In this document: piece by piece, positions 1 to 43,657 of the stretch
How the letters are laid out: each line of letters starts with the position of its first letter
How positions within the stretch are numbered: the first letter of the stretch is position 1
From: an uncultured Pseudomonadales bacterium
GTDB taxonomy: Bacteria; Patescibacteriota; Microgenomatia; UBA1400; PJMF01
Length of the DNA stretch: 43,657 bases
Direction: 5' to 3'
NCBI GenBank assembly: GCA_964437755.1
Contig: CAYTIA010000001.1
Span: 1-43,657 of the forward strand
Notes under the pieces: generated by a model
What the model saw: only the letters and a program-made list of their open reading frames with translations
Told to the model about the DNA's origin: nothing
The model's database searches: none
Translations under genes and position numbers: made by a program

Positions 1-65
1 TCTGAAAGGTGCAAGTGGCTATGGGACACACTGGTTCCAGACCCGCATGCTCCGCCAGCAACCTT

Positions 66-569
66 ATGGAAATATCCTACTCTCCTCAACAAAATCCCAA
101 TCTAACTGAACTTGAAAATTTTTTTGAAGATGTGTTTGATGATCTTGACGATAACGAAGCGTTTACAGAAGATCAAGATCAAGCACTTAATGAGTGGTTT
201 TCGATGGAAGAAATGGTTTCATACTTTTTACATGGACAGTTATTTGAAGCAAGATCGCAAGATAATCAACTCATTGGAGCAGTTTTTATTGGTAAACAGA
301 ATCCAATTTCTTGGCCAGATGGTAAAAAAATGGAGGTTTTTATTTTGGGCGTTAATAAAAAATACAGAAAAATTGGAGTTGCAAAACAGCTAATGATTTT
401 GGCTGAAGAATTCGCAACTAGACACAAAGCAAAAAAAATCGTGGTTAATACTCATGTTGCTATGAGCTCGGTGCATAGATTTTATCAAAACATAGGGTAC
501 AAAAAGATGGGCGTGTTAGCTAACTACTACGACAACGGCGATGCTGTTTTCTTTCAAAAAATTCTCTGA
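66..569 (+). CDS. GNAT family N-acetyltransferase
   Basis: Acetyl-CoA motif LGVNKKYRKIGVAKQLM and C-terminal RFYQNIGY. ATG at 66 preferred over GTG at 9. Confidence 0.85.
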   Translation: MEISYSPQQNPNLTELENFFEDVFDDLDDNEAFTEDQDQALNEWFSMEEMVSYFLHGQLFEARSQDNQLIGAVFIGKQNPISWPDGKKMEVFILGVNKKYRKIGVAKQLMILAEEFATRHKAKKIVVNTHVAMSSVHRFYQNIGYKKMGVLANYYDNGDAVFFQKIL

Positions 570-610
570 TTATCACTATAATAGACATCAGTTTAATAAC
601 TCGTCTCATT

Positions 611-2347
611 ATGCTCATCAATACACGTTTTTTTGCACCTCTTATTAAGAAGTTTCAGCAACACCGTTACCTGTTTTCAATTCTTTTAATTTTGCTTTTA
701 GCACTCATTTTGCGTTTTCCTTTTCTGAGTATGTTCCCACCAGCCATGGTTCAAGATGAGGTTGGATTGGGATACTCAGCCATCAGTATTGCCGAAACAG
801 GCAAAGACGAGTGGGGAGAAAGTTATCCTTTATTTTTTAAATCTTTTGGAGATTACAAACCGCCAGCTTTTATTTATTTAACAGCAGGTTTATATAAACT
901 GATTGGCTGGCATCAGGTTTTGCCACGAATCACTTCAGCAATTGCTGGAGTCTTTACCGTTTTTTTAACAATTTTATGGATTAAACAGATCACTCAATCA
1001 AAAAAACTCGGATTGCTGGCAGGCTTAATCATGGCCACTAGTCCATGGGCAATACACCTAAGCAGAATGGCTCTCGAAAGTAATTTAGCTCTCACCTTTT
1101 TTATGGCTGGCTTACTTTTTTTGAGCTCACAAAAATCTTTGAAAAAAATAATTTTATCTGCTGTTTTTTTTAGCTTAAGTAGCTATACCTATCATAGTTA
1201 CAAGTACTTGATTATCTTATTTTTACTCGCCTATATTTTTAGCATCGTTGCTTTTCATTTCAAAAAACTAAAAAATCAGCAACAGTTGTTAAAAAATCTC
1301 CTCTTCATCTTATTACTTTCAAGTTTTTTATCTTTGCCAATCTTCTTTGCCAAAGGAGCTACAGGCAGAATGAGTCAAACCTTGCTACTAGGTTCTGAAG
1401 ATAGCTACTTCACCTACAAATATCATGAAAATAACTGCCACATTACGCTCAGCAAGATCAATCCACGATTAAATATCATCTGCAGAGCTCAATATAATAA
1501 ATTTACTCGGCCAGTTTTAACATTTTTTGATAGCTATCTTCAGCATCTTTCCCCAGGTTTTTATTTTTTTTCAGGAGATAGTAAAGTTGGAAGAAATCCA
1601 ACTCAGGCAGGTGAGTTTTACTCGATTCTTTTTATCTTTTGGATATGTGGATTTTTTAAACTATTAAAAAATCCAAAAAAACAACTCTTACTTGTTGTTG
1701 GTTTTTTAACCGCCGCTATTCCATCTGCAGCATCTGGAGAACTTCATGCAATCAGATTATCAACAACCATACCATTTATGGTTCTCACTATAGTTATCGG
1801 CTATGAATATTTTCAAGAAAAAATTTATAAACACTATCTAATCGACTATTTATTCGTTGCTATTCTACTTTTATTAACAGCGAGTTTTTCAATTAAGTAT
1901 ATGAGTATCACTCATGTTGGGCTTGAAAATCCACCAACCTTTTTATCTTTTGCCAAAAAGGTAGCTCAAATCGAACATGATTATATAGAACAGAACTACA
2001 CCGTTTATGCTGATTATGATCTTTATCCGGAACCTCATATTTACTATGCCTACTGGAACAAGATTGATCCCGTTGTCACTCAGCAATCGTTCGCCAATGT
2101 TTTATTAGAACAAAAAGGTTTTTCACGACCCAAACAGTTTGGAGAAAGAATGATTTTTGAGAGAGGCAGTTTAAATCTGATAGATTGCCAAGCTTCAGAG
2201 ATTCCAAAAATTGTGTATATAAGAAAAGATCAGATTAATGGAGTTACTGCCATCAGGGTTGTTAAGGACAATGCCAATCAATACGATTTCGCGTATGTTT
2301 ATGAAGGCTGGCAACTGTGTGAAAATTCAAGAATTAAGAAAAACTGA
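611..2347 (+). CDS. GT-C fold (ArnT/PMT-like, GT39-type) membrane glycosyltransferase
   Basis: Multi-TM protein with first-loop QDE...GKDEWG...FGDYKPP motif and SPWAIHLSR. Confidence 0.8.
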   Translation: MLINTRFFAPLIKKFQQHRYLFSILLILLLALILRFPFLSMFPPAMVQDEVGLGYSAISIAETGKDEWGESYPLFFKSFGDYKPPAFIYLTAGLYKLIGWHQVLPRITSAIAGVFTVFLTILWIKQITQSKKLGLLAGLIMATSPWAIHLSRMALESNLALTFFMAGLLFLSSQKSLKKIILSAVFFSLSSYTYHSYKYLIILFLLAYIFSIVAFHFKKLKNQQQLLKNLLFILLLSSFLSLPIFFAKGATGRMSQTLLLGSEDSYFTYKYHENNCHITLSKINPRLNIICRAQYNKFTRPVLTFFDSYLQHLSPGFYFFSGDSKVGRNPTQAGEFYSILFIFWICGFFKLLKNPKKQLLLVVGFLTAAIPSAASGELHAIRLSTTIPFMVLTIVIGYEYFQEKIYKHYLIDYLFVAILLLLTASFSIKYMSITHVGLENPPTFLSFAKKVAQIEHDYIEQNYTVYADYDLYPEPHIYYAYWNKIDPVVTQQSFANVLLEQKGFSRPKQFGERMIFERGSLNLIDCQASEIPKIVYIRKDQINGVTAIRVVKDNANQYDFAYVYEGWQLCENSRIKKN

Positions 2348-2356
2348 TCTGAAATT

Positions 2357-4024
2357 ATGTTTGCTAGCACACTCACCTGTCTTAAAAAAAATGTAGCTTT
2401 TCTTGCCGTTCTTCTGCTAACATTTTTTGTTGTTAAAAATGCATACTCTCAACAAGGAATTTTCCAGACTCATGATGGACAGATGCATCTCATCAGATCT
2501 CTGCATTTTTTTTCTGAGTTAAAAAAGGGTCAGTTTCCTGTTAGAGTCTCTTCAGACTTAGCCTATCAATACAGCTATCCAGTTTTTCAGTATTTCTATC
2601 CATTGCCATACTATACTGTTGGGATTTTTCAGCTGATTGGTTTAAGTACCACTGAAAGTTGGCGCTTTGTACTATCAATATCAACTTTTTTATCACTCTG
2701 GTTTTTTTACAAATGGATGCGCTGTTCATTTAAAAATACTCCCTCACTAATAGCAACAACAATCTATGCCCTCGTTCCTTTCAGATTTCTAACATTGTTT
2801 GTTACGGGGCAAATTGGAGGATATTTCGCACTAGTATTTGCTCCTTTAATTGGTTGGGGGTTATACAACTTATTAAAAGATCATCAAAAAAATCTGTTTG
2901 GAGGCAGTCTAATCGCACTCGGTATTGCTGGAATGATCTTGTCTCATCTACTATCCGTAATAATCTTTTTTATACCCTTAGCTAGCTATGGAGCTTATTT
3001 ATTATTTACTAATTTTTCTTGGGATAAATTTCGAAAATTAATCCTCTGGGTAATTGTTGGGCTGGGATTATCATCTTTTTATTTAATACCCTTTTTATTC
3101 GAAAAATCCACGGTTAAATTAGGACAAGAGGTAATTATTAATCATCAAGATCACTGGCCAGCTTTTAAACAGTTAATATATTCACCTTGGGGTCATGGTT
3201 ATTCGCTATCAGGCGTAACTGATGGCTTATCTTTTCAAGTAGGACTAACAATCATAACCACATGGTTTATTAGTTTTCTTGTTTTTCTAATTAATAAAAA
3301 GAAAAAGTGGTTGGCTTTGATAATGACGTTAACTTTTAGTTTCATCTTTTTTTTGATGTTAAAACAGTCTTCATTTTTGTGGGAAATTTTCTTTCCACTT
3401 CAATATTTACAGTATCCGTGGCGACTGTTGGCGTCGACCTCTCTTGTTGGAGCTTGGTTAACTGGCTGGATTCTAGATAATTTATCAAACAAAAAAAGCG
3501 CGGTTTTAGGCTTATTATTGGTAGCGCTCGCAGTAATAAATGCTAGAAACTACACCAAGCCTTGGCCTCTTGATTGGAAAACTGATGAGGACTTTATAGC
3601 TGATAAACAAAACTATTATGGATCTACCGATATTTCGTGGGAGTTAATGCCAGCAAGCGCTGTTGAAGTGCCAAAAGATCTAGGAGATGAAATTTTAAGC
3701 GATAGTCGAGAAGTGATCATTAACTATATTCAAAGACCAAACTCAGGAAAAACTAGACTGAAGTTTATAGCGATATCTGATCAACCAGCCAATCTAATAT
3801 TGCCTGTTTGGAATTATCCCTATTGGCTAATAAAGATTAATGGAGAAACTGTTAAAACAAGCAATAACATAGGAAAAATTGAGATTAAGATAAATTCAGG
3901 AGAATCGGCTGTTGAGTTGATATTAATCAAAACAAAAACTCAAAGAATTGCCGATCTCATTTCATTATCGTTTTTTGTTATTATGGGAACTATCATTTTA
4001 AAAAATACCAAAAATGGAAGTTAA
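2357..4024 (+). CDS. Multi-TM GT-C-like protein (PTPS-related/YfhO-like membrane family)
   Basis: THDGQMH, YSYPVFQYFYPLPYY and LQYPWRLL motifs with many TM segments. Confidence 0.7.
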   Translation: MFASTLTCLKKNVAFLAVLLLTFFVVKNAYSQQGIFQTHDGQMHLIRSLHFFSELKKGQFPVRVSSDLAYQYSYPVFQYFYPLPYYTVGIFQLIGLSTTESWRFVLSISTFLSLWFFYKWMRCSFKNTPSLIATTIYALVPFRFLTLFVTGQIGGYFALVFAPLIGWGLYNLLKDHQKNLFGGSLIALGIAGMILSHLLSVIIFFIPLASYGAYLLFTNFSWDKFRKLILWVIVGLGLSSFYLIPFLFEKSTVKLGQEVIINHQDHWPAFKQLIYSPWGHGYSLSGVTDGLSFQVGLTIITTWFISFLVFLINKKKKWLALIMTLTFSFIFFLMLKQSSFLWEIFFPLQYLQYPWRLLASTSLVGAWLTGWILDNLSNKKSAVLGLLLVALAVINARNYTKPWPLDWKTDEDFIADKQNYYGSTDISWELMPASAVEVPKDLGDEILSDSREVIINYIQRPNSGKTRLKFIAISDQPANLILPVWNYPYWLIKINGETVKTSNNIGKIEIKINSGESAVELILIKTKTQRIADLISLSFFVIMGTIILKNTKNGS

Positions 4025-4721
4025 TTTTAATTATAAATCTCTTACTAAAAATTCTAATGTTTCCACAAAAACAGTATCAAGAGATTACTCATTTTGGCTA
4101 TTACTAATCACTAATCTAATTACAATCTTTTTTGCAATTCGAGAAAGCTGGGAAGTAGCCGTTCTTATATGGATATATTGGGGTCAAAATATCATCATCG
4201 GTTTTTTTAACTTTTTGAAGATTTTATCGTTAAAAGAGTTTTCAACAGAGGGATTTCGTATTAATGATCAACCAGTTGATCCAACAGATGAAATCAAAAA
4301 AAATACAGCGTTCTTTTTTTTACTCCACTACGGTTTTTTTCATCTAATCTATTTTCTCTTTCTATTTTTAGATCGACCTTCTTCAAACAGTTCTTCCTCT
4401 GAAATTTATCTTTCTCAGACTGAGATTTCTTTTGTATTGCTTTCAATTTTCTTATTTTTCATCAATCATGCCTTTTCTTACCTTTTCAATAAAGATAAGG
4501 ATACAAAAAAGCAAAATATTGGTACGATTATGTTTTATCCATATGCCAGAGTTGTACCAATGCATTTATTTATATTCATTGCCTCAAAATTTCCTCAGCA
4601 AATTTTACCGATATTTTTGATACTAAAAACTTTTGCAGATTTAACGATGCACTCCATAGAGCACGGTATGGCTAGTGCAGAAGAATTGCCTACAGAACTC
4701 TCATCAACGATTGAGAAATGA
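4014..4721 (+). CDS. Membrane protein (DUF6498-like)
   Basis: YWGQNIIIG, FFLLHYGFF and PYARVVPMH motifs; several TM segments. Confidence 0.6.
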   Translation: MEVNFNYKSLTKNSNVSTKTVSRDYSFWLLLITNLITIFFAIRESWEVAVLIWIYWGQNIIIGFFNFLKILSLKEFSTEGFRINDQPVDPTDEIKKNTAFFFLLHYGFFHLIYFLFLFLDRPSSNSSSSEIYLSQTEISFVLLSIFLFFINHAFSYLFNKDKDTKKQNIGTIMFYPYARVVPMHLFIFIASKFPQQILPIFLILKTFADLTMHSIEHGMASAEELPTELSSTIEK

Positions 4722-5093
4722 TCTTCTAAACCAGCTCCAAACACGATGATACCACTTTACTTGAGGTTTCCAGTTAGATAGATCAACTAATGCTGATTCT
4801 GTAGCCTCGCTCACCTCCTCAGTAATTTCTGGAGTTGGAGTGGGTTGGGTAGTTGGTGTACTTGTTGGGATTAAGGTTGGAACCACGGTCGGTCTCACCG
4901 GAACTGAAGTTGGATTGGAGACAACTCCCGATCCATATAATCTTTCGTTTTCCTCTCCCATCTGTCGCCACTTTTCTTTGAGTTCATCTGATGGTGGCTC
5001 AGGATAAGCAACAGCACAAACAGGTTTGGCAAGCTGTCCAAACAACGCAATCATTAGTAATAAATAAAAAACACTATATGTTATTTTTTTCAT
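4704..5093 (-). CDS. Exported Pro/Thr-rich hypothetical protein
   Basis: Signal peptide, PTxTPT linker and amphipathic WYHRVWSWF C-terminus. Confidence 0.7.
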   Translation of the reverse strand: MKKITYSVFYLLLMIALFGQLAKPVCAVAYPEPPSDELKEKWRQMGEENERLYGSGVVSNPTSVPVRPTVVPTLIPTSTPTTQPTPTPEITEEVSEATESALVDLSNWKPQVKWYHRVWSWFRRSFLNR

Positions 5094-5153
5094 TTTTTAG
5101 GAACAATTATCAACGATCTGTATTTTATCATTAAATGTGATAAAATCGCTTTT

Positions 5154-5228
5154 ATGTTATTTTCAGCATCTTGGCAACTCCACCATCATTGTTATCATCA
5201 ACCCGATTTAGGAGGGCTAGGACTTTAG
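5154..5228 (+). CDS. Putative His-rich attenuator leader peptide MLFSASWQLHHHCYHQPDLGGLGL
   Basis: ATG 5154 to TAG 5228, with His codons CAC CAT CAT at 5181-5189 and CAT at 5196-5198. Extended -10 TGaTAAAAT at 5138-5146 would make it leaderless. Confidence 0.55.
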   Translation: MLFSASWQLHHHCYHQPDLGGLGL

Positions 5229-5256
5229 TATCTATATAACAATTTAACCCAAACTT

Positions 5257-5284
5257 AACCCTCCTTAAACAGAGGGTTTTTTTA
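5257..5284 (+). terminator. Intrinsic terminator of a putative attenuator upstream of the M20 peptidase
   Basis: AACCCTC-cttaaaca-GAGGGTT followed by a T run. Its 5' arm can pair alternatively with TTTAGGAGGGCTAGG (5207-5221). Confidence 0.65.
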
Positions 5285-5309
5285 TTATTAAATATCAGAG
5301 AAAGAAAAA

Positions 5310-6401
5310 ATGTTAAATCAAAAAATATTTCTAAAACAACTATCAAAATTAGTATCATTCAAAACAGTAACAGGAAACGTCAAATCTAATCAAGAAGCAC
5401 TTGAGTATGTAATAAGCCTAATTGATCCATTAGCAAAAATTAAACTAATAAGCGACCAAACTAGACAGATTCTTTTGGCAGGAAACATCGAAACAAAAAA
5501 GCCAGATTACACTTATCTGGTCCACATTGATGTAGTGCCTGGAGAAGCAACTCAGTTTACAGTTAAACAGAACGACGATCTTCTCTATGGGAGAGGTGTG
5601 AGCGATATGAAGTTCTCGATTCCAATTGGAGTTGCTCTGCTAAATGAGATAATCCAAACGAAATCAAACCTCAAATTTCAGTTAGCCATTACTACTGACG
5701 AGGAAACTGGAGGTTACGCTGGCACCAAATATTTGGTAGATGAGTATCAACTTCGACCGAGAGCGGTGATCGTTCCAGACGGTGGAAATGAGGGCTTAGT
5801 TGTCAATAAATCAAAGGGAGTCTGCCAACTAATTATAACCACACAAGGTAAAACAGCGCACGCTTCACAGCCATGGAATGGACAAAATGCTATTACGCCT
5901 CTCGTTAAGCTCGCATCAAAGCTAATTGAGAAGTATGATGATAACAATGCTAAAGAGTGCTGGGAAACAACCATGAATCTAGGACAAATCAATGGTGGCT
6001 CTGCCATCAATCAAGTCTGTCCTCAGGCAACTCTCAAGATTGATTTTAGATATCCTCAGACTGATTCTGCAGATAGTCTTATCAAGGAGGTAAAAAAAAT
6101 TGCCAAAGAGATTGGTGAAGAGTTCTCAATTGAGCTCGGCTCAATGGGCTTACCAACTTACACCGATGGTGCTTTACCAATCGTTCAAAAATTTGCCAAA
6201 AATTTAGAGAGCGAGATGGGAGTTAAGGTTGAAATTAAGGGAGAGTGTGGTGCATCTGATGCAAGGTTTTTTGCACCTTTTAACACACCAATCTTAATGA
6301 GTAAGCCAAAAGGTGGACAGATTCACTCTGATGATGAGTGGCTCAGTCTGAGCTCAACTCTAAAATTTTATCAAGCTTTGAGAAGACAGTTGGATCTTTA
6401 G
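5310..6401 (+). CDS. M20 family metallopeptidase/amidohydrolase (ArgE/DapE/PepV-like)
   Basis: HIDVVP, YGRGVSDMK, TDEETGG, GASDARF and IHSDDEW motifs. Confidence 0.9.
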   Translation: MLNQKIFLKQLSKLVSFKTVTGNVKSNQEALEYVISLIDPLAKIKLISDQTRQILLAGNIETKKPDYTYLVHIDVVPGEATQFTVKQNDDLLYGRGVSDMKFSIPIGVALLNEIIQTKSNLKFQLAITTDEETGGYAGTKYLVDEYQLRPRAVIVPDGGNEGLVVNKSKGVCQLIITTQGKTAHASQPWNGQNAITPLVKLASKLIEKYDDNNAKECWETTMNLGQINGGSAINQVCPQATLKIDFRYPQTDSADSLIKEVKKIAKEIGEEFSIELGSMGLPTYTDGALPIVQKFAKNLESEMGVKVEIKGECGASDARFFAPFNTPILMSKPKGGQIHSDDEWLSLSSTLKFYQALRRQLDL

Positions 6402-6426
6402 ATGTTAAAATAGTGTTCTTGAATAA

Positions 6427-8238
6427 TTAAGAATCTTTTTGTTCAAGAACAGGAGGTGTCGCATAGCGGTCAATTGCACACGCTTGGAAAGCGTGAGCTT
6501 CACGGCTCCGTGGGTTCGAATCCCACCACCTCCGCATAATGGAACTAGCCTGTTTTGAGTACTCAAATTTGTTTGAATTACCAATCTTTTCTGTAGGTTC
6601 TAACGAGCCCACAGTTTCTAGCATTTCTTTTTTGGCTTTTTTAACAAGGTAGAATGGTTTATGCTCATCTATCAATATTTCTTTATTCATTACCTTTAGG
6701 TTCTTACCAAGTTTTGACATAATATATGTCTTTTTCTCGATACCACCATGGTCAAACCAATACCTAGCGTAACAGGCAAATTCAAAGGTTTCTTTGGATA
6801 ATTCAATCCACTGTTTCTGTCTTTCATTAACTGTGCTGAGTTGTTCGGTGATTTCTTTTTGTTCTTGAAGCAACTCTTTTTCTTGATCATCGTACATTTG
6901 TTGTCGCTCAAGATCTAAGTTTGTGTTATCTCTAGAAATCCTTAACCTTATTAAATTTCTCAAGCTTTGTTTATTTTGATCAAATCTATCTTGAAGCTGT
7001 TTAAAAACCCTTGTATCTTGTTCTTCTTCTTGATCATTAACCTCATTCAAATGATCTATAGCCCAGTCTTTAAAAGACTCAGGGATTTCGTAGTCACAAA
7101 GAACACTATCAATTTTAGTTTCAATCTTGTCAATTTCAATGCTACCTTGTGAGCAGTTTGGATGAACTTTTTTAGTACAACTATAGTATGTGTAGTGCAA
7201 AAGTGTGGGGTTATCCATATCCACGATTTTAAGATTACACTTTGGGCATCTTGTTCTTTTTTGTGTTTGTGCAAATTTTCTTTTACAACTTGAACAGATT
7301 ATTTGATGTTTTTCTTGGCAGGTAATAGACCCATCACATTCTCCACAAGTTAAAAGCTTTTTATATGGAAAGCTTTTATTTGTCGCATGTGTTCGTTTTG
7401 GTATGCCTAACCTTTGTTGAAGCGTATTAAAATCTTTTTCAGTCAGCATTGGCTTGTGCTTTCCCATTTTTTCTCCTTCAGATCTAACCATTAGTCCATA
7501 GTAGTATTCATCAGTAATCATCCTATACCAGGCTGATTTGGACAATGGTCTATTACCTCTTTTTGCCCTCTGAATAGTTCTAAATTTCCAATCGTTATTA
7601 AGTTTATTCAACGCCTGAATTGGAGTGTGGCTTCCATCGATTATTAACCTCATTGCATCTTGAATTAATGTAAATCTATCTTTATCAATATCTATGTAAG
7701 AAGCTTTTGTAATTGGATCAGTCATATTAATATAACCAACTTTAGCCAGTCCCGGCCACCAACCTTGTTCAAATTTTTCTCTATTTCCTCTTTTAACAAC
7801 ATCAGAATTATCGTCTGAAGATTTTTTACTCATCGCAAAATCTATTTGCAACATAAACTTATCGTTTGCATTATCTATTGAGATTGAAGATGGGGTCCTG
7901 ATTTCAACTAATTTTTTTGTATCTAGCAAATGAATAATCATTCCACCATCAACAGCATTTCTTGCTAATCTATTTTTGTGCCAAACTAAGATTCCATTCG
8001 CTTCACCATTACTAATTTTAGAAATCATTTCATTGAATTGAGGTCTTCCTAGCTTATAAGCACTTCCTGATTCTTTATATACACCAACTATTTTTAAATT
8101 CTTTTCTTGAGCAAAATCTGTTAATTCTCTGTATTGAGATGATAAAGATAGAATTTGTCTATCTTCGCCCTCCGTACTTTTTCTACAGTACATTAAGTAC
8201 TTTATGCTAACTTCTTCGTGTTTTATTTGTTTTTTCAT
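6427..8238 (-). CDS. Large serine recombinase (integrase); 3' end reads through the antisense tRNA
   Basis: Catalytic YCRKST, ESGSA..GRPQF and NRLARN motifs, recombinase domain, zinc ribbon and coiled coil. The tail MRRWWDSNPRS... is antisense tRNA. Confidence 0.93.
   Translation of the reverse strand: MKKQIKHEEVSIKYLMYCRKSTEGEDRQILSLSSQYRELTDFAQEKNLKIVGVYKESGSAYKLGRPQFNEMISKISNGEANGILVWHKNRLARNAVDGGMIIHLLDTKKLVEIRTPSSISIDNANDKFMLQIDFAMSKKSSDDNSDVVKRGNREKFEQGWWPGLAKVGYINMTDPITKASYIDIDKDRFTLIQDAMRLIIDGSHTPIQALNKLNNDWKFRTIQRAKRGNRPLSKSAWYRMITDEYYYGLMVRSEGEKMGKHKPMLTEKDFNTLQQRLGIPKRTHATNKSFPYKKLLTCGECDGSITCQEKHQIICSSCKRKFAQTQKRTRCPKCNLKIVDMDNPTLLHYTYYSCTKKVHPNCSQGSIEIDKIETKIDSVLCDYEIPESFKDWAIDHLNEVNDQEEEQDTRVFKQLQDRFDQNKQSLRNLIRLRISRDNTNLDLERQQMYDDQEKELLQEQKEITEQLSTVNERQKQWIELSKETFEFACYARYWFDHGGIEKKTYIMSKLGKNLKVMNKEILIDEHKPFYLVKKAKKEMLETVGSLEPTEKIGNSNKFEYSKQASSIMRRWWDSNPRSREAHAFQACAIDRYATPPVLEQKDS
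6452..6534 (+). tRNA. trnS: tRNA-Ser(GGA); CCA not encoded
   Basis: Acceptor GGAGGTG/CACCTCC plus discriminator G, anticodon arm CACGC-TT-GGA-AA-GCGTG, long variable arm GAGC-TTCACG-GCTC, T arm GTGGG-TTCGAAT-CCCAC. Confidence 0.97.
6527..6536 (+). repeat. attL core CACCTCCGCA (tRNA 3' end)
   Basis: Identical 10-mer at 21664-21673. Confidence 0.75.
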
Positions 8239-8250
8239 TTTATCCTTTTA

Positions 8251-8466
8251 TTAAATACTAATTTTGTTACTTGGTACACTATCTCTTGACTGGAGAGAGT
8301 AGCTTCTAAATATTTTTTCGTCAGAAACAGGTACTGGCTTTGTAATTTGACTCATGAATTTAAGAAGATCTTCAGCAAATGCTTCAGCATCATTCATTTC
8401 AATATTTGTATTGAAGTAGTTATCAAATGTTTTTTTAAAGCTAGTAACTGTTTCTTTCTTTAACAT
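8251..8466 (-). CDS. Small hypothetical protein between ATPase and integrase
   Basis: 71-aa ORF with 2-nt and 12-nt gaps to its co-oriented neighbours. Confidence 0.65.
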   Translation of the reverse strand: MLKKETVTSFKKTFDNYFNTNIEMNDAEAFAEDLLKFMSQITKPVPVSDEKIFRSYSLQSRDSVPSNKISI

Positions 8467-8468
8467 GT

Positions 8469-9986
8469 CTATGCAATAAACTTAACTTGGTTACTACTTA
8501 TTAATTTTGCATCTGTATATGCTTTGAGACTTGTAATATTTTCTTGAGTTTTACTGTCAATGCCGTCTTCTTGTTTAAAAGCTAGGTTTTCAATTCCTAT
8601 TACTCTTGATCCATTTTCTTTATCTTTATAAACAAGGATTTTGTAAGCACGCAAAGTTTGTTCATCTCTAGCAATATATTTCCACAACCAATTAGAGCCG
8701 TCAGGAAATCCTTTTGTGAGAGACAAATTAATAGCAAGTTGGTTTAGTTTGTCATAAAGTTCAGAAGGACTACTTTTCCATTCTTTTTTGTCTTCCATGA
8801 AAACGAGAATACACTGTGCAACAGTTGATGCTTCAAATGCTGTTTCGTGTTGCTTCTTAATGTTTGACAGAAAAACATTTTGAAAATGTTCCTGATCATG
8901 ACCAAAATAGATAGATGCAGTTACTGCACAATGGTAATAATCTGCCAATCGAGGTAATTCACTAATTTCAACTTCATCCTTAAAGGCCAAGACAGCAGAG
9001 ACAGTATCTAGTAAGGCTCCAAATATTTTTGGCTTTTTTAATGCAAAAGCTTTATTTAGTTCACTATCTCTTTTCCTTTGCGAACTATTGATTCTTTCTA
9101 GCTCTATAATTAAACTTCTATCTAGTAAATCTGCCCTTGTTGCAACTTGATCTATTCCATTCATTCCTACAACTCTTTTAAAGAAGTAAAGAATGTCATC
9201 ATCATTTGTGTATAAGGCTCTTTTGGAAAAAGCTGAGCCGGTTACAAATCTACAAAGAGCATCAGAAGTTTGCCAATTTAAATGGGACACATTATCAACA
9301 AAGAAACAATAATTGTGATCGGCTTGACGAATTAATTCTTCTTCTTTATTTTGAGGTGCGAGTAATGGTATACAACTTGGATCTATTAAATCTCTGATTC
9401 TTGCAAGCGTAGTACTTTTACCAGATCCTTGAGATCCATGTAAAAGTAAGATTGGTCTAGCTATATCCTCAAAAAAAGTTGTCGGCAGATATGTTTTAAG
9501 TAACAAATCTTGATCTTCGCCACGAACATTAATAAATTCATCTAGATCAGAAAGATCGCCACCATTCTCAGGGAGAACTTGTTTCTTTTGATGAGCAAAC
9601 CTACGAAAAAGCACGGGGGATGATTGTGTTATTTCCCAACCATCTTTTGTAATTTTTATAATATTTTTGTTATCTCCAATGTCATAAAAAATCTCATCAT
9701 CAACTTTGGCAATTCTATTATAAATTTGTTGATCTTCTTGAGAGCTAAGGGCAATACCTTCTAGAGTAGTAATAGCAGTATTTAATGAATCAGCTCTAAG
9801 CACTTTACCTGTATTATTCCAAAACATTTGAGATAAATATCTTTTTACAAACTTTGATTTTATTTGGTAGGCAATAAATCCATTTTCAACTACACAACAA
9901 GTATTTTGATGCTGGTCTGTAATAAATTCTGTATCCGAATCCAAAACCATACTAACTAGCATTTTTGCTAAACTATCACTTGGCAT
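8469..9986 (-). CDS. P-loop ATPase, SF3/AAA+ helicase-like mobile-element replication protein
   Basis: Walker A GSQGSGKST, Walker B FFVDN, sensor MNGI and arginine finger DLLDRS. Confidence 0.75.
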   Translation of the reverse strand: MPSDSLAKMLVSMVLDSDTEFITDQHQNTCCVVENGFIAYQIKSKFVKRYLSQMFWNNTGKVLRADSLNTAITTLEGIALSSQEDQQIYNRIAKVDDEIFYDIGDNKNIIKITKDGWEITQSSPVLFRRFAHQKKQVLPENGGDLSDLDEFINVRGEDQDLLLKTYLPTTFFEDIARPILLLHGSQGSGKSTTLARIRDLIDPSCIPLLAPQNKEEELIRQADHNYCFFVDNVSHLNWQTSDALCRFVTGSAFSKRALYTNDDDILYFFKRVVGMNGIDQVATRADLLDRSLIIELERINSSQRKRDSELNKAFALKKPKIFGALLDTVSAVLAFKDEVEISELPRLADYYHCAVTASIYFGHDQEHFQNVFLSNIKKQHETAFEASTVAQCILVFMEDKKEWKSSPSELYDKLNQLAINLSLTKGFPDGSNWLWKYIARDEQTLRAYKILVYKDKENGSRVIGIENLAFKQEDGIDSKTQENITSLKAYTDAKLISSNQVKFIA

Positions 9987-10305
9987 TCTGACCTCCTTCT
10001 ATTTTTATGGTTCTTGGATAAACTCCAATAATCATTGAATCCGTAATTTCTACCAAACATTTTTTATTTCTTAAGCGTTTAAAATTTACTTTTTTGGAAT
10101 CTGCCATAACTGCTAACTGGTAACAAAATCTAAAGAATTCATTGTTCCCAATGTCGTATCCTTCAGCTTCATGAGCTTTGAAAAATAAAATGTCATGTGA
10201 ATTAGCTGGTCCAATATGCACTTCAAAAACAGCTATGTGTACTTTTGTTGATAGAGTATTTGTTTGAAAATAATCTAGGAACTTTGCCTTATATTTTTTA
10301 ATCAT
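9976..10305 (-). CDS. Hypothetical protein
   Basis: 109-aa ORF with AAGGA RBS; overlaps the ATPase start by 11 nt. Confidence 0.65.
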   Translation of the reverse strand: MIKKYKAKFLDYFQTNTLSTKVHIAVFEVHIGPANSHDILFFKAHEAEGYDIGNNEFFRFCYQLAVMADSKKVNFKRLRNKKCLVEITDSMIIGVYPRTIKIEGGQNAK

Positions 10306-10429
10306 TGATTTCCTTTTTATCTTTGTTAATATTTTTTTATACGAACTTATCCTCCTTTTTTGATTCGCAAATATTTTTTACTAACACAATAATAAGGTCG
10401 TTTTTTGACCGATAATTGATTTTGGAGAT

Positions 10430-10453
10430 AAAAAGAAAACTGCCTGAGCAGTT
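10430..10453 (-). terminator. Putative intrinsic terminator
   Basis: Minus strand AACTGC-tcag-GCAGTT-TTCTTTTT downstream of 10493..11329. Confidence 0.45.
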
Positions 10454-10492
10454 ACGGACAAATTAGATAAAATATGGAATTATAAAGATGAA

Positions 10493-11329
10493 TTAAGCTT
10501 GACGAATTTTGGATCTTCGTGATTGCTTGCGAGTTTGTGATAATAATTCAGATTTTTCTTCGTCAGCTAATGATTCAAATTGATAACGACCAAACGCTGG
10601 ACAAAAGTCGTATTTAGATCCGTTTACATCAATTATGTATTTTGAAATAAAGTAAAATAAATCGTCTGCCTGCTGAACAATATCTTTTTTAAGTAATTCT
10701 GATTTATCCATATCGTCATCAAAGTTTTTAAGATTTAGTTTTTTGTATGCATCTAACAGTTGATCTTTTGAATAAGTAAATTTGATTGTTTTATTTTTTC
10801 CTTTAGATAGAGAAAGTAAGGCAAGAATAATTCTTTTAATTCTTTGAATATTAATTGATTTAAATGCATTGAATTTATTGCCCGAAAGTAAACTACCCGT
10901 AATAAATACCTGACCATTATTTTCGTATATTTCTAAAGTTTGCTCAAAACTTGGATCAGTTAAAGATTTGTCATATTTTTTTATTAGTTGATCTGAATTA
11001 ATATTTCTTTCATTTATATCTTGTAGCCAACCATCTAAATATCTTCCATCAAGAACTTGTATGTAATAGTCTTTTGTATTAACTCCATTTATTTTATTCT
11101 CTTGTATATCAACAATAGAAATCATTTGTTCTTCAGTTTCTAAGCGTTTTAAATAATCGCCCAAAATTAAATCATCAAAATAATCTTTCAAATATTTATG
11201 AGAGGCATTAATTACTAATGGATGACCAATAGCAGTTACCTCATAAATTTGATCTAAAACCATTACTAATTTGTCTAATAAATCTTGACCTGTAATCATA
11301 AAGGTATTGTAGTACTTACTATGTATCAT
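10493..11329 (-). CDS. Hypothetical protein
   Basis: 278-aa ORF with no motif recognised; start may be the second Met. Confidence 0.65.
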   Translation of the reverse strand: MIHSKYYNTFMITGQDLLDKLVMVLDQIYEVTAIGHPLVINASHKYLKDYFDDLILGDYLKRLETEEQMISIVDIQENKINGVNTKDYYIQVLDGRYLDGWLQDINERNINSDQLIKKYDKSLTDPSFEQTLEIYENNGQVFITGSLLSGNKFNAFKSINIQRIKRIILALLSLSKGKNKTIKFTYSKDQLLDAYKKLNLKNFDDDMDKSELLKKDIVQQADDLFYFISKYIIDVNGSKYDFCPAFGRYQFESLADEEKSELLSQTRKQSRRSKIRQA

Positions 11330-11569
11330 GGGAAGGTTAACCTAATATAAAATGAATTATTTTGTTATTTATTAATAACCTTTAAACCTTTGAATATAAC
11401 TGAACAACAAGCTTGTTTTATATAGTACCCCCCCCCATTATGTTTGTTTAATAAATGTATTTTTGTCAAAGCTGTTGATAGCAGAAATAGCTTCTTGAAA
11501 AATTTGCTACGTAAGGTTTTTGGACACTAAAGTCAGTAAAGACACTAAATGATATAAATGTGATTACGT

Positions 11570-11962
11570 ATGTACTCTCGAGAGAATCCGTTTATAAATA
11601 AAATCATGAACAATGATTTTAAAAAAATATACCAGACTTTAAATACTATTTTTGATTTATCAAAAGATGAATCTTTTATATACTTAAGTGATGCTAAAAA
11701 AATATGTTTTAGAAAAATAAGTACTAATAATAAATCATTTTTTGAAGCAGATATTATATTTTTCGAAAATACATCTAATTGCTTAAGTCCCTCAGAATTT
11801 AGAGTTAGAGTTTGGACTAATAACTTAGTTGAGATAATCATGTTTAAGTTATCTGAATTTAGTGAGTATAAAAACATTTACAAATTTAGTAATGGGTATG
11901 ATATACCTAATAAGTTATTACAGCTTGAGGCTAATCAAGCATTTCTTGGTATTTTTCAATAA
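11570..11962 (+). CDS. Hypothetical protein
   Basis: 130-aa low-GC ORF; start uncertain. Confidence 0.5.
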   Translation: MYSRENPFINKIMNNDFKKIYQTLNTIFDLSKDESFIYLSDAKKICFRKISTNNKSFFEADIIFFENTSNCLSPSEFRVRVWTNNLVEIIMFKLSEFSEYKNIYKFSNGYDIPNKLLQLEANQAFLGIFQ

Positions 11963-12059
11963 ATAAAAATTTTACGTATTATTTAAACAACATTCATCTC
12001 TGTTATAATTTCTAATTAACACTGGAATGGGTATAATTCACTATTGAGGAATTTTAGGA

Positions 12060-12776
12060 ATGAAAAGAAAGAGTAACATTTTAACAAAATTAGAAAACAA
12101 AGAAGAAATTCAAGAATTTTTGGATAAACCAACTCTTTCTATAGCAGAAGCATTAACAGGATTGCTTGCTGATAATGGACTCATACCAAAATCCTATATT
12201 TTGTCAGCAGGAAGAATTGTACAAGGAGCAATTAAAGGTAAACTTTTAACACAGTTAGGCCTTGAGCTTTCTGAATATAGAAAAAAAGGTAGAATAAAAG
12301 AAGACTACTTTGCTTCACATAAAAATCAAGTAACCTTACTTGAATTGCTGGAGTTTATTGATACCGAAATCCCAGACGAAGAAATATTTAATGCCGTTAA
12401 ATCTATTTTTTTCGCTAGTGTTTCAACTGACTCTAATGTACAAAAAGAAGAGGTTGCATATCAACTTTTGCTTTTGTGTAAAAAATTGAATTCAATGGAA
12501 ATTTTGATTATAAAAACTTGTTATGAAGTATATTTAGGAAAGCACATAGATATAAATACAGGAATAAATAGTTATGGTGAGTGGGTAAATGCAATTTCTG
12601 AAAAAATTGGTTATGAATTGCCAGAGCTAGTGAGTTCATCAGATGACAAGTTAGTTAATTTAGGATTGTTGTCTTCTAGAAGTTATTCAGATAAATCTGG
12701 TATAAATCCAAGTAAAGAATTTAGATTAACTAAATTAGGTATAAAGCTTTGTAATTTTATTACAGAATTTAATTAG
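12060..12776 (+). CDS. Abi-alpha/DUF4393-like protein (tentative)
   Basis: Helical N-terminus and C-terminal winged-helix-like pattern LVNLGLL...FRLTKLGIKLCNFI. Confidence 0.5.
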   Translation: MKRKSNILTKLENKEEIQEFLDKPTLSIAEALTGLLADNGLIPKSYILSAGRIVQGAIKGKLLTQLGLELSEYRKKGRIKEDYFASHKNQVTLLELLEFIDTEIPDEEIFNAVKSIFFASVSTDSNVQKEEVAYQLLLLCKKLNSMEILIIKTCYEVYLGKHIDINTGINSYGEWVNAISEKIGYELPELVSSSDDKLVNLGLLSSRSYSDKSGINPSKEFRLTKLGIKLCNFITEFN

Positions 12777-12783
12777 GATATTT

Positions 12784-13164
12784 ATGAACAAAACCCTTTT
12801 ACAAAAAGCACAAGCATTAGCAAATAAAAAAGAACTTACTTCTGACGTAACTGTAGGACATGTTGGTTGCGCTTTAGAAACAAAATCAGGAAAAGTATAT
12901 ACAGGCTTAAGCGTAGGTACTTCTGCAAATCTTGGATTTTGTGCTGAAGTATGTGCAATGGCTCAAATGATAAAAGAGGGCGAAACTGAAATAAATGAAA
13001 TTGTTGCTACTGGACCTAATGGAGAATTAATTACTCCATGTGGAAGGTGTAGAGAACTTATGTTTCAAATAAATAGAAATAATTTAAAAGCTAAAATCTT
13101 ACTTGCTGACGATAAATTTATCACTTTAGAAGAACTCTTACCTCATAGATGGCAAGACTATTAG
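12784..13164 (+). CDS. Cytidine deaminase family protein (three-Cys zinc type)
   Basis: VGCAL..KSGKVYTG, FCAE and TPCGRCRE motifs. Confidence 0.88.
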   Translation: MNKTLLQKAQALANKKELTSDVTVGHVGCALETKSGKVYTGLSVGTSANLGFCAEVCAMAQMIKEGETEINEIVATGPNGELITPCGRCRELMFQINRNNLKAKILLADDKFITLEELLPHRWQDY

Positions 13165-13230
13165 AGCGAAAAAAGAGTCTAGTTGTTCAATTTTCTTTAT
13201 TATTTGCAAAAACATTGATATCATGTTTGT

Positions 13231-13770
13231 ATGAAAATTACATACAAACACACACTCCCTGCTGATAAGCTATCTAAGTTTGATATCCATAGAATGGGAC
13301 CAGAAGCCATCAGTCTTTTAGTAAAGTTAGATCACCTGAAAATAGTTATGGCATCTCCTCATGAAAAAAAGGTGGATTTAGTCGTAACCAATACAGATTC
13401 AAAACAAATATATAAAATTAAAGTTCTTACTACCAAAAATCCATCTTCAAATCAAGGAGTTGGAACTGGTTTAAGTTGGATGGTCGGTGAAATAGATAAA
13501 AAAACAATAAGTGACGACATGTTTTTTTGTTTTGTTCATCTAGTAATTAATAAAGATGAATTAGAATTTAGATTTTTTATTGTGCCAAGTAAAGATGTTT
13601 CTGAGTATGTTGAAAATGCATTTAATTTCTGGCTCAATGAGGTAAACACTAGAGATGAGAAAAACACTGTAAAGAAATTTTTACTCGGAGAAAAAGGCAA
13701 AGAATATCCCTCTGGGTTTAAAACACTCATACAAGAAGACTATGAAGATAACTGGGATCTATTAAAGTAA
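13231..13770 (+). CDS. PD-(D/E)XK restriction-endonuclease-fold-like protein with degenerate active site
   Basis: VDLVV...KIKVLT, FFCFVHL, FRFFIVPSKDV and YEDNWDLL pattern. Confidence 0.5.
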   Translation: MKITYKHTLPADKLSKFDIHRMGPEAISLLVKLDHLKIVMASPHEKKVDLVVTNTDSKQIYKIKVLTTKNPSSNQGVGTGLSWMVGEIDKKTISDDMFFCFVHLVINKDELEFRFFIVPSKDVSEYVENAFNFWLNEVNTRDEKNTVKKFLLGEKGKEYPSGFKTLIQEDYEDNWDLLK

Positions 13771-13903
13771 CGGCTTATCAGTGATCCTTTTCTAATTCTG
13801 TTGTCATCTAGAACCATCGTTTTAGCACTTTCTACATTTCCATGCATAACTTATCATCTAAACAAATGAAAATCCTACGAGCGAGGTATCGTTTACAAAG
13901 ATT

Positions 13904-14617
13904 TTATAAGTAACTCATTTTAAGCTTGTCTAACTTAACATCCTTGAAAATAATTGGATGAACATAGTAATTTGATTTAGTTAACAACTCTTGATTTTCT
14001 CTAGGGTTAGAAAATTTTAGTGCATCCCAGTTAAATAACTCAAAGTCTTCTTTAAGCATATCTACATAAACTGCATCGTCAAAAACTGACTTGCCATAAG
14101 AATCAATGAACTCTGTAGTTATAGCTACTTTAATTTCATTCACATTTTCATAATTAAATGCTTCTTCTGCAAATTTTATATAGAACTTCCAGATACTATT
14201 AGCCATATCTGTATTGTTGATAAATGTGTAATCTGCTGTTGAAATTTCAGCTACAACAAAACCTGTTTCCTCTTCATAACTGAGTGTCACATCTTGGTCA
14301 ATCTTATCTTTAGCTAAAATATCCAACCTCTCTTCTAAAGAAAGATCATTTTGAGAGGTCTCGGTTTCTTCTTGTGGTTTCTCTACTTTAACTTCTGTAA
14401 CTTCTGTAACTGAATCAGTTGGGGGTTGGTCACTAGAGTCATTTGTTGATGCTCCAACCATCGTAACGAAAATTAATCCAATAACAATAACTTTTGCTAG
14501 AGTTGGCCATTTTGTTTTCCAAGTTAAATACATCAACGTAAAGGGAAGAAAAATAATTGCTGGAATTAGCTTCCATGTTTTATACCAAGGCTTGGACGAT
14601 TGAGTGCCGGCTGTCAT
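13904..14617 (-). CDS. Membrane-anchored extracytoplasmic hypothetical protein
   Basis: KPWYKTW plus two hydrophobic segments, acidic linker and globular C-domain; AAGGAG RBS. Confidence 0.7.
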   Translation of the reverse strand: MTAGTQSSKPWYKTWKLIPAIIFLPFTLMYLTWKTKWPTLAKVIVIGLIFVTMVGASTNDSSDQPPTDSVTEVTEVKVEKPQEETETSQNDLSLEERLDILAKDKIDQDVTLSYEEETGFVVAEISTADYTFINNTDMANSIWKFYIKFAEEAFNYENVNEIKVAITTEFIDSYGKSVFDDAVYVDMLKEDFELFNWDALKFSNPRENQELLTKSNYYVHPIIFKDVKLDKLKMSYL

Positions 14618-14654
14618 AACGCTCCTTAAATGTTGTATTTATTAGCAACGATGT

Positions 14655-14778
14655 GCCTCAACATTGAAAGGACACCCCGTAGTCCTCAGCCGGCAAGCGT
14701 CGAACTCGATAGGGATGTCCTATACAAAGTTCGACACTCTTTTAAAGTGTTTTTAACTTGCCGGCTGAATATTGAAGC
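14655..14778 (-). ncRNA. Candidate structured RNA (multi-stem, possible pseudoknot or switch)
   Basis: Perfect 12-bp stem 14686-14697/14757-14768, 8-bp stem 14699-14706/14728-14735, outer stem 14655-14665/14768-14778 and cross-pairing 14670-14678/14712-14720. Mismatches resolve as G-U only on the minus strand. Confidence 0.55.
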
Positions 14779-14817
14779 TATTATATATTGATAATCAGAA
14801 AAATACACTGCTCATGA

Positions 14818-15693
14818 TCAATTTATTTTAAAAATTGATTTGACCAAAATTTTTGCTTTTTTTTCAAAATCAAATTTAAACAAATTGTAAAAATAATCTG
14901 GAACTAAATTATTATTTAATCTAGATCTAGCTATTTCATTTTGCAAATCTCTATGACTAATATTTGATTGAATATTACTACTTGCTTTAGACACAATTAT
15001 CTTATCAGCGATGCATTTTAGTGAATGCAAATTACTAGATGCACTAAAGTTATTTTTAATTTTTGAAATAAAAAATGAATAAATTGGTAAAAATAGTGAG
15101 CTTATGTATAAAAGATTTTGCAAAAATTCTTCTGAATAAAGCGAAAATAAAATCATGGTAATTATTCCCAATATGAGAAAAAGAAAAATTCCATAGTATT
15201 TTCTCAATTTTGAATCCCACCAACAATTTATTTTTTGACAAATGTAGCAGGCAGATGAAAAGTCAATATCTTTGTTTACAGCGTACCAATCTTTTAAATC
15301 ATCAAAGTTTTTATATTTTTCTAAGTAGCTATTAGAAGCAATTATTATTTCATCAATATCGGGTTTGTTGCCCAACAATACTTTGTTCCATGGGATTTTA
15401 TATAGTTTACAATCGAATATTTCCTGAATCTTTGTGGCTGATGTAGTCTTATTATCTATTGCGGGTCTTATTATAAAAAGGTCAATAAAAAAGATAAATA
15501 TTGAGTATACTGCAGCAATGTATTTTACATTTGTATAATATTCGACAACAAAAGCCATTAACACAACTCCTAAAACAGTGAATGTAAATTGAAACAACTC
15601 AAGTTTTTTTGCTTCTGAATAAATAAAACGTTGTGCAGCTAAAAAACTCAAATTTTGAGTAATATTTTGATTGTAGTGAATTTTATTGTTCAT
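14818..15693 (-). CDS. CBASS S-4TM (SMODS-associating 4TM, Cap16-like) membrane effector
   Basis: LAAQRFIYSEAK, KIQEIFDC..YKIPWN, LKDWY, CQKINCWWDSKLR and VPDYFY motifs; two TM hairpins; 9 nt downstream of the CD-NTase. Confidence 0.85.
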   Translation of the reverse strand: MNNKIHYNQNITQNLSFLAAQRFIYSEAKKLELFQFTFTVLGVVLMAFVVEYYTNVKYIAAVYSIFIFFIDLFIIRPAIDNKTTSATKIQEIFDCKLYKIPWNKVLLGNKPDIDEIIIASNSYLEKYKNFDDLKDWYAVNKDIDFSSACYICQKINCWWDSKLRKYYGIFLFLILGIITMILFSLYSEEFLQNLLYISSLFLPIYSFFISKIKNNFSASSNLHSLKCIADKIIVSKASSNIQSNISHRDLQNEIARSRLNNNLVPDYFYNLFKFDFEKKAKILVKSIFKIN

Positions 15694-15702
15694 ATTTATT
15701 CT

Positions 15703-16578
15703 TTAATAGTAGTATGCTGGAAATTCGCCAGCAAAGAGTAATTTCCACCATATAAATGCATCTGACGTTTTTTCTGCCATTTCAGCTTCTCTTGCTTTAT
15801 TTGCTCTAATCAAAGCAGTGTTTATTTTTGACTTAGCTTCAGTGAGTTTAAGAAAGCTAAAGGTTGGAACAATTGCGCCAGATACTCCAGTAGGATCATA
15901 CAAGGTAGCAAGATTAGTTGAATCTAAATACTTAAAAAAATTACGTAAGTCAATGCTATACAAAATGGAACTTTCACTTTCACAAAACTTAGCAGCTCTC
16001 ATTTCAAGATAAAATGAAGAAATAGGGACATTGTTGTAATATTTCCATGCTTTTATAAACCTTATTAATGGTTTTAGCTTATAACCAAGTTTAACATTTA
16101 GATTTCTAACATATCTTCCATGTATGTCTGGACTTGATTTCATCCAACCTCCATTGCAATCTGGAATATCATAAATGAGCTGACGATCAGCAGTTGCACT
16201 CATGTAATCTGCGGGAACAATCTCAGTCGCTTCTTGTGGATTTGAGCCAAATGGCACAACAACTGCTGGACTACTAATATGAACTCCCGTGTTTGGAAAC
16301 CTTTTATCTAAAGCATCTTTAATAAGTCTCAAGGTATAAGCTGAGTTTTGTTTTAGCACGTTTCCAGATAACGAAGCAAAATAGTCCACATCACTATATC
16401 CAGTAATACTGGTGCCGTTACCAAATGAGCCTGATCTAAAAAATCGCTTCAAAGTAAAATTTGCCTTCAAAGAATTTTCAATAGATGTTCTATGTCTTTT
16501 TGATGATTCTGATTCTGTACTAGTTGGTGTTAGTCTACTGTGAAAGTCAAGAAATCCTTGATTAATTGTTCTTGGCAT
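15703..16578 (-). CDS. cGAS/DncV-like nucleotidyltransferase (CD-NTase, SMODS) of CBASS
   Basis: SGSFGNGTSITGYSDVDYF (GS...DxD), EIVPA and LIRFIKAWKY..VPISSFYLE. Start moved to ATG 16578 (MPRT), which has an AAGAAGGA RBS. Confidence 0.9.
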   Translation of the reverse strand: MPRTINQGFLDFHSRLTPTSTESESSKRHRTSIENSLKANFTLKRFFRSGSFGNGTSITGYSDVDYFASLSGNVLKQNSAYTLRLIKDALDKRFPNTGVHISSPAVVVPFGSNPQEATEIVPADYMSATADRQLIYDIPDCNGGWMKSSPDIHGRYVRNLNVKLGYKLKPLIRFIKAWKYYNNVPISSFYLEMRAAKFCESESSILYSIDLRNFFKYLDSTNLATLYDPTGVSGAIVPTFSFLKLTEAKSKINTALIRANKAREAEMAEKTSDAFIWWKLLFAGEFPAYYY

Positions 16579-16613
16579 TGTTACTATATTTCCTTCTTTA
16601 AAACTATTTGATT

Positions 16614-16678
16614 TGCTATTGGTATCAAAATGATAGCAGTGTTTTGTGTTGATGTCAACATTATGATTGTGGTAAACT
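16614..16678. promoter_or_regulatory. Divergent promoters with palindromic operator candidates between CBASS and the XRE regulator
   Basis: Minus-strand TTGACA(16658-16653)-17nt-TATCAT(16635-16630); plus-strand TGgTAAACT (16670-16678). Palindromes TGTTGA-TG-TCAACA (16647-16660) and TATCA-AAA-TGATA (16623-16635). Confidence 0.7.
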
Positions 16679-16684
16679 ATCAAT

Positions 16685-17011
16685 ATGAAATATACAGATC
16701 TTGGTAAAAAAATTAAAGCTTTAAGAGAATCTAGGAAATTTACAAAACAAGAGTTTGCAGAAAAACTTGGCTACCAATCAGATACAGCTATTCATCTTAT
16801 TGAACGAGGTAAAAGAAAATTATCTATTGATAAACTTATGAAAGTTGCAGAGATATTTGAGATATCTATTTCAGAATTGATAACAGAAAATACTGAAATA
16901 GAAAAGCTAAATGTAGTAACAGCTTTGAGGTCAGATGGGGCATTAGATGAAGAAGACATTGATCAAATTTCTTCTTTTATTGATTTTATTAAGCAGAAAG
17001 GTACAAAATAA
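16685..17011 (+). CDS. XRE-family HTH repressor (CapH/ImmR-like)
   Basis: LGKKIKALRESRKFTKQEFAEKLG...IERGKRKLSID HTH_3 pattern. Confidence 0.9.
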   Translation: MKYTDLGKKIKALRESRKFTKQEFAEKLGYQSDTAIHLIERGKRKLSIDKLMKVAEIFEISISELITENTEIEKLNVVTALRSDGALDEEDIDQISSFIDFIKQKGTK

Positions 17012-17572
17012 GTGGACTACAATGATGAAGATACATCATATATTGAAGAGCTTGAGGAAAAGAAGACAAAGATAAGATATATAAAAAAAAGTGCTCAACA
17101 ACTTGTATCAGATGTCGGTTCAGATGTTCCAATAATTCTTCGTGATATTATTAAAAAGGTTCAAGAACAGAAAAAAATCTCAATTAATTGCAAGCCTATG
17201 GATCTTAGTAATAAATTTTCTGGACAAATAGTTATATATGGGAATGCTGTGGGAATTATTTATAATGAAAATCACTCAAGAAATCGACAAAGATTTACCG
17301 TTGCACATGAATTAGGCCATTTGATACTTGGACATGAGTTTAAAATTAAACAATATAATGAAATTATAAAATTTAACACTAAATCTCCAATAGAAAGAGA
17401 AGCAAACATATTCGCTGCAGAATTACTAATGCCTAAAAATATTTTAACAAAATATCTCAAAGAAAATAAAATCACTAGTGTGTCTGATCTATCAATTAAA
17501 TTTGAGGTGAGTGAAGAAGCTTTATGGTTTAAAATCAGTTCTGATAACTTGATGAAACATTTCACTTATTAA
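17012..17572 (+). CDS. ImmA/IrrE-family zinc metallopeptidase (CapP/ImmA-like)
   Basis: RQRFTVAHELGH (HExxH) and EREANIFAAELLMP. GTG start immediately follows the XRE stop codon. Confidence 0.9.
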   Translation: MDYNDEDTSYIEELEEKKTKIRYIKKSAQQLVSDVGSDVPIILRDIIKKVQEQKKISINCKPMDLSNKFSGQIVIYGNAVGIIYNENHSRNRQRFTVAHELGHLILGHEFKIKQYNEIIKFNTKSPIEREANIFAAELLMPKNILTKYLKENKITSVSDLSIKFEVSEEALWFKISSDNLMKHFTY

Positions 17573-17626
17573 AATATATTTGTCTTTTAAATTTAAAACT
17601 AATAAAAGAGGATAAATAATTGATTT

Positions 17627-17649
17627 TAACTTGGTCCACACTTCCGCCA
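17627..17649 (+). repeat. Degenerate att-like scar TAACTTGGTCCACACTTCCGCCA
   Basis: Resembles the attR arm TAACTTGGTACACACACCTCCGCA (21650-21673) and ends like a tRNA-Ser 3' end (TTCCGCCA). Confidence 0.6.
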
Positions 17650-17841
17650 GAGTCCCTTGGTTGCTCCATAACTTATCCCCCATGCTTAAATAGATTGATA
17701 TTATCTGTAATTTTTCTATAAAAGAATGAGGGTCTCAAATAGTTTGTTAATAGTAAAAAATGCTGAGGTATTTTTAAAAGGTGAAATGTTTGGTTCTGAG
17801 GTGACTAATTTCGATCGGTTATTATGAATGCCCTCTTGTCA

Positions 17842-17937
17842 TTGATTATGTATAAGTTTAACATGTACAATGTTAGTAAGAATTGTTAAGTAAAATTGAA
17901 TCAGGACAAACACTAAATGGAAGAATTGTTAACAATT
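17842..17937 (+). promoter_or_regulatory. Putative RM promoter and operator repeats
   Basis: TTGATT-18nt-TACAAT; palindrome TAACAT-N5-ATGTTA (17859-17875); AAGAATTGTTAA at 17878 and 17921; palindrome AATTGTTAACAATT (17924-17937). Confidence 0.5.
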
Positions 17938-19137
17938 ACTGAGGTATGTAACCTCTTAAAGGTACATCCAAATACGCTTAGAAACTGGGATAAACAAGGT
18001 CTGCTAACTGCCGTGAGAATTGGCGTACGTGGTGATAGACGTTATCTCAAGCAAGATATTGTCGATCTAGCCTCATCCAATATAGATATGCGTGAAAATT
18101 CTGGACCTACGGTGCTTGATTTATTCTCAGGTTGCGGAGGCTTATCCTACGGCTTTGAGATGGCTGGATTTAAGGTGCTTGCTGGGGTTGACAACTGGGA
18201 TGATGCGTTAAAAACATTTAAATATAATCACAAAAATTCAAGAATACACAATTTAGATTTATTCAATTTTAACTTGGAAGAATTTGAAGATACTGCCAAT
18301 TATAAAGGCAAAGTAGATGTCATAGTTGGTGGCCCACCTTGCCAAGGTTTTTCTATTGCAGGACATAGGCTTAAGGATGATCCAAGAAATAGCCTATACA
18401 AAGCATTTGTTGACTTTGTTGAATTCTACAAACCAAAGGTTTTCTTGCTTGAAAATGTTCCTAATATTTTAGCTATGGATGGAGGTTCAATAAGGGATGG
18501 AATTATAAAAGATTTCGAGGCGCTTGGGTACATGATTACCTATAAGAAGTTGTTAGCATCTGATTATGGGGTGCCTCAATCACGAAGAAGAGCAGTGTTT
18601 GTTGGTTCAAAAAAGGGAACATTTGAATTTCCTGAGGCTAGTTTTTCAAGACCTGTTACGAGTAAAGAGGCTATCTCTGATTTACCGGAAAATACACTTC
18701 AGGATGGGGCTGCATATGTCTCAGAACCCTTGAGCGATTATCAGAGGATAATGAGGGAAGCGAGTTCTGGTATATATAATCATGTCGCTACTGTACATAC
18801 CTATACTACACAGAGCATAATATCTCTAGTTCCCGATGGAAAAAACTTTAAGAGCCTTCCCCGTGAACTACAAAATACCCGAAAGGTCAACATAGCATGG
18901 ACAAGAATCAACAGTCAGAAACCAAGTATGACTATAGACACTGGGCACAATCACCATTTTCATTACCAGTTCAATCGAGTACCGACTGCTAGAGAATCCG
19001 CACGTCTACAGTCTTTCCCAGATAATTTTATTTTTTTAGGGGGAAAGACAAGTCAATTAAAGCAAATTGGAAACGCAGTTCCACCGCTAATGGCTAAAGT
19101 ACTTGCCAAGGAGATAAAGGAGCAATATGAATTATAA
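17917..19137 (+). CDS. C5 cytosine DNA methyltransferase with N-terminal MerR/excisionase-like HTH
   Basis: N-terminal LLTITEVCNLLKVHPNTLRNWD; DLFSGCGG, GGPPCQGFS, ENV, QSRRR and QIGNAVPP motifs. Confidence 0.93.
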   Translation: MEELLTITEVCNLLKVHPNTLRNWDKQGLLTAVRIGVRGDRRYLKQDIVDLASSNIDMRENSGPTVLDLFSGCGGLSYGFEMAGFKVLAGVDNWDDALKTFKYNHKNSRIHNLDLFNFNLEEFEDTANYKGKVDVIVGGPPCQGFSIAGHRLKDDPRNSLYKAFVDFVEFYKPKVFLLENVPNILAMDGGSIRDGIIKDFEALGYMITYKKLLASDYGVPQSRRRAVFVGSKKGTFEFPEASFSRPVTSKEAISDLPENTLQDGAAYVSEPLSDYQRIMREASSGIYNHVATVHTYTTQSIISLVPDGKNFKSLPRELQNTRKVNIAWTRINSQKPSMTIDTGHNHHFHYQFNRVPTARESARLQSFPDNFIFLGGKTSQLKQIGNAVPPLMAKVLAKEIKEQYEL

Positions 19138-20518
19138 TCACTTAAATCAATATCGAGCGACAATCATACGAGGCAAGGCTAAAAATGCACTTGATGACCT
19201 TCTTCCCACTTATGCACAAATTATTGAAGAAATCACCCCTGTGAGTGTAGGTGAATTCCATCATAGATTCAACAAAGCTTTACATTTAATTATTCCTAGT
19301 GCGGAAAAAAAGACTTTAGATAACCATAGAACTGAGATTGTTGGAAAGTTATTCGGAATGTACTACGAAGACGAAGGCTCAATATTTATGTCTGAGCGTA
19401 CTCAAAAGTTCTTAGCCGACGGCGACCAGCCTGCATTTTTCAAAGATTGGTGCTTCAGATTTCAATTTCCTAATGGTCTCGATAAAATACAGACATTGCT
19501 CGATAAAATTGAGCATGACGTAAATATACGGCCATTCTGTTTTATAGTTAAATTAGTAATGGATGCATATCAACAAGATATTGTCTTAAACCAAAACGAA
19601 ATTGGTTATTATGCTATGAATAACCTTGATGTGCTAAGTGGAACAGCAACCACAGATGAAGTGATTGATCAAATCAAAGAGGATCGAAACAGCCGAATCA
19701 CTAGAAGAGTTAGCTACATAGGGAAAGCTGAGAGCTACAATAGTCAGCATATTCGTGAACAGCTAAATTATCTTGAACTAGCAAATCTTATACGCAATAA
19801 AAGTGGCAACATCTTCCCTAACTTAAAGGAAAAAAATGCTCTCGAAGAGTTTGCACAAAATGCCTACAGTGTCGGGTTTAATACAAAAAAATATGACCTT
19901 GATAATGAAACAGAAAAAGCACGATTTTATCATGACTGGCAGGTCTACTATTCAAGTATCACAAAAGGAATAACTGAAGAATTTTCCACAAGTATTGAGG
20001 CATTAGAGTACGACATAGATGAATCTGGGAAACAGGTCACAAAAGCATATGCCGTGGATACTATGCTGATTGGGGATGAAGGAGAAGCACTTGTATATGA
20101 TTATGAGAAAAAGCGTGTGGGGAAATATGATTCACGCCTTACTAACAAAATTCATATGCTAGGGAAGACAAAGGGGTTGGGATATGACATACAGTCGATT
20201 TTTGCAGATGAGAGTGAAGATCCAGAGTTTGTAAAATACATTGAAGTTAAGTCAACTAAAAGAGTAACCTCCCCTGATAAAGATAATAACGAGTGGACTG
20301 ACACTCTTAATGTTACTCGAAACGAATGGGTAGCTGCTCAACAACACCGTGGCAGTTATGAAATATATAGAGTATATTTCACACAAGCTGGACCTGAAGT
20401 TTTTATTATAAAAAACCCCTATGAAAAGAATGAGAATAAAGTTATTCGCACAATACCAACAACCTATAGGCTAGACTTTAACGCAGAAGCTATAGATAAG
20501 GCGTTCACTTATGCCTAA
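19127..20518 (+). CDS. Putative type II restriction endonuclease with C-terminal DUF3883-like PD-(D/E)XK domain
   Basis: GDEGEALVYDYE, GLGYDIQS, YIEVKST and TRNEW motifs; overlaps both methylases. Confidence 0.8.
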   Translation: MNYNHLNQYRATIIRGKAKNALDDLLPTYAQIIEEITPVSVGEFHHRFNKALHLIIPSAEKKTLDNHRTEIVGKLFGMYYEDEGSIFMSERTQKFLADGDQPAFFKDWCFRFQFPNGLDKIQTLLDKIEHDVNIRPFCFIVKLVMDAYQQDIVLNQNEIGYYAMNNLDVLSGTATTDEVIDQIKEDRNSRITRRVSYIGKAESYNSQHIREQLNYLELANLIRNKSGNIFPNLKEKNALEEFAQNAYSVGFNTKKYDLDNETEKARFYHDWQVYYSSITKGITEEFSTSIEALEYDIDESGKQVTKAYAVDTMLIGDEGEALVYDYEKKRVGKYDSRLTNKIHMLGKTKGLGYDIQSIFADESEDPEFVKYIEVKSTKRVTSPDKDNNEWTDTLNVTRNEWVAAQQHRGSYEIYRVYFTQAGPEVFIIKNPYEKNENKVIRTIPTTYRLDFNAEAIDKAFTYA

Positions 20519-21521
20519 TGCAATATACAGTGTAGTATCACTTTTTGCTGGATGTGGTGGTGGCGACTTAGGTATGAAGGGTGGCTTTAATTATATTAAC
20601 AAAGAATATAAATCCCACCCTCTTTCATTTGCTCATATTTCTGACTTTGACAGACATTGTGTAGTTACTCTAAATGCTAACTTTGGAACAGCGGCAGAAC
20701 ACCTAGATGTTCGGGACCTGAGCTTAGATGGTTATAGTGCTGACATAGTTGTTGGTGGATTTCCATGTCAGTCATTTAGCACTGTTAATCCTACAAAAGA
20801 TCCTTATGACGACAGAGCTCAGCTCTATAAGGAGATGCTCAGGATTGTACGACAGACTAAACCGAAAGTAGTGATAGGCGAGAATGTAAAGGGTCTTGCA
20901 GTGCTAGATAAGGGAAACTTTTTAAAGCGAATTGTTAAAGAATTAGAAGCAGAAGGTTATAAAGTTAAGACCCAAATACTCAATGCTGCAGATTACGGCG
21001 TGCCACAAAAACGTCAAAGACTGTTTATTGTCGGTGTACGAAATGATATAGGTATAGAGTTCATGTTTCCTGAGCCAACTCATATAAATAATTGGATTCC
21101 ACTTTCTAAGGTAATAGATAGTCTCGTGCCCAAAGATGATAAATACTATTTCAGCAAAAGGGCTGTTGAAGGAATGAAGAATGCTAAAAACAATATGAAA
21201 CGAGGTTTGGCACAGAGTCTTGATGGACCATGCTTAACCATTACATCTCATTTAGCTAAAGTAAGTTTGAATTCTAGAGATCCCGTTCTCATGGTTGACC
21301 CAAAAAAAGAATTATATAGACGATTCACTGTTCGTGAGGCGGCAAGAATTCAATCATTTCCTGATGATTTTGAATTTCCTGTTAGTGATCATCAGGCTTA
21401 CAGACAAATAGGCAACGCTATACCACCAGTTTTAATGTGGAATATAACAAATGAAGTGATAGAACTCCTGAATAAATATGAAGAGAGAAGTATAGTAAAT
21501 AAATCTAAAAGTATCGTTTAA
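20511..21521 (+). CDS. C5 cytosine DNA methyltransferase (second)
   Basis: SLFAGCGG, GGFPCQSFS, ENV, QKRQR and QIGNAIPP motifs. Confidence 0.93.
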   Translation: MPNAIYSVVSLFAGCGGGDLGMKGGFNYINKEYKSHPLSFAHISDFDRHCVVTLNANFGTAAEHLDVRDLSLDGYSADIVVGGFPCQSFSTVNPTKDPYDDRAQLYKEMLRIVRQTKPKVVIGENVKGLAVLDKGNFLKRIVKELEAEGYKVKTQILNAADYGVPQKRQRLFIVGVRNDIGIEFMFPEPTHINNWIPLSKVIDSLVPKDDKYYFSKRAVEGMKNAKNNMKRGLAQSLDGPCLTITSHLAKVSLNSRDPVLMVDPKKELYRRFTVREAARIQSFPDDFEFPVSDHQAYRQIGNAIPPVLMWNITNEVIELLNKYEERSIVNKSKSIV

Positions 21522-21663
21522 GACGGCTAAAATATTACCATCTTATGCTCCAGCAGAGTTTTGGGCTGTAATTTAATGATAGTAAGCCTAAATTGGATTA
21601 TTTAATAAAAAGGATGAAGAATTAAATCTTAAACCAATAAAATAGGTTCTAACTTGGTACACA

Positions 21664-21673
21664 CACCTCCGCA
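21664..21673 (+). repeat. attR core CACCTCCGCA
   Basis: Identical to 6527-6536; the element-side arm is in frame with the integrase after excision. Confidence 0.75.
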
Positions 21674-21844
21674 ACAATCGAAAAGTTATGGTAGATCCGT
21701 CCTTTTAGCTAGAATGGGTTGATGGGGCTTGCTAAATTTCCTTGGTTTGAAGATTTTTCATTTAAAAAAATAATTTATTATTTCATTTAACGTCAGGGAT
21801 ATACTAAGTTTTTCTGGAACGTAGTGGAAGAAAAATTTGAGTGA

Positions 21845-21945
21845 AGCAAGAGCCGAGAGCTGAACCGCATATCCCTTGTTATACGAGGGTGAGGAGCTAT
21901 AGCGACGAAAGCGCAGCGTCCCCTTGAGCGTTTAAGTTTGGGCCG
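21845..21945 (+). other. GC-rich palindromic noncoding element (REP/MITE-like or ncRNA)
   Basis: Nested stem AGCT..CCGCA..CCCTTGT-TAT-ACGAGGG-TGAGG-AGCT (21858-21898) plus GACG/CGTC (21904-21920). Confidence 0.35.
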
Positions 21946-22602
21946 TTATTTTTTTCCATTCCATTCATCAAAGAATTCTTGAAGAAATAATTCCATAAAT
22001 TTATGTCTTTCATCAGCCATCTTTTTTGCTGTTTCTGTGTTCATATTCTCTTTTAATTTCAAAAGTTTACTATAGAAATGATGTACTGTTGAGGGATCTT
22101 TTTCAGATTCATCAAAGACTTCTCTATCAAAAGGCTTTTCTGGAATCCACATTGTTACTTGATTTGCTCCTCCAAATGAAAAAGTTCTTCCAATTCCAAT
22201 TGCACCAATTGCATCTAAATTATCAGCATCTTGTAAAACTAATGTTTCAATATCATTTACAGTTTTTCCATTTTCAGAAAAATTGTATTCTTCATGATAT
22301 TCAATGCAGTGAAGAACTTTTTCTTTTTGTTCTTCAGTCAAATTAGTTTTATCAAGAATTTCTTTAACTTTTGGTAATGAATCCTTTGGAGAGCAAAATT
22401 TTCCAGTTTCCTTTTGAATGATTCTATGAACATCATGTAGAAATGCAGAAACAGCAATAATTAATTTATTACCACCTTCTTTTTCTTGAAGTGTTAAAGC
22501 AGTATTCATAGTACGCTTTAAATGATAAATATCATGCCCACTACTTTCTTCATGAAAAAGAACTTTAACTTCTTCTTCAAGCTGATGAATTATTTTTTTC
22601 AT
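21946..22602 (-). CDS. HD-domain phosphohydrolase (YedJ/YpgQ-like)
   Basis: GHDIYHLKR, AFLHDV, QDADNLDAIGAIGIGRTF and HFYSKLLKL motifs; start placed at MKKII. Confidence 0.88.
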   Translation of the reverse strand: MKKIIHQLEEEVKVLFHEESSGHDIYHLKRTMNTALTLQEKEGGNKLIIAVSAFLHDVHRIIQKETGKFCSPKDSLPKVKEILDKTNLTEEQKEKVLHCIEYHEEYNFSENGKTVNDIETLVLQDADNLDAIGAIGIGRTFSFGGANQVTMWIPEKPFDREVFDESEKDPSTVHHFYSKLLKLKENMNTETAKKMADERHKFMELFLQEFFDEWNGKK

Positions 22603-22884
22603 ATAATAAACAGATGAATGGTTATTTAATAAAATTTCGTTTAGGCCCAAACTTAAATGTCGTATAACTCTTTTTTATACGAACTGTTTTCACAATTAGT
22701 ACAATTTCAGCTTTATTATACGCTTTAATCTCTAAAATAGAGATAAATAAAATCAAAGATTCCTCAGTACACTCATTCAAACTATAAACACACAACTTTT
22801 CCAAACAAAACGAGCTATGAGAATCAGTTACTACAGTCCCAAAACCATCTAATGTTATCTTTTTGCCTTAAAAAAGTATTTTAT

Positions 22885-23190
22885 TTATAAACAAAAATCA
22901 TTTGAAATAATTTTTGTAATAGTTCCAATCTCATCCCATCTTGCCCGCATCATTTCTAAATCTTGCTCTTTGTTGAAGTTTCCAAATGGTTTCCATAGCT
23001 TTGTTAGCCTGGTAGAGGTGATTTCTCCATCAGCAAAATTGCAGTTCCAAAGTACTGATTTCATTAGATCTCTTTTTACCTCATCATCAACGCCATTAAA
23101 GATTTCAGATAACTTTATAGCCTGGTTTTTAATATCTTCAACAAGTTCCAAAGTTGAAATCATGTTTTTTGATTTTGTTAAATGTGACAT
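22885..23190 (-). pseudogene. C-terminal remnant of a second large serine recombinase
   Basis: KRDLMKSVLWN..FADGEI...KPF parallels the integrase tail KKTYIMSKLGKN..VMNKEI...KPF; ends MRARWDEIGT; no catalytic domain. Confidence 0.65.
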
Positions 23191-23366
23191 TCACAGTGAT
23201 TCCGTCAAGAATATAACTACACGCTGCAAGATTAGAACAAAAAACATCCAAACCAAAATAAATGGCACTCCATACGCTATTTTTTTATTGATTTTTTTTG
23301 TATACAATGACTTTAGTTAGCACACTTTTATCACAGATAATAAATACAAACTAATAGTAATTTTTT

Positions 23367-23873
23367 ATGACAGAAGATTTTGATCAGTTAGTTGACCCAT
23401 CTTTATTAAATACCACAATTCATCTAGATGGACCACCAAATAGTGATCAACATACAAAAGACAGTCAATTGCAAGATGCTGCCAAGATAATTGGATTGAG
23501 TTTAAACCAGCTAACAGCGTTTTCTCATGAATGGGGAATAAAACCTGAGGGATTAGTGTTAGTTGCAAAAATTATCAACCAGAACAGACCTATTTTTACC
23601 TATCCAGATGGTACCCCAAAAGGAGATATCGGAAAGATTCCTGAAGGCTTTATTATTGATTATTTAACAACAAAATTAGAAGAGCGTCGCCAACACTTGG
23701 CGAATATAGGGCTTACTAATAATGAACTTGAGTCTTATGACAAAATGGACGTAAATAAATTACTGGAAGAGCTAAATCGCCTCTCAAGGTTGAATATGAG
23801 TGATCCTGTAAAAGTTCAGAGAATAGCAGAGGCTATTAAGTATCTTAAAGAAACTAGTTGGCTTTGGAAATAA
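23367..23873 (+). CDS. Hypothetical protein
   Basis: 168-aa ORF with no motif recognised. Confidence 0.65.
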   Translation: MTEDFDQLVDPSLLNTTIHLDGPPNSDQHTKDSQLQDAAKIIGLSLNQLTAFSHEWGIKPEGLVLVAKIINQNRPIFTYPDGTPKGDIGKIPEGFIIDYLTTKLEERRQHLANIGLTNNELESYDKMDVNKLLEELNRLSRLNMSDPVKVQRIAEAIKYLKETSWLWK

Positions 23874-24198
23874 GCTACCAACTTAAAAAGTTTTGTACTT
23901 ATTAATCAATTAAAATTAGGACTCAAGTTGCAACTGCTTATATCTATTTGCTCACACTAATTACCGGAGACATTCAAGAACCATGTGCTGAAGAGATGTT
24001 TGCGATTTAAATCTCATCTCTCCTGTCCAGTCAAATACCCTTTCTTGTGACAACTCCCATCTGTGATGCTTAGTTATAAACCTAAGACAGTTCTTTCAGT
24101 AATATATAAATAGCTAAGCGGGATCAAACTTAATCTCCTTTCTGATTACCGCCCCCCTACAGCGGACTAACAAGTTATAATCAAATTATTAACAAAAT

Positions 24199-25710
24199 AT
24201 GAAAAAAATATTAATTGTTTTTTTTGGAATAGTTTTATTAATTATTGGAGCCTACTTTATATTGAGGAATAATAAGATTGAAAATTTGAATAATGAGGAA
24301 GTTGTCTTTCAAGATACATATGATATCTCTAAAGAATATCTTTTATTGCGCTATCGCACTGATAACATTTTAGAAAAGGCAAGAAAATACCCCGACTATG
24401 AAACTTGGGACAAAGAGATGTCTCTATTAATTGAAGACTGGGGAAAACTTGAAAAAAAATCTCAAGAATTAGGAGAGAGTGCTAACAAACAAGCGGATTT
24501 GGCAGCAATTAATATAAAACTTGTACAAACAGCCAATGCTTACTCTGCAAAAGAGATATCAAATATCTACGACAAAGCACCAAAATTTAAAGGTATCGCT
24601 ACACTAGCCAATCATTTGGGCGTAGATGCTAAAAGAGCGCAAGTAATTTTAGACAAAGCTCAGGCTGAAATAAGTTCAGGAGTTTTTTCTGAAGAAGGAG
24701 ATGCTTTTGAGACGCTAGAACATACTGCTATAGTTGTTAAGGATGGCTGCAAGGTAACAGGCTTTGTTGGTGGAGTGATTTTAACTGGTGGTGTTGCTGG
24801 ACTAGCTACTGCCGGCACATTGACCACAACTACAGTAGTTGTCGCGGGTGTAGATTTAGCATTAGAGGTAACTGAGGATGGAGCTCAAATCGCTTTTGGA
24901 GACAGAAATAAAGTATCTTCCTTTGTAAAAGATGTAAGAACTGTTACCGAGCCCATTGCAAACATTTTGACCATCACCAATATTCCCAGCAACCTTGGCA
25001 ATGTATTTGGTAAGTTTGATGCAGTTATGATTGGACTGGAACAGTTTCGAGAATCAGCCCAAGAAGGCAAGATTATTGGAGTAGATCTTACAAATTTTGA
25101 ATATCAGAAACCTTATCAAAGAATTCGCCAAGCCAAATATCCGGGAACAGTTACCGCCGCAGAAATGGAAATGGCTGAAGTGGAAGCATGGTTACAAAGT
25201 CTTAATAAAAAGCTGGAACCCATGACTCAGACTGAAATAGAAGACTTTTTATCAAATTCATCAAAAGATAATGAACAAGAAAAAATAATTGAAGGAAAAG
25301 AAAGTGAATCTAACAAGCTTGAAAAAGAAGAATCTCAAGAAGTTCATCAATCACAAGAATCTTCAACTAATCAAATTACAACACAAGGAATAGCTGGCAA
25401 TTATAGTGGTAGCGCAACTCTACAACATGTTGAGGAAGATATTGAAACCCCTGATAGTCTACCTGTGACGCTGCAACTCAATGAGAACGGAACAGGCACA
25501 GTAAACGTGAATGGTTTTGGTGGAGAGGCATCTTATGCAGGCAATATAGTAAGTTTTTCTGTGACAATGAAAGAAGGCGGCGCAGTTGTCAATTGTTCTT
25601 TTGATGGGAAAGCAAGCAAAAATGGTAACCAAACAGTGATTAATGGAAACATGTACTTTTCCATGATGGGAGTAACCTTCGCTTCATATTCCTGGAGTGC
25701 GCAAAAGTAG
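24199..25710 (+). CDS. Membrane-anchored/exported hypothetical protein
   Basis: N-terminal TM, central Gly-rich hydrophobic stretch (GFVGGVILTGGVAGLATAG), low-complexity linker and beta-rich C-domain. Confidence 0.75.
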   Translation: MKKILIVFFGIVLLIIGAYFILRNNKIENLNNEEVVFQDTYDISKEYLLLRYRTDNILEKARKYPDYETWDKEMSLLIEDWGKLEKKSQELGESANKQADLAAINIKLVQTANAYSAKEISNIYDKAPKFKGIATLANHLGVDAKRAQVILDKAQAEISSGVFSEEGDAFETLEHTAIVVKDGCKVTGFVGGVILTGGVAGLATAGTLTTTTVVVAGVDLALEVTEDGAQIAFGDRNKVSSFVKDVRTVTEPIANILTITNIPSNLGNVFGKFDAVMIGLEQFRESAQEGKIIGVDLTNFEYQKPYQRIRQAKYPGTVTAAEMEMAEVEAWLQSLNKKLEPMTQTEIEDFLSNSSKDNEQEKIIEGKESESNKLEKEESQEVHQSQESSTNQITTQGIAGNYSGSATLQHVEEDIETPDSLPVTLQLNENGTGTVNVNGFGGEASYAGNIVSFSVTMKEGGAVVNCSFDGKASKNGNQTVINGNMYFSMMGVTFASYSWSAQK

Positions 25711-25760
25711 GTGCCTATTATGAATTTTCCAAACTAATTAAAAATATACATTTTTAACTG

Positions 25761-25799
25761 TTGACAACCCGTCTTTATACCTATACCATAGGTATAGGT
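25761..25799 (+). promoter_or_regulatory. Sigma70 promoter overlapped by a CsoR-type operator
   Basis: TTGACA(25761-25766)-17nt-TACCAT(25784-25789); inverted repeat ACCTATACC-ATA-GGTATAGGT (25779-25799). Confidence 0.8.
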
Positions 25800-25831
25800 T
25801 ATTATACAAATAATATTTTCAACAAGACATT

Positions 25832-26110
25832 ATGCACAACCAAAAAGCCAAGCAGAAAAAATTAATCGCTCTGAAAAAGGCAAGCAGTTTGCTAAAAAAA
25901 ATCACACAAATGGTTGAAAATGAGCAATACTGCATTGATATTATGCAACAAAATTTAGCTGTGATTGGCTTACTAAAATCATTTCACACACAGGTAATGG
26001 AAGCCCATCTAAAAAGTTGTCTCAAGAATGCCATTGATTCGAATGATCAGCAAACAAAAGAAAAGATGTTAAAAGAAATCATGGCCGTTAACAATTTATT
26101 CAACCGCTAG
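25832..26110 (+). CDS. csoR: CsoR/RcnR-family metal-sensing repressor
   Basis: YCIDIMQQ...EAHLKSC carries the Cys-His-Cys ligand set typical of Cu(I) sensors. Confidence 0.88.
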   Translation: MHNQKAKQKKLIALKKASSLLKKITQMVENEQYCIDIMQQNLAVIGLLKSFHTQVMEAHLKSCLKNAIDSNDQQTKEKMLKEIMAVNNLFNR

Positions 26111-26126
26111 GTTGAGAAAGGAAGCT

Positions 26127-26318
26127 ATGATAAGAGCAATCACTCTTTCATTAGCATTATTAACTATTGGAGCTGTCTCATTTTTCTCTTTTAACTCAAG
26201 AAGCCAAGAGGTATTAGCAGTGGATAGCTCAACACCGCCAGCCGCTAGTTCATGTCAATGTGGTACCGGATGTGGCTGTGGATGTTCACAAGGCCTTGCG
26301 TGCAACTGCCAAAGATAA
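26127..26318 (+). CDS. Small exported/membrane-anchored Cys-rich metallothionein-like protein
   Basis: AGAAAGGAAG RBS before ATG 26127; hydrophobic N-terminus; tail CQCGTGCGCGCSQGLACNC with 7 Cys. Confidence 0.7.
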   Translation: MIRAITLSLALLTIGAVSFFSFNSRSQEVLAVDSSTPPAASSCQCGTGCGCGCSQGLACNCQR

Positions 26319-26344
26319 ACATTAATTGTTAGATTTTCTTAATA

Positions 26345-26384
26345 AAAACCCCGCTATTAATTATTCAATATATAGTGGGGTTTT
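26345..26384. terminator. Bidirectional intrinsic terminator
   Basis: AAAACCCCGCTAT...ATAGTGGGGTTTT between convergent genes. Confidence 0.7.
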
Positions 26385-26387
26385 GTA

Positions 26388-27860
26388 TTACAGCCTTTTT
26401 AACAAATGTACTTGTATCCCATTCTCACAACTAATTATTTTCTCTTCACTCGCCTCTCCAAATAAAGTCAACTCATCGAACTTCGTTTCTTTGTGAATAT
26501 AATTTGATTGATCAGCAACTACCATCATTAGCTCTGCAGCTGTTGGATCATTTTCCACATATTTCATCTGGCAACCATGCCGAAGTGCCATGTATCGAAA
26601 TTCAGGCCCAGTATGATACCGATAATGCTTGCTTTGAACACTCACAAAAACAGGTTCGTCAATCTGAGAGCAGACTAACTGAAAACATCTCTCTATCTGC
26701 CCATATGATCTTGGAGCAGATTTAATATATGACATAATTTTTTTCGGTCTTAGCCACCAAACCGACAAAGCCAGTGCAACCAAAAACAAAATTTTTTGCA
26801 ATCTTTTTTGAGTTGAAACTAAAATATCCGCCATTATTATGTGAATGAAAGCTAAGAATGGAAAAATATAATGAGCCTCAATAGTTACCGGAAATATTAG
26901 TGAAATCATTGTTGTGATTAATAGCAACCAAATCGAAAACTCTGATAAAGAAATTATGTCATTAATTTTTTTTCTTTTTATGAACTGTAACCAAGCAAAT
27001 CCAAGTATTAAAATAAAACATACGATTACAAAATACCAAGGAATCTGAAAATCAAACAGATATTTCCCCATACTCTCGAGTTTATATTGAAGAGTAAGTC
27101 TCCAAGGATCCATTACCAATACTCTACGACCAAAAACCCTTTTAATGATTTGGAAATCATATCTAAACTCAAAAAACCAATAAGGCAAAAACCAAAAGTT
27201 GCCAGTAACAAAAACAACTCCGATTATTTTCAGCAAATTTTTTCTTAACATAATTATCGTCATAACTAAAAATACCAATAGAGCTGGACCTGCCGAAACA
27301 CTCATGGCGATAGCAAATGTAATGCCAATGGCAAATATCCACAACCATTTAGCACTAAACTTAGTGAAGAGTTGATAAAAACTCAAAGTTGCCACAACTA
27401 CTGCCAACCACACAAAAGAAGGATTCCATATATAACGCTGTTGTGTTATTAGTTGCGGATGAATTGCGCCCAGAAAAATACAGCTATAAAATATCCAGAA
27501 AAGTTTTTTTTGCTGAGTCTTAATTAAATACAAAGAACCAGCAACAAATATTAGTACATGAAAAATAAGTGAAGTGATATGAGAAGAAAGAAACCAACCT
27601 TTAGACAGAAAAAAAACAGGAAATAATAAATAAAAATAAAAAGCGCTCTGATTAAATGGCAAAGCACTATTTTGCGGACCTAAAAGTGGTGGTTTACCAG
27701 ATTGTTGCCACTCAATAAGATACAAATAATCTCGACCGATATCATTTTGAAAAAATAGAGAATCAGAGATTTTATAGGTACGAAGAAAAATAAAAAGTAA
27801 AATAGTAGTAAATAAAATAAAAAAGTAATAAAATTTTTTATTGTCGGTGACTTTTATCAT
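26388..27860 (-). CDS. GT-C fold membrane glycosyltransferase
   Basis: FFQNDIGRD..GKPPLLGP loop and RYIWNPSF; multi-TM. Confidence 0.75.
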   Translation of the reverse strand: MIKVTDNKKFYYFFILFTTILLFIFLRTYKISDSLFFQNDIGRDYLYLIEWQQSGKPPLLGPQNSALPFNQSAFYFYLLFPVFFLSKGWFLSSHITSLIFHVLIFVAGSLYLIKTQQKKLFWIFYSCIFLGAIHPQLITQQRYIWNPSFVWLAVVVATLSFYQLFTKFSAKWLWIFAIGITFAIAMSVSAGPALLVFLVMTIIMLRKNLLKIIGVVFVTGNFWFLPYWFFEFRYDFQIIKRVFGRRVLVMDPWRLTLQYKLESMGKYLFDFQIPWYFVIVCFILILGFAWLQFIKRKKINDIISLSEFSIWLLLITTMISLIFPVTIEAHYIFPFLAFIHIIMADILVSTQKRLQKILFLVALALSVWWLRPKKIMSYIKSAPRSYGQIERCFQLVCSQIDEPVFVSVQSKHYRYHTGPEFRYMALRHGCQMKYVENDPTAAELMMVVADQSNYIHKETKFDELTLFGEASEEKIISCENGIQVHLLKRL

Positions 27861-27934
27861 TATTAATACAATTGAGTCTAGTTACTTTATAGCAAGCTTA
27901 AGTATATAATTTTTTATTAAATAATAATTCTGCA

Positions 27935-28987
27935 ATGGAAGCGCGTATAAAACAACAAGCAAATAATGATAGGGACCCAAAAAAACCTGAGCGAAATTTA
28001 TCTCAACAAGAATTATTGAATTTAAAAAATGAAACGCATCCTTTGATAAGACAAAGAGAAGAACGGGAAGTTGTAAAGGTAAAAGCTCAAGATCTATTAG
28101 TAGAAAAACCAGATTCAAAAAAAGAGAAGCAACGCGAAAAAAACTATGAGTGGGCTAAACCTCCAGCCTCAGCTGTCTCACGTGTTAGAGAAGTGATTTT
28201 AACTTATGGTGGATACTTCCAACACCCTTTTTCCACAATGTCTTCAGAAAAAATTCGATTTTTACACTATCCTCAAGTAATTATGAGTATACCGATCGGT
28301 GCTTTTGCTTTATCGTTACCAACGGTAAATACATTCTTGCCAATTTCTCCTAAAATATCTATAGCTATCATAGCAACATATGCCGCTACTGTTTTGTTTT
28401 CTATTTATGAATCTATCAAGGCTAAAAAAAGTGCGCTAACTCTTAGAGGTTCACTTGACGTTATTCAGATCATTTCACGAGAAGAAAGAAGTTTTCTAAC
28501 TGGGGAAAGTATTCAAATTAACGATATCATTGGAGAATTTCACTGGAATCCTCAAAGAAGACCAGAAAATTGTGATGAAGATGACAAGCTTTTAGTACTA
28601 AGCACACTACTTAGCTTCTATCAGTCATTTCTTGATCTATCAAACAGAATTAGAAGAGATGATCCAGCAGTAAAATGTTTCAAAGCCTTTACAATAACTT
28701 CTGATATAGTAAATGATCGATATTTAAATTTTGGAGGAGAACTTACTACTTTTACTGACAATCCTTTTCTTGAAAAGCTTGATCATCTCGCCTCAAGATT
28801 AAATCTATTCATGAATAAAAGATATTTACAGGCACTTTCTAAAAAAGTGAAAACCTCAAGAGTTGCTTGGTTTACACCACAAAGTATCTCATCAGATAAA
28901 GCCAACGAGTATCTTATAGAACAGGTAGAATTACTTGAAGAAGCGATAGAAAATCAAAGAAATTTAACAACTACACCTCAATCTTAG
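27935..28987 (+). CDS. Hypothetical membrane protein, possible YkoP-like C-domain
   Basis: Two TM segments followed by DIIGEFHWN...DDPAVKCFKAF...RVAWF. Confidence 0.55.
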   Translation: MEARIKQQANNDRDPKKPERNLSQQELLNLKNETHPLIRQREEREVVKVKAQDLLVEKPDSKKEKQREKNYEWAKPPASAVSRVREVILTYGGYFQHPFSTMSSEKIRFLHYPQVIMSIPIGAFALSLPTVNTFLPISPKISIAIIATYAATVLFSIYESIKAKKSALTLRGSLDVIQIISREERSFLTGESIQINDIIGEFHWNPQRRPENCDEDDKLLVLSTLLSFYQSFLDLSNRIRRDDPAVKCFKAFTITSDIVNDRYLNFGGELTTFTDNPFLEKLDHLASRLNLFMNKRYLQALSKKVKTSRVAWFTPQSISSDKANEYLIEQVELLEEAIENQRNLTTTPQS

Positions 28988-29726
28988 TAAAAAAATAACT
29001 ACTTAACACCAACAAGATACTTGTTATCAGTCCTAGCACCAAAAAATCCCAACTCAAACCAATATGACTGCTACCAAGCATTATTTCTCGCAGCGCGTCT
29101 ACTCCATAAGTAAGAGGGTTAAATCTTGAAATTAGTTGCAAAACTTGTGGAGATTCTGCTAATGGAAATAATGCTCCTGATAAAAAGTAGGTGGGCATCA
29201 CTAAAAAATTCATGATCAATTGAAAACCATGAAAATCCTTAAGCAAAGAGGCAATGCCAGTACCCAAAGCACTATAAAGCAAAGAAATTAAAAACATAAT
29301 TAAAAGAGCTATTGGCATCAACAACCAGTTGATTGGTCTAAAACCCAAAAACAAAGTCAGCATAAAAACAATTGAACCCTGAATTAATGAGATTGTTGCA
29401 CCTCCAAGCACTCTTCCTACGACAATTTCTAGGCGAGAAACAGGCGCAGCCAAGGTTTCTTTTAGAAAGCCAAACTGTCGATCCCAAATCAACTCAACTC
29501 CATTAAAGATTGCCATAAACAAGATCGCCTGAGCCATAACTCCAGGAGCTAGAAAGTCGATATAACTTCCTCCTTGAGTGCTCTTATACATTGAACCCAT
29601 ACCAAATCCTAATGAAATCAAAAAAAGTAGTGGCTGACCAATAGAACCGATAATTCTTGATTTTGACCGCCAATAACGTTTAATCTGACGCAGCCACATT
29701 ATATAAATGACACGTATTTTGATCAT
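28971..29726 (-). CDS. ABC-2 type exporter permease
   Basis: Six TM; DRQFGFLKETLAAPVSR, FLSGALFP and NPLTYGVDALR motifs. Confidence 0.9.
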   Translation of the reverse strand: MIKIRVIYIMWLRQIKRYWRSKSRIIGSIGQPLLFLISLGFGMGSMYKSTQGGSYIDFLAPGVMAQAILFMAIFNGVELIWDRQFGFLKETLAAPVSRLEIVVGRVLGGATISLIQGSIVFMLTLFLGFRPINWLLMPIALLIMFLISLLYSALGTGIASLLKDFHGFQLIMNFLVMPTYFLSGALFPLAESPQVLQLISRFNPLTYGVDALREIMLGSSHIGLSWDFLVLGLITSILLVLSSYFFTKIEV

Positions 29727-29731
29727 ATTGA

Positions 29732-30571
29732 TTATTTCTTGTTTCTTTTCATTGCACTTATACGCATTTTTTCCAAACTTGAAATAATTTCCTCACGAAT
29801 ATCTTTTCCAGTAATCATCAAGTAAGCTTCCTCTAAAGTGTTTGTGTTTGTAATCTTCTTCAACTCATTTACGGTACCTGAACCTACTATCTCTCCGTGG
29901 TCGATAATAGCAATATAATTGGCCATCTTCTCAGCCTCTTCTAAGTAATGAGTGGTAAAAAATATAGTTGTTTGATACTTTTCATTTAGTTCATGAATAT
30001 GCTTCCAGATTTTGTTTCTAGTTTGAGGATCTAAACCTAGCGTTGGCTCATCCATAAAGAAAATCTGTGGATGATGGAGTAAGGCTCTAGCAATCTCCAA
30101 TCTACGTCTCATGCCTCCTGAAAAAGTTTTTACAAAACTATCCTTTCTATCCCATAAATCGACGATATTCAATAACTGCCTAATTCTCTTGTGGATTTCA
30201 TTTTTTGGAACTTGATACAAAATAGCATGAAAGTACATATTTTCCATGGCAGTTAATTCTTCGTCTAAACTTGAGTCCTGGAACACTATTCCAAAAGACT
30301 GACGTACTAAGTTTTGCTGAGAAACTGGATCAAAATTGTTAACAGAAACTGTTCCTTTAGTAGGTCGCAGCAAAGTGGTTAAGATTTTAATGGTAGTTGT
30401 TTTACCTGCTCCGTTTGGACCCAAAAAAGCAAATATATCTCCCTTCTTCACAAAAAAATTAAGATTATTAACAGCCGTAAAACCATTAAAGTTTTTGACT
30501 AAATTTTTAACCCTAATAATCGGTTGCTGATGCGAAGATGAAGTCACTGGTTTAGATTTATTATTAGACAT
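29732..30571 (-). CDS. ABC exporter ATP-binding protein (DrrA-like)
   Basis: GPNGAGKTT, FSGGMRRRLEIAR, DEPT and TTHYLEEAE motifs. Confidence 0.92.
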   Translation of the reverse strand: MSNNKSKPVTSSSHQQPIIRVKNLVKNFNGFTAVNNLNFFVKKGDIFAFLGPNGAGKTTTIKILTTLLRPTKGTVSVNNFDPVSQQNLVRQSFGIVFQDSSLDEELTAMENMYFHAILYQVPKNEIHKRIRQLLNIVDLWDRKDSFVKTFSGGMRRRLEIARALLHHPQIFFMDEPTLGLDPQTRNKIWKHIHELNEKYQTTIFFTTHYLEEAEKMANYIAIIDHGEIVGSGTVNELKKITNTNTLEEAYLMITGKDIREEIISSLEKMRISAMKRNKK

Positions 30572-30672
30572 TAAATTTTTTATATAACCATAATATGCTC
30601 ATGAACAATACTAAGAATAATCAAATAAGAACTGGGAGTGCAAGCTCTCTATTTACCATCATCATATTATAA

Positions 30673-31758
30673 TTATTTCGGAATACTTACACAAAACAAT
30701 GAACCATTTCCTAAACTACTTTTTACCACTATTGAGCCTCCATGCATTTCTACAATTTTTTTAGCAATAGCTAACCCGATTCCAGTGCCAGCATGTTTAC
30801 TTCTAGCCTCATTACTTCTGTAAAATCTTTCAAAAATGCTATCTACTGTTGTTGAGTCCATACCAATACCATTATCCTGAATTTTCACTATCGCATCTTG
30901 AGTATTACTCATAATCAAAATATTAGCTTTTTGACCTAAATCAGAGTAAATAATTGCATTATGAACAATATTGGCTATCGCCTGTTTAAGCTTATCCTTG
31001 TCAGCTCTAATCTTAACTTTATCTTTCTCTTTAATCGTAATTAATACTTTTTGTTTTTTAGCTATTGGCTCGAGAGACTCAATCACCTCTTTTATTAATT
31101 CATTAATACTAATGACGCTCTTATTTAAGGTAAAATTTTCAGACTCGATTAAAGCCAATTCTCTTGTTTCTTTGGAAAGCTTAATCACTTGCCTCACCTC
31201 ATCCTTCATTAGAGAAAGAATCTTTTTTTGCTCTTTTTTAGAGCCAATAATCTCATCCTCAAAAGCTTCAAGATAACCATATAAACTTGTTAATGGTGTG
31301 GATATTTCGTGAGAAAAATTAGCAACAAGATCCTTGCGAAATTTTTCAATATTTTCTACCTTCTCAAAAAGATTGTTAGTTTCATCAATTAACTCTTTGA
31401 ACTCATCATTAGTTTTATAACTAATTCTTTCTTGATAATTTCCTGAGGAAAATTTTCTACTTGCCTCAATAATAAATCTAATTGGTTTTAATAAAACTCT
31501 AGTCACTACCACACTTAAAAAGATAGAAAAAATAACAGCTATGCCTCCAGAAATTAGGAGAGCTTGTTCTACAGATTTCAGAAAAGTCTGTCCTGCCTCA
31601 TCTCTCAGACAAGTTGGCAACTCTTTATTATGAAGATTACAAAACTGTGTAAAATTGTCCTGAATTATTTGCTGATTGAGAACACTTGTAATAAGTGTAG
31701 AGATAGCAATAGCGAAAATAAAAATCAGAATAAGTTTTACTTCAAATCGCAACTTCAT
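30673..31758 (-). CDS. Sensor histidine kinase (HAMP-HisKA-HATPase)
   Basis: SHEISTPLT, NIVHNAIIY, DNGIG and GTGIGLAI motifs. Confidence 0.92.
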   Translation of the reverse strand: MKLRFEVKLILIFIFAIAISTLITSVLNQQIIQDNFTQFCNLHNKELPTCLRDEAGQTFLKSVEQALLISGGIAVIFSIFLSVVVTRVLLKPIRFIIEASRKFSSGNYQERISYKTNDEFKELIDETNNLFEKVENIEKFRKDLVANFSHEISTPLTSLYGYLEAFEDEIIGSKKEQKKILSLMKDEVRQVIKLSKETRELALIESENFTLNKSVISINELIKEVIESLEPIAKKQKVLITIKEKDKVKIRADKDKLKQAIANIVHNAIIYSDLGQKANILIMSNTQDAIVKIQDNGIGMDSTTVDSIFERFYRSNEARSKHAGTGIGLAIAKKIVEMHGGSIVVKSSLGNGSLFCVSIPK

Positions 31759-32429
31759 AAATCCTCATTAAACTTGTAACCAAAACCACGGACACTTTTT
31801 ATCATCGTTTGATTATTATCAAAGATTTTTTTTCTCAATCTTGAAACAATAACATCTATTGCTCTTTCAAAGACTTCGTCAGTTCCATCAATATAAATGG
31901 CATCAATTAAAGAATCTCTTGAAAAGACTCTGCCTGGATTAGTCATAAAAAGTTCCAGCAATTTGAACTCCTTCAGAGTTAAATTAATCTTCTTCCCTTG
32001 AGAAAATATCTGTTTATTTTCAACCTCTAGAGTTAAATCGCCCCTCTTTACAGAATCAAATAAACTTTCAACTCTTCTAAAAAGCGCATTTACTCTTGCC
32101 ACCATTTCTTTTGGACTAAACGGCTTGGTAATATAATCATCAGCTCCAGTTTCCAAACCCTCAACTTTATCAAGCTCTTCTTGACGAGCGGTTATCATAA
32201 TAATGGGAATTGAAGATTTTTTTCTAATTGCTTTTGCAATCATAAATCCACTTGTTGAAGGAAGCATTAAGTCAAGTAAAACCATATCAATTTTCAATGA
32301 ATCAATACTATTAAGTACATCCCTACCATCTCTATTCACCCAACATTGATATCCTGCTTTAGAAAGATAAAGTTTTATTAGATCAGCTATATTTTTGTTA
32401 TCTTCAACAATTAAAACTTTTTTACCCAT
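31755..32429 (-). CDS. OmpR-family response regulator
   Basis: VEDN, LLDLMLP, GADDYITKPF and VRGFGYKF motifs. Confidence 0.93.
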   Translation of the reverse strand: MGKKVLIVEDNKNIADLIKLYLSKAGYQCWVNRDGRDVLNSIDSLKIDMVLLDLMLPSTSGFMIAKAIRKKSSIPIIMITARQEELDKVEGLETGADDYITKPFSPKEMVARVNALFRRVESLFDSVKRGDLTLEVENKQIFSQGKKINLTLKEFKLLELFMTNPGRVFSRDSLIDAIYIDGTDEVFERAIDVIVSRLRKKIFDNNQTMIKSVRGFGYKFNEDL

Positions 32430-32501
32430 ATAATTTTTAAGACCAATCTTTTAGTAATTAGGTCTTATATTGTATCTCAATCGATGAATGAAGGCTAAAA
32501 G

Positions 32502-33764
32502 TTAGCCAAACATTAACAACTCAGGTTTTAAAATCAAGATCAGACCTATTATTATCATCAACACCCCTCCAACTATTCCAGAGTATTTTGAGTATTTACT
32601 GGTAATACCAGTGGCATGAAAAGTTTTAACAGCCACAAAAAAGATAAATAAGTCATCAAACATAAAAATTACTGTATAAAGAATCAAGTATAAATAGTAA
32701 TTAACAGTAGATAAATTTGCTGATGCTAGTAAATTTGTGTAAACTGCTGGTAATCCTGCTGAGCAAACCACTTCAATAAAATTAACTGAAATCGCAAGGA
32801 TGACCATTCCTATCACAGCAACCCATATATTATTTTCTTTGGTTATCTTCTTAATACGCTCCATAATAGAAGCTCGCTGTTGAGAGTTAGTTACATGACA
32901 TTCACCCTTACTTGTTAAAGCATTTTTTACATGTACTGAGCCAGTTGCCAATGCAACCAATCCAATAGCAATCTTAATCCAATATACATAACCAACAAAC
33001 TGAAAAAAATTAAACCAAGCTGACAGAAATACAAAATAGACAAGTGCCGAGGTTACAATAAAAACAGTGCCCAAGATATACAGTTTTTTCTTATCCTTCA
33101 TGTTAATCAGCATGGTAATAAGAAAAATTAAAATCCACATAGCACAAGGATTAAAACCATCCATAAATGCAATGATTATTGTTATCACCGGAAGTGAAAG
33201 ATCCACCAAATTAATTTTTCCAAATACAGGCAACTCAATTTCCTGAGTATATTTATCTTGATTGCTGTTTTTTGAATTTATATCAGTCTGATTTTCAGTT
33301 TTATCTATACTTTGGAGTCTATCTTTTTCTATCGGATTTATAATGTCAGAAACTAGATCATCACATTGATTATTTAAACAATAATCAATTCTATTTTTAA
33401 TATCTTGGCCAGTTGTAGCATCGCTCCCATAGCCAATTATCGGTTTATCACCGATAATGGTAAGCGGAACTCCCCCCCTTTCTAACTCAACAAACTCGGC
33501 CACTTGATTAAACAGCTCTGAATTAGTGCGATCATAATAAATTTCATACGAATAGATATTTATTGAATCTTTATTTTCAGCTGAAATTTCTTTAAGAAAA
33601 TCTAGTTCTTTTTCACAATGAGGACAGCCAATTCCATAAAACATATAGACATTGACTGTTTTCATTTGCGCATTAGCTTTTGTTGAAACAAAACCAAAAA
33701 ACAAGATAATCAGCATAGCTGATAACACTGTTCTTACAATGAACTTCCTCAAAAAATTTCCCAT
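32502..33764 (-). CDS. Exported glutaredoxin/thioredoxin domain fused to a DsbD/CcdA-like membrane domain
   Basis: CPHC motif, then TM domain with DGFNPCA and EVVCSAG; start placed at MGNFL. Confidence 0.8.
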   Translation of the reverse strand: MGNFLRKFIVRTVLSAMLIILFFGFVSTKANAQMKTVNVYMFYGIGCPHCEKELDFLKEISAENKDSINIYSYEIYYDRTNSELFNQVAEFVELERGGVPLTIIGDKPIIGYGSDATTGQDIKNRIDYCLNNQCDDLVSDIINPIEKDRLQSIDKTENQTDINSKNSNQDKYTQEIELPVFGKINLVDLSLPVITIIIAFMDGFNPCAMWILIFLITMLINMKDKKKLYILGTVFIVTSALVYFVFLSAWFNFFQFVGYVYWIKIAIGLVALATGSVHVKNALTSKGECHVTNSQQRASIMERIKKITKENNIWVAVIGMVILAISVNFIEVVCSAGLPAVYTNLLASANLSTVNYYLYLILYTVIFMFDDLFIFFVAVKTFHATGITSKYSKYSGIVGGVLMIIIGLILILKPELLMFG

Positions 33765-33765
33765 A

Positions 33766-34032
33766 TTAATAGTTTTTATATTTGTTGATAATCTCAATTA
33801 ATTTTTTCTTCTCTATTTCGCCGTATTCACGATGAATCTCTCTCTCATTTTTATCTAGAAAAATAAAACAGGGATAATCGGTGATTGAGTATTTTTCAAC
33901 AAGCTCTGTCTCTTGATCTACATCATAATATACAGTTTCTAACCACTCTAGTTCCTTCTCAATCTCGGCAAAGATTGGTTTCATTACTAGACAACCAGAA
34001 CACCAAATAGCTCCAAATTTTAGAATTTTCAT
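33766..34032 (-). CDS. Thioredoxin-family protein
   Basis: FGAIWCSGC and cis-Pro motif DYPC. Confidence 0.88.
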   Translation of the reverse strand: MKILKFGAIWCSGCLVMKPIFAEIEKELEWLETVYYDVDQETELVEKYSITDYPCFIFLDKNEREIHREYGEIEKKKLIEIINKYKNY

Positions 34033-34160
34033 AAAATTTTCTTGTTAATTCTTGATGTCAACTAGAAACAAGAAACATATTATAAAAAAAATGTTTCAAT
34101 ATTATTGCAAACATTGAACTGTTAGTTTTCGATGAAAAACTTTTGAGCTAAACAATAAGC

Positions 34161-34952
34161 TTAAATGACTGCCTCGAACTCTATTGAGGATTCCATGATA
34201 GGATTATTAAAAGCCTGCCAAGCTGAACCCCCTCTCAAAAAAATCTCTAAAAACTCGTTCCCTTTTTCACCAGTTGAGCCAGGAGCAAAAGCTAACTCTC
34301 CATCCTTTACTTCAAAGTTCCCTGTTGCGAAAGTAGCCAATCTTTTTACTTGATTAAGGATAATTTTAACTCTCGTACCAGCCTCAAAGTTAACCTGATT
34401 GCGCTTGATAGTAGTTTTTAAATTTCCATAACCATCAGCAAAAGCTAAAAGATTCTTCGGGATTTCTGGTATCAAGTCTTTTGGTTTAAGATCTTTTCCA
34501 ACATACTTGCTATATTCCCCATGCAAAAAACCTACTACAGCTTGTGGATAATAATCTCTGGATCGAAACTGGGAACCAGCATTTGAAACGGTCACGAGAT
34601 TCAACTGTTTTATCTCATCTTTGACAAAAGAAAAACTATAACCAGAATTTACAGCCACTATTTTTGTTCCATTATTAAGTACAGCATAAGTTAATTTTTC
34701 CCCTTCATTATTCTTTCTTTCTTGCTTTGCATCTTTTCGAGGAGCAGTGTTCGCATAGATTATGTAATCTGAAGGCTGCTTCCCCCTTGAAAACTGAGCA
34801 ATCCAATAGCCGGTTGCAACCGTGGAAAAAGCGGGAACTGATGTTGGTTGAATCTCCAAATCCTTATCTAAAGCTTTTAACCGCTGAATTACTTCGCTAA
34901 AAGCGGGATCGCCAACTCCATAATCAGCAATTAGTTGAACAAAAGCTTTCAT
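34161..34952 (-). CDS. SAM hydroxide adenosyltransferase/halogenase (DUF62) family protein, divergent
   Basis: LIADYGVGD, QFRSRDYYP and DGYGNLKT motifs. Confidence 0.75.
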   Translation of the reverse strand: MKAFVQLIADYGVGDPAFSEVIQRLKALDKDLEIQPTSVPAFSTVATGYWIAQFSRGKQPSDYIIYANTAPRKDAKQERKNNEGEKLTYAVLNNGTKIVAVNSGYSFSFVKDEIKQLNLVTVSNAGSQFRSRDYYPQAVVGFLHGEYSKYVGKDLKPKDLIPEIPKNLLAFADGYGNLKTTIKRNQVNFEAGTRVKIILNQVKRLATFATGNFEVKDGELAFAPGSTGEKGNEFLEIFLRGGSAWQAFNNPIMESSIEFEAVI

Positions 34953-35007
34953 ATTTTTCCAATCGTTGAATAAATATATAAATAAAAACCAAATTAAATT
35001 AATTCAG

Positions 35008-35385
35008 TTAGTTTCCGATATACGCCACCATACTAATTTCCACATTAGCATTAAGAGGTAACTGTTTCACACTCACCGTTTCTCTGGCTGGATAAGGTTG
35101 ACTCATAAAACTGTCATACACTTTATTAACCTCAGCAAAGTCAGCCATCTCAGTTAAAAATATAGTTGTCTTAATCACATTGTCAAAACTCGCCCCTGCA
35201 GCCTCTAGAACTGATTTAAGATTTTCCATCACTAGTCTGGCTTGATTACCAGCATTGCCTTCAATTAGCTTACCGTCAACAATCGCTATTTGTCCTGAGG
35301 TATAAATAAAGCCATTAATTTTTATTGCTTGAGAGTAAGGTCCGATTGCTTCGGGAGCTTTGGGTGTAGTTATCTGTTTTTTCAT
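35008..35385 (-). CDS. ridA: RidA family enamine/imine deaminase
   Basis: APEAIGPYSQA, TSGQI, YPAR and LPLNANVEI motifs. Confidence 0.93.
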   Translation of the reverse strand: MKKQITTPKAPEAIGPYSQAIKINGFIYTSGQIAIVDGKLIEGNAGNQARLVMENLKSVLEAAGASFDNVIKTTIFLTEMADFAEVNKVYDSFMSQPYPARETVSVKQLPLNANVEISMVAYIGN

Positions 35386-35389
35386 AATT

Positions 35390-36826
35390 TCATTTTAACA
35401 TCATCTTTTGCACTACCACTTGGTCAGTTTTAATCATTGCCTCAGAAATATGACCAATATTTTTTAATGTTTGCTCAATAGATTGAGCTAAAATACCATT
35501 GTCAGTAGGAGTTCTCACTCCTTTCATAGCCAATAACGCACTCTCAACAGCTACACCTGATGCTGTCGCTAATTTTAAAGCACAACCTTCTTTAGCTCCA
35601 TCACAAATCATGCCAGTAATATTCGCCACCACATTTTCCATTGCCCAAGTAATTTCCTTCTCTTTACCCCCAAGGTAATAAGTTAATCCCGCTGAAGCTC
35701 CAACTCCTGCTTTTACAGCACAGCCACACAAAGCTGAAAGTTCTCCAGAATAATAGGCAACGTAAGAGGTAATTAAATGAGATAAAGCCAGTGACTGCAT
35801 TAATCTTATTTTTTGTTCTTCTGAAGATATTTTTAGTTGTTCTGCACCGATCTTATTAGCTACAGCAATAATTGGAACTGTAGCAGTAATACCCTGATTT
35901 CCAGATCCAGCGGTACTCATTGCTGCCAACTTTGCCCCTCCCATTCTGGCATCACCAGCAGCAGCGGACAGTGATTTAGCGTAGTTAACCAGATCATCAG
36001 CTAAAGAGCCATCGTTAATCATCTCCACAAAAGAATATCCTAGCCTTAAACCATGTTTTCCTTCCAGGCCCTTATTGCTAAGCAGTGTATTCATCTCGAT
36101 GTTTTTCTGAAGAAGTTGTTGTGCTTCTTTAGGCAAATCTTGAACAGCCGCCATCATCTCTGACAACGATAGTTTTGATAAAATGTCCAACTGATTGTTC
36201 TCTCCAGCCTCTTGTTCCTCAAAACTATTATCTTCATATAAAACTCCGTTTGAATTAGCAATATAGCTAATATGTGTGTACGACTGAGTAATTCTCGCCT
36301 CAGAAAATTTTACCTCGGATTGTTCGTTGAAAATCATCTTAACTTTTACATTAAGACTTGATTTTCCAGTCCACGAATCTACCACCTCAACCTTGAACTT
36401 GACCCTTGATTTTAATACTTTGGCCTTATTAATAATTTGAGAGTCAACTTGAGAAAAGATCGTCAGCAACTCATCTTTTTGATAATCTTCAATAGAAGAA
36501 AGTATTCCCAAAGATGCAGCAAACTCTATTCCCTTTTCCATTTTTGACAACATGCTGTCTGGCATCGGAAGATTTACTGATTGAGCATTCTTAAAAATAT
36601 TTCTATCAAGCTCAATCTCGACTGTTTCTAAATGATCAAGTAATTTTTTATCATTTTTCTGGAGAGTTTCTTCTTTAACTGAATCATCCAGAAATTTTGG
36701 AACTCTGCCTTGAGCAGCTAAATAAGCCACACTACCAGCCAATCCAATCACCACTACGTCGGTGCATCCAAGGGCTGGCTTAACATTATTTGTTAAAAAT
36801 AAAGAAAGATCTATTTTTTTATCCAT
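35390..36826 (-). CDS. L-cysteine desulfidase-like (CyuA/YhaM, serine dehydratase alpha-like) protein
   Basis: PALGCT, DARMGG, GSGNQG, LSALCGC and GMICDGAKEGCALK motifs. Confidence 0.85.
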   Translation of the reverse strand: MDKKIDLSLFLTNNVKPALGCTDVVVIGLAGSVAYLAAQGRVPKFLDDSVKEETLQKNDKKLLDHLETVEIELDRNIFKNAQSVNLPMPDSMLSKMEKGIEFAASLGILSSIEDYQKDELLTIFSQVDSQIINKAKVLKSRVKFKVEVVDSWTGKSSLNVKVKMIFNEQSEVKFSEARITQSYTHISYIANSNGVLYEDNSFEEQEAGENNQLDILSKLSLSEMMAAVQDLPKEAQQLLQKNIEMNTLLSNKGLEGKHGLRLGYSFVEMINDGSLADDLVNYAKSLSAAAGDARMGGAKLAAMSTAGSGNQGITATVPIIAVANKIGAEQLKISSEEQKIRLMQSLALSHLITSYVAYYSGELSALCGCAVKAGVGASAGLTYYLGGKEKEITWAMENVVANITGMICDGAKEGCALKLATASGVAVESALLAMKGVRTPTDNGILAQSIEQTLKNIGHISEAMIKTDQVVVQKMMLK

Positions 36827-36896
36827 AATCGACCATTATATAGTTAAATTTAGTAAATATATTGATTACACATACGCAATCTACTATTATTAATAC

Positions 36897-37715
36897 ATGA
36901 ATTCAAAAAAAGCTGGCTTTACTTTAATTGAAATTCTAATTATTGTTGTCATTTTTGCCATCGTCGCCATTGCTGTAATCTCTGCAATTAACCCCACGGA
37001 GCTCATTAATCGAGGTAGAGATACCAGCACGCTTCAAGCCGTTTCACAAACTTACTCTGCAGCAATTAGAAGCAATACTATTCGGGGTAATTTTCCCATT
37101 GAATCAGATCTTTCTGGAGTAGCATTAAATTCACAAGATGGTCTTGCTTTTATTGATAAGTTACTCGAAACAGATGAGATCAAAGAAAGTTTCTCAAACA
37201 ACCAAGAATTAAATAATATTTTTCTTTCGGCAAAGGTTGAGAGTCAACAAATATATTTATGTTTTCAACCAAAATCACAGGCATTTTACAATCATCCCCT
37301 GAGTGGTTATGACAAATTTGGACAGGAGATTGAGCAATGCTTTGCGAACGAGTGCTATGTGTGTGTTAATGGAGATAACATCAGCCTCATTGGTCAACCG
37401 ATAGATCCTGGTGCAAGTAGACCAACTCCAACACCGGCTCCTCCGCCAGAAATTGCCTGGCACAGAGCCACCACTGGAAACAACTGCAATGATTATTGCC
37501 GCTCAATTGGAAAATCGTGTACAGAAGAAGAAGGAAGCTGTCCAGTTTTTTGTTTTGTGACTTCTGGAGGAAATCAGGTAGAAGCCAGATGGGCAGACAT
37601 CTTTGGTATTAAAGATCCTGCCACAGGTTATTCTTGTTGGGGTTCTTATTCTTGTTCTACAACATTTAAATACGTTCCCCTAGCTGTTTTTAATGCTAGA
37701 TGTTGTTGCAAATAA
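36897..37715 (+). CDS. Type IV pilin-like protein with Cys-rich C-terminal domain
   Basis: Class III signal KKAG|FTLIEILIIVVI, Pro-rich linker and Cys-rich tail ending RCCCK. Confidence 0.85.
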   Translation: MNSKKAGFTLIEILIIVVIFAIVAIAVISAINPTELINRGRDTSTLQAVSQTYSAAIRSNTIRGNFPIESDLSGVALNSQDGLAFIDKLLETDEIKESFSNNQELNNIFLSAKVESQQIYLCFQPKSQAFYNHPLSGYDKFGQEIEQCFANECYVCVNGDNISLIGQPIDPGASRPTPTPAPPPEIAWHRATTGNNCNDYCRSIGKSCTEEEGSCPVFCFVTSGGNQVEARWADIFGIKDPATGYSCWGSYSCSTTFKYVPLAVFNARCCCK

Positions 37716-37734
37716 TTAATTATTAATATCATCT

Positions 37735-38130
37735 ATGAATCCACTACTTCTAATTATCGGCTTATTACTTTCAGGTTTTGGCATTTACACTTTCAACAAA
37801 AATCAAAAATTAGCTAAGAATGGTGTAAAAACCATGGCGAAGGTTATTGATATCAGTGAGCAAACAGATACCGACTCCGAAGGGTTTAGTTCAAAATCTT
37901 ATTACCCAGTTTTAGAATTTGTTGATCAAGATTCAAAAAAACATACCTTTAAAGGAAATGTCGGTGGTGGAAAAAGAAAATATCACCTAGATCAAGAGGT
38001 TGAGATTATTTTTGATCCAACCCATCCAGAACAAGCGCAAATGAAAAGCTTTGTAACTCAGTGGATCATGCCAATAGTCATTATTATTGTGGGTGTAATG
38101 CTTGTTGTGGGTGGAGTTGTTAGTAATTAG
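37735..38130 (+). CDS. DUF3592-like membrane protein
   Basis: TM-beta domain-TM layout with YYPVLEF and VEIIFDPTHP. Confidence 0.75.
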   Translation: MNPLLLIIGLLLSGFGIYTFNKNQKLAKNGVKTMAKVIDISEQTDTDSEGFSSKSYYPVLEFVDQDSKKHTFKGNVGGGKRKYHLDQEVEIIFDPTHPEQAQMKSFVTQWIMPIVIIIVGVMLVVGGVVSN

Positions 38131-38135
38131 GATAT

Positions 38136-38345
38136 ATGAGCGAAATTGATGGTATCAAGCTAAGACAGATTGAGAGTGAGACGCGCAGTGCTTTTAGAGC
38201 TCTGTTTACAAATGGATATGAAATTACAAATGTCACTGACACGGCAGTAACTGCTATAGTACAAACTGCCAACGGTCCTTTTGAAATCACATTCAACCCC
38301 ATTACAAGACATATTGAGAAGATGATAAGAGTGGATTACAAGTAA
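38136..38345 (+). CDS. Small hypothetical protein
   Basis: 69-aa ORF starting 5 nt after the upstream stop, with AGGA RBS. Confidence 0.55.
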   Translation: MSEIDGIKLRQIESETRSAFRALFTNGYEITNVTDTAVTAIVQTANGPFEITFNPITRHIEKMIRVDYK

Positions 38346-38365
38346 ATGCTTGTCCGTGAAATTTT

Positions 38366-38794
38366 CTATTCTTGTTTACTACCAACTCTCATTCCCAAAT
38401 AAATACTTTTTGGTACAATAACTCCCTCTGCATTAACCTCTCCAAAAGCCGTTATGTACTCTCCAGTAACTAAGTCGTTAAGAGTTCCTACCACTGTTTT
38501 ATTAATTAAGGTATTAGCAGAAACAATCATAAGCTTACTACCACCATTAGGAAGACTAATGGAAAGTAATTCTCCATCAAGATTAATTATTTCCCCCATA
38601 ATTACATCTTCTCCAGCTGGATTACTCTCAGGTCTTAACATTACTCTCTCTCCTTTTTGCCTCATCTCTGGAAAGTCTCCAGATTGTCTATTAGAAGTTA
38701 ACGTTTTTTGTTGATACTTCACTCCTCCAAAAAAACTTCCCACTCCAACCATCAACATCACTAAACAAGAAATGATTAAGTTTTTATTCGTCAT
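38366..38794 (-). CDS. Membrane-anchored OB-fold-like protein (DUF5666-like) of the efflux operon
   Basis: TM ending FFGGVKYQ; GEIINLDG...DLVTGEYITAFG pattern. Confidence 0.6.
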   Translation of the reverse strand: MTNKNLIISCLVMLMVGVGSFFGGVKYQQKTLTSNRQSGDFPEMRQKGERVMLRPESNPAGEDVIMGEIINLDGELLSISLPNGGSKLMIVSANTLINKTVVGTLNDLVTGEYITAFGEVNAEGVIVPKSIYLGMRVGSKQE

Positions 38795-38816
38795 TTTTTT
38801 AAAAACTAATTATTAA

Positions 38817-40037
38817 TTACTCGTAACGTAAAGCTTCAATGGGTTGCAGATCGGCTGCTTTATTGGCAGGATACCATCCAAAAATTATGCCAATTAAGGT
38901 CGACACCATAAAAGCCAATAAAACAGATTTTGTTGAAACGGAAAAAACAGAGCCAACAGATAATGAATATATATACGAAACAAATATTCCCAACAAAATA
39001 CCTAAAACACCGCCAGCAAAAGTTAATATCACCGACTCAATTAAAAACTGCAAAGTGATAAGTTTTTTTTTAGCTCCTAAAGCTTTCCTTAAACCAATTT
39101 CTCGAGTACGCTCAGTGACCGTCACTAACATAATATTCATTATCCCAATGCCTCCAACTAACAATGAAATAGCAGCAACTCCTGATAACATTGAGGTAAA
39201 TGTACCGCTAACTGCGGTAGCAGCTTCCAAGATGTCTTCTTGAGAAATAATGGTAAAGTCAGCCAAAGAAGGATCAGAAATTTTATGTCTTTCTAAAAGT
39301 AAATAACCCACTTGATTTTGGGCTCGTGTCATAACTTCTTGAGAGCTAGTTTCAAGATAAATATTGCTCACATAATCAACTCCATAGAGTTGTTTTTGAG
39401 CTGTAGTTAATGGGACATAAATAACATCATCAAAATTCATAGGACCAGAACCACCTTTTGCCTCAGTGACTCCAATAACCAAAAAAGATTGTCCTTCAAC
39501 TCTAATTGAGCTACCCACTGGATTTGCCCCTTCGAATAGATCTTCAACTACCTGAGGACCAAGAACTGCCACTTTACTCAACTGACTTAAATGTTCTTGG
39601 TTAATAAAACTACCAGATTGGATCTCTATTTTTCTAACATGAGAATAACTTGGAGTAATACCCATAATTTGAGTGTTGGTATTGTTTCTACCAGCAATTA
39701 CCTGAGATCTTCCTGAATAACTTGGAGCAACATTTGAAACTGTTGTTACTAACGATGATTCATCTATTGCTAGAGCATCGGCATAGGTGAGCGTTGTTCC
39801 CCCTCCAAACGCCCCCCTTACGCCGCTGGTTGTTTGAGCTATTGGCGAAATAGTTAATAGATTTGCTCCTATTGACTGAATCTGAGATTGGACAGCTTTT
39901 TGACTTGACTCTCCTAAAGAAATTAGCGATATCACACTGCCAATACCAATCACAATTCCCAAAATAGCTAAACCTGTCCGGATCTTATTAACCACAAGTG
40001 TAGCAATAGCTTCGATAATAAGTTCGTAAATTTCCAT
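38817..40037 (-). CDS. MacB/FtsX-family ABC permease
   Basis: LGIVIGIGSV, VGGIGIMNIMLVTVTERTREIGLRKALGA and PIEALRYE motifs. Confidence 0.93.
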   Translation of the reverse strand: MEIYELIIEAIATLVVNKIRTGLAILGIVIGIGSVISLISLGESSQKAVQSQIQSIGANLLTISPIAQTTSGVRGAFGGGTTLTYADALAIDESSLVTTVSNVAPSYSGRSQVIAGRNNTNTQIMGITPSYSHVRKIEIQSGSFINQEHLSQLSKVAVLGPQVVEDLFEGANPVGSSIRVEGQSFLVIGVTEAKGGSGPMNFDDVIYVPLTTAQKQLYGVDYVSNIYLETSSQEVMTRAQNQVGYLLLERHKISDPSLADFTIISQEDILEAATAVSGTFTSMLSGVAAISLLVGGIGIMNIMLVTVTERTREIGLRKALGAKKKLITLQFLIESVILTFAGGVLGILLGIFVSYIYSLSVGSVFSVSTKSVLLAFMVSTLIGIIFGWYPANKAADLQPIEALRYE

Positions 40038-40046
40038 TATTTGTGA

Positions 40047-40775
40047 TTAAACATCTTGTTTTATTTTTGCTTTAGCTAACTTCTGATTGAGATTAATTGA
40101 ATCGTCAATAATCTCTCCATCTCGAATAGAAATAATTCTCTTGGCATGATTGGCAATCTCTTGTTCATGAGTAATCATCACAATGGTGTGACCGCGATGA
40201 TTCAAGTCCTGAAAAATTTCCATAATTTCTATTGCTTGATTAGATGCAATATTGCCAGTTGGTTCATCAGCCAATAATAAAGTTGGATTTAGAGACAACC
40301 CTCTAGCAATTGCTACTCTTTGTTGTTGGCCACCAGAAAGCTGGTTTGAGTTATGGTTAGCTCTATTTTCTAAACCAACCATTTTTAATAAGTTAATCGC
40401 TCTTTTTTTTCTTTCTTCTTTGGATATACCAGCATAGGCCATCGGCAGCATTACATTTTTTATAGATGATGTTCTGGACAACAAGTTATAAGCTTGAAAA
40501 ATAAAACCTATTTTTTGATTTCGAATCTCAGCCAGTTCATCTTCAGACAATGAAATTATATTTTTCCCATCAATAGCATAATCACCAGTTGTTGGTAGAT
40601 CCAAAGCACCTAATATATGCATTAAGGTTGATTTTCCAGAACCGGAAGGACCCATAATAGCTACAAATTCACCACGATAAATGGAAAATGAAACATCTTT
40701 CAAAGCTAAAGTCTCGATTTTTCCAAGATTATAAATCTTTGACAGATGAGACACTTTAATAATTGGATCTTTCAT
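40047..40775 (-). CDS. ABC ATP-binding protein (MacB/LolD-like)
   Basis: [22 protein letters not shown] and ADEPTGN motifs. Confidence 0.93.
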
Positions 40776-40806
40776 TAAACTTTCTTGATAAAAACTACAT
40801 TAAAAA

Positions 40807-42240
40807 TTATCTGATCATCATTTGAGTCATCCCTCCAGGAGCACCCCCTTGCCCTCCAGTTAAACCTCTAGTTGATGTGCCCGTGCTACCAAAAACTGAA
40901 CTTTCGTTAGAGTTTTTTACTGAATCATCATTATTTAAACTGGAGATAACTTGAGCAATAACCTCATCACCTTCTGATAATCCAGATTTAATAATCATTT
41001 TTGTACCATTGCTTTCACCCACTTCTACTTCAACAGAGGTAGGTTGTCCATCTTTCATTATTTGCACCATTGAGCCTGCAGCTGTTTTAACAGCAGAACT
41101 TGGCACTAACAAAACGTCAGAATAAATCTCTGTAATAATTTCTACATTTACTGCCATATTTGGATAAATATTCGCTGTTGAAGGATCGATTAAAATTGTT
41201 ACTGGATAGGTAGTCACACCTGAATTAGATGAACCGCTGGTGTCAATTGTTAGCACCTTTCCAACAAACTGCATTTGTGAGAATGCATCAATAGTCAAAG
41301 AAACTTTCTGATTCGCTTTTACATTAACAATATCAATTTCTGTTAAATTAATGGTTGCTTGTAGTTGCCCGTCTTTATCTTCAACTTGACCAATTTTTTG
41401 TGAAGAAATAACTAATCCTGAATCAGTTGAACTTGCATTTGAGCTGGAAGAGTTTGATGATTGATTGCTATTCTCAATTACTGCTCCTGGAATCAGAGCA
41501 ATGTTGCTAACCACTCCTGAAGAAGGGGCTATAATAATCGTAGAAAGTTCTTGGTAATCTTTATAAGCTGATGCTATTTTTGCTTTAGCTAATTGAATTT
41601 CAGAGTCAGCATTTTTGTATTTTAGCTCAGCTTCAGAAAAAACCAATTGAGCGCGCTCCAATGATTTATCAATAATTACTTTCTGCGTATCGGTATATTC
41701 TTCATTTGTGTTTGGATCAATTAAATTGTTATTCTTGTGGTCAATGTCATCTTCAGCATCAAGAATATCCTGTTTAGCTTGCCACATAGCAATATCTGCC
41801 GTAGCTTTATTTTTTTGGGCAGTTAGCAAACCTTCTTTTGCGTCAAGATAAGCTACCCACGCAGTGGCACGCTGTTCCTGAGAATATTCGTCTAAAATAA
41901 TCTCGGCGATTTTATCTCCTCTATTAACAACATCTCCATTAGTTACAAAAACAGACCCAATTTTTCCTGATGCTCCAGTTGTAATATCAGTGCTATTGCC
42001 TGATGATATTACTCCTGATCCAGTAATTGTCTTTATTAGAGTTCCTTTTTCTACTGAGGTGGTTAAATATTCAACTTCATCTTTTGAGGAGGCTGTAAGC
42101 TTTGAACCCACTAACCACAAACTACTAATTCCAATTATCATTAAAATTATTACTGTCTTTGGTTTAGATTTAACTAATTGTGATAAAAGATTTAGTTTCT
42201 TTCCAAAAAGTTTATGTAGGTCAAAAAAATATCTTTTCAT
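40807..42240 (-). CDS. Efflux membrane-fusion (HlyD/MacA-like) adaptor
   Basis: N-terminal TM, lipoyl half-motifs (VTNGDVVNRGD, IIAPSSGVV), coiled coil and LLVPSSAV. Confidence 0.88.
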   Translation of the reverse strand: MKRYFFDLHKLFGKKLNLLSQLVKSKPKTVIILMIIGISSLWLVGSKLTASSKDEVEYLTTSVEKGTLIKTITGSGVISSGNSTDITTGASGKIGSVFVTNGDVVNRGDKIAEIILDEYSQEQRATAWVAYLDAKEGLLTAQKNKATADIAMWQAKQDILDAEDDIDHKNNNLIDPNTNEEYTDTQKVIIDKSLERAQLVFSEAELKYKNADSEIQLAKAKIASAYKDYQELSTIIIAPSSGVVSNIALIPGAVIENSNQSSNSSSSNASSTDSGLVISSQKIGQVEDKDGQLQATINLTEIDIVNVKANQKVSLTIDAFSQMQFVGKVLTIDTSGSSNSGVTTYPVTILIDPSTANIYPNMAVNVEIITEIYSDVLLVPSSAVKTAAGSMVQIMKDGQPTSVEVEVGESNGTKMIIKSGLSEGDEVIAQVISSLNNDDSVKNSNESSVFGSTGTSTRGLTGGQGGAPGGMTQMMIR

Positions 42241-42263
42241 GAAATGAATCTTATTATTTTAAG

Positions 42264-42333
42264 TTGAGAAATCGTTGAATTTTTTGCAACTGCCAATTTT
42301 ATGCAAAAAAAATTATTCTCAATCAATTCTCAA
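42264..42333. promoter_or_regulatory. Candidate OmpR-type tandem binding sites between divergent efflux and two-component operons
   Basis: ATTCTCAA at 42315 and 42326 (11-bp period); inverted TTGAGAA/TTGAAT pair at 42264 and 42275. Confidence 0.55.
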
Positions 42334-42355
42334 GAAAACGATATAATATAGTTAA

Positions 42356-43033
42356 ATGAAAATTCTGGTTATCGAGGACGAAAAAAAAGTTGCCAAATAC
42401 ATAAAAAAAGGGCTCGAACTAAAAACCCATAGTATAGATATCGCGTTAGATGGTGAGACAGGATTAGATTTGGCCTTAGACGAAAATTATGAGTTAATAA
42501 TTCTTGACAGAATGTTACCAAAAATAGATGGTATTAAAATCTGCCAACAACTAAGAACTTCTAATATAAAAACTCCAATCTTAATGTTAACTGCCAAAAA
42601 TGAAATTGTTGATCGAGTTGAAGGTTTGAATTGTGGAGTTGATGATTATTTGGGAAAACCGTTTTCTTTTGACGAACTGTTGGCAAGAATTAACGCTCTT
42701 GGTAGACGACCCTCACAGTTAACAAATAATCAACTAAAAGAAGATAGTTTGACGTTAGATGTTTTAAATTTTGAGGTGAAACGAGCTAATAAAAAAATTG
42801 ATTTAAGTAAAAGAGAATTTTCCTTGCTCGAATATCTAATGCGCCACAAAGGACAGGTACTCAGCAAAAACCAAATCACAGAACAGGTATGGAGCTATGA
42901 AAGTGATGTTTTGCCCAATACTGCGCAAGTGTATCTTGGTTATTTAAGAAAGAAAATTGACCAAGCTTTTCCTAAAGAGACTCCCCTGATTCACACCATT
43001 AGAGGTTTTGGCTATAAATTTGGTAAAAAATAA
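42356..43033 (+). CDS. OmpR-family response regulator
   Basis: IEDE, ILDRMLP, DDYLGKPF and TIRGFGY motifs. Confidence 0.93.
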   Translation: MKILVIEDEKKVAKYIKKGLELKTHSIDIALDGETGLDLALDENYELIILDRMLPKIDGIKICQQLRTSNIKTPILMLTAKNEIVDRVEGLNCGVDDYLGKPFSFDELLARINALGRRPSQLTNNQLKEDSLTLDVLNFEVKRANKKIDLSKREFSLLEYLMRHKGQVLSKNQITEQVWSYESDVLPNTAQVYLGYLRKKIDQAFPKETPLIHTIRGFGYKFGKK

Positions 43034-43040
43034 CTTCGCA

Positions 43041-43657
43041 ATGAACACATTCTCATCAGCTAGAGTGAAATTAACCGTTTGGTACACACTAGTTTTGGCT
43101 GTCATCAGTATTGGATTGAGTAGTCTTTATTATCTGAGGACATTACAAATAATAGAGATACAATACCACCAATTAAACAGAAGGCTTTCAGGTCAACCAG
43201 GACAAATGAAAGTTCCAAGACAATCGTCTCAAGAATGGACTCTTCCTGAAAATCATCAAGAAATTCTCTCATCTGAGTTTAATAGTATCCGTTCCGAGCT
43301 GTTTCAAAAAATATTAACTATCAATCTTCTAATAATTATTGCTGGAGCAGGAGGAAGTTTGATATTATCGGGAAAAACATTACACCCAATTAAACTCGCT
43401 CTTGATAAGCAAAAACAGTTTGTGACTGATGCAGCTCACGAATTAAAAACACCCTTAACAGCTTTGCAAACTTCAATTGAAGTGAACTTAATGGATAAAA
43501 AGATTAATCAAGACACAAAAAGGGTTCTTAAAGAAAATCTAGAAGATGTCGCGCAGCTTAATTCTCTTACTACTCGTTTATTGCAATTATCTCATGCAGA
43601 AGAGAATGGTCTACCTAGAAATAGAAAAGCAGTTGATTTATTAGTGATTTCTGAATT
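43041..43657 (+). CDS. Sensor histidine kinase (partial, runs off the window end)
   Basis: ATG 43041 (MNTFSSARVKLTVWY); two TM segments; H-box FVTDAAHELKTPLT; open to the window end. Confidence 0.88.
   Translation, partial: MNTFSSARVKLTVWYTLVLAVISIGLSSLYYLRTLQIIEIQYHQLNRRLSGQPGQMKVPRQSSQEWTLPENHQEILSSEFNSIRSELFQKILTINLLIIIAGAGGSLILSGKTLHPIKLALDKQKQFVTDAAHELKTPLTALQTSIEVNLMDKKINQDTKRVLKENLEDVAQLNSLTTRLLQLSHAEENGLPRNRKAVDLLVISE

Follow-up and report, generated by a model that had tools for sequence, protein, structure and literature searches.

A candidate histidine-responsive leader-peptide attenuator upstream of an M20 hydrolase gene in a small-genome bacterium

Leader elements upstream of the M20 gene

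The window, the whole stretch of DNA analysed here, comprises 43,657 nucleotides of contig CAYTIA010000001.1 from an uncultured bacterium. It contains a plus-strand gene for an M20 metallo-hydrolase of the ArgE/DapE type (5310–6401, 363 aa, PF01546 and PF07687), separated by an intergenic gap of 216 nt from a minus-strand gene (4704–5093). The plus strand of the gap holds the parts of a leader: a −10 box, a short upstream open reading frame (uORF), histidine codons, an antiterminator pairing, and a terminator, all of which lie where an earlier note on this DNA had placed them.

The −10 hexamer with its TG extension, TGaTAAAAT, is read directly at 5138–5146 (+) and ends 7 nt 5′ of the ATG of the uORF, which the earlier note had described as starting just after such a box. 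The leader-peptide uORF spans 5154–5228 (+) and has 24 codons, with a TAG stop at 5226–5228; it is supported by the ORF listing, by homologous uORFs, and by a leave-one-out model. No Shine-Dalgarno motif is seen 5′ of the ATG at 5154. We infer that the 5′ end of the transcript lies at or adjacent to AUG 5154, which would make the uORF leaderless. Three consecutive His codons (codons 10–12, 5181–5189) and a fourth (codon 15, 5196–5198), with Cys and Tyr codons between them, form the putative regulatory stretch on the plus strand. The four His codons of the uORF compare with one codon each for Trp, Tyr, and Phe.

The remaining elements are four plus-strand segments with alternative partners. Region 1 (5169–5181) pairs with region 2 in minimum-energy folds of the ribosome-free leader. 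Region 2 (5210–5222) is composed of the purine-rich block AGGAGGG plus 4–5 nt, is embedded in the final codons of the uORF, and provides the 5′ strand of the predicted antiterminator. Region 3 (5254–5265) provides the 3′ strand and overlaps the 5′ arm of the terminator. A terminator scan places the intrinsic terminator, claimed at 5257–5284 ahead of the peptidase gene, at 5257–5283: a stem of 7 bp with four G-C pairs (5257–5263 with 5272–5278), a loop of 8 nt, and a run of T that ends at 5283.

A GTG-started frame rich in Ile and Val codons (5137–5211) was rejected as the leader frame; it begins inside the −10 element, and the conserved frame is another. A minus-strand ORF of 68 codons (5152–5358) overlaps the leader and the start of the M20 gene.

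Product and distribution of the M20 gene

The M20 protein is composed of a catalytic domain (PF01546, 83.2 bits) and a dimerisation domain (PF07687, 81.6 bits), which place it in peptidase family M20. Residues H72, D74, D99, E131, E132, D157, and H339 are invariant across 12 M20 orthologues, and we take these seven to have metal-binding and catalytic roles, on the basis of the ligands of DapE and of an alignment. Among proteins of solved structure, the nearest relative is an M20 protein that is uncharacterised; DapE and ArgE come next. The hint in the earlier note that the enzyme could be a Xaa-His dipeptidase is not borne out by family models. The best NCBIfam matches are to DapE/ArgE models, with 149.7 bits against a cut-off of 381, and 146.5 against 217.6 for the subfamily, and all lie below their cut-offs. 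The PepV model scores 62.8 bits (cut-off 435), and PepD is absent from the 25 NCBIfam matches listed. The product is an ArgE/DapE-like hydrolase, and no recognised Xaa-His dipeptidase. A contig search for related loci returned only a distant Staphylococcus M20 match with 29% identity, and a protein cluster atlas gave generic M20 clusters only.

The gene is patchily distributed: at E up to 1e-60, 35 of the 286 genomes that represent the order have a match. Three genomes of the same genus, 72–95% complete, gave none, so that the closest protein available for comparison shares about 55% identity.

Arrangement of orthologous M20 loci

We compared 31 M20 loci, comprising the window and 30 loci fetched from those of 36 match rows that had a locus assigned. 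A leader lies directly upstream of the M20 gene in 12 loci, one of which is interrupted by an assembly gap. In one additional locus the leader precedes a two-gene operon of a phosphatase and M20 (80.3 bits), and in another the order is leader, tRNA-Tyr, M20, so that a leader is found close upstream in 14 of the 31 loci. In eight loci the M20 gene follows hisS with an overlap of 4–8 nt at the hisS stop codon, with hisS assigned by Pfam in three and by blastp linkage in five. Upstream of hisS, a leader with His codons is present in six of these eight operons and absent in one; the eighth is truncated by the end of the locus. The M20 gene is thus under a leader of this kind in 20 of 31 loci. Elsewhere it follows a gene of the Trp_repressor family (four loci; L004, L046, and L055 confirmed by Pfam and one assigned by likeness), pheT (two loci, L052 among them; one confirmed and one by likeness), or other genes (two loci), and one locus is unreadable because of an N run. 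Histidine is tied to the M20 gene by two independent routes, through its own leader and through the hisS operon.

Shared features of the leaders

In several families of the order, comparison of the regions upstream of M20 orthologues, as the earlier note had suggested, recovers the full set of uORF, His codons, antiterminator, and terminator. The attenuator interpretation is supported because the orthologues conserve the uORF and the helices; lack of such conservation had been named in the earlier note as grounds for rejecting it. We consider this conservation to be the decisive evidence against a chance arrangement; the helices of the window, taken alone, are only modestly better than shuffled sequences.

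In M20 leaders, 88–103 nt separate the ATG from the terminator, and the M20 gene always starts 20–34 nt past the terminator on the same strand. In all ten M20 leaders scored, a −10 hexamer (TAnnnT) ends 6–8 nt before the ATG, with a TG extension in six. A hexamer at this spacing precedes 6.8% of 31631 ATGs in the genome, and one with the TG extension precedes 0.58%; compared with this background, the spacing points to a leaderless uORF. A GGGAGG-like block is found about 49–57 nt from the ATG in 11 of 11 full leaders, in differing reading frames or 3′ of the stop codon, and the His codons hold the frame of the ATG despite indels of whole codons. The in-frame His codons and the frame-free purine block therefore indicate selection at the level of codons in the upstream part of the leader and selection at the level of RNA at region 2.

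These features bear on whether the uORF is translated at all. If it were not, the terminator could be constitutively leaky, a protein or small ligand could operate the switch, or the M20 gene could be transcribed from inside the uORF, where a sigma-70-like promoter match with a TG (5171–5198) agrees at 10 of 12 positions and, if used, would bypass the uORF. The missing Shine-Dalgarno motif fits such a reading as well. However, the spacing of the −10 hexamer to the ATG and the in-frame conservation of the His codons speak for translation, and a scan of 4900–6700 at E up to 10 returned no T-box or riboswitch match. By eye, the equivalent place in the aligned orthologues lacks the internal promoter match, and matches of its kind are common, with six found in 3 kb against 8.4 expected. 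We regard an untranslated uORF as improbable.

Even less probable is that the translated uORF encodes a functional small peptide or an arrest peptide, followed by its own terminator and unrelated to amino-acid supply. In favour of such a peptide, the residues that follow the His codons form a short, aromatic-rich motif whose amino-acid sequence is conserved; the C-terminal halves are not. Peptide length is also variable: the 14 M20-proximal leaders encode 13–24 residues, and the 12 that lie directly upstream encode 15–24. Two of the peptides end before region 2. The M20 start, always close behind the terminator on the same strand, also speaks against an independent peptide gene.

Histidine and aromatic codons

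In 9 of the 14 M20-proximal leaders and in all six leaders of hisS–M20 operons, at least two His codons are present, and His codons stand at the position that corresponds to that in the window; of control short ORFs, 8.0% have two or more. The other five M20-proximal leaders have a single His codon, which in two of them is codon 2; histidine sensing is therefore not universal for the M20 gene. The Trp, Tyr, and Phe codons that stand just after the His codons are conserved about as well as the His codons themselves.

The same attenuator could therefore respond to a broader signal, a shortage of His, Trp, Tyr, and Phe, and the M20 enzyme would then provide these amino acids as a deacylase or peptidase of broad range. 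Besides the retention of Trp and then Tyr or Phe codons in most M20 leaders and the five single-His leaders, this reading draws on the leader that drives tRNA-Tyr together with M20, on the loci without a leader in which M20 follows a Trp_repressor-family gene or pheT, and on His/Trp/Tyr leaders of similar kind that precede a class I/II aminotransferase in nine loci. Yet the leaders of hisS, a gene that needs histidine alone, share the neighbouring aromatic codons, which consequently need not act as sensors. For this reason, and as they sit in region 1, the strand that pairs with region 2, we take the aromatic codons as mostly structural, although they may add other signals. The predominance of His codons in the uORF of the window likewise disfavours the broader signal, which we consider unlikely, and we prefer histidine as the signal of the leader in the window.

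Predicted antiterminator and terminator folds

Folding of the leader, a check proposed in the earlier note, yields the terminator, and the antiterminator as well when the 3′ arm of the terminator is withheld. The full-length minimum-energy fold of the window leader contains the terminator and a 5′ helix in which 5169–5175 and 5178–5181 pair with 5216–5222 and 5211–5214. Its predicted energy is −27.8 kcal/mol (z −2.48; 3 of 200 shuffles equally good). With the 3′ arm of the terminator withheld, ViennaRNA pairs 5210–5216 and 5218–5221 with 5259–5265 and 5254–5257, in agreement with the antiterminator strand that had been claimed. For the window alone, both duplexes are only modestly better than dinucleotide shuffles: that of regions 2 and 3 gives z −1.69 with 19 of 300 equally good, and that of regions 1 and 2 gives z −2.02 with 14 of 300 equally good.

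RNAalifold on a MAFFT alignment recovers the terminator helix in 11 of 11 leaders and no other helix, because the spacers of the leaders do not align; each leader was accordingly examined on its own for the alternative helices. A stalled ribosome was mimicked by masking the first 33–48 nt; the 2:3 antiterminator then forms in 11 of 11 complete leaders, at predicted energies of −12.5 to −24.5 kcal/mol. The terminator by itself is weaker, at −9.4 to −14.6 kcal/mol across the 11 complete leaders. When the mask is extended through the stop codon plus 12 nt, the terminator alone remains in 11 of 11. The earlier idea that a stalled ribosome frees the antiterminator and a finishing one covers it thus agrees with how the masked leaders are predicted to fold. 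The 2:3 duplex has a mean z of −3.45 against dinucleotide shuffles in the 11 leaders, with 0 of 300 shuffles equally good in five of them, and its outer helix varies in sequence among leaders with complementarity kept. The weakest element is region 1 with its 1:2 helix, which would be an anti-antiterminator or pause hairpin and is predicted in the minimum-energy folds of 9 of 11 leaders: the mean z is −1.07, and several leaders are no better than shuffles. In these models, the antiterminator and the terminator are mutually exclusive folds.

A family of leaders in the order

We built a covariance model (R2) from 11 other leaders with the window excluded. Its top match in the window is at 5154–5283, over the full length of the model, with 34.0 bits and an E-value of 2.5e-7; the runner-up reaches 15.6 bits. 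Weaker model matches in the window (at 13410, 15592, 37611, and 38693) were rejected, since they lack the layout of uORF, terminator, and gene.

Model R1 identifies three more leaders in the same genome, which have five Thr codons in a row before thrS (ThrRS), four His codons before hisS (HisRS), and four Phe codons before pheS (PheRS alpha). The leaders of thrS, hisS, and pheS are predicted to fold by the same logic as the M20 leader. A rule-based scan of the genome found leaders with such codon runs at M20, thrS, and hisS only. Across the order, R1 has matches in 126 of 151 genomes at E up to 0.01 and in about 64 at 1e-4. In a phylum-wide sample, seven genomes outside the order match at E up to 1e-4, four of them in the terminator part only; the three full-length matches show no codon run or clear downstream gene. 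As seen by this model, the leader family appears to be confined to the order.

We inspected 93 model matches, consisting of 29 loci, 60 fetched regions, and four matches in the own genome. An ATG is present at the start of the model in 83 of them. A run of at least three identical codons occurs in 27 of these 83 (against 11.7% of controls), and a run of at least three His codons in eight (against 0.08% of 8735 random short ORFs from the same genome as the window). Leaders of the PheS cluster are Phe-rich in seven of seven cases and have a run of three or four Phe codons in six; two of the seven are confirmed by Pfam and the others were assigned by blastp cluster. Other genomes contain a leader with two consecutive Trp codons before a Trp/Tyr-type synthetase, a five-His leader before HisG, and His leaders before HisRS. 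In an unbiased survey that sampled the order evenly for hisS, six of 29 loci have a terminator and a uORF with at least three His codons.

The codon run matches the gene wherever the downstream gene has a clear amino-acid identity. For 11 of 20 downstream proteins compared with Pfam, which matched no family, agreement of this kind cannot be scored. Leaders with Ser or Cys runs precede an Asp/Glu racemase family protein, PIG-L, a HypF-like protein, and ParB_N, for which there is no obvious cognate link. A protein of about 295 aa that adjoins M20 has a His leader of its own. That the codon runs of sister leaders agree with the genes behind them argues for translation of the uORF, contrary to an untranslated leader, and family-wide it favours sensing of charged tRNA over a functional peptide.

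Histidine economy and proposed mechanism

The genome of 1.03 Mb is 97.8% complete. The hisD, hisA/F, and hisG families (PF00815, PF00977, and PF01634) were not found in it, and neither was ribosomal protein L30; the guess in the earlier note of an auxotrophic cell of the candidate phyla radiation is consistent with these absences. Judging from its gene content, the cell appears unable to make histidine. Within this genome, His leaders are found only at hisS and at the M20 gene. The simplest reading is that a shortage of histidine would raise both HisRS and a hydrolase that frees histidine from imported substrates.

The segment 5138–5309 contains the elements of a ribosome-mediated attenuator: a uORF with cognate codons, an intervening intrinsic terminator, and an antiterminator that is predicted to exclude the terminator and to be freed by an upstream stall. 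We conclude that this segment most probably attenuates transcription into the M20 hydrolase gene by means of a leader peptide, as the his, trp, and phe leaders do for their operons. The logic of hisL and trpL, on which the earlier note had relied, gains support from the conservation of the leader in orthologues and from the codon runs of sister leaders that match their genes. The response of the leader to histidine is suggested by its codons.

We propose the following mechanism. Transcription would begin at or within one base of AUG 5154, and the 24-codon leader would be translated as a leaderless mRNA. With ample charged tRNA-His, the ribosome would reach the stop codon at 5226–5228 and occupy region 2 (5210–5222). 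Region 3 would then pair with region 4, the terminator at 5257–5283 would form, and transcription would stop before the M20 gene. When His-tRNA is scarce, the ribosome would stall at the His codons (5181–5198), with its footprint ending before 5210. Region 2 would remain free to pair with the emerging region 3 (5254–5265), no terminator would form, and the polymerase would read into the M20 gene. By cleaving peptides or acylated amino acids, the M20 enzyme may then provide free histidine to a cell that apparently cannot synthesise it.

With moderate confidence, we extend this reading to one order of small-genome bacteria that lack L30, in which one family of attenuators, most of them leaderless, would govern much of the economy of amino acids. 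These leaders precede at least four synthetase genes (thrS, hisS, pheS, and a Trp/Tyr-type gene), hisG, and many genes without a family. If this is true, the codon run labels the amino acid that is served by the downstream gene. The M20 protein of the window would be a histidine-salvage hydrolase, and unannotated families, such as the protein of about 295 aa beside M20 and the genes behind Cys-run leaders, would gain a first function. Codon runs would provide a rare clue to function, obtained from sequence alone, for unannotated genes of organisms that are hard to grow, and they make the substrate of the M20 enzyme directly testable. With an apparently leaderless start, the ribosome would be coupled to the transcript from its very first codon, which is a space-saving arrangement for a tiny genome.

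Comparison with known attenuation systems

Leader-peptide attenuation is textbook knowledge for the biosynthetic operons of Proteobacteria. Our full-text literature searches, with supplements outside their scope, returned no report of leader-peptide attenuation in organisms of the candidate phyla radiation or Patescibacteria type. Apart from the tRNA, an Rfam scan of 4900–6700 at E up to 10 gave only leader matches that owe their score to the terminator and remain sub-threshold. Trp_leader (22.6 bits, threshold 41) and Phe_leader (19.2 bits, threshold 55) stay below their gathering thresholds, and His_leader has no match in this interval at that E-value.

The leader of the window resembles enteric hisL in its uORF with consecutive His codons, in its mutually exclusive predicted hairpins, and in the position of its stop codon, at which a ribosome that completes the uORF would cover the antiterminator strand. 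Enteric hisL responds to a shortage of charged tRNA-His with read-through, and by analogy we propose the same response here. In contrast to hisL, the window leader does not match the Rfam His_leader model in sequence or structure, is apparently leaderless, and has no Shine-Dalgarno motif. The his leader of E. coli contains seven His codons, compared with three or four here (four in the window). Moreover, hisL controls a biosynthetic operon, and the window leader is directed at one hydrolase gene in a genome without detectable histidine synthesis. The sensor would thus manage scavenging and tRNA charging here, whereas it manages synthesis in textbook cases.

In the pheST attenuator of E. coli, the Phe-rich leader pheM controls an aminoacyl-tRNA synthetase, and the leaders of pheS, thrS, and hisS in this genome and order follow the same idea. 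To our knowledge, pheST is the only classic synthetase attenuator in E. coli, whereas here several synthetase genes share one leader architecture with non-synthetase genes across an order. T-box riboswitches likewise let the charging of tRNA govern genes of synthetases and amino-acid supply through a choice between terminator and antiterminator. They differ in having a tRNA-binding stem I, in place of which the window element, about 130 nt long, appears to use a translated uORF.

Outside Proteobacteria, His leader peptides have been predicted in Bacillus before a hisS paralogue and before hisZ (PMC2965389). They share with the present leaders a His-codon uORF and a premature terminator before a gene of the HisRS family, as far as the relevant passages of that work describe them (PMC2965389). 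Bacillus belongs to another phylum, and we claim no sequence relation; the same passages describe neither a leaderless start nor a peptidase target (PMC2965389).

In mycobacteria, leaderless polycysteine short ORFs are described as acting on translation, with several loci sharing one amino-acid signal in a 'ribulon' (bioRxiv 10.1101/834739). Their leaderless start and the run of a single codon in a sensory uORF (10.1101/834739) resemble the leaders of the order, which are predicted to be mostly leaderless as well. Compared with the action on translation described there, the intrinsic terminator and T run of the present leaders point to control of transcription (10.1101/834739).

Genomic surroundings of the M20 gene

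The M20 gene is flanked on its right by what looks like an integrated mobile element, beginning immediately next to it. The first gene on this side (window 6427-8238, minus strand) encodes a 603-amino-acid protein of the large serine recombinase type, identified by a match to the Resolvase N-terminal domain. The recombinase-type gene overlaps the plus-strand gene for tRNA-Ser(GGA) (6452-6535) on the 3' side of the tRNA. Further along the minus strand, the product of the gene that follows matches DUF5906 weakly.

The upstream neighbors on the plus strand encode a PMT_2-type glycosyltransferase (2357-4024) and a DUF6498 membrane protein (4014-4721). They are followed by a divergent gene (4704-5093), the 129-residue product of which has no family match; its start, judged by eye, resembles a signal peptide.

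Leaders at other loci of the order

In one family of the order, an additional His-codon leader adjoins the M20 gene and precedes a gene for a protein of about 295 residues. This arrangement is present in the loci L050 (1233-2291), L055 (2592-3645), L046, L051, L005, and L047, from other genomes of the order. The protein of about 295 residues belongs to no Pfam family, and a tblastn search of the window's genome found none.

Leaders with other codon runs precede further genes. At loci L089 (1642-3108) and L091, a Phe-run leader is positioned upstream of a fusion gene, in which PheRS alpha carries at its N terminus an extra segment with a match to the final part of the alanyl-tRNA synthetase family. 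The leaders at loci L093, L108, and L133 contain three consecutive Cys codons, and the genes behind them encode a ParB_N-domain protein, a PIG-L deacetylase-family protein, and a HypF-like protein.

The HisRS of the window's own genome (G000) is encoded on the minus strand of contig C5 (about 61716-63170; locus L061). Its synthetase core is preceded by a 232-residue N-terminal part, which matches no Pfam family and is missing from most HisRS genes of the order.

At locus L128, a HisG-family gene (648-1361, minus strand) is located behind a leader with five His codons. Histidine synthesis has therefore been retained at least in part, under this same type of control, in some members of the order. 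A His/Trp/Tyr-rich leader precedes a class I/II aminotransferase gene in nine loci (L077, L078, L079, L081, L083, L096, L117, L139, and L143); tblastn showed this aminotransferase to be absent from the window's genome. The enzyme probably resembles histidinol-phosphate/aromatic aminotransferases.

Follow-up and report, generated by a model that had tools for sequence, protein, structure and literature searches.

Tyrosine integrases are the enzymes classically known to integrate at tRNA genes, and most accounts of serine integrases have them interrupt protein-coding genes. In Mx8 (intP/intX) and SSV1, whose tyrosine integrases have tRNA genes as targets, the attP core lies inside the integrase gene; integration changes that gene in Mx8 and splits it in SSV1. 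Islander-type islands and tycheposons carry replication-like and defence cargo at a tRNA 3' end, and the tRNA end is repeated on their far side. The large serine recombinases (LSRs) LI/A118, SPbeta SprA, phiC31, Bxb1 and TP901-1 have in common a domain order of resolvase, recombinase and zinc ribbon with a coiled-coil insert, and the phage type has short att identity and an attP that adjoins int. According to the accessible part of PMC5704250, the site-specific serine recombinases of integrative mobilizable elements integrate within genes and disrupt them, and in the accessible part of PMC3783163 the zinc-ribbon-domain (ZD) motif of the LI integrase lies 5 bp nearer to the centre in attB than it does in attP.

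We consider it probable that positions 6537-21663 of a 43,657-nucleotide stretch of DNA (the window) are a mobile island of about 15.1 kb, inserted at the 3' end of a tRNA-Ser(GGA) gene by its own LSR; this estimate applies to the explanation given below as a whole. The two ends of the island carry the following features.

8238..6427, minus strand: large serine recombinase (integrase, P0001), 603 aa in the integrated state
6452-6535, plus strand: tRNA-Ser(GGA), found by ARAGORN and Rfam (RF00005, 57.6 bits), host half of attL
6513..6521, plus strand: T-loop motif of the tRNA (GGTTCGAAT), separated from the core by 5 nt, proposed B-arm ZD motif
6527..6536, plus strand: attL core CACCTCCGCA, made up of the acceptor-stem 3' strand, the discriminator, plus CA
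21588..21663, minus strand: source of the free-state (attP) tail, which would give CVYQVRTYFIGLRFNSSSFLLNNPI and a stop after excision
21645..21653, plus strand: P-arm mimic of the T-loop (GGTTCTAAC), separated from the core by 10 nt
21664..21673, plus strand: attR core CACCTCCGCA, recognised as a sequence repeat
21674..21765, plus strand: host flank (B' arm and beyond), from sequence comparison with related genomes

The window contains two copies of the core and no more, those at 6527-6536 and 21664-21673, against 0.01 copies expected by chance, and 0 of 100 shuffles reached two. Read on the minus strand, the attL copy of the core forms integrase codons M568 to W571, in agreement with a reading of the sequence alone, which had placed the att core inside the integrase 3' end. 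The tRNA is still intact despite the integration, and the locus has the Islander signature of an intact tRNA at one end, a 10-nt copy at the far end and an integrase adjoining the tRNA. Residues 571-603 of the integrase plus the stop codon (6528..6427) are read through the antisense tRNA, and the integrated-state protein ends in SIMRRWWDSNPRSREAHAFQACAIDRYATPPVLEQKDS followed by a stop. Minus-strand translation of 21665..21588 gives CVYQVRTYFIGLRFNSSSFLLNNPI and a stop in frame with the core, an exact match to the free-state tail that the sequence-only reading had predicted; the two translations bear out its proposal that integration into the tRNA-Ser 3' end swaps the C-terminal tail of the integrase.

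As in Mx8 and SSV1, the attP core here lies inside the integrase ORF, the gene product is altered and the target is a tRNA. Unlike those systems, the enzyme is a serine and not a tyrosine integrase, of unrelated family and chemistry, and the exchange is confined to the extreme tail, past the conserved part of the protein, with the ORF left whole; sequence conservation argues against altered activity of the tail-swapped product. The locus resembles Islander-type islands and tycheposons in its replication-like and defence cargo and its repeated tRNA end, but it repeats 10 nt in place of the tens of nucleotides typical of tyrosine-integrase islands, and a serine-type integrase is used throughout a large clade (below).

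By its sequence, the enzyme is a large serine integrase. It contains a Resolvase catalytic domain (PF00239, residues 16-159, 6e-21 in Pfam) and matches the phage integrase family phrog_95 (1.5e-46). The profile of a 15-sequence family alignment (A1, whose invariant columns are numbered here in P0001 coordinates) matches the SPbeta integrase 9dxh_A over profile positions 58-480 (1.7e-10), and further the integrases of TP901-1, TnpX and phiC31. Only Resolvase passes in Pfam for P0001 alone, with Recombinase (PF07508) short of E 0.01; among the A1 members Resolvase is found in 15 of 15, Zn_ribbon_recom (PF13408) in 10 of 15 and Recombinase in 9 of 15. Cysteines C298, C301, C315, C318, C331, C334, C354 and C362 are invariant in A1, and so across its 15 sequences is S21, which from its place in the domain would be the nucleophile. 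In the predicted structure helices 387-434 and 443-497 make the long helical pair (387-497) expected for the coiled-coil, and, judged from the family as a whole, the domain order is probably that of the LSRs named above. Apart from the Resolvase domain of the integrase, no recombinase domain, of the tyrosine kind or any other, was found among the 18 island ORFs scanned against Pfam.

In the mechanism that we propose, attP would span the last integrase codons, its P' arm encoding ...KQASSIM and its 10-bp core M-R-R-W, and its P arm would be the one now at the far end of the island. Recombination of this attP with attB (the tRNA 3' end and its downstream flank) would regenerate the tRNA and replace everything after codon 570. 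A single DNA-binding domain, probably the zinc ribbon, would read the T-loop GGTTCGAAT in attB and, 5 bp further from the crossover, the T-loop mimic GGTTCTAAC in attP. The mimic does stand 5 bp further out than the real T-loop: from the mimic to the end of the CCA-equivalent codon there are 21 nt in the window P arm and in two relatives' loci, L078 and L083, and from the real tRNA T-loop to the same point there are 16 nt. This 5-bp difference recurs in the DNA of L078 and L083 and in 8 proteins with what we call VRT-type tails (below), and it agrees with the attP/attB offset of the LI integrase as given in the accessible part of PMC3783163, here seen on one arm. If the motif registers as it does in the LI integrase, the crossover dinucleotide would fall at about the middle of the 10-bp core. 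The T-loop and its mimic lie in different frames on the integrase strand, and thus the integrated tail is of a DSNP type and the free-state tail of the VRT type. The short att identity (10 bp) and the position of attP next to int are those of phage-type LSRs. Unlike those LSRs, however, this one has as its target a tRNA gene 3' end that is regenerated and not split, its shifted motif is the tRNA T-loop, and, because the integrase ORF contains its attP core, the stop codon comes at or beyond the crossover.

Inspection by eye of the P' and B' arms gave no convincing mirror image of the T-loop motif: the candidates, GGAAC in P' and ATCGAA in B', do not lie at symmetric distances and were set aside. 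The P' arm doubles as coding sequence, and DNA and protein constraints are therefore inseparable there.

A related genome (G017) gives the comparison with a tRNA that lacks the island. On its contig C20 a tRNA-Ser(GGA) gene at 2332-2417 leads directly into a homologue, at 2408-2528, of window 21664-21783 (79% identity to the window flank over 121 aligned positions). The tRNA is there joined straight to what is the right flank in the window, and together with the core repeat this contiguity upholds the island boundaries that had been proposed from the sequence. At 7220-7350 the same genome has an attR-like junction that consists of the identical 23-nt island end (P arm), the core and a second copy of the flank. 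The flank at 21674..21765 is conserved and multi-copy: in related genomes this element, about 95 nt long, trails tRNA-Ser genes. An Rfam scan of 21500-22000 gave only a chance-level U6atac match (E 0.78), and the idea of a structured RNA was dropped, as 9 copies together give only a weak consensus fold (-9.4 kcal/mol, with covariation in 1 of 19 pairs).

The boundaries draw further support from contigs of sequencing runs X1 and X5, which join position 6536 to 21713 by way of 39 letters of variant flank. We attribute these joints to a related sequence and not to this strain because their sides are short (only 26-27 nt) and their flank is a variant one. Further contig joints, 6479 to 21712, 6535 to 8425 and 15676 to 23163, have sides of 21-22 nt.

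Between its two ends the island carries the following genes.

8251..8466, minus strand: 71-aa ORF upstream of int, the sequence-only reading's candidate for a recombination directionality factor (RDF)
8469..9986, minus strand: 505-aa P-loop protein with sub-threshold DUF5906 and AAA matches
12060..13164, plus strand: Abi_alpha-like ORF (below the Pfam cut-off) and cytidine/dCMP deaminase-domain ORF, by Pfam
14818..17572, both strands: CBASS module (Pfam; PADLOC), comprising the next four features
14818-15693, minus strand: CBASS 4TM effector (PADLOC, 2.2e-62)
15703-16683, minus strand: CBASS cyclase (PADLOC, 2.4e-112)
16685-17011, plus strand: CapH-like HTH (PADLOC capH, 3.8e-16)
17012-17572, plus strand: CapP-like M78 peptidase (PADLOC capP, 3.2e-32)
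17917..21521, plus strand: type II restriction-modification module (Pfam; PADLOC REase_II, 6.2e-148)

The restriction-modification module is made up of an m5C methylase, a BpuJI-like endonuclease and a second m5C methylase. A homologue of the 505-aa protein (33-34% identical) lies upstream of the integrase of another genome, G149, and the protein is possibly a replication or primase-helicase-like module of the island. The 71-aa ORF has no Pfam match, a weak match (5e-4) to phrog_25209, a family of unknown function, and a homologue in just one other genome, at 30% identity; Pfam, PHROG and conservation thus lend its candidacy as an RDF no support. Family matches recognised no RDF on the island, but RDFs are diverse and one may be present.

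The alternative that survives best, although we think it unlikely, is that the island is a fixed and decaying remnant whose integrase ORF and tail have no present function. The failure to recognise an RDF would fit such decay, as would the integrase-less remnant with the same attR that is present in G017. So would the P-arm edge of the window, which carries TGT, straddling the core edge, where the free-state stop of relatives is TGA; the loss of that stop would then be a mark of decay. In addition, neither an excised attP joint nor a same-strain empty site was found in the contigs of four runs, out of 8 available as assemblies, but contigs drop rare variants, rare excision events would be invisible in them, and the lack of an attP joint there is no evidence for or against excision. 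Against decay, the 603-aa integrase ORF is uninterrupted and keeps every residue that is invariant in A1, S21 included, neither of the att arms nor the 10-bp core shows damage, and the cargo ORFs have their full length and match their domains strongly.

The sequence-only reading had further suggested that the tail swap acts as a built-in switch of directionality or stability, and had proposed that homologues be compared for the two kinds of ending. We surveyed the tails of 121 aligned proteins, measured from the column of residue 570, and both classes are there. tRNA-antisense (DSNP-type) tails, with D/E-S-N at codons 6-8, are found in 70 proteins and extend 6 to 145 aa past that column. In 39 the stop comes no more than 1 aa after it, 4 have other kinds of tail, and 8 have free-state (VRT-type) tails with V/I-R-T at codons 8-10, their free state, like that of the relatives P0002 and P0003, being deduced from the protein tails and having a DNA basis for L078 and L083. 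Some integrated tails end as early as 13 nt into the tRNA and others continue through all of it, and both extremes are found among the 6 relatives of the tRNA-Met group, where 4 have the stop at 13 nt and 2 read through. To judge from these sequences, integrated-state tails are dictated by the host tRNA.

A selected switch of directionality, activity or stability is an improbable explanation for this pattern, even more so than decay, and the idea is probably wrong. It has in its favour that the tail exchange is real and recurs across the clade, that the tRNA reading frame is conserved in the 70 proteins, and that there is conservation in the stretch of the C-terminus that leads up to the core. 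The frame is conserved because the geometry of the att site is fixed, and against a switch stand both the length and the sequence of the tails, which follow the host tRNA, and the 39 proteins that are essentially tailless. The only codons common to the VRT-type tails are the three that lie over the attP-arm DNA mimic; the rest of these tails varies in both sequence and length. The closest relatives (P0002 and P0003, 88% identity, 570 aa) end in ...SIMRR with the stop directly at the core edge, where the sister attR of G017 likewise stops (its first codon is TGA, followed by VYQVRTYF). In the predicted structure pLDDT is below 50 at residues 547-572 and 575-603, and the tail is modelled at pLDDT 32-47. 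The working protein would end at about residue 570. Since the tails vary in length, are missing in the closest relatives and are of low confidence in the model, they are most likely by-products of the att-site sequence and not a switch; we infer their neutrality from their non-conservation. The extreme C-terminus may yet have a role, because segment 547-570 is conserved (an LEPxK motif, with E547 and P548 invariant in A1) despite its low confidence in the model.

It is very improbable that the 10-bp repeat is not the recombination site, with another recombinase at work or the true boundary elsewhere, since, although 10 bp is short, serine integrases need only a 2-bp overlap (so that the repeat by itself is weak evidence) and the flank after 21673 is itself multi-copy, the core count far exceeds chance, tRNA and flank are contiguous in G017, the identical P arm and core recur at its second junction, the Pfam scan of the island ORFs gave no other recombinase, and most relatives' loci have a homologous integrase placed likewise against a tRNA.

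Matches to the integrase at E <= 1e-20 are present in 80 of 140 family genomes, and in 22 of 30 loci (the window locus counted) 10-87 nt of its ORF are shared with a tRNA on the opposite strand; 4 of the 8 non-overlapping loci run off the contig. At E <= 1e-80 there are matches in 108 of 401 phylum genomes; of the 29 loci newly added from these, 23 have the overlap with a tRNA. Over all relatives' loci, the integrase 3' end overlaps an antisense tRNA in 44 of 58. The target tRNAs belong to at least eleven species (Ser, Pro, Met, Trp, Asn, His, Leu, Gly, Gln, Asp, Lys), and the relatives carry Patescibacteria/CPR labels. By these counts the overlap of the integrase with a tRNA 3' end is a family trait of a clade that extends across this small-genome phylum. 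A literature search (main texts, with subscription journals partly covered) found no account of Patescibacteria in which a serine integrase overlaps a tRNA gene.

The far att copy was sought in 18 relatives' stretches of 2.5-20 kb, with the window as positive control. None was found within 5-20 kb for the 15 relatives' loci with a nearby tRNA, and the longest exact repeats at 16 loci with a nearby tRNA were chance-level 8-12-mers; in the window itself this exact-repeat search ranked a chance 11-mer above the true 10-bp core. A search for motif plus core recovered the window and G017 and gave 0 candidates in the 10 other relatives scanned; 5 further relatives' loci had no match to the T-loop motif and lay outside that scan.

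Somewhat short of even confidence, we suggest that the clade consists of phylum-wide large serine integrases specialised on tRNA genes, in which the zinc ribbon reads the universal T-loop, an attP decoy stands 5 bp further out and the integrase's own stop codon lies at the crossover. If so, retargeting between tRNA species would need changes mainly near the acceptor-stem core, and the clade would provide a family of tRNA-landing-pad integrases that is both natural and modular. Such a natural set of serine integrases that land harmlessly on tRNA 3' ends would test the model in which a 5-bp shift discriminates attP from attB, as many independent natural site pairs would display the same 5-bp domain shift. 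Serine integrases are widely used DNA-insertion tools, and tRNA genes, as landing pads, exist in every genome. The island also shows small-genome bacteria acquiring defence systems (CBASS, restriction-modification) on compact islands. Were the clade so specialised, the integrated int 3' end would lie head-on to a strongly transcribed tRNA gene, which could silence int with no role for a peptide tail.

Finally, an IMG/VR scan with the family alignment gave 216 pattern matches, 4 of which passed tblastn and 1 of which is a real full-length relative. This is L078, a viral contig without a tRNA; either the clade is rare in the IMG/VR collection or its elements are not viruses.

The att core CACCTCCGCA is present in the window as two exact copies, at 6527-6536 (attL) and 21664-21673 (attR), against an expectation of 0.01, and two copies were found in 0 of 100 shuffles. 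The attL copy lies where a tRNA gene and the integrase gene overlap:

6452-6535, + strand: tRNA-Ser(GGA) (ARAGORN; Rfam 57.6 bits)
8238..6427, - strand: integrase ORF, 603 aa, C-terminal end ...SKQASSIMRRWWDSNPRSREAHAFQACAIDRYATPPVLEQKDS*

This tRNA is the only one that ARAGORN finds in the window. By coordinates, its antisense strand encodes integrase residues 571-603 and the stop codon (6528..6427), and codons M568, R569, R570 and W571 are the core as read on the integrase strand. Translation of 21665..21588 on the minus strand gives the tail that the excised element would encode, CVYQVRTYFIGLRFNSSSFLLNNPI*, in a frame continuous with the core. The sequence-only reading, which had placed the att core inside the 3' end of the integrase gene and derived the integrated-state tail from the antisense tRNA, is thus correct in all anatomical details, and its predicted free-state tail is the one obtained by this translation.

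Both its domain content and a profile match to integrases of known structure identify the enzyme as a large serine recombinase. Its catalytic domain is Resolvase (PF00239, 6e-21), and phrog_95, a phage integrase family, is matched at 1.5e-46; Resolvase is the sole domain model that passes for this protein by itself, and among the members of a 15-sequence family alignment Resolvase is found in 15, Zn_ribbon_recom in 10 and Recombinase in 9. The profile of that alignment was aligned to SPbeta integrase (positions 58-480), with further matches to the TP901-1, TnpX and phiC31 integrases. An AlphaFold model (mean pLDDT 78) has catalytic and middle domains, a zinc region rich in beta structure, and two long helices at 387-434 and 443-497 that fit the coiled-coil expectation; modelling is confident up to about residue 546, and pLDDT falls below 50 at 547-572 and 575-603. 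Residues 547-570 (6529-6600, minus strand), which have pLDDT below 50, contain an invariant E-P (LEPxK motif). The last residues of this segment (W/M, L/R, R, G/D) are the antisense of the CCA and acceptor stem, so that protein and DNA constraints are entangled there. No tyrosine recombinase domain was found among the 18 island ORFs scanned.

At E <= 1e-30 a database search returned 392 relatives. The top 120 are 556-707 aa long, and the few with names are labelled Levybacteria, WWE3, Pacebacteria or "Patescibacteria group". An integrase match at E <= 1e-20 is present in 80 of 140 genomes of the same family, and 22 of 30 fetched loci, the window's own included, have a convergent tRNA into which the integrase ORF extends by 10-87 nt; in 4 of the 8 non-overlapping loci the ORF runs off the contig end. 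Sampling across the phylum (401 genomes) gave matches at E <= 1e-80 in 108, and the overlap recurs in 23 of 29 new loci, which brings the relatives' loci with integrase-tRNA overlap to 44 of 58. The overlapped tRNAs are those for Ser (GGA, TGA, CGA, GCT), Pro, Met, Trp, Asn, His, Leu, Gly, Gln, Asp and Lys. On these loci, tRNA overlap is a trait of the integrase family. The clade is phylum-wide, and its serine integrases use tRNA 3' ends as landing sites, on which the 3' end of the integrase gene itself lies. Four more distant integrases (L047, L049, L051 and L054; 37-41% identity over the N-terminal half) lie on tRNA-Leu, Gly and Pro and read the T-loop in another frame, with tails ...GIEPS..., which suggests a second subgroup with another ORF-tRNA register.

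The island boundaries are borne out by G017, a genome of another genus in the same family. There, tRNA-Ser(GGA) at 2332-2417 of contig C20 is directly followed by a homologue (2408-2528) of window 21664-21783, with 79% identity over 121 aligned positions; the tRNA match and the flank match share exactly the 10-nt core, and this joint is an empty-site arrangement. An attR-like junction lies 4.8 kb further on in the same contig, with an island end, the same core and a second copy of the flank, and 23 nt of that island end are identical to window 21639-21661. The intervening stretch, from tRNA-Ser and flank to this junction (L075, 2523-7350), has five ORFs (Peptidase_C39-like, NAD-synthase-like, CN hydrolase, PLP decarboxylase and ATP-grasp), none of them an integrase; it has the look of a remnant without integrase, or of a captured gene cluster edged by a surviving P arm (the arm at the island's far end). 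In contigs of two sludge-metagenome runs, 6536 is joined to 21713 through 39 letters of variant flank. With short sides of 26-27 nt and a differing flank, these joints are taken to come from related sequence and not from the window's strain. Contigs of runs X1 and X5 span attL without differences. No attP-type joint was reported in the assembled run contigs, which are uninformative on excision; since the runs are represented by contigs only, this absence is neutral. An intergenic stretch at 21838-21955, upstream of an HD-domain gene, has higher G+C than its surroundings and, against Rfam, only a chance-level U6atac match (E 0.78); 1-nt deletions occur there at 21898/21899 in contigs of other runs, with loose ends at 21885.

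The flank itself begins with an element of about 95 nt (window 21674-21765; consensus ACAATCGAAAAGTTCTGATAGACCCGTC...GGTTGATGGGGCTTGCTAAATTTCC...), which lies downstream of a number of distinct tRNA-Ser genes, and of 3' fragments that resemble tRNA-Ser, in at least 5 genomes of the family (loci L020, L021, L022, L023, L025, L026, L027, L028 and L029), at two or more copies per genome and about 80-86% identity. It matches no Rfam family, and its consensus fold is weak, with covariation in 1 of 19 pairs. In the window's own genome a second tRNA-Ser (contig C10, 51-145; 77% identical to the GGA one) runs into this element at the contig start, and contig C15 starts with the element and carries another serine recombinase at 1247-2164 (34% identity over query residues 7-325). 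The repeat is an apparent breakpoint of the assembly, so there may be a second island at this place.

We surveyed the tails of the integrase and the 120 best of its 392 relatives (121 proteins), aligned and cut at the column of residue 570, with codons counted from the one over the tRNA CCA (usually TGG = W; ATG in the window).

Tail classes among the 121 aligned proteins
tRNA-antisense tails (D/E-S-N at codons 6-8): 70; median length 17 aa, range 6 to 145 aa
stop at most one residue past column 570: 39; 0-1 aa
V/I-R-T-like tails at codons 8-10: 8; for example VDEVRTYF, IYDVITYF, IDAIRTFW
other tails: 4; various

Both kinds of ending that the sequence-only reading had set apart, DSNP and VRT, are therefore present (70 and 8 of 121), and the window's predicted free-state tail, VYQVRTYF, is of the V/I-R-T-like type. 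The relation between the two lies in a motif of the tRNA and a copy of it on the P arm:

6513-6521: tRNA T-loop, GGTTCGAAT, 5 nt from the core
21645-21653: P-arm mimic of the T-loop, GGTTCTAAC, 10 nt from the core

From the motif to the end of the CCA-equivalent codon there are 16 nt in the real tRNA and 21 nt for the mimic, the latter in the window and in two further loci, L078 and L083. L078 is the sole true relative in IMG/VR; its integrase ends ...LLGDLDDVRTYGY and has no tRNA nearby. In L083 (genome G280, contig C4) the integrase at 15896-17626 has a VRT-type, free-state tail, ...WLFIGEQVRTAILV, and the locus has no tRNA. L083 lies inside a genome bin, with a second serine recombinase 18 kb off on the same contig, and may be an element that was binned with the genome without being integrated in it. 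The motif falls at the same codons in the 8 VRT-type proteins. DSNP and VRT are one DNA motif read in two frames: the 5-bp shift alters the reading frame and so gives two tail types.

The LI integrase model (PMC3783163) places the zinc-ribbon-domain motif 5 bp nearer the centre in attB than in attP, and the natural sites of this clade have the same attP/attB shift on the tRNA-side arm. The zinc-ribbon domain would then read the T-loop motif. Were the motif to register as it does in LI integrase, crossover would be expected close to the centre of the 10-bp core. No convincing mirror motif was found on the P' arm (the integrase-coding side, which doubles as coding sequence) or on the B' arm (the flank after 21673).

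The exchange of tails had been proposed to act as a directionality or stability switch, and the evidence is against this. The host tRNA dictates the integrated-state tail: of the six relatives that use tRNA-Met, 4 stop 13 nt into the tRNA (...LLRD*) and 2 read past all 70 nt. Of the 121 aligned proteins, 39 (a third) are tailless, and what free-state tails share is confined to the codons that overlie the DNA mimic. P0002 and P0003, the two closest relatives (570 aa, 88% identity), stop right after ...SIMRR, and the sister attR in G017 reads TGA and then VYQVRTYF in the same frame. The free-state stop codon of this lineage therefore lies across the core edge; the window has TGT in place of that TGA, a one-base difference at 21663. 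In the AlphaFold model, moreover, the tail lies beyond the confidently predicted part of the integrase. Since these are arguments from sequence and models and not from activity, a small probability remains for a switch. The tail exchange is real; the best explanation for it is that it follows as a by-product from the geometry of the att sites.

Unlike textbook large serine recombinases, this enzyme has tRNA 3' ends as its target, regenerates that target, and has the attP core within its own ORF. Integrases altered by their own integration, with attP inside int, are reportedly known in Mx8 and SSV1, which are tyrosine integrases. A large survey of serine recombinases (PMC10083194) came up in a literature search with no occurrence of "tRNA" listed for it. 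Serine-recombinase elements near tRNAs are not unheard of. A review of integrative mobilizable elements (PMC5704250) describes site-specific serine recombinases as integrating within genes and disrupting them. In the literature covered, we found no published description of this clade or of its T-loop mimic. The family-level result is of more interest than the tail exchange, and in its natural sites the clade displays the 5-bp motif shift between attP and attB.

The 71-aa ORF next to the integrase had been put forward as a candidate recombination directionality factor, which is unsupported: it has no Pfam match, one weak match to a PHROG family of unknown function, and a single counterpart, 30% identical, in the fetched loci. 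Between its two core copies the island also encodes a 505-aa P-loop protein, a homologue of which adjoins the integrase in one other genome, an Abi_alpha-like ORF, a deaminase-domain ORF and two modules:

14818-17572: CBASS module with cyclase, 4TM effector and divergently placed CapH/CapP-type regulators
17917-21521: BpuJI-like type II restriction enzyme between two m5C methylases

The host, at about 33% G+C, has a genome of 1.03 Mb (28 contigs). The compact CBASS module and the adjoining BpuJI-like restriction-modification module are defence cargo carried by a genome of roughly 1 Mb.

Follow-up and report, generated by a model that had tools for sequence, protein, structure and literature searches.

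Which signal could release a CBASS operon from repression when the peptidase that accompanies its repressor has no counterpart of the DNA-sensing domain found in the CapP regulators that have been studied? The question is raised by a locus in the window (the whole 43,657-nucleotide stretch of DNA analysed here) that is an intact two-gene type I CBASS, encoded divergently from the genes for a repressor and a small zinc protease (Table 1). The CBASS core of the locus is ordinary, and its one putative twist is the switch peptidase.

Table 1. Features of the locus, with positions numbered from the first nucleotide of the window.
Feature	Coordinates	Strand	Details
S-4TM membrane effector	14818..15693	-	291 aa
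CD-NTase (CBASS oligonucleotide cyclase)	15703..16578	-	291 aa from ATG 16578
Divergent control region, cyclase/capH	16579..16684	no strand	106 bp, read from sequence; promoter-like and two operator-like sites inside
Perfect palindrome TATCAaaaTGATA, candidate CapH operator	16623..16635	no strand	overlaps cyclase promoter -10 box
Promoter-like site facing cyclase	16630..16658	-	TTGACA, 17 nt, TG-TATCAT
Second operator-like site TATCAATATGAAA	16678..16690	no strand	one mismatch; overlaps capH start codon
CapH-like XRE repressor	16685..17011	+	108 aa
Short CapP/ImmA-type M78 zinc peptidase	17012..17572	+	186 aa, GTG start, without GAF domain and cysteine switch

The four gene identities, the operon and the divergent arrangement given in the preliminary description were borne out by the ORF coordinates and by Pfam and PADLOC family matches; PADLOC, which it had proposed as a check, matched the cyclase, 4TM effector, capH and capP profiles (capP over positions 5–150 of 242 only). 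The cyclase matches PADLOC Cyclase PDLC00776 over the full profile (2.4e-112; 1–287/287) and Pfam SMODS (1.1e-10), and its match to NCBIfam CBASS_cyclase_b (2e-32) lies under the family cut-off. The nucleotidyltransferase motifs GS...G and [DE]x[DE] were found as G50-S51...G55 and D63-V-D65, and an alignment to 6p82 suggests D140, within IPD, as the third acidic residue. The nearest solved structures are 6p82 (3.4e-13), which we take to be P. aeruginosa CdnD, and CdnC of E. coli MS115-1 (6p80; 8.4e-10), together with 6p8u and 6p8j. A 326-aa ORF opening at a TTG was considered for the cyclase and rejected as over-extended: the profiles begin at its residue 36, which is ATG 16578 and is preceded by a Shine-Dalgarno-like AGGAAA motif, and for this reason the protein is given as 291 aa and the intergenic region as 106 bp. 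The effector gene lies 3' of the cyclase gene in the same operon, separated by 9 nt, and its product matches Pfam S_4TM (8.8e-58; profile positions 1–285/291) and the PADLOC 4TM effector (2.2e-62). A Kyte-Doolittle scan of the effector gave three strong hydrophobic segments; a weaker fourth was judged by eye.

PADLOC models for E1/E2/JAB (Cap2/Cap3), HORMA and TRIP13 had no match among the 12 proteins around the locus, which therefore belongs to type I (classification of Millman et al. 2020, as cited in Lau et al. 2022, bioRxiv 10.1101/2022.04.27.489752); the earlier label of a minimal CBASS without cap2/3 or cap7/8 was thus apt. The supposed CPR host was likewise supported as Patescibacteria-like, with a genome of 1.03 Mb at 97.8% completeness, and the genomes listed from a 401-genome sample of the phylum span 0.8–1.6 Mb. 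SMODS-domain genes above the Pfam cut-off occur in 18 of the 401 sampled genomes, that of the window counted in. Of the closest cyclase relatives in the same phylum, one (56% identity) has no capH or capP nearby, and another (52%) has a short M78 gene that is co-directional and downstream of the effector rather than divergent. The regulator is therefore a swappable accessory.

The product of the first gene opposite the cyclase matches the PADLOC capH profile nearly end to end (3.8e-16; positions 2–102/103), the C-terminal domain included, and Pfam HTH_3 (2.2e-12). By the capH profile it is an XRE repressor with a C-terminal oligomerisation domain, and its gene stands upstream of the immune operon in the opposite orientation, as expected of a CapH. 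E. coli CapH is cleaved at F82-R83 (Calloji et al. 2026, bioRxiv 10.64898/2026.05.16.725639); L81-R82 of the window protein aligns with this F-R pair, which is found in 32 of 34 CapHs encoded beside long CapP forms. At this cleavage column [LVF]R[AS] is present in 10 of the 32 aligned CapHs, that of the window among them, and an A-LR[AS][DE] motif is common to the window protein and its closest relatives. A second position concerns the contact with the peptidase. W35 of CapH packs on the CapP GAF domain (Calloji et al. 2026). In the corresponding column, 31 of the 34 CapHs encoded next to long forms have W, and 93 of the 99 next to short forms have I, V or L; this contrast counts as one evolutionary event rather than as a statistic, since the long-form set is nearly clonal (31 of 34 with the same residues). 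The window CapH has I36 in this column, a replacement consistent with loss of the GAF domain from its partner.

The GTG start of that partner's gene directly abuts the capH stop. The protein, which is encoded by the sole M78 gene of the genome, matches Pfam Peptidase_M78 (8e-23), and H99, E100 and H103 (HELGH) as well as E128 are invariant in 21 relatives, giving the HExxH motif and distal Glu of the zinc site. Its PADLOC capP match (3.2e-32) lacks profile positions ~155 to 242. The profile ends likewise at 150–154/242 in the window protein and in all 12 other short forms compared, and four of five long forms extend to position 242. An AlphaFold2 model (pLDDT 88.6) contains the peptidase domain and a small helical domain only, with no GAF domain; its best Foldseek match is Thauera CapP (7t5t; E 1.4e-6, TMq 0.62, TMt 0.43), followed by IrrE (3dte) and PprI (8sln). 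A local HMM made from 32 distinct long-form tails had 38 matches, all in long-form loci, and none in any of the six frames of the window or in the short-form loci; having been built from a narrow clade, this HMM has limited reach, and the lengths of the homologues decide the point independently. Among the 120 nearest homologues listed, 116 are at most 205 aa long, and those that their source names are assigned to the ImmA/IrrE family. The nearest relatives measure ~160–205 aa, so the shortness of the protein is natural and does not result from truncation. A truncated pseudogene, with remains of a GAF domain in the ORF-free 344 bp that follow the gene (17573–17916), was rejected, as the GAF-tail HMM was empty there and the homologues are short too. 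Profile coverage, HMM, structural model and homologue lengths thus agree with the initial reading of a 186-aa peptidase without GAF domain. A cysteine switch is absent as well: the sequence has no Cys between H103 and E128, a loop region of low pLDDT in the model, and the sole Cys of the peptidase is C60. Such a loop is present in many, not all, CapPs (Calloji et al. 2026).

The preliminary description regarded the short peptidase as a compact variant, but it proved neither unusual nor host-specific. A CD-NTase accompanies the short form at nine of the 65 short-form loci listed from other genomes and at none of the 61 short-form viral loci listed, and it is upstream on the opposite strand in all eight short-form loci where its position was seen. 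Eight of the cyclase-bearing loci were found by jackhmmer and a ninth was added by PADLOC; tblastn with four cyclase queries found fewer, and the former counts are used here. These nine loci comprise type I, II and III CBASS, with 2TM, phospholipase, E2 and HORMA systems; other short-form loci contain ubiquitin-like (E1-E2/BilC) operons. The closest M78 relative among the loci listed (50% identity), a set that does not include the 50–62% identical relatives of the peptidase, also faces a cyclase. By lineage, the short form occurs beside CD-NTases in Paceibacteria, Pseudomonadales, Alcaligenaceae, Actinomycetota, Thermodesulfobacteriota, Streptomyces and Bacteroidota, and so recurs across several phyla. 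GAF-less CapPs are absent from the main texts of Lau et al. 2022 and Calloji et al. 2026 and we found no other paper that describes them; the list of 408 systems in the former may hold some.

Within the control region, the site facing the cyclase is the best of 12 promoter-like sites between 14500 and 18000, with 11 of 12 matches and an extended -10 TG; the total of 12 is not above that of shuffled sequences (18.3 +/- 4.3), so the position of this promoter is suggestive and not proof. The TATCA-N3-TGATA palindrome at 16623..16635 is the sole exact match to TATCANNNTGATA in the window. When up to one mismatch is allowed the pattern has eight matches in the window, two of them within the control region; by chance 3.3 +/- 2.0 would be expected over the full window, and eight are reached in 4 of 100 shuffles. 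Intergenic regions of other CBASS-linked short-form loci contain palindromes in four of six cases, unrelated in sequence; as the palindromes of these loci differ or are absent, they give no support either way for the candidate operator.

Taken together, a type I CBASS under CapH/CapP-type derepression, with an ImmA-like trigger that does not use the ssDNA groove, is the explanation that we consider best, at a probability of roughly 0.7. The divergently encoded CapH-like repressor would hold the cyclase/effector operon low, probably by binding the palindrome over the cyclase -10 box, and would probably also bind the weaker candidate site over its own start codon, leading to autoregulation. The M78 peptidase, presumably co-translated with CapH, would lift the repression by cleaving CapH within the linker that precedes the C-terminal dimerisation helix, with L81-R82 as the predicted site. 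The CD-NTase would produce a cyclic (oligo)nucleotide upon infection, and the S-4TM protein, co-transcribed with the cyclase, would bind this signal and damage the membrane so that the infection is aborted. Complex prediction lends weak support to binding between the CapP-like protein and CapH: the score was 0.49 and that of the best control 0.01, with contact agreement of at least 77% and partner pLDDT of at least 72 across runs. The score lies in a range that the tool describes as "more often wrong than right unless likely beforehand"; of 157 solved complexes 116 pass the mark of the tool, as do 2 of 215 mismatched pairs, and scores up to 0.60 were seen in just 18 of these solved complexes but in both mismatches.

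In the published CapP mechanism, ssDNA binds in a groove that the peptidase and GAF domains form between them, and the GAF domain is also the surface on which the CapH HTH docks (Calloji et al. 2026). Because the window peptidase has neither a GAF domain nor the cysteine switch, ssDNA sensing in this groove does not apply to it, and it is reasonable to infer, as the preliminary description did, that its activating signal may differ from that of canonical CapP. Triggering would be expected as for ICEBs1 ImmA, by a partner protein or because abundance or activity changes with damage or infection; the host genome encodes RecA, a point that bears only on the feasibility of activation by RecA or damage. 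The same regulation could still be triggered by ssDNA if this were bound by the peptidase and helical domains without a GAF domain, and the system would then respond to DNA damage as canonical CapH/CapP does. We consider this unlikely. R92, which corresponds to E. coli CapP R90, is retained and, like R94 of the same RQRFT motif, invariant among the peptidase relatives; mutation of R90 weakens ssDNA binding by E. coli CapP, and IrrE, which has no cysteine switch, does not need ssDNA to cleave DdrO, although ssDNA stimulates the reaction (Calloji et al. 2026). However, the RQRFT motif is family-wide, occurring also in CapP 7t5t and IrrE, and is therefore not specific evidence for ssDNA sensing. 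Four of the five tested ssDNA-contact residues (K195, W196, Y264 and W280) lie in the GAF domain (Calloji et al. 2026), and it is the C-terminal part of the capP profile that is missing here.

A different reading would assign the XRE/M78 pair to the surrounding island, as its own ImmR/ImmA-type immunity module, or to the downstream restriction-modification operon as its controller, with the CBASS neighbourhood incidental. The locus does lie within a low-GC stretch (25–32% between 10 and 18 kb, 33–39% on the flanks) that adjoins a tRNA-Ser gene, the sole Rfam match in the window at gathering thresholds, and a gene for a 603-aa large serine recombinase. At least 370 stretches in viral contigs encode relatives of the peptidase, the N-terminal half of the window CapH matches ICEBs1 ImmR (7t8i, 5.6e-4) better in sequence than it matches the N-terminal domain of CapH (7t5u, 0.093), and the stretch from capP to the methylase gene at 17917 showed no terminator-like site on the + strand. 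Yet the recombinase gene is 8.4 kb distant, with eight genes of mixed orientation in between, and the candidate operator has no match upstream of it with one mismatch allowed, so that the control of island excision suggested earlier found no backing. No direct repeat of the tRNA-Ser region was detected between 6300 and 27000, and none of the 15 island proteins scanned matched a phage structural or conjugation protein in PHROGs. The first methylase has a MerR/HTH_17 domain of its own, with promoter-like sites at 17836–17871, and the divergent pairing with CD-NTases recurs among the unrelated genomic loci but was found at none of the viral ones listed. We hold this assignment to be very improbable. 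Least credible of all is the idea that the pair works on its own, as a toxin-antitoxin-like or abortive module (XRE + COG2856 peptidase type), and has no transcriptional role over CBASS: the peptidase does match the PADLOC models RmrA (5.6e-16) and PDC-M69B and, under its cut-off, the NCBIfam spr1629 repressor/antitoxin family (3.4e-12), but capP and capH remain the best PADLOC matches, with E-values 16 and 3 orders of magnitude ahead, RmrA and spr1629 are fusion proteins of ~360–400 aa and not a two-gene pair, and the common promoter region and the repeated occurrence of the divergent layout speak for regulation.

As the window locus shows together with at least nine CBASS loci like it and several ubiquitin-like loci from other phyla, many immune operons use a GAF-less peptidase. 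Short CapPs without GAF domain and cysteine switch, with their CapHs that have lost the GAF-contacting tryptophan, may even form a separate and widespread class of immune switch, spanning CBASS I–III and ubiquitin-like/Bil systems from CPR to Proteobacteria and Actinomycetota and reading a non-groove signal such as activated RecA or a phage or host partner; we put this forward tentatively, as a possibility that we doubt more than we favour. If true, this 1-Mb genome would run two minimal CBASS under two protease-type repressors, the XRE/M78 pair described here and a LexA paralogue on contig 15. The locus also documents a predicted inducible form of abortive-infection immunity in a bacterium that is ultra-small and probably host-dependent, and in which the pay-off of a suicide defence is puzzling.

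Among known systems, type I CBASS with a 4TM effector (S_4TM, Pfam PF18159) share the two-gene cyclase and S-4TM core without ancillary Cap genes; no structural difference separates them from the window locus, whose host has a ~1-Mb Patescibacteria-like genome. CapH/CapP pairs on such systems are already on record, as the 408 CapP-linked CBASS include type I systems and 4TM effectors (Lau et al. 2022). In the CapH/CapP systems of E. coli MS115-1 and Thauera sp. K11, the same XRE + M78 pair is upstream of and opposite to the CBASS core (Lau et al. 2022; Calloji et al. 2026). The window pair resembles them in the end-to-end capH profile, the hydrophobic-Arg pair at the aligned cleavage position and a fold closest to 7t5t, but its peptidase lacks the GAF domain and switch cysteine and its CapH has Ile in place of the GAF-contacting tryptophan, and for these reasons the published ssDNA-groove mechanism cannot apply as described. 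DdrO/IrrE (PprI) of Deinococcus shares the logic of a protease that cleaves a repressor, again without a cysteine switch, but controls a DNA-repair regulon and not an immune operon. The ImmR/ImmA pairs of ICEBs1 and phi105 in Bacillus subtilis are next to int/xis and control the excision of mobile elements (Lau et al. 2022). Like them, the window pair combines a short, single-module M78 peptidase without sensor domain with an XRE/cI-type repressor as its expected substrate, and among solved structures the ImmR N-terminal domain (7t8i) gives one of the best matches to the window CapH. The likeness of the peptidase to ImmA itself is one of length and architecture, and the window pair differs from ImmR/ImmA in that it faces CBASS instead of standing beside int/xis.

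The locus at 14818-17572 contains four genes in two divergent pairs. Pfam, PADLOC and the gene layout confirmed the preliminary description of a CD-NTase and S-4TM operon divergent from an XRE gene and a peptidase gene, and the PADLOC check returned matches to the cyclase, 4TM effector, capH and capP models. The CD-NTase keeps the G-S...G and D-x-D motifs, and its match to NCBIfam CBASS_cyclase_b (2e-32) lies under that model's cut-off. The mechanical cyclase ORF opens with TTG (16683); every profile match begins at residue 36, where an ATG is preceded by an AGGAAA motif, and the start was therefore set at 16578. No match to the E1/E2/JAB, HORMA or TRIP13 models of PADLOC was found in 12 proteins around the locus, in keeping with the earlier view of a system without ancillary cap genes, and the locus is type I ("minimal") CBASS.

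Features of the CBASS locus and its surroundings
Feature	Position (nt)	Strand	Basis or remark
Large serine recombinase ORF, 603 aa	6427-8238	-	3' end overlaps entire tRNA-Ser(GGA) gene
tRNA-Ser(GGA)	6452-6535	+	
S-4TM effector	9 nt downstream of CD-NTase	-	Pfam S_4TM 8.8e-58, profile 1-285/291; PADLOC 4TM 2.2e-62
CD-NTase	start ATG 16578	-	PADLOC oligonucleotide cyclase PDLC00776 2.4e-112, full profile; Pfam SMODS 1.1e-10
XRE protein (CapH-like), 108 aa		+	PADLOC capH 3.8e-16, profile 2-102/103, nearly end to end
M78 zinc peptidase, 186 aa	directly abuts XRE gene	+	PADLOC capP 3.2e-32; Pfam Peptidase_M78 8e-23
BpuJI-like type II restriction system	17917-21521		two C5 cytosine methylases flank endonuclease

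The peptidase lacks the GAF sensor domain, and several lines of evidence agree on this. Its capP profile match ends at position 150 of 242, as do those of all 12 other short forms (150-154), whereas four of the five long forms tested (289-396 aa, all taken from other genome loci) reach position 242. The available text of Calloji et al. (2026, bioRxiv 10.64898/2026.05.16.725639) divides E. coli CapP into peptidase (1-141), HTH (142-182) and GAF (182-288) domains; the missing portion is therefore the GAF domain. An HMM built locally from 32 long-form tails found no GAF tail in any frame of the window. The AF2 model (pLDDT 88.6, pTM 0.85) comprises a peptidase domain and a small helical domain, and structurally it is closest to Thauera CapP 7t5t (E 1.4e-6, TMq 0.62, TMt only 0.43), then to IrrE and PprI. 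Profile coverage, tail HMM and model together bear out the domain's absence suspected from the sequence. The segment from HELGH to the third ligand, E128, is free of cysteine, so there is no cysteine switch. Truncation was rejected as the origin of the short peptidase: 116 of the 120 nearest listed homologues do not exceed 205 aa, three more are 271-273-aa HTH fusions and none is CapP-length (lengths up to 326 aa searched), and an alignment of 21 relatives reaches a conserved C-terminus, VSEEAMWFKI...NL.

With a short-family alignment as query, 80 loci were taken from each of species genomes, metagenomes and viral contigs, the best identity among the loci listed being 42-50%. Short, long and incomplete forms numbered 65, 14 and 1 among the listed genome loci, 64, 8 and 5 among the metagenome loci (3 dropped, with no ORF across the match), and 61, 19 and 0 among the viral contigs. 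The long class includes a nearly clonal group of ~309-aa full-length CapP genes (L187-L243 in viral contigs, L054-L078 in genome contigs). In a jackhmmer sweep with 11 cyclases, 8 of the 65 short genome loci, 2 of the 64 short metagenome loci and 1 of the 5 incomplete ones had a CD-NTase; within the fetched flanks, none of the 61 short viral or 41 long loci listed did. At each of these eight genome loci it is encoded upstream on the other strand, the arrangement seen in the window. PADLOC added L025, with a cyclase fragment at the contig edge and a phospholipase effector, raising the genome count to 9/65. Short-form CBASS loci carry 2TM effectors (L013, Paceibacteria; L050, Actinomycetota), HORMA (L023, Alcaligenaceae) or E2 (L035, Thermodesulfobacteriota); L015, L021, L075 and L087 also have a CD-NTase. 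When the two upstream genes were searched, 15 of 60 short genome loci gave a PADLOC match at <=1e-8; apart from cyclases, the matches were to E1-E2 (L019, L042, L049, L055), BilC (L032, L074), a restriction system (L014) and PDC-S16/DUF2188 (L015, L021). The GAF-less pair, found beside diverse CBASS and ubiquitin-like operons, thus acts as a portable immune-operon controller across many phyla and is not peculiar to this host. In two of the CBASS loci, the small DUF2188/PDC-S16 gene (L015:6321-6623; L021:6182-6403) separates capH from the cyclase operon; the available text of Lau et al. (2022, bioRxiv 10.1101/2022.04.27.489752) describes DUF2188 as a CapH/CapP-associated family.

The suggestion of a CPR host is well supported by the genome (1.03 Mb, 97.8% complete), the sizes of the genomes listed among 401 sampled from the phylum (0.8-1.6 Mb) and the named peptidase homologues among the matches listed (Dojkabacteria, Pacebacteria, Roizmanbacteria). 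Relatives of the cyclase occur in 5 of these 401 genomes, the window's included, and SMODS genes over the Pfam cut-off in 18. The same genome holds a second minimal CBASS on contig 15 (L011:5807-8291, C15:17806-20290), apparently under a self-cleaving LexA-type repressor. There, the gene for a 220-aa LexA paralogue (TIGR00498, 120 bits; cut-off 111) and that for a 1TM effector (PADLOC 7.4e-57) overlap at the start of the latter, and a 441-aa CD-NTase carrying an AGS-C domain (PDLC00785, 4.8e-177) comes next, all three in one direction; the housekeeping LexA (200.8 bits) is on contig 20. Just upstream on the other strand is a retron-type RT-Toprim I-C gene (1.2e-188). Another genome of the phylum contains a cyclase of the closest type, 52% identical to that of the window (L008, G208:C1:19000-35000, at 5958-9597). 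This cyclase is preceded by a different one (PDLC00802, 3.9e-46) and followed by an S-4TM gene and then a same-strand short M78 peptidase gene, with a recombinase zinc-ribbon fragment adjoining: the same parts in different wiring.

The cyclase and capH share a control region of 106 bp (16579-16684). The best promoter-like site in 14500-18000 (TTGACA, 17 nt, TG-TATCAT; 11/12 matches) is located in this region and faces the cyclase, and its -10 box is enclosed by a perfect palindrome, TATCAaaaTGATA (16623-16635), a pattern with a single exact match in the whole window. A second copy, differing at one position (16678-16690), overlaps the start codon of capH; when one mismatch is permitted, the pattern matches 8 times in the window against 3.3 +/- 2.0 expected, with 2 of the 8 in the control region. 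A weak plus-strand promoter (TTGATG-18-TAAACT; 8/12, under the tool's threshold) was read by eye, and only by our reading would capH mRNA begin at or near its own ATG.

CapH columns were compared across 138 upstream XRE proteins aligned with jackhmmer. The window's L81-R82 lines up with two columns that read F-R in 32 of the 34 CapHs encoded next to long peptidases, matching the F82-R83 cleavage site given for E. coli CapH in the available text of Calloji et al. (2026). Of the 99 short-form partners, 58 have L, I or V in the first column and 29 have K or R in the second; A-LR[AS][DE] is common to the closest relatives (10 of 32 rows, window included). The same text reports a CapH tryptophan as an anchor on the GAF domain. 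This position is W in 31/34 long-form partners and I, V or L in 93/99 short-form ones (I36 in the window), a consistent picture but no independent statistic because the long-form set is almost clonal. Predictions of the CapH-peptidase complex gave a median score of 0.49 (best control 0.01), with at least 77% of contacts agreeing between runs and partner pLDDT of at least 72. The score's mark was reached by 116/157 solved complexes and 2/215 mismatched pairs, with scores of 0.60 or under in only 18 of those 116 but in both mismatches; the prediction is thus only mildly favourable to binding.

The most likely reading is CapH/CapP-type derepression of the CBASS operon. CapH would repress the cyclase-effector operon and its own gene from the palindromic sites, and the peptidase would cut CapH ahead of its C-terminal helix, so that CBASS proteins rise; upon infection the cyclase would make its nucleotide and S-4TM would permeabilise the membrane. 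The trigger cannot be ssDNA held between peptidase and GAF domains. Our best guess is an ImmA-like mode, in which a partner protein, or a shift in activity or abundance linked to damage, would set the peptidase off; the genome encodes RecA. Residual ssDNA sensing by the short peptidase is unlikely but still a live rival: the enzyme retains R92, which corresponds to ssDNA-contacting R90, although this residue is part of the family-wide RQRFT motif.

GC content is 25-32% between 10 and 18 kb, and the locus is part of this low-GC stretch, with the tRNA-Ser gene and serine recombinase on one side and the restriction system on the other. The overlap of recombinase ORF and tRNA points to the tRNA gene as the integration site. 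A search between 6300 and 27000 found no direct repeat of the tRNA-Ser region that could mark an att site, and none of 15 island proteins matched structural phage or transfer genes in PHROGs. Upstream of the recombinase gene there is no operator-like site, so the proposal that the regulators also control island excision gained no support. The 463-aa endonuclease combines BpuJI_N and NOV_C (REase_II 6.2e-148), and the first methylase bears an N-terminal MerR/HTH_17 domain that is probably its own controller. Between capP and the methylase gene, 344 bp (17573-17916) contain no plus-strand ORF of at least 50 aa, no remnant of a GAF domain and, at gathering thresholds, no Rfam match; a 53-aa minus-strand ORF (17522-17683) overlaps the start, and a patch near 17630-17690 is locally GC-richer. 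Within the same island, a weakly Abi_alpha-like protein (6.9e-4, under cut-off) is followed after 8 nt by a 126-aa cytidine/dCMP deaminase-fold protein (12060-13164); this pair had no PADLOC, PHROGs or NCBIfam match and may be another small defence pair.

The available text of Lau et al. (2022) places capH/capP upstream of type I, II and III CBASS, 4TM effectors included, and the type I context with a 4TM effector was thus already known there. GAF-less CapPs are unmentioned in that text, although its Table S1 may list them, and in the available text of Calloji et al. (2026); full-text searches found no other literature on them. The only new element of the locus is the short form of its regulator, which is common but uncharacterised, and the signal that triggers it is a testable question.
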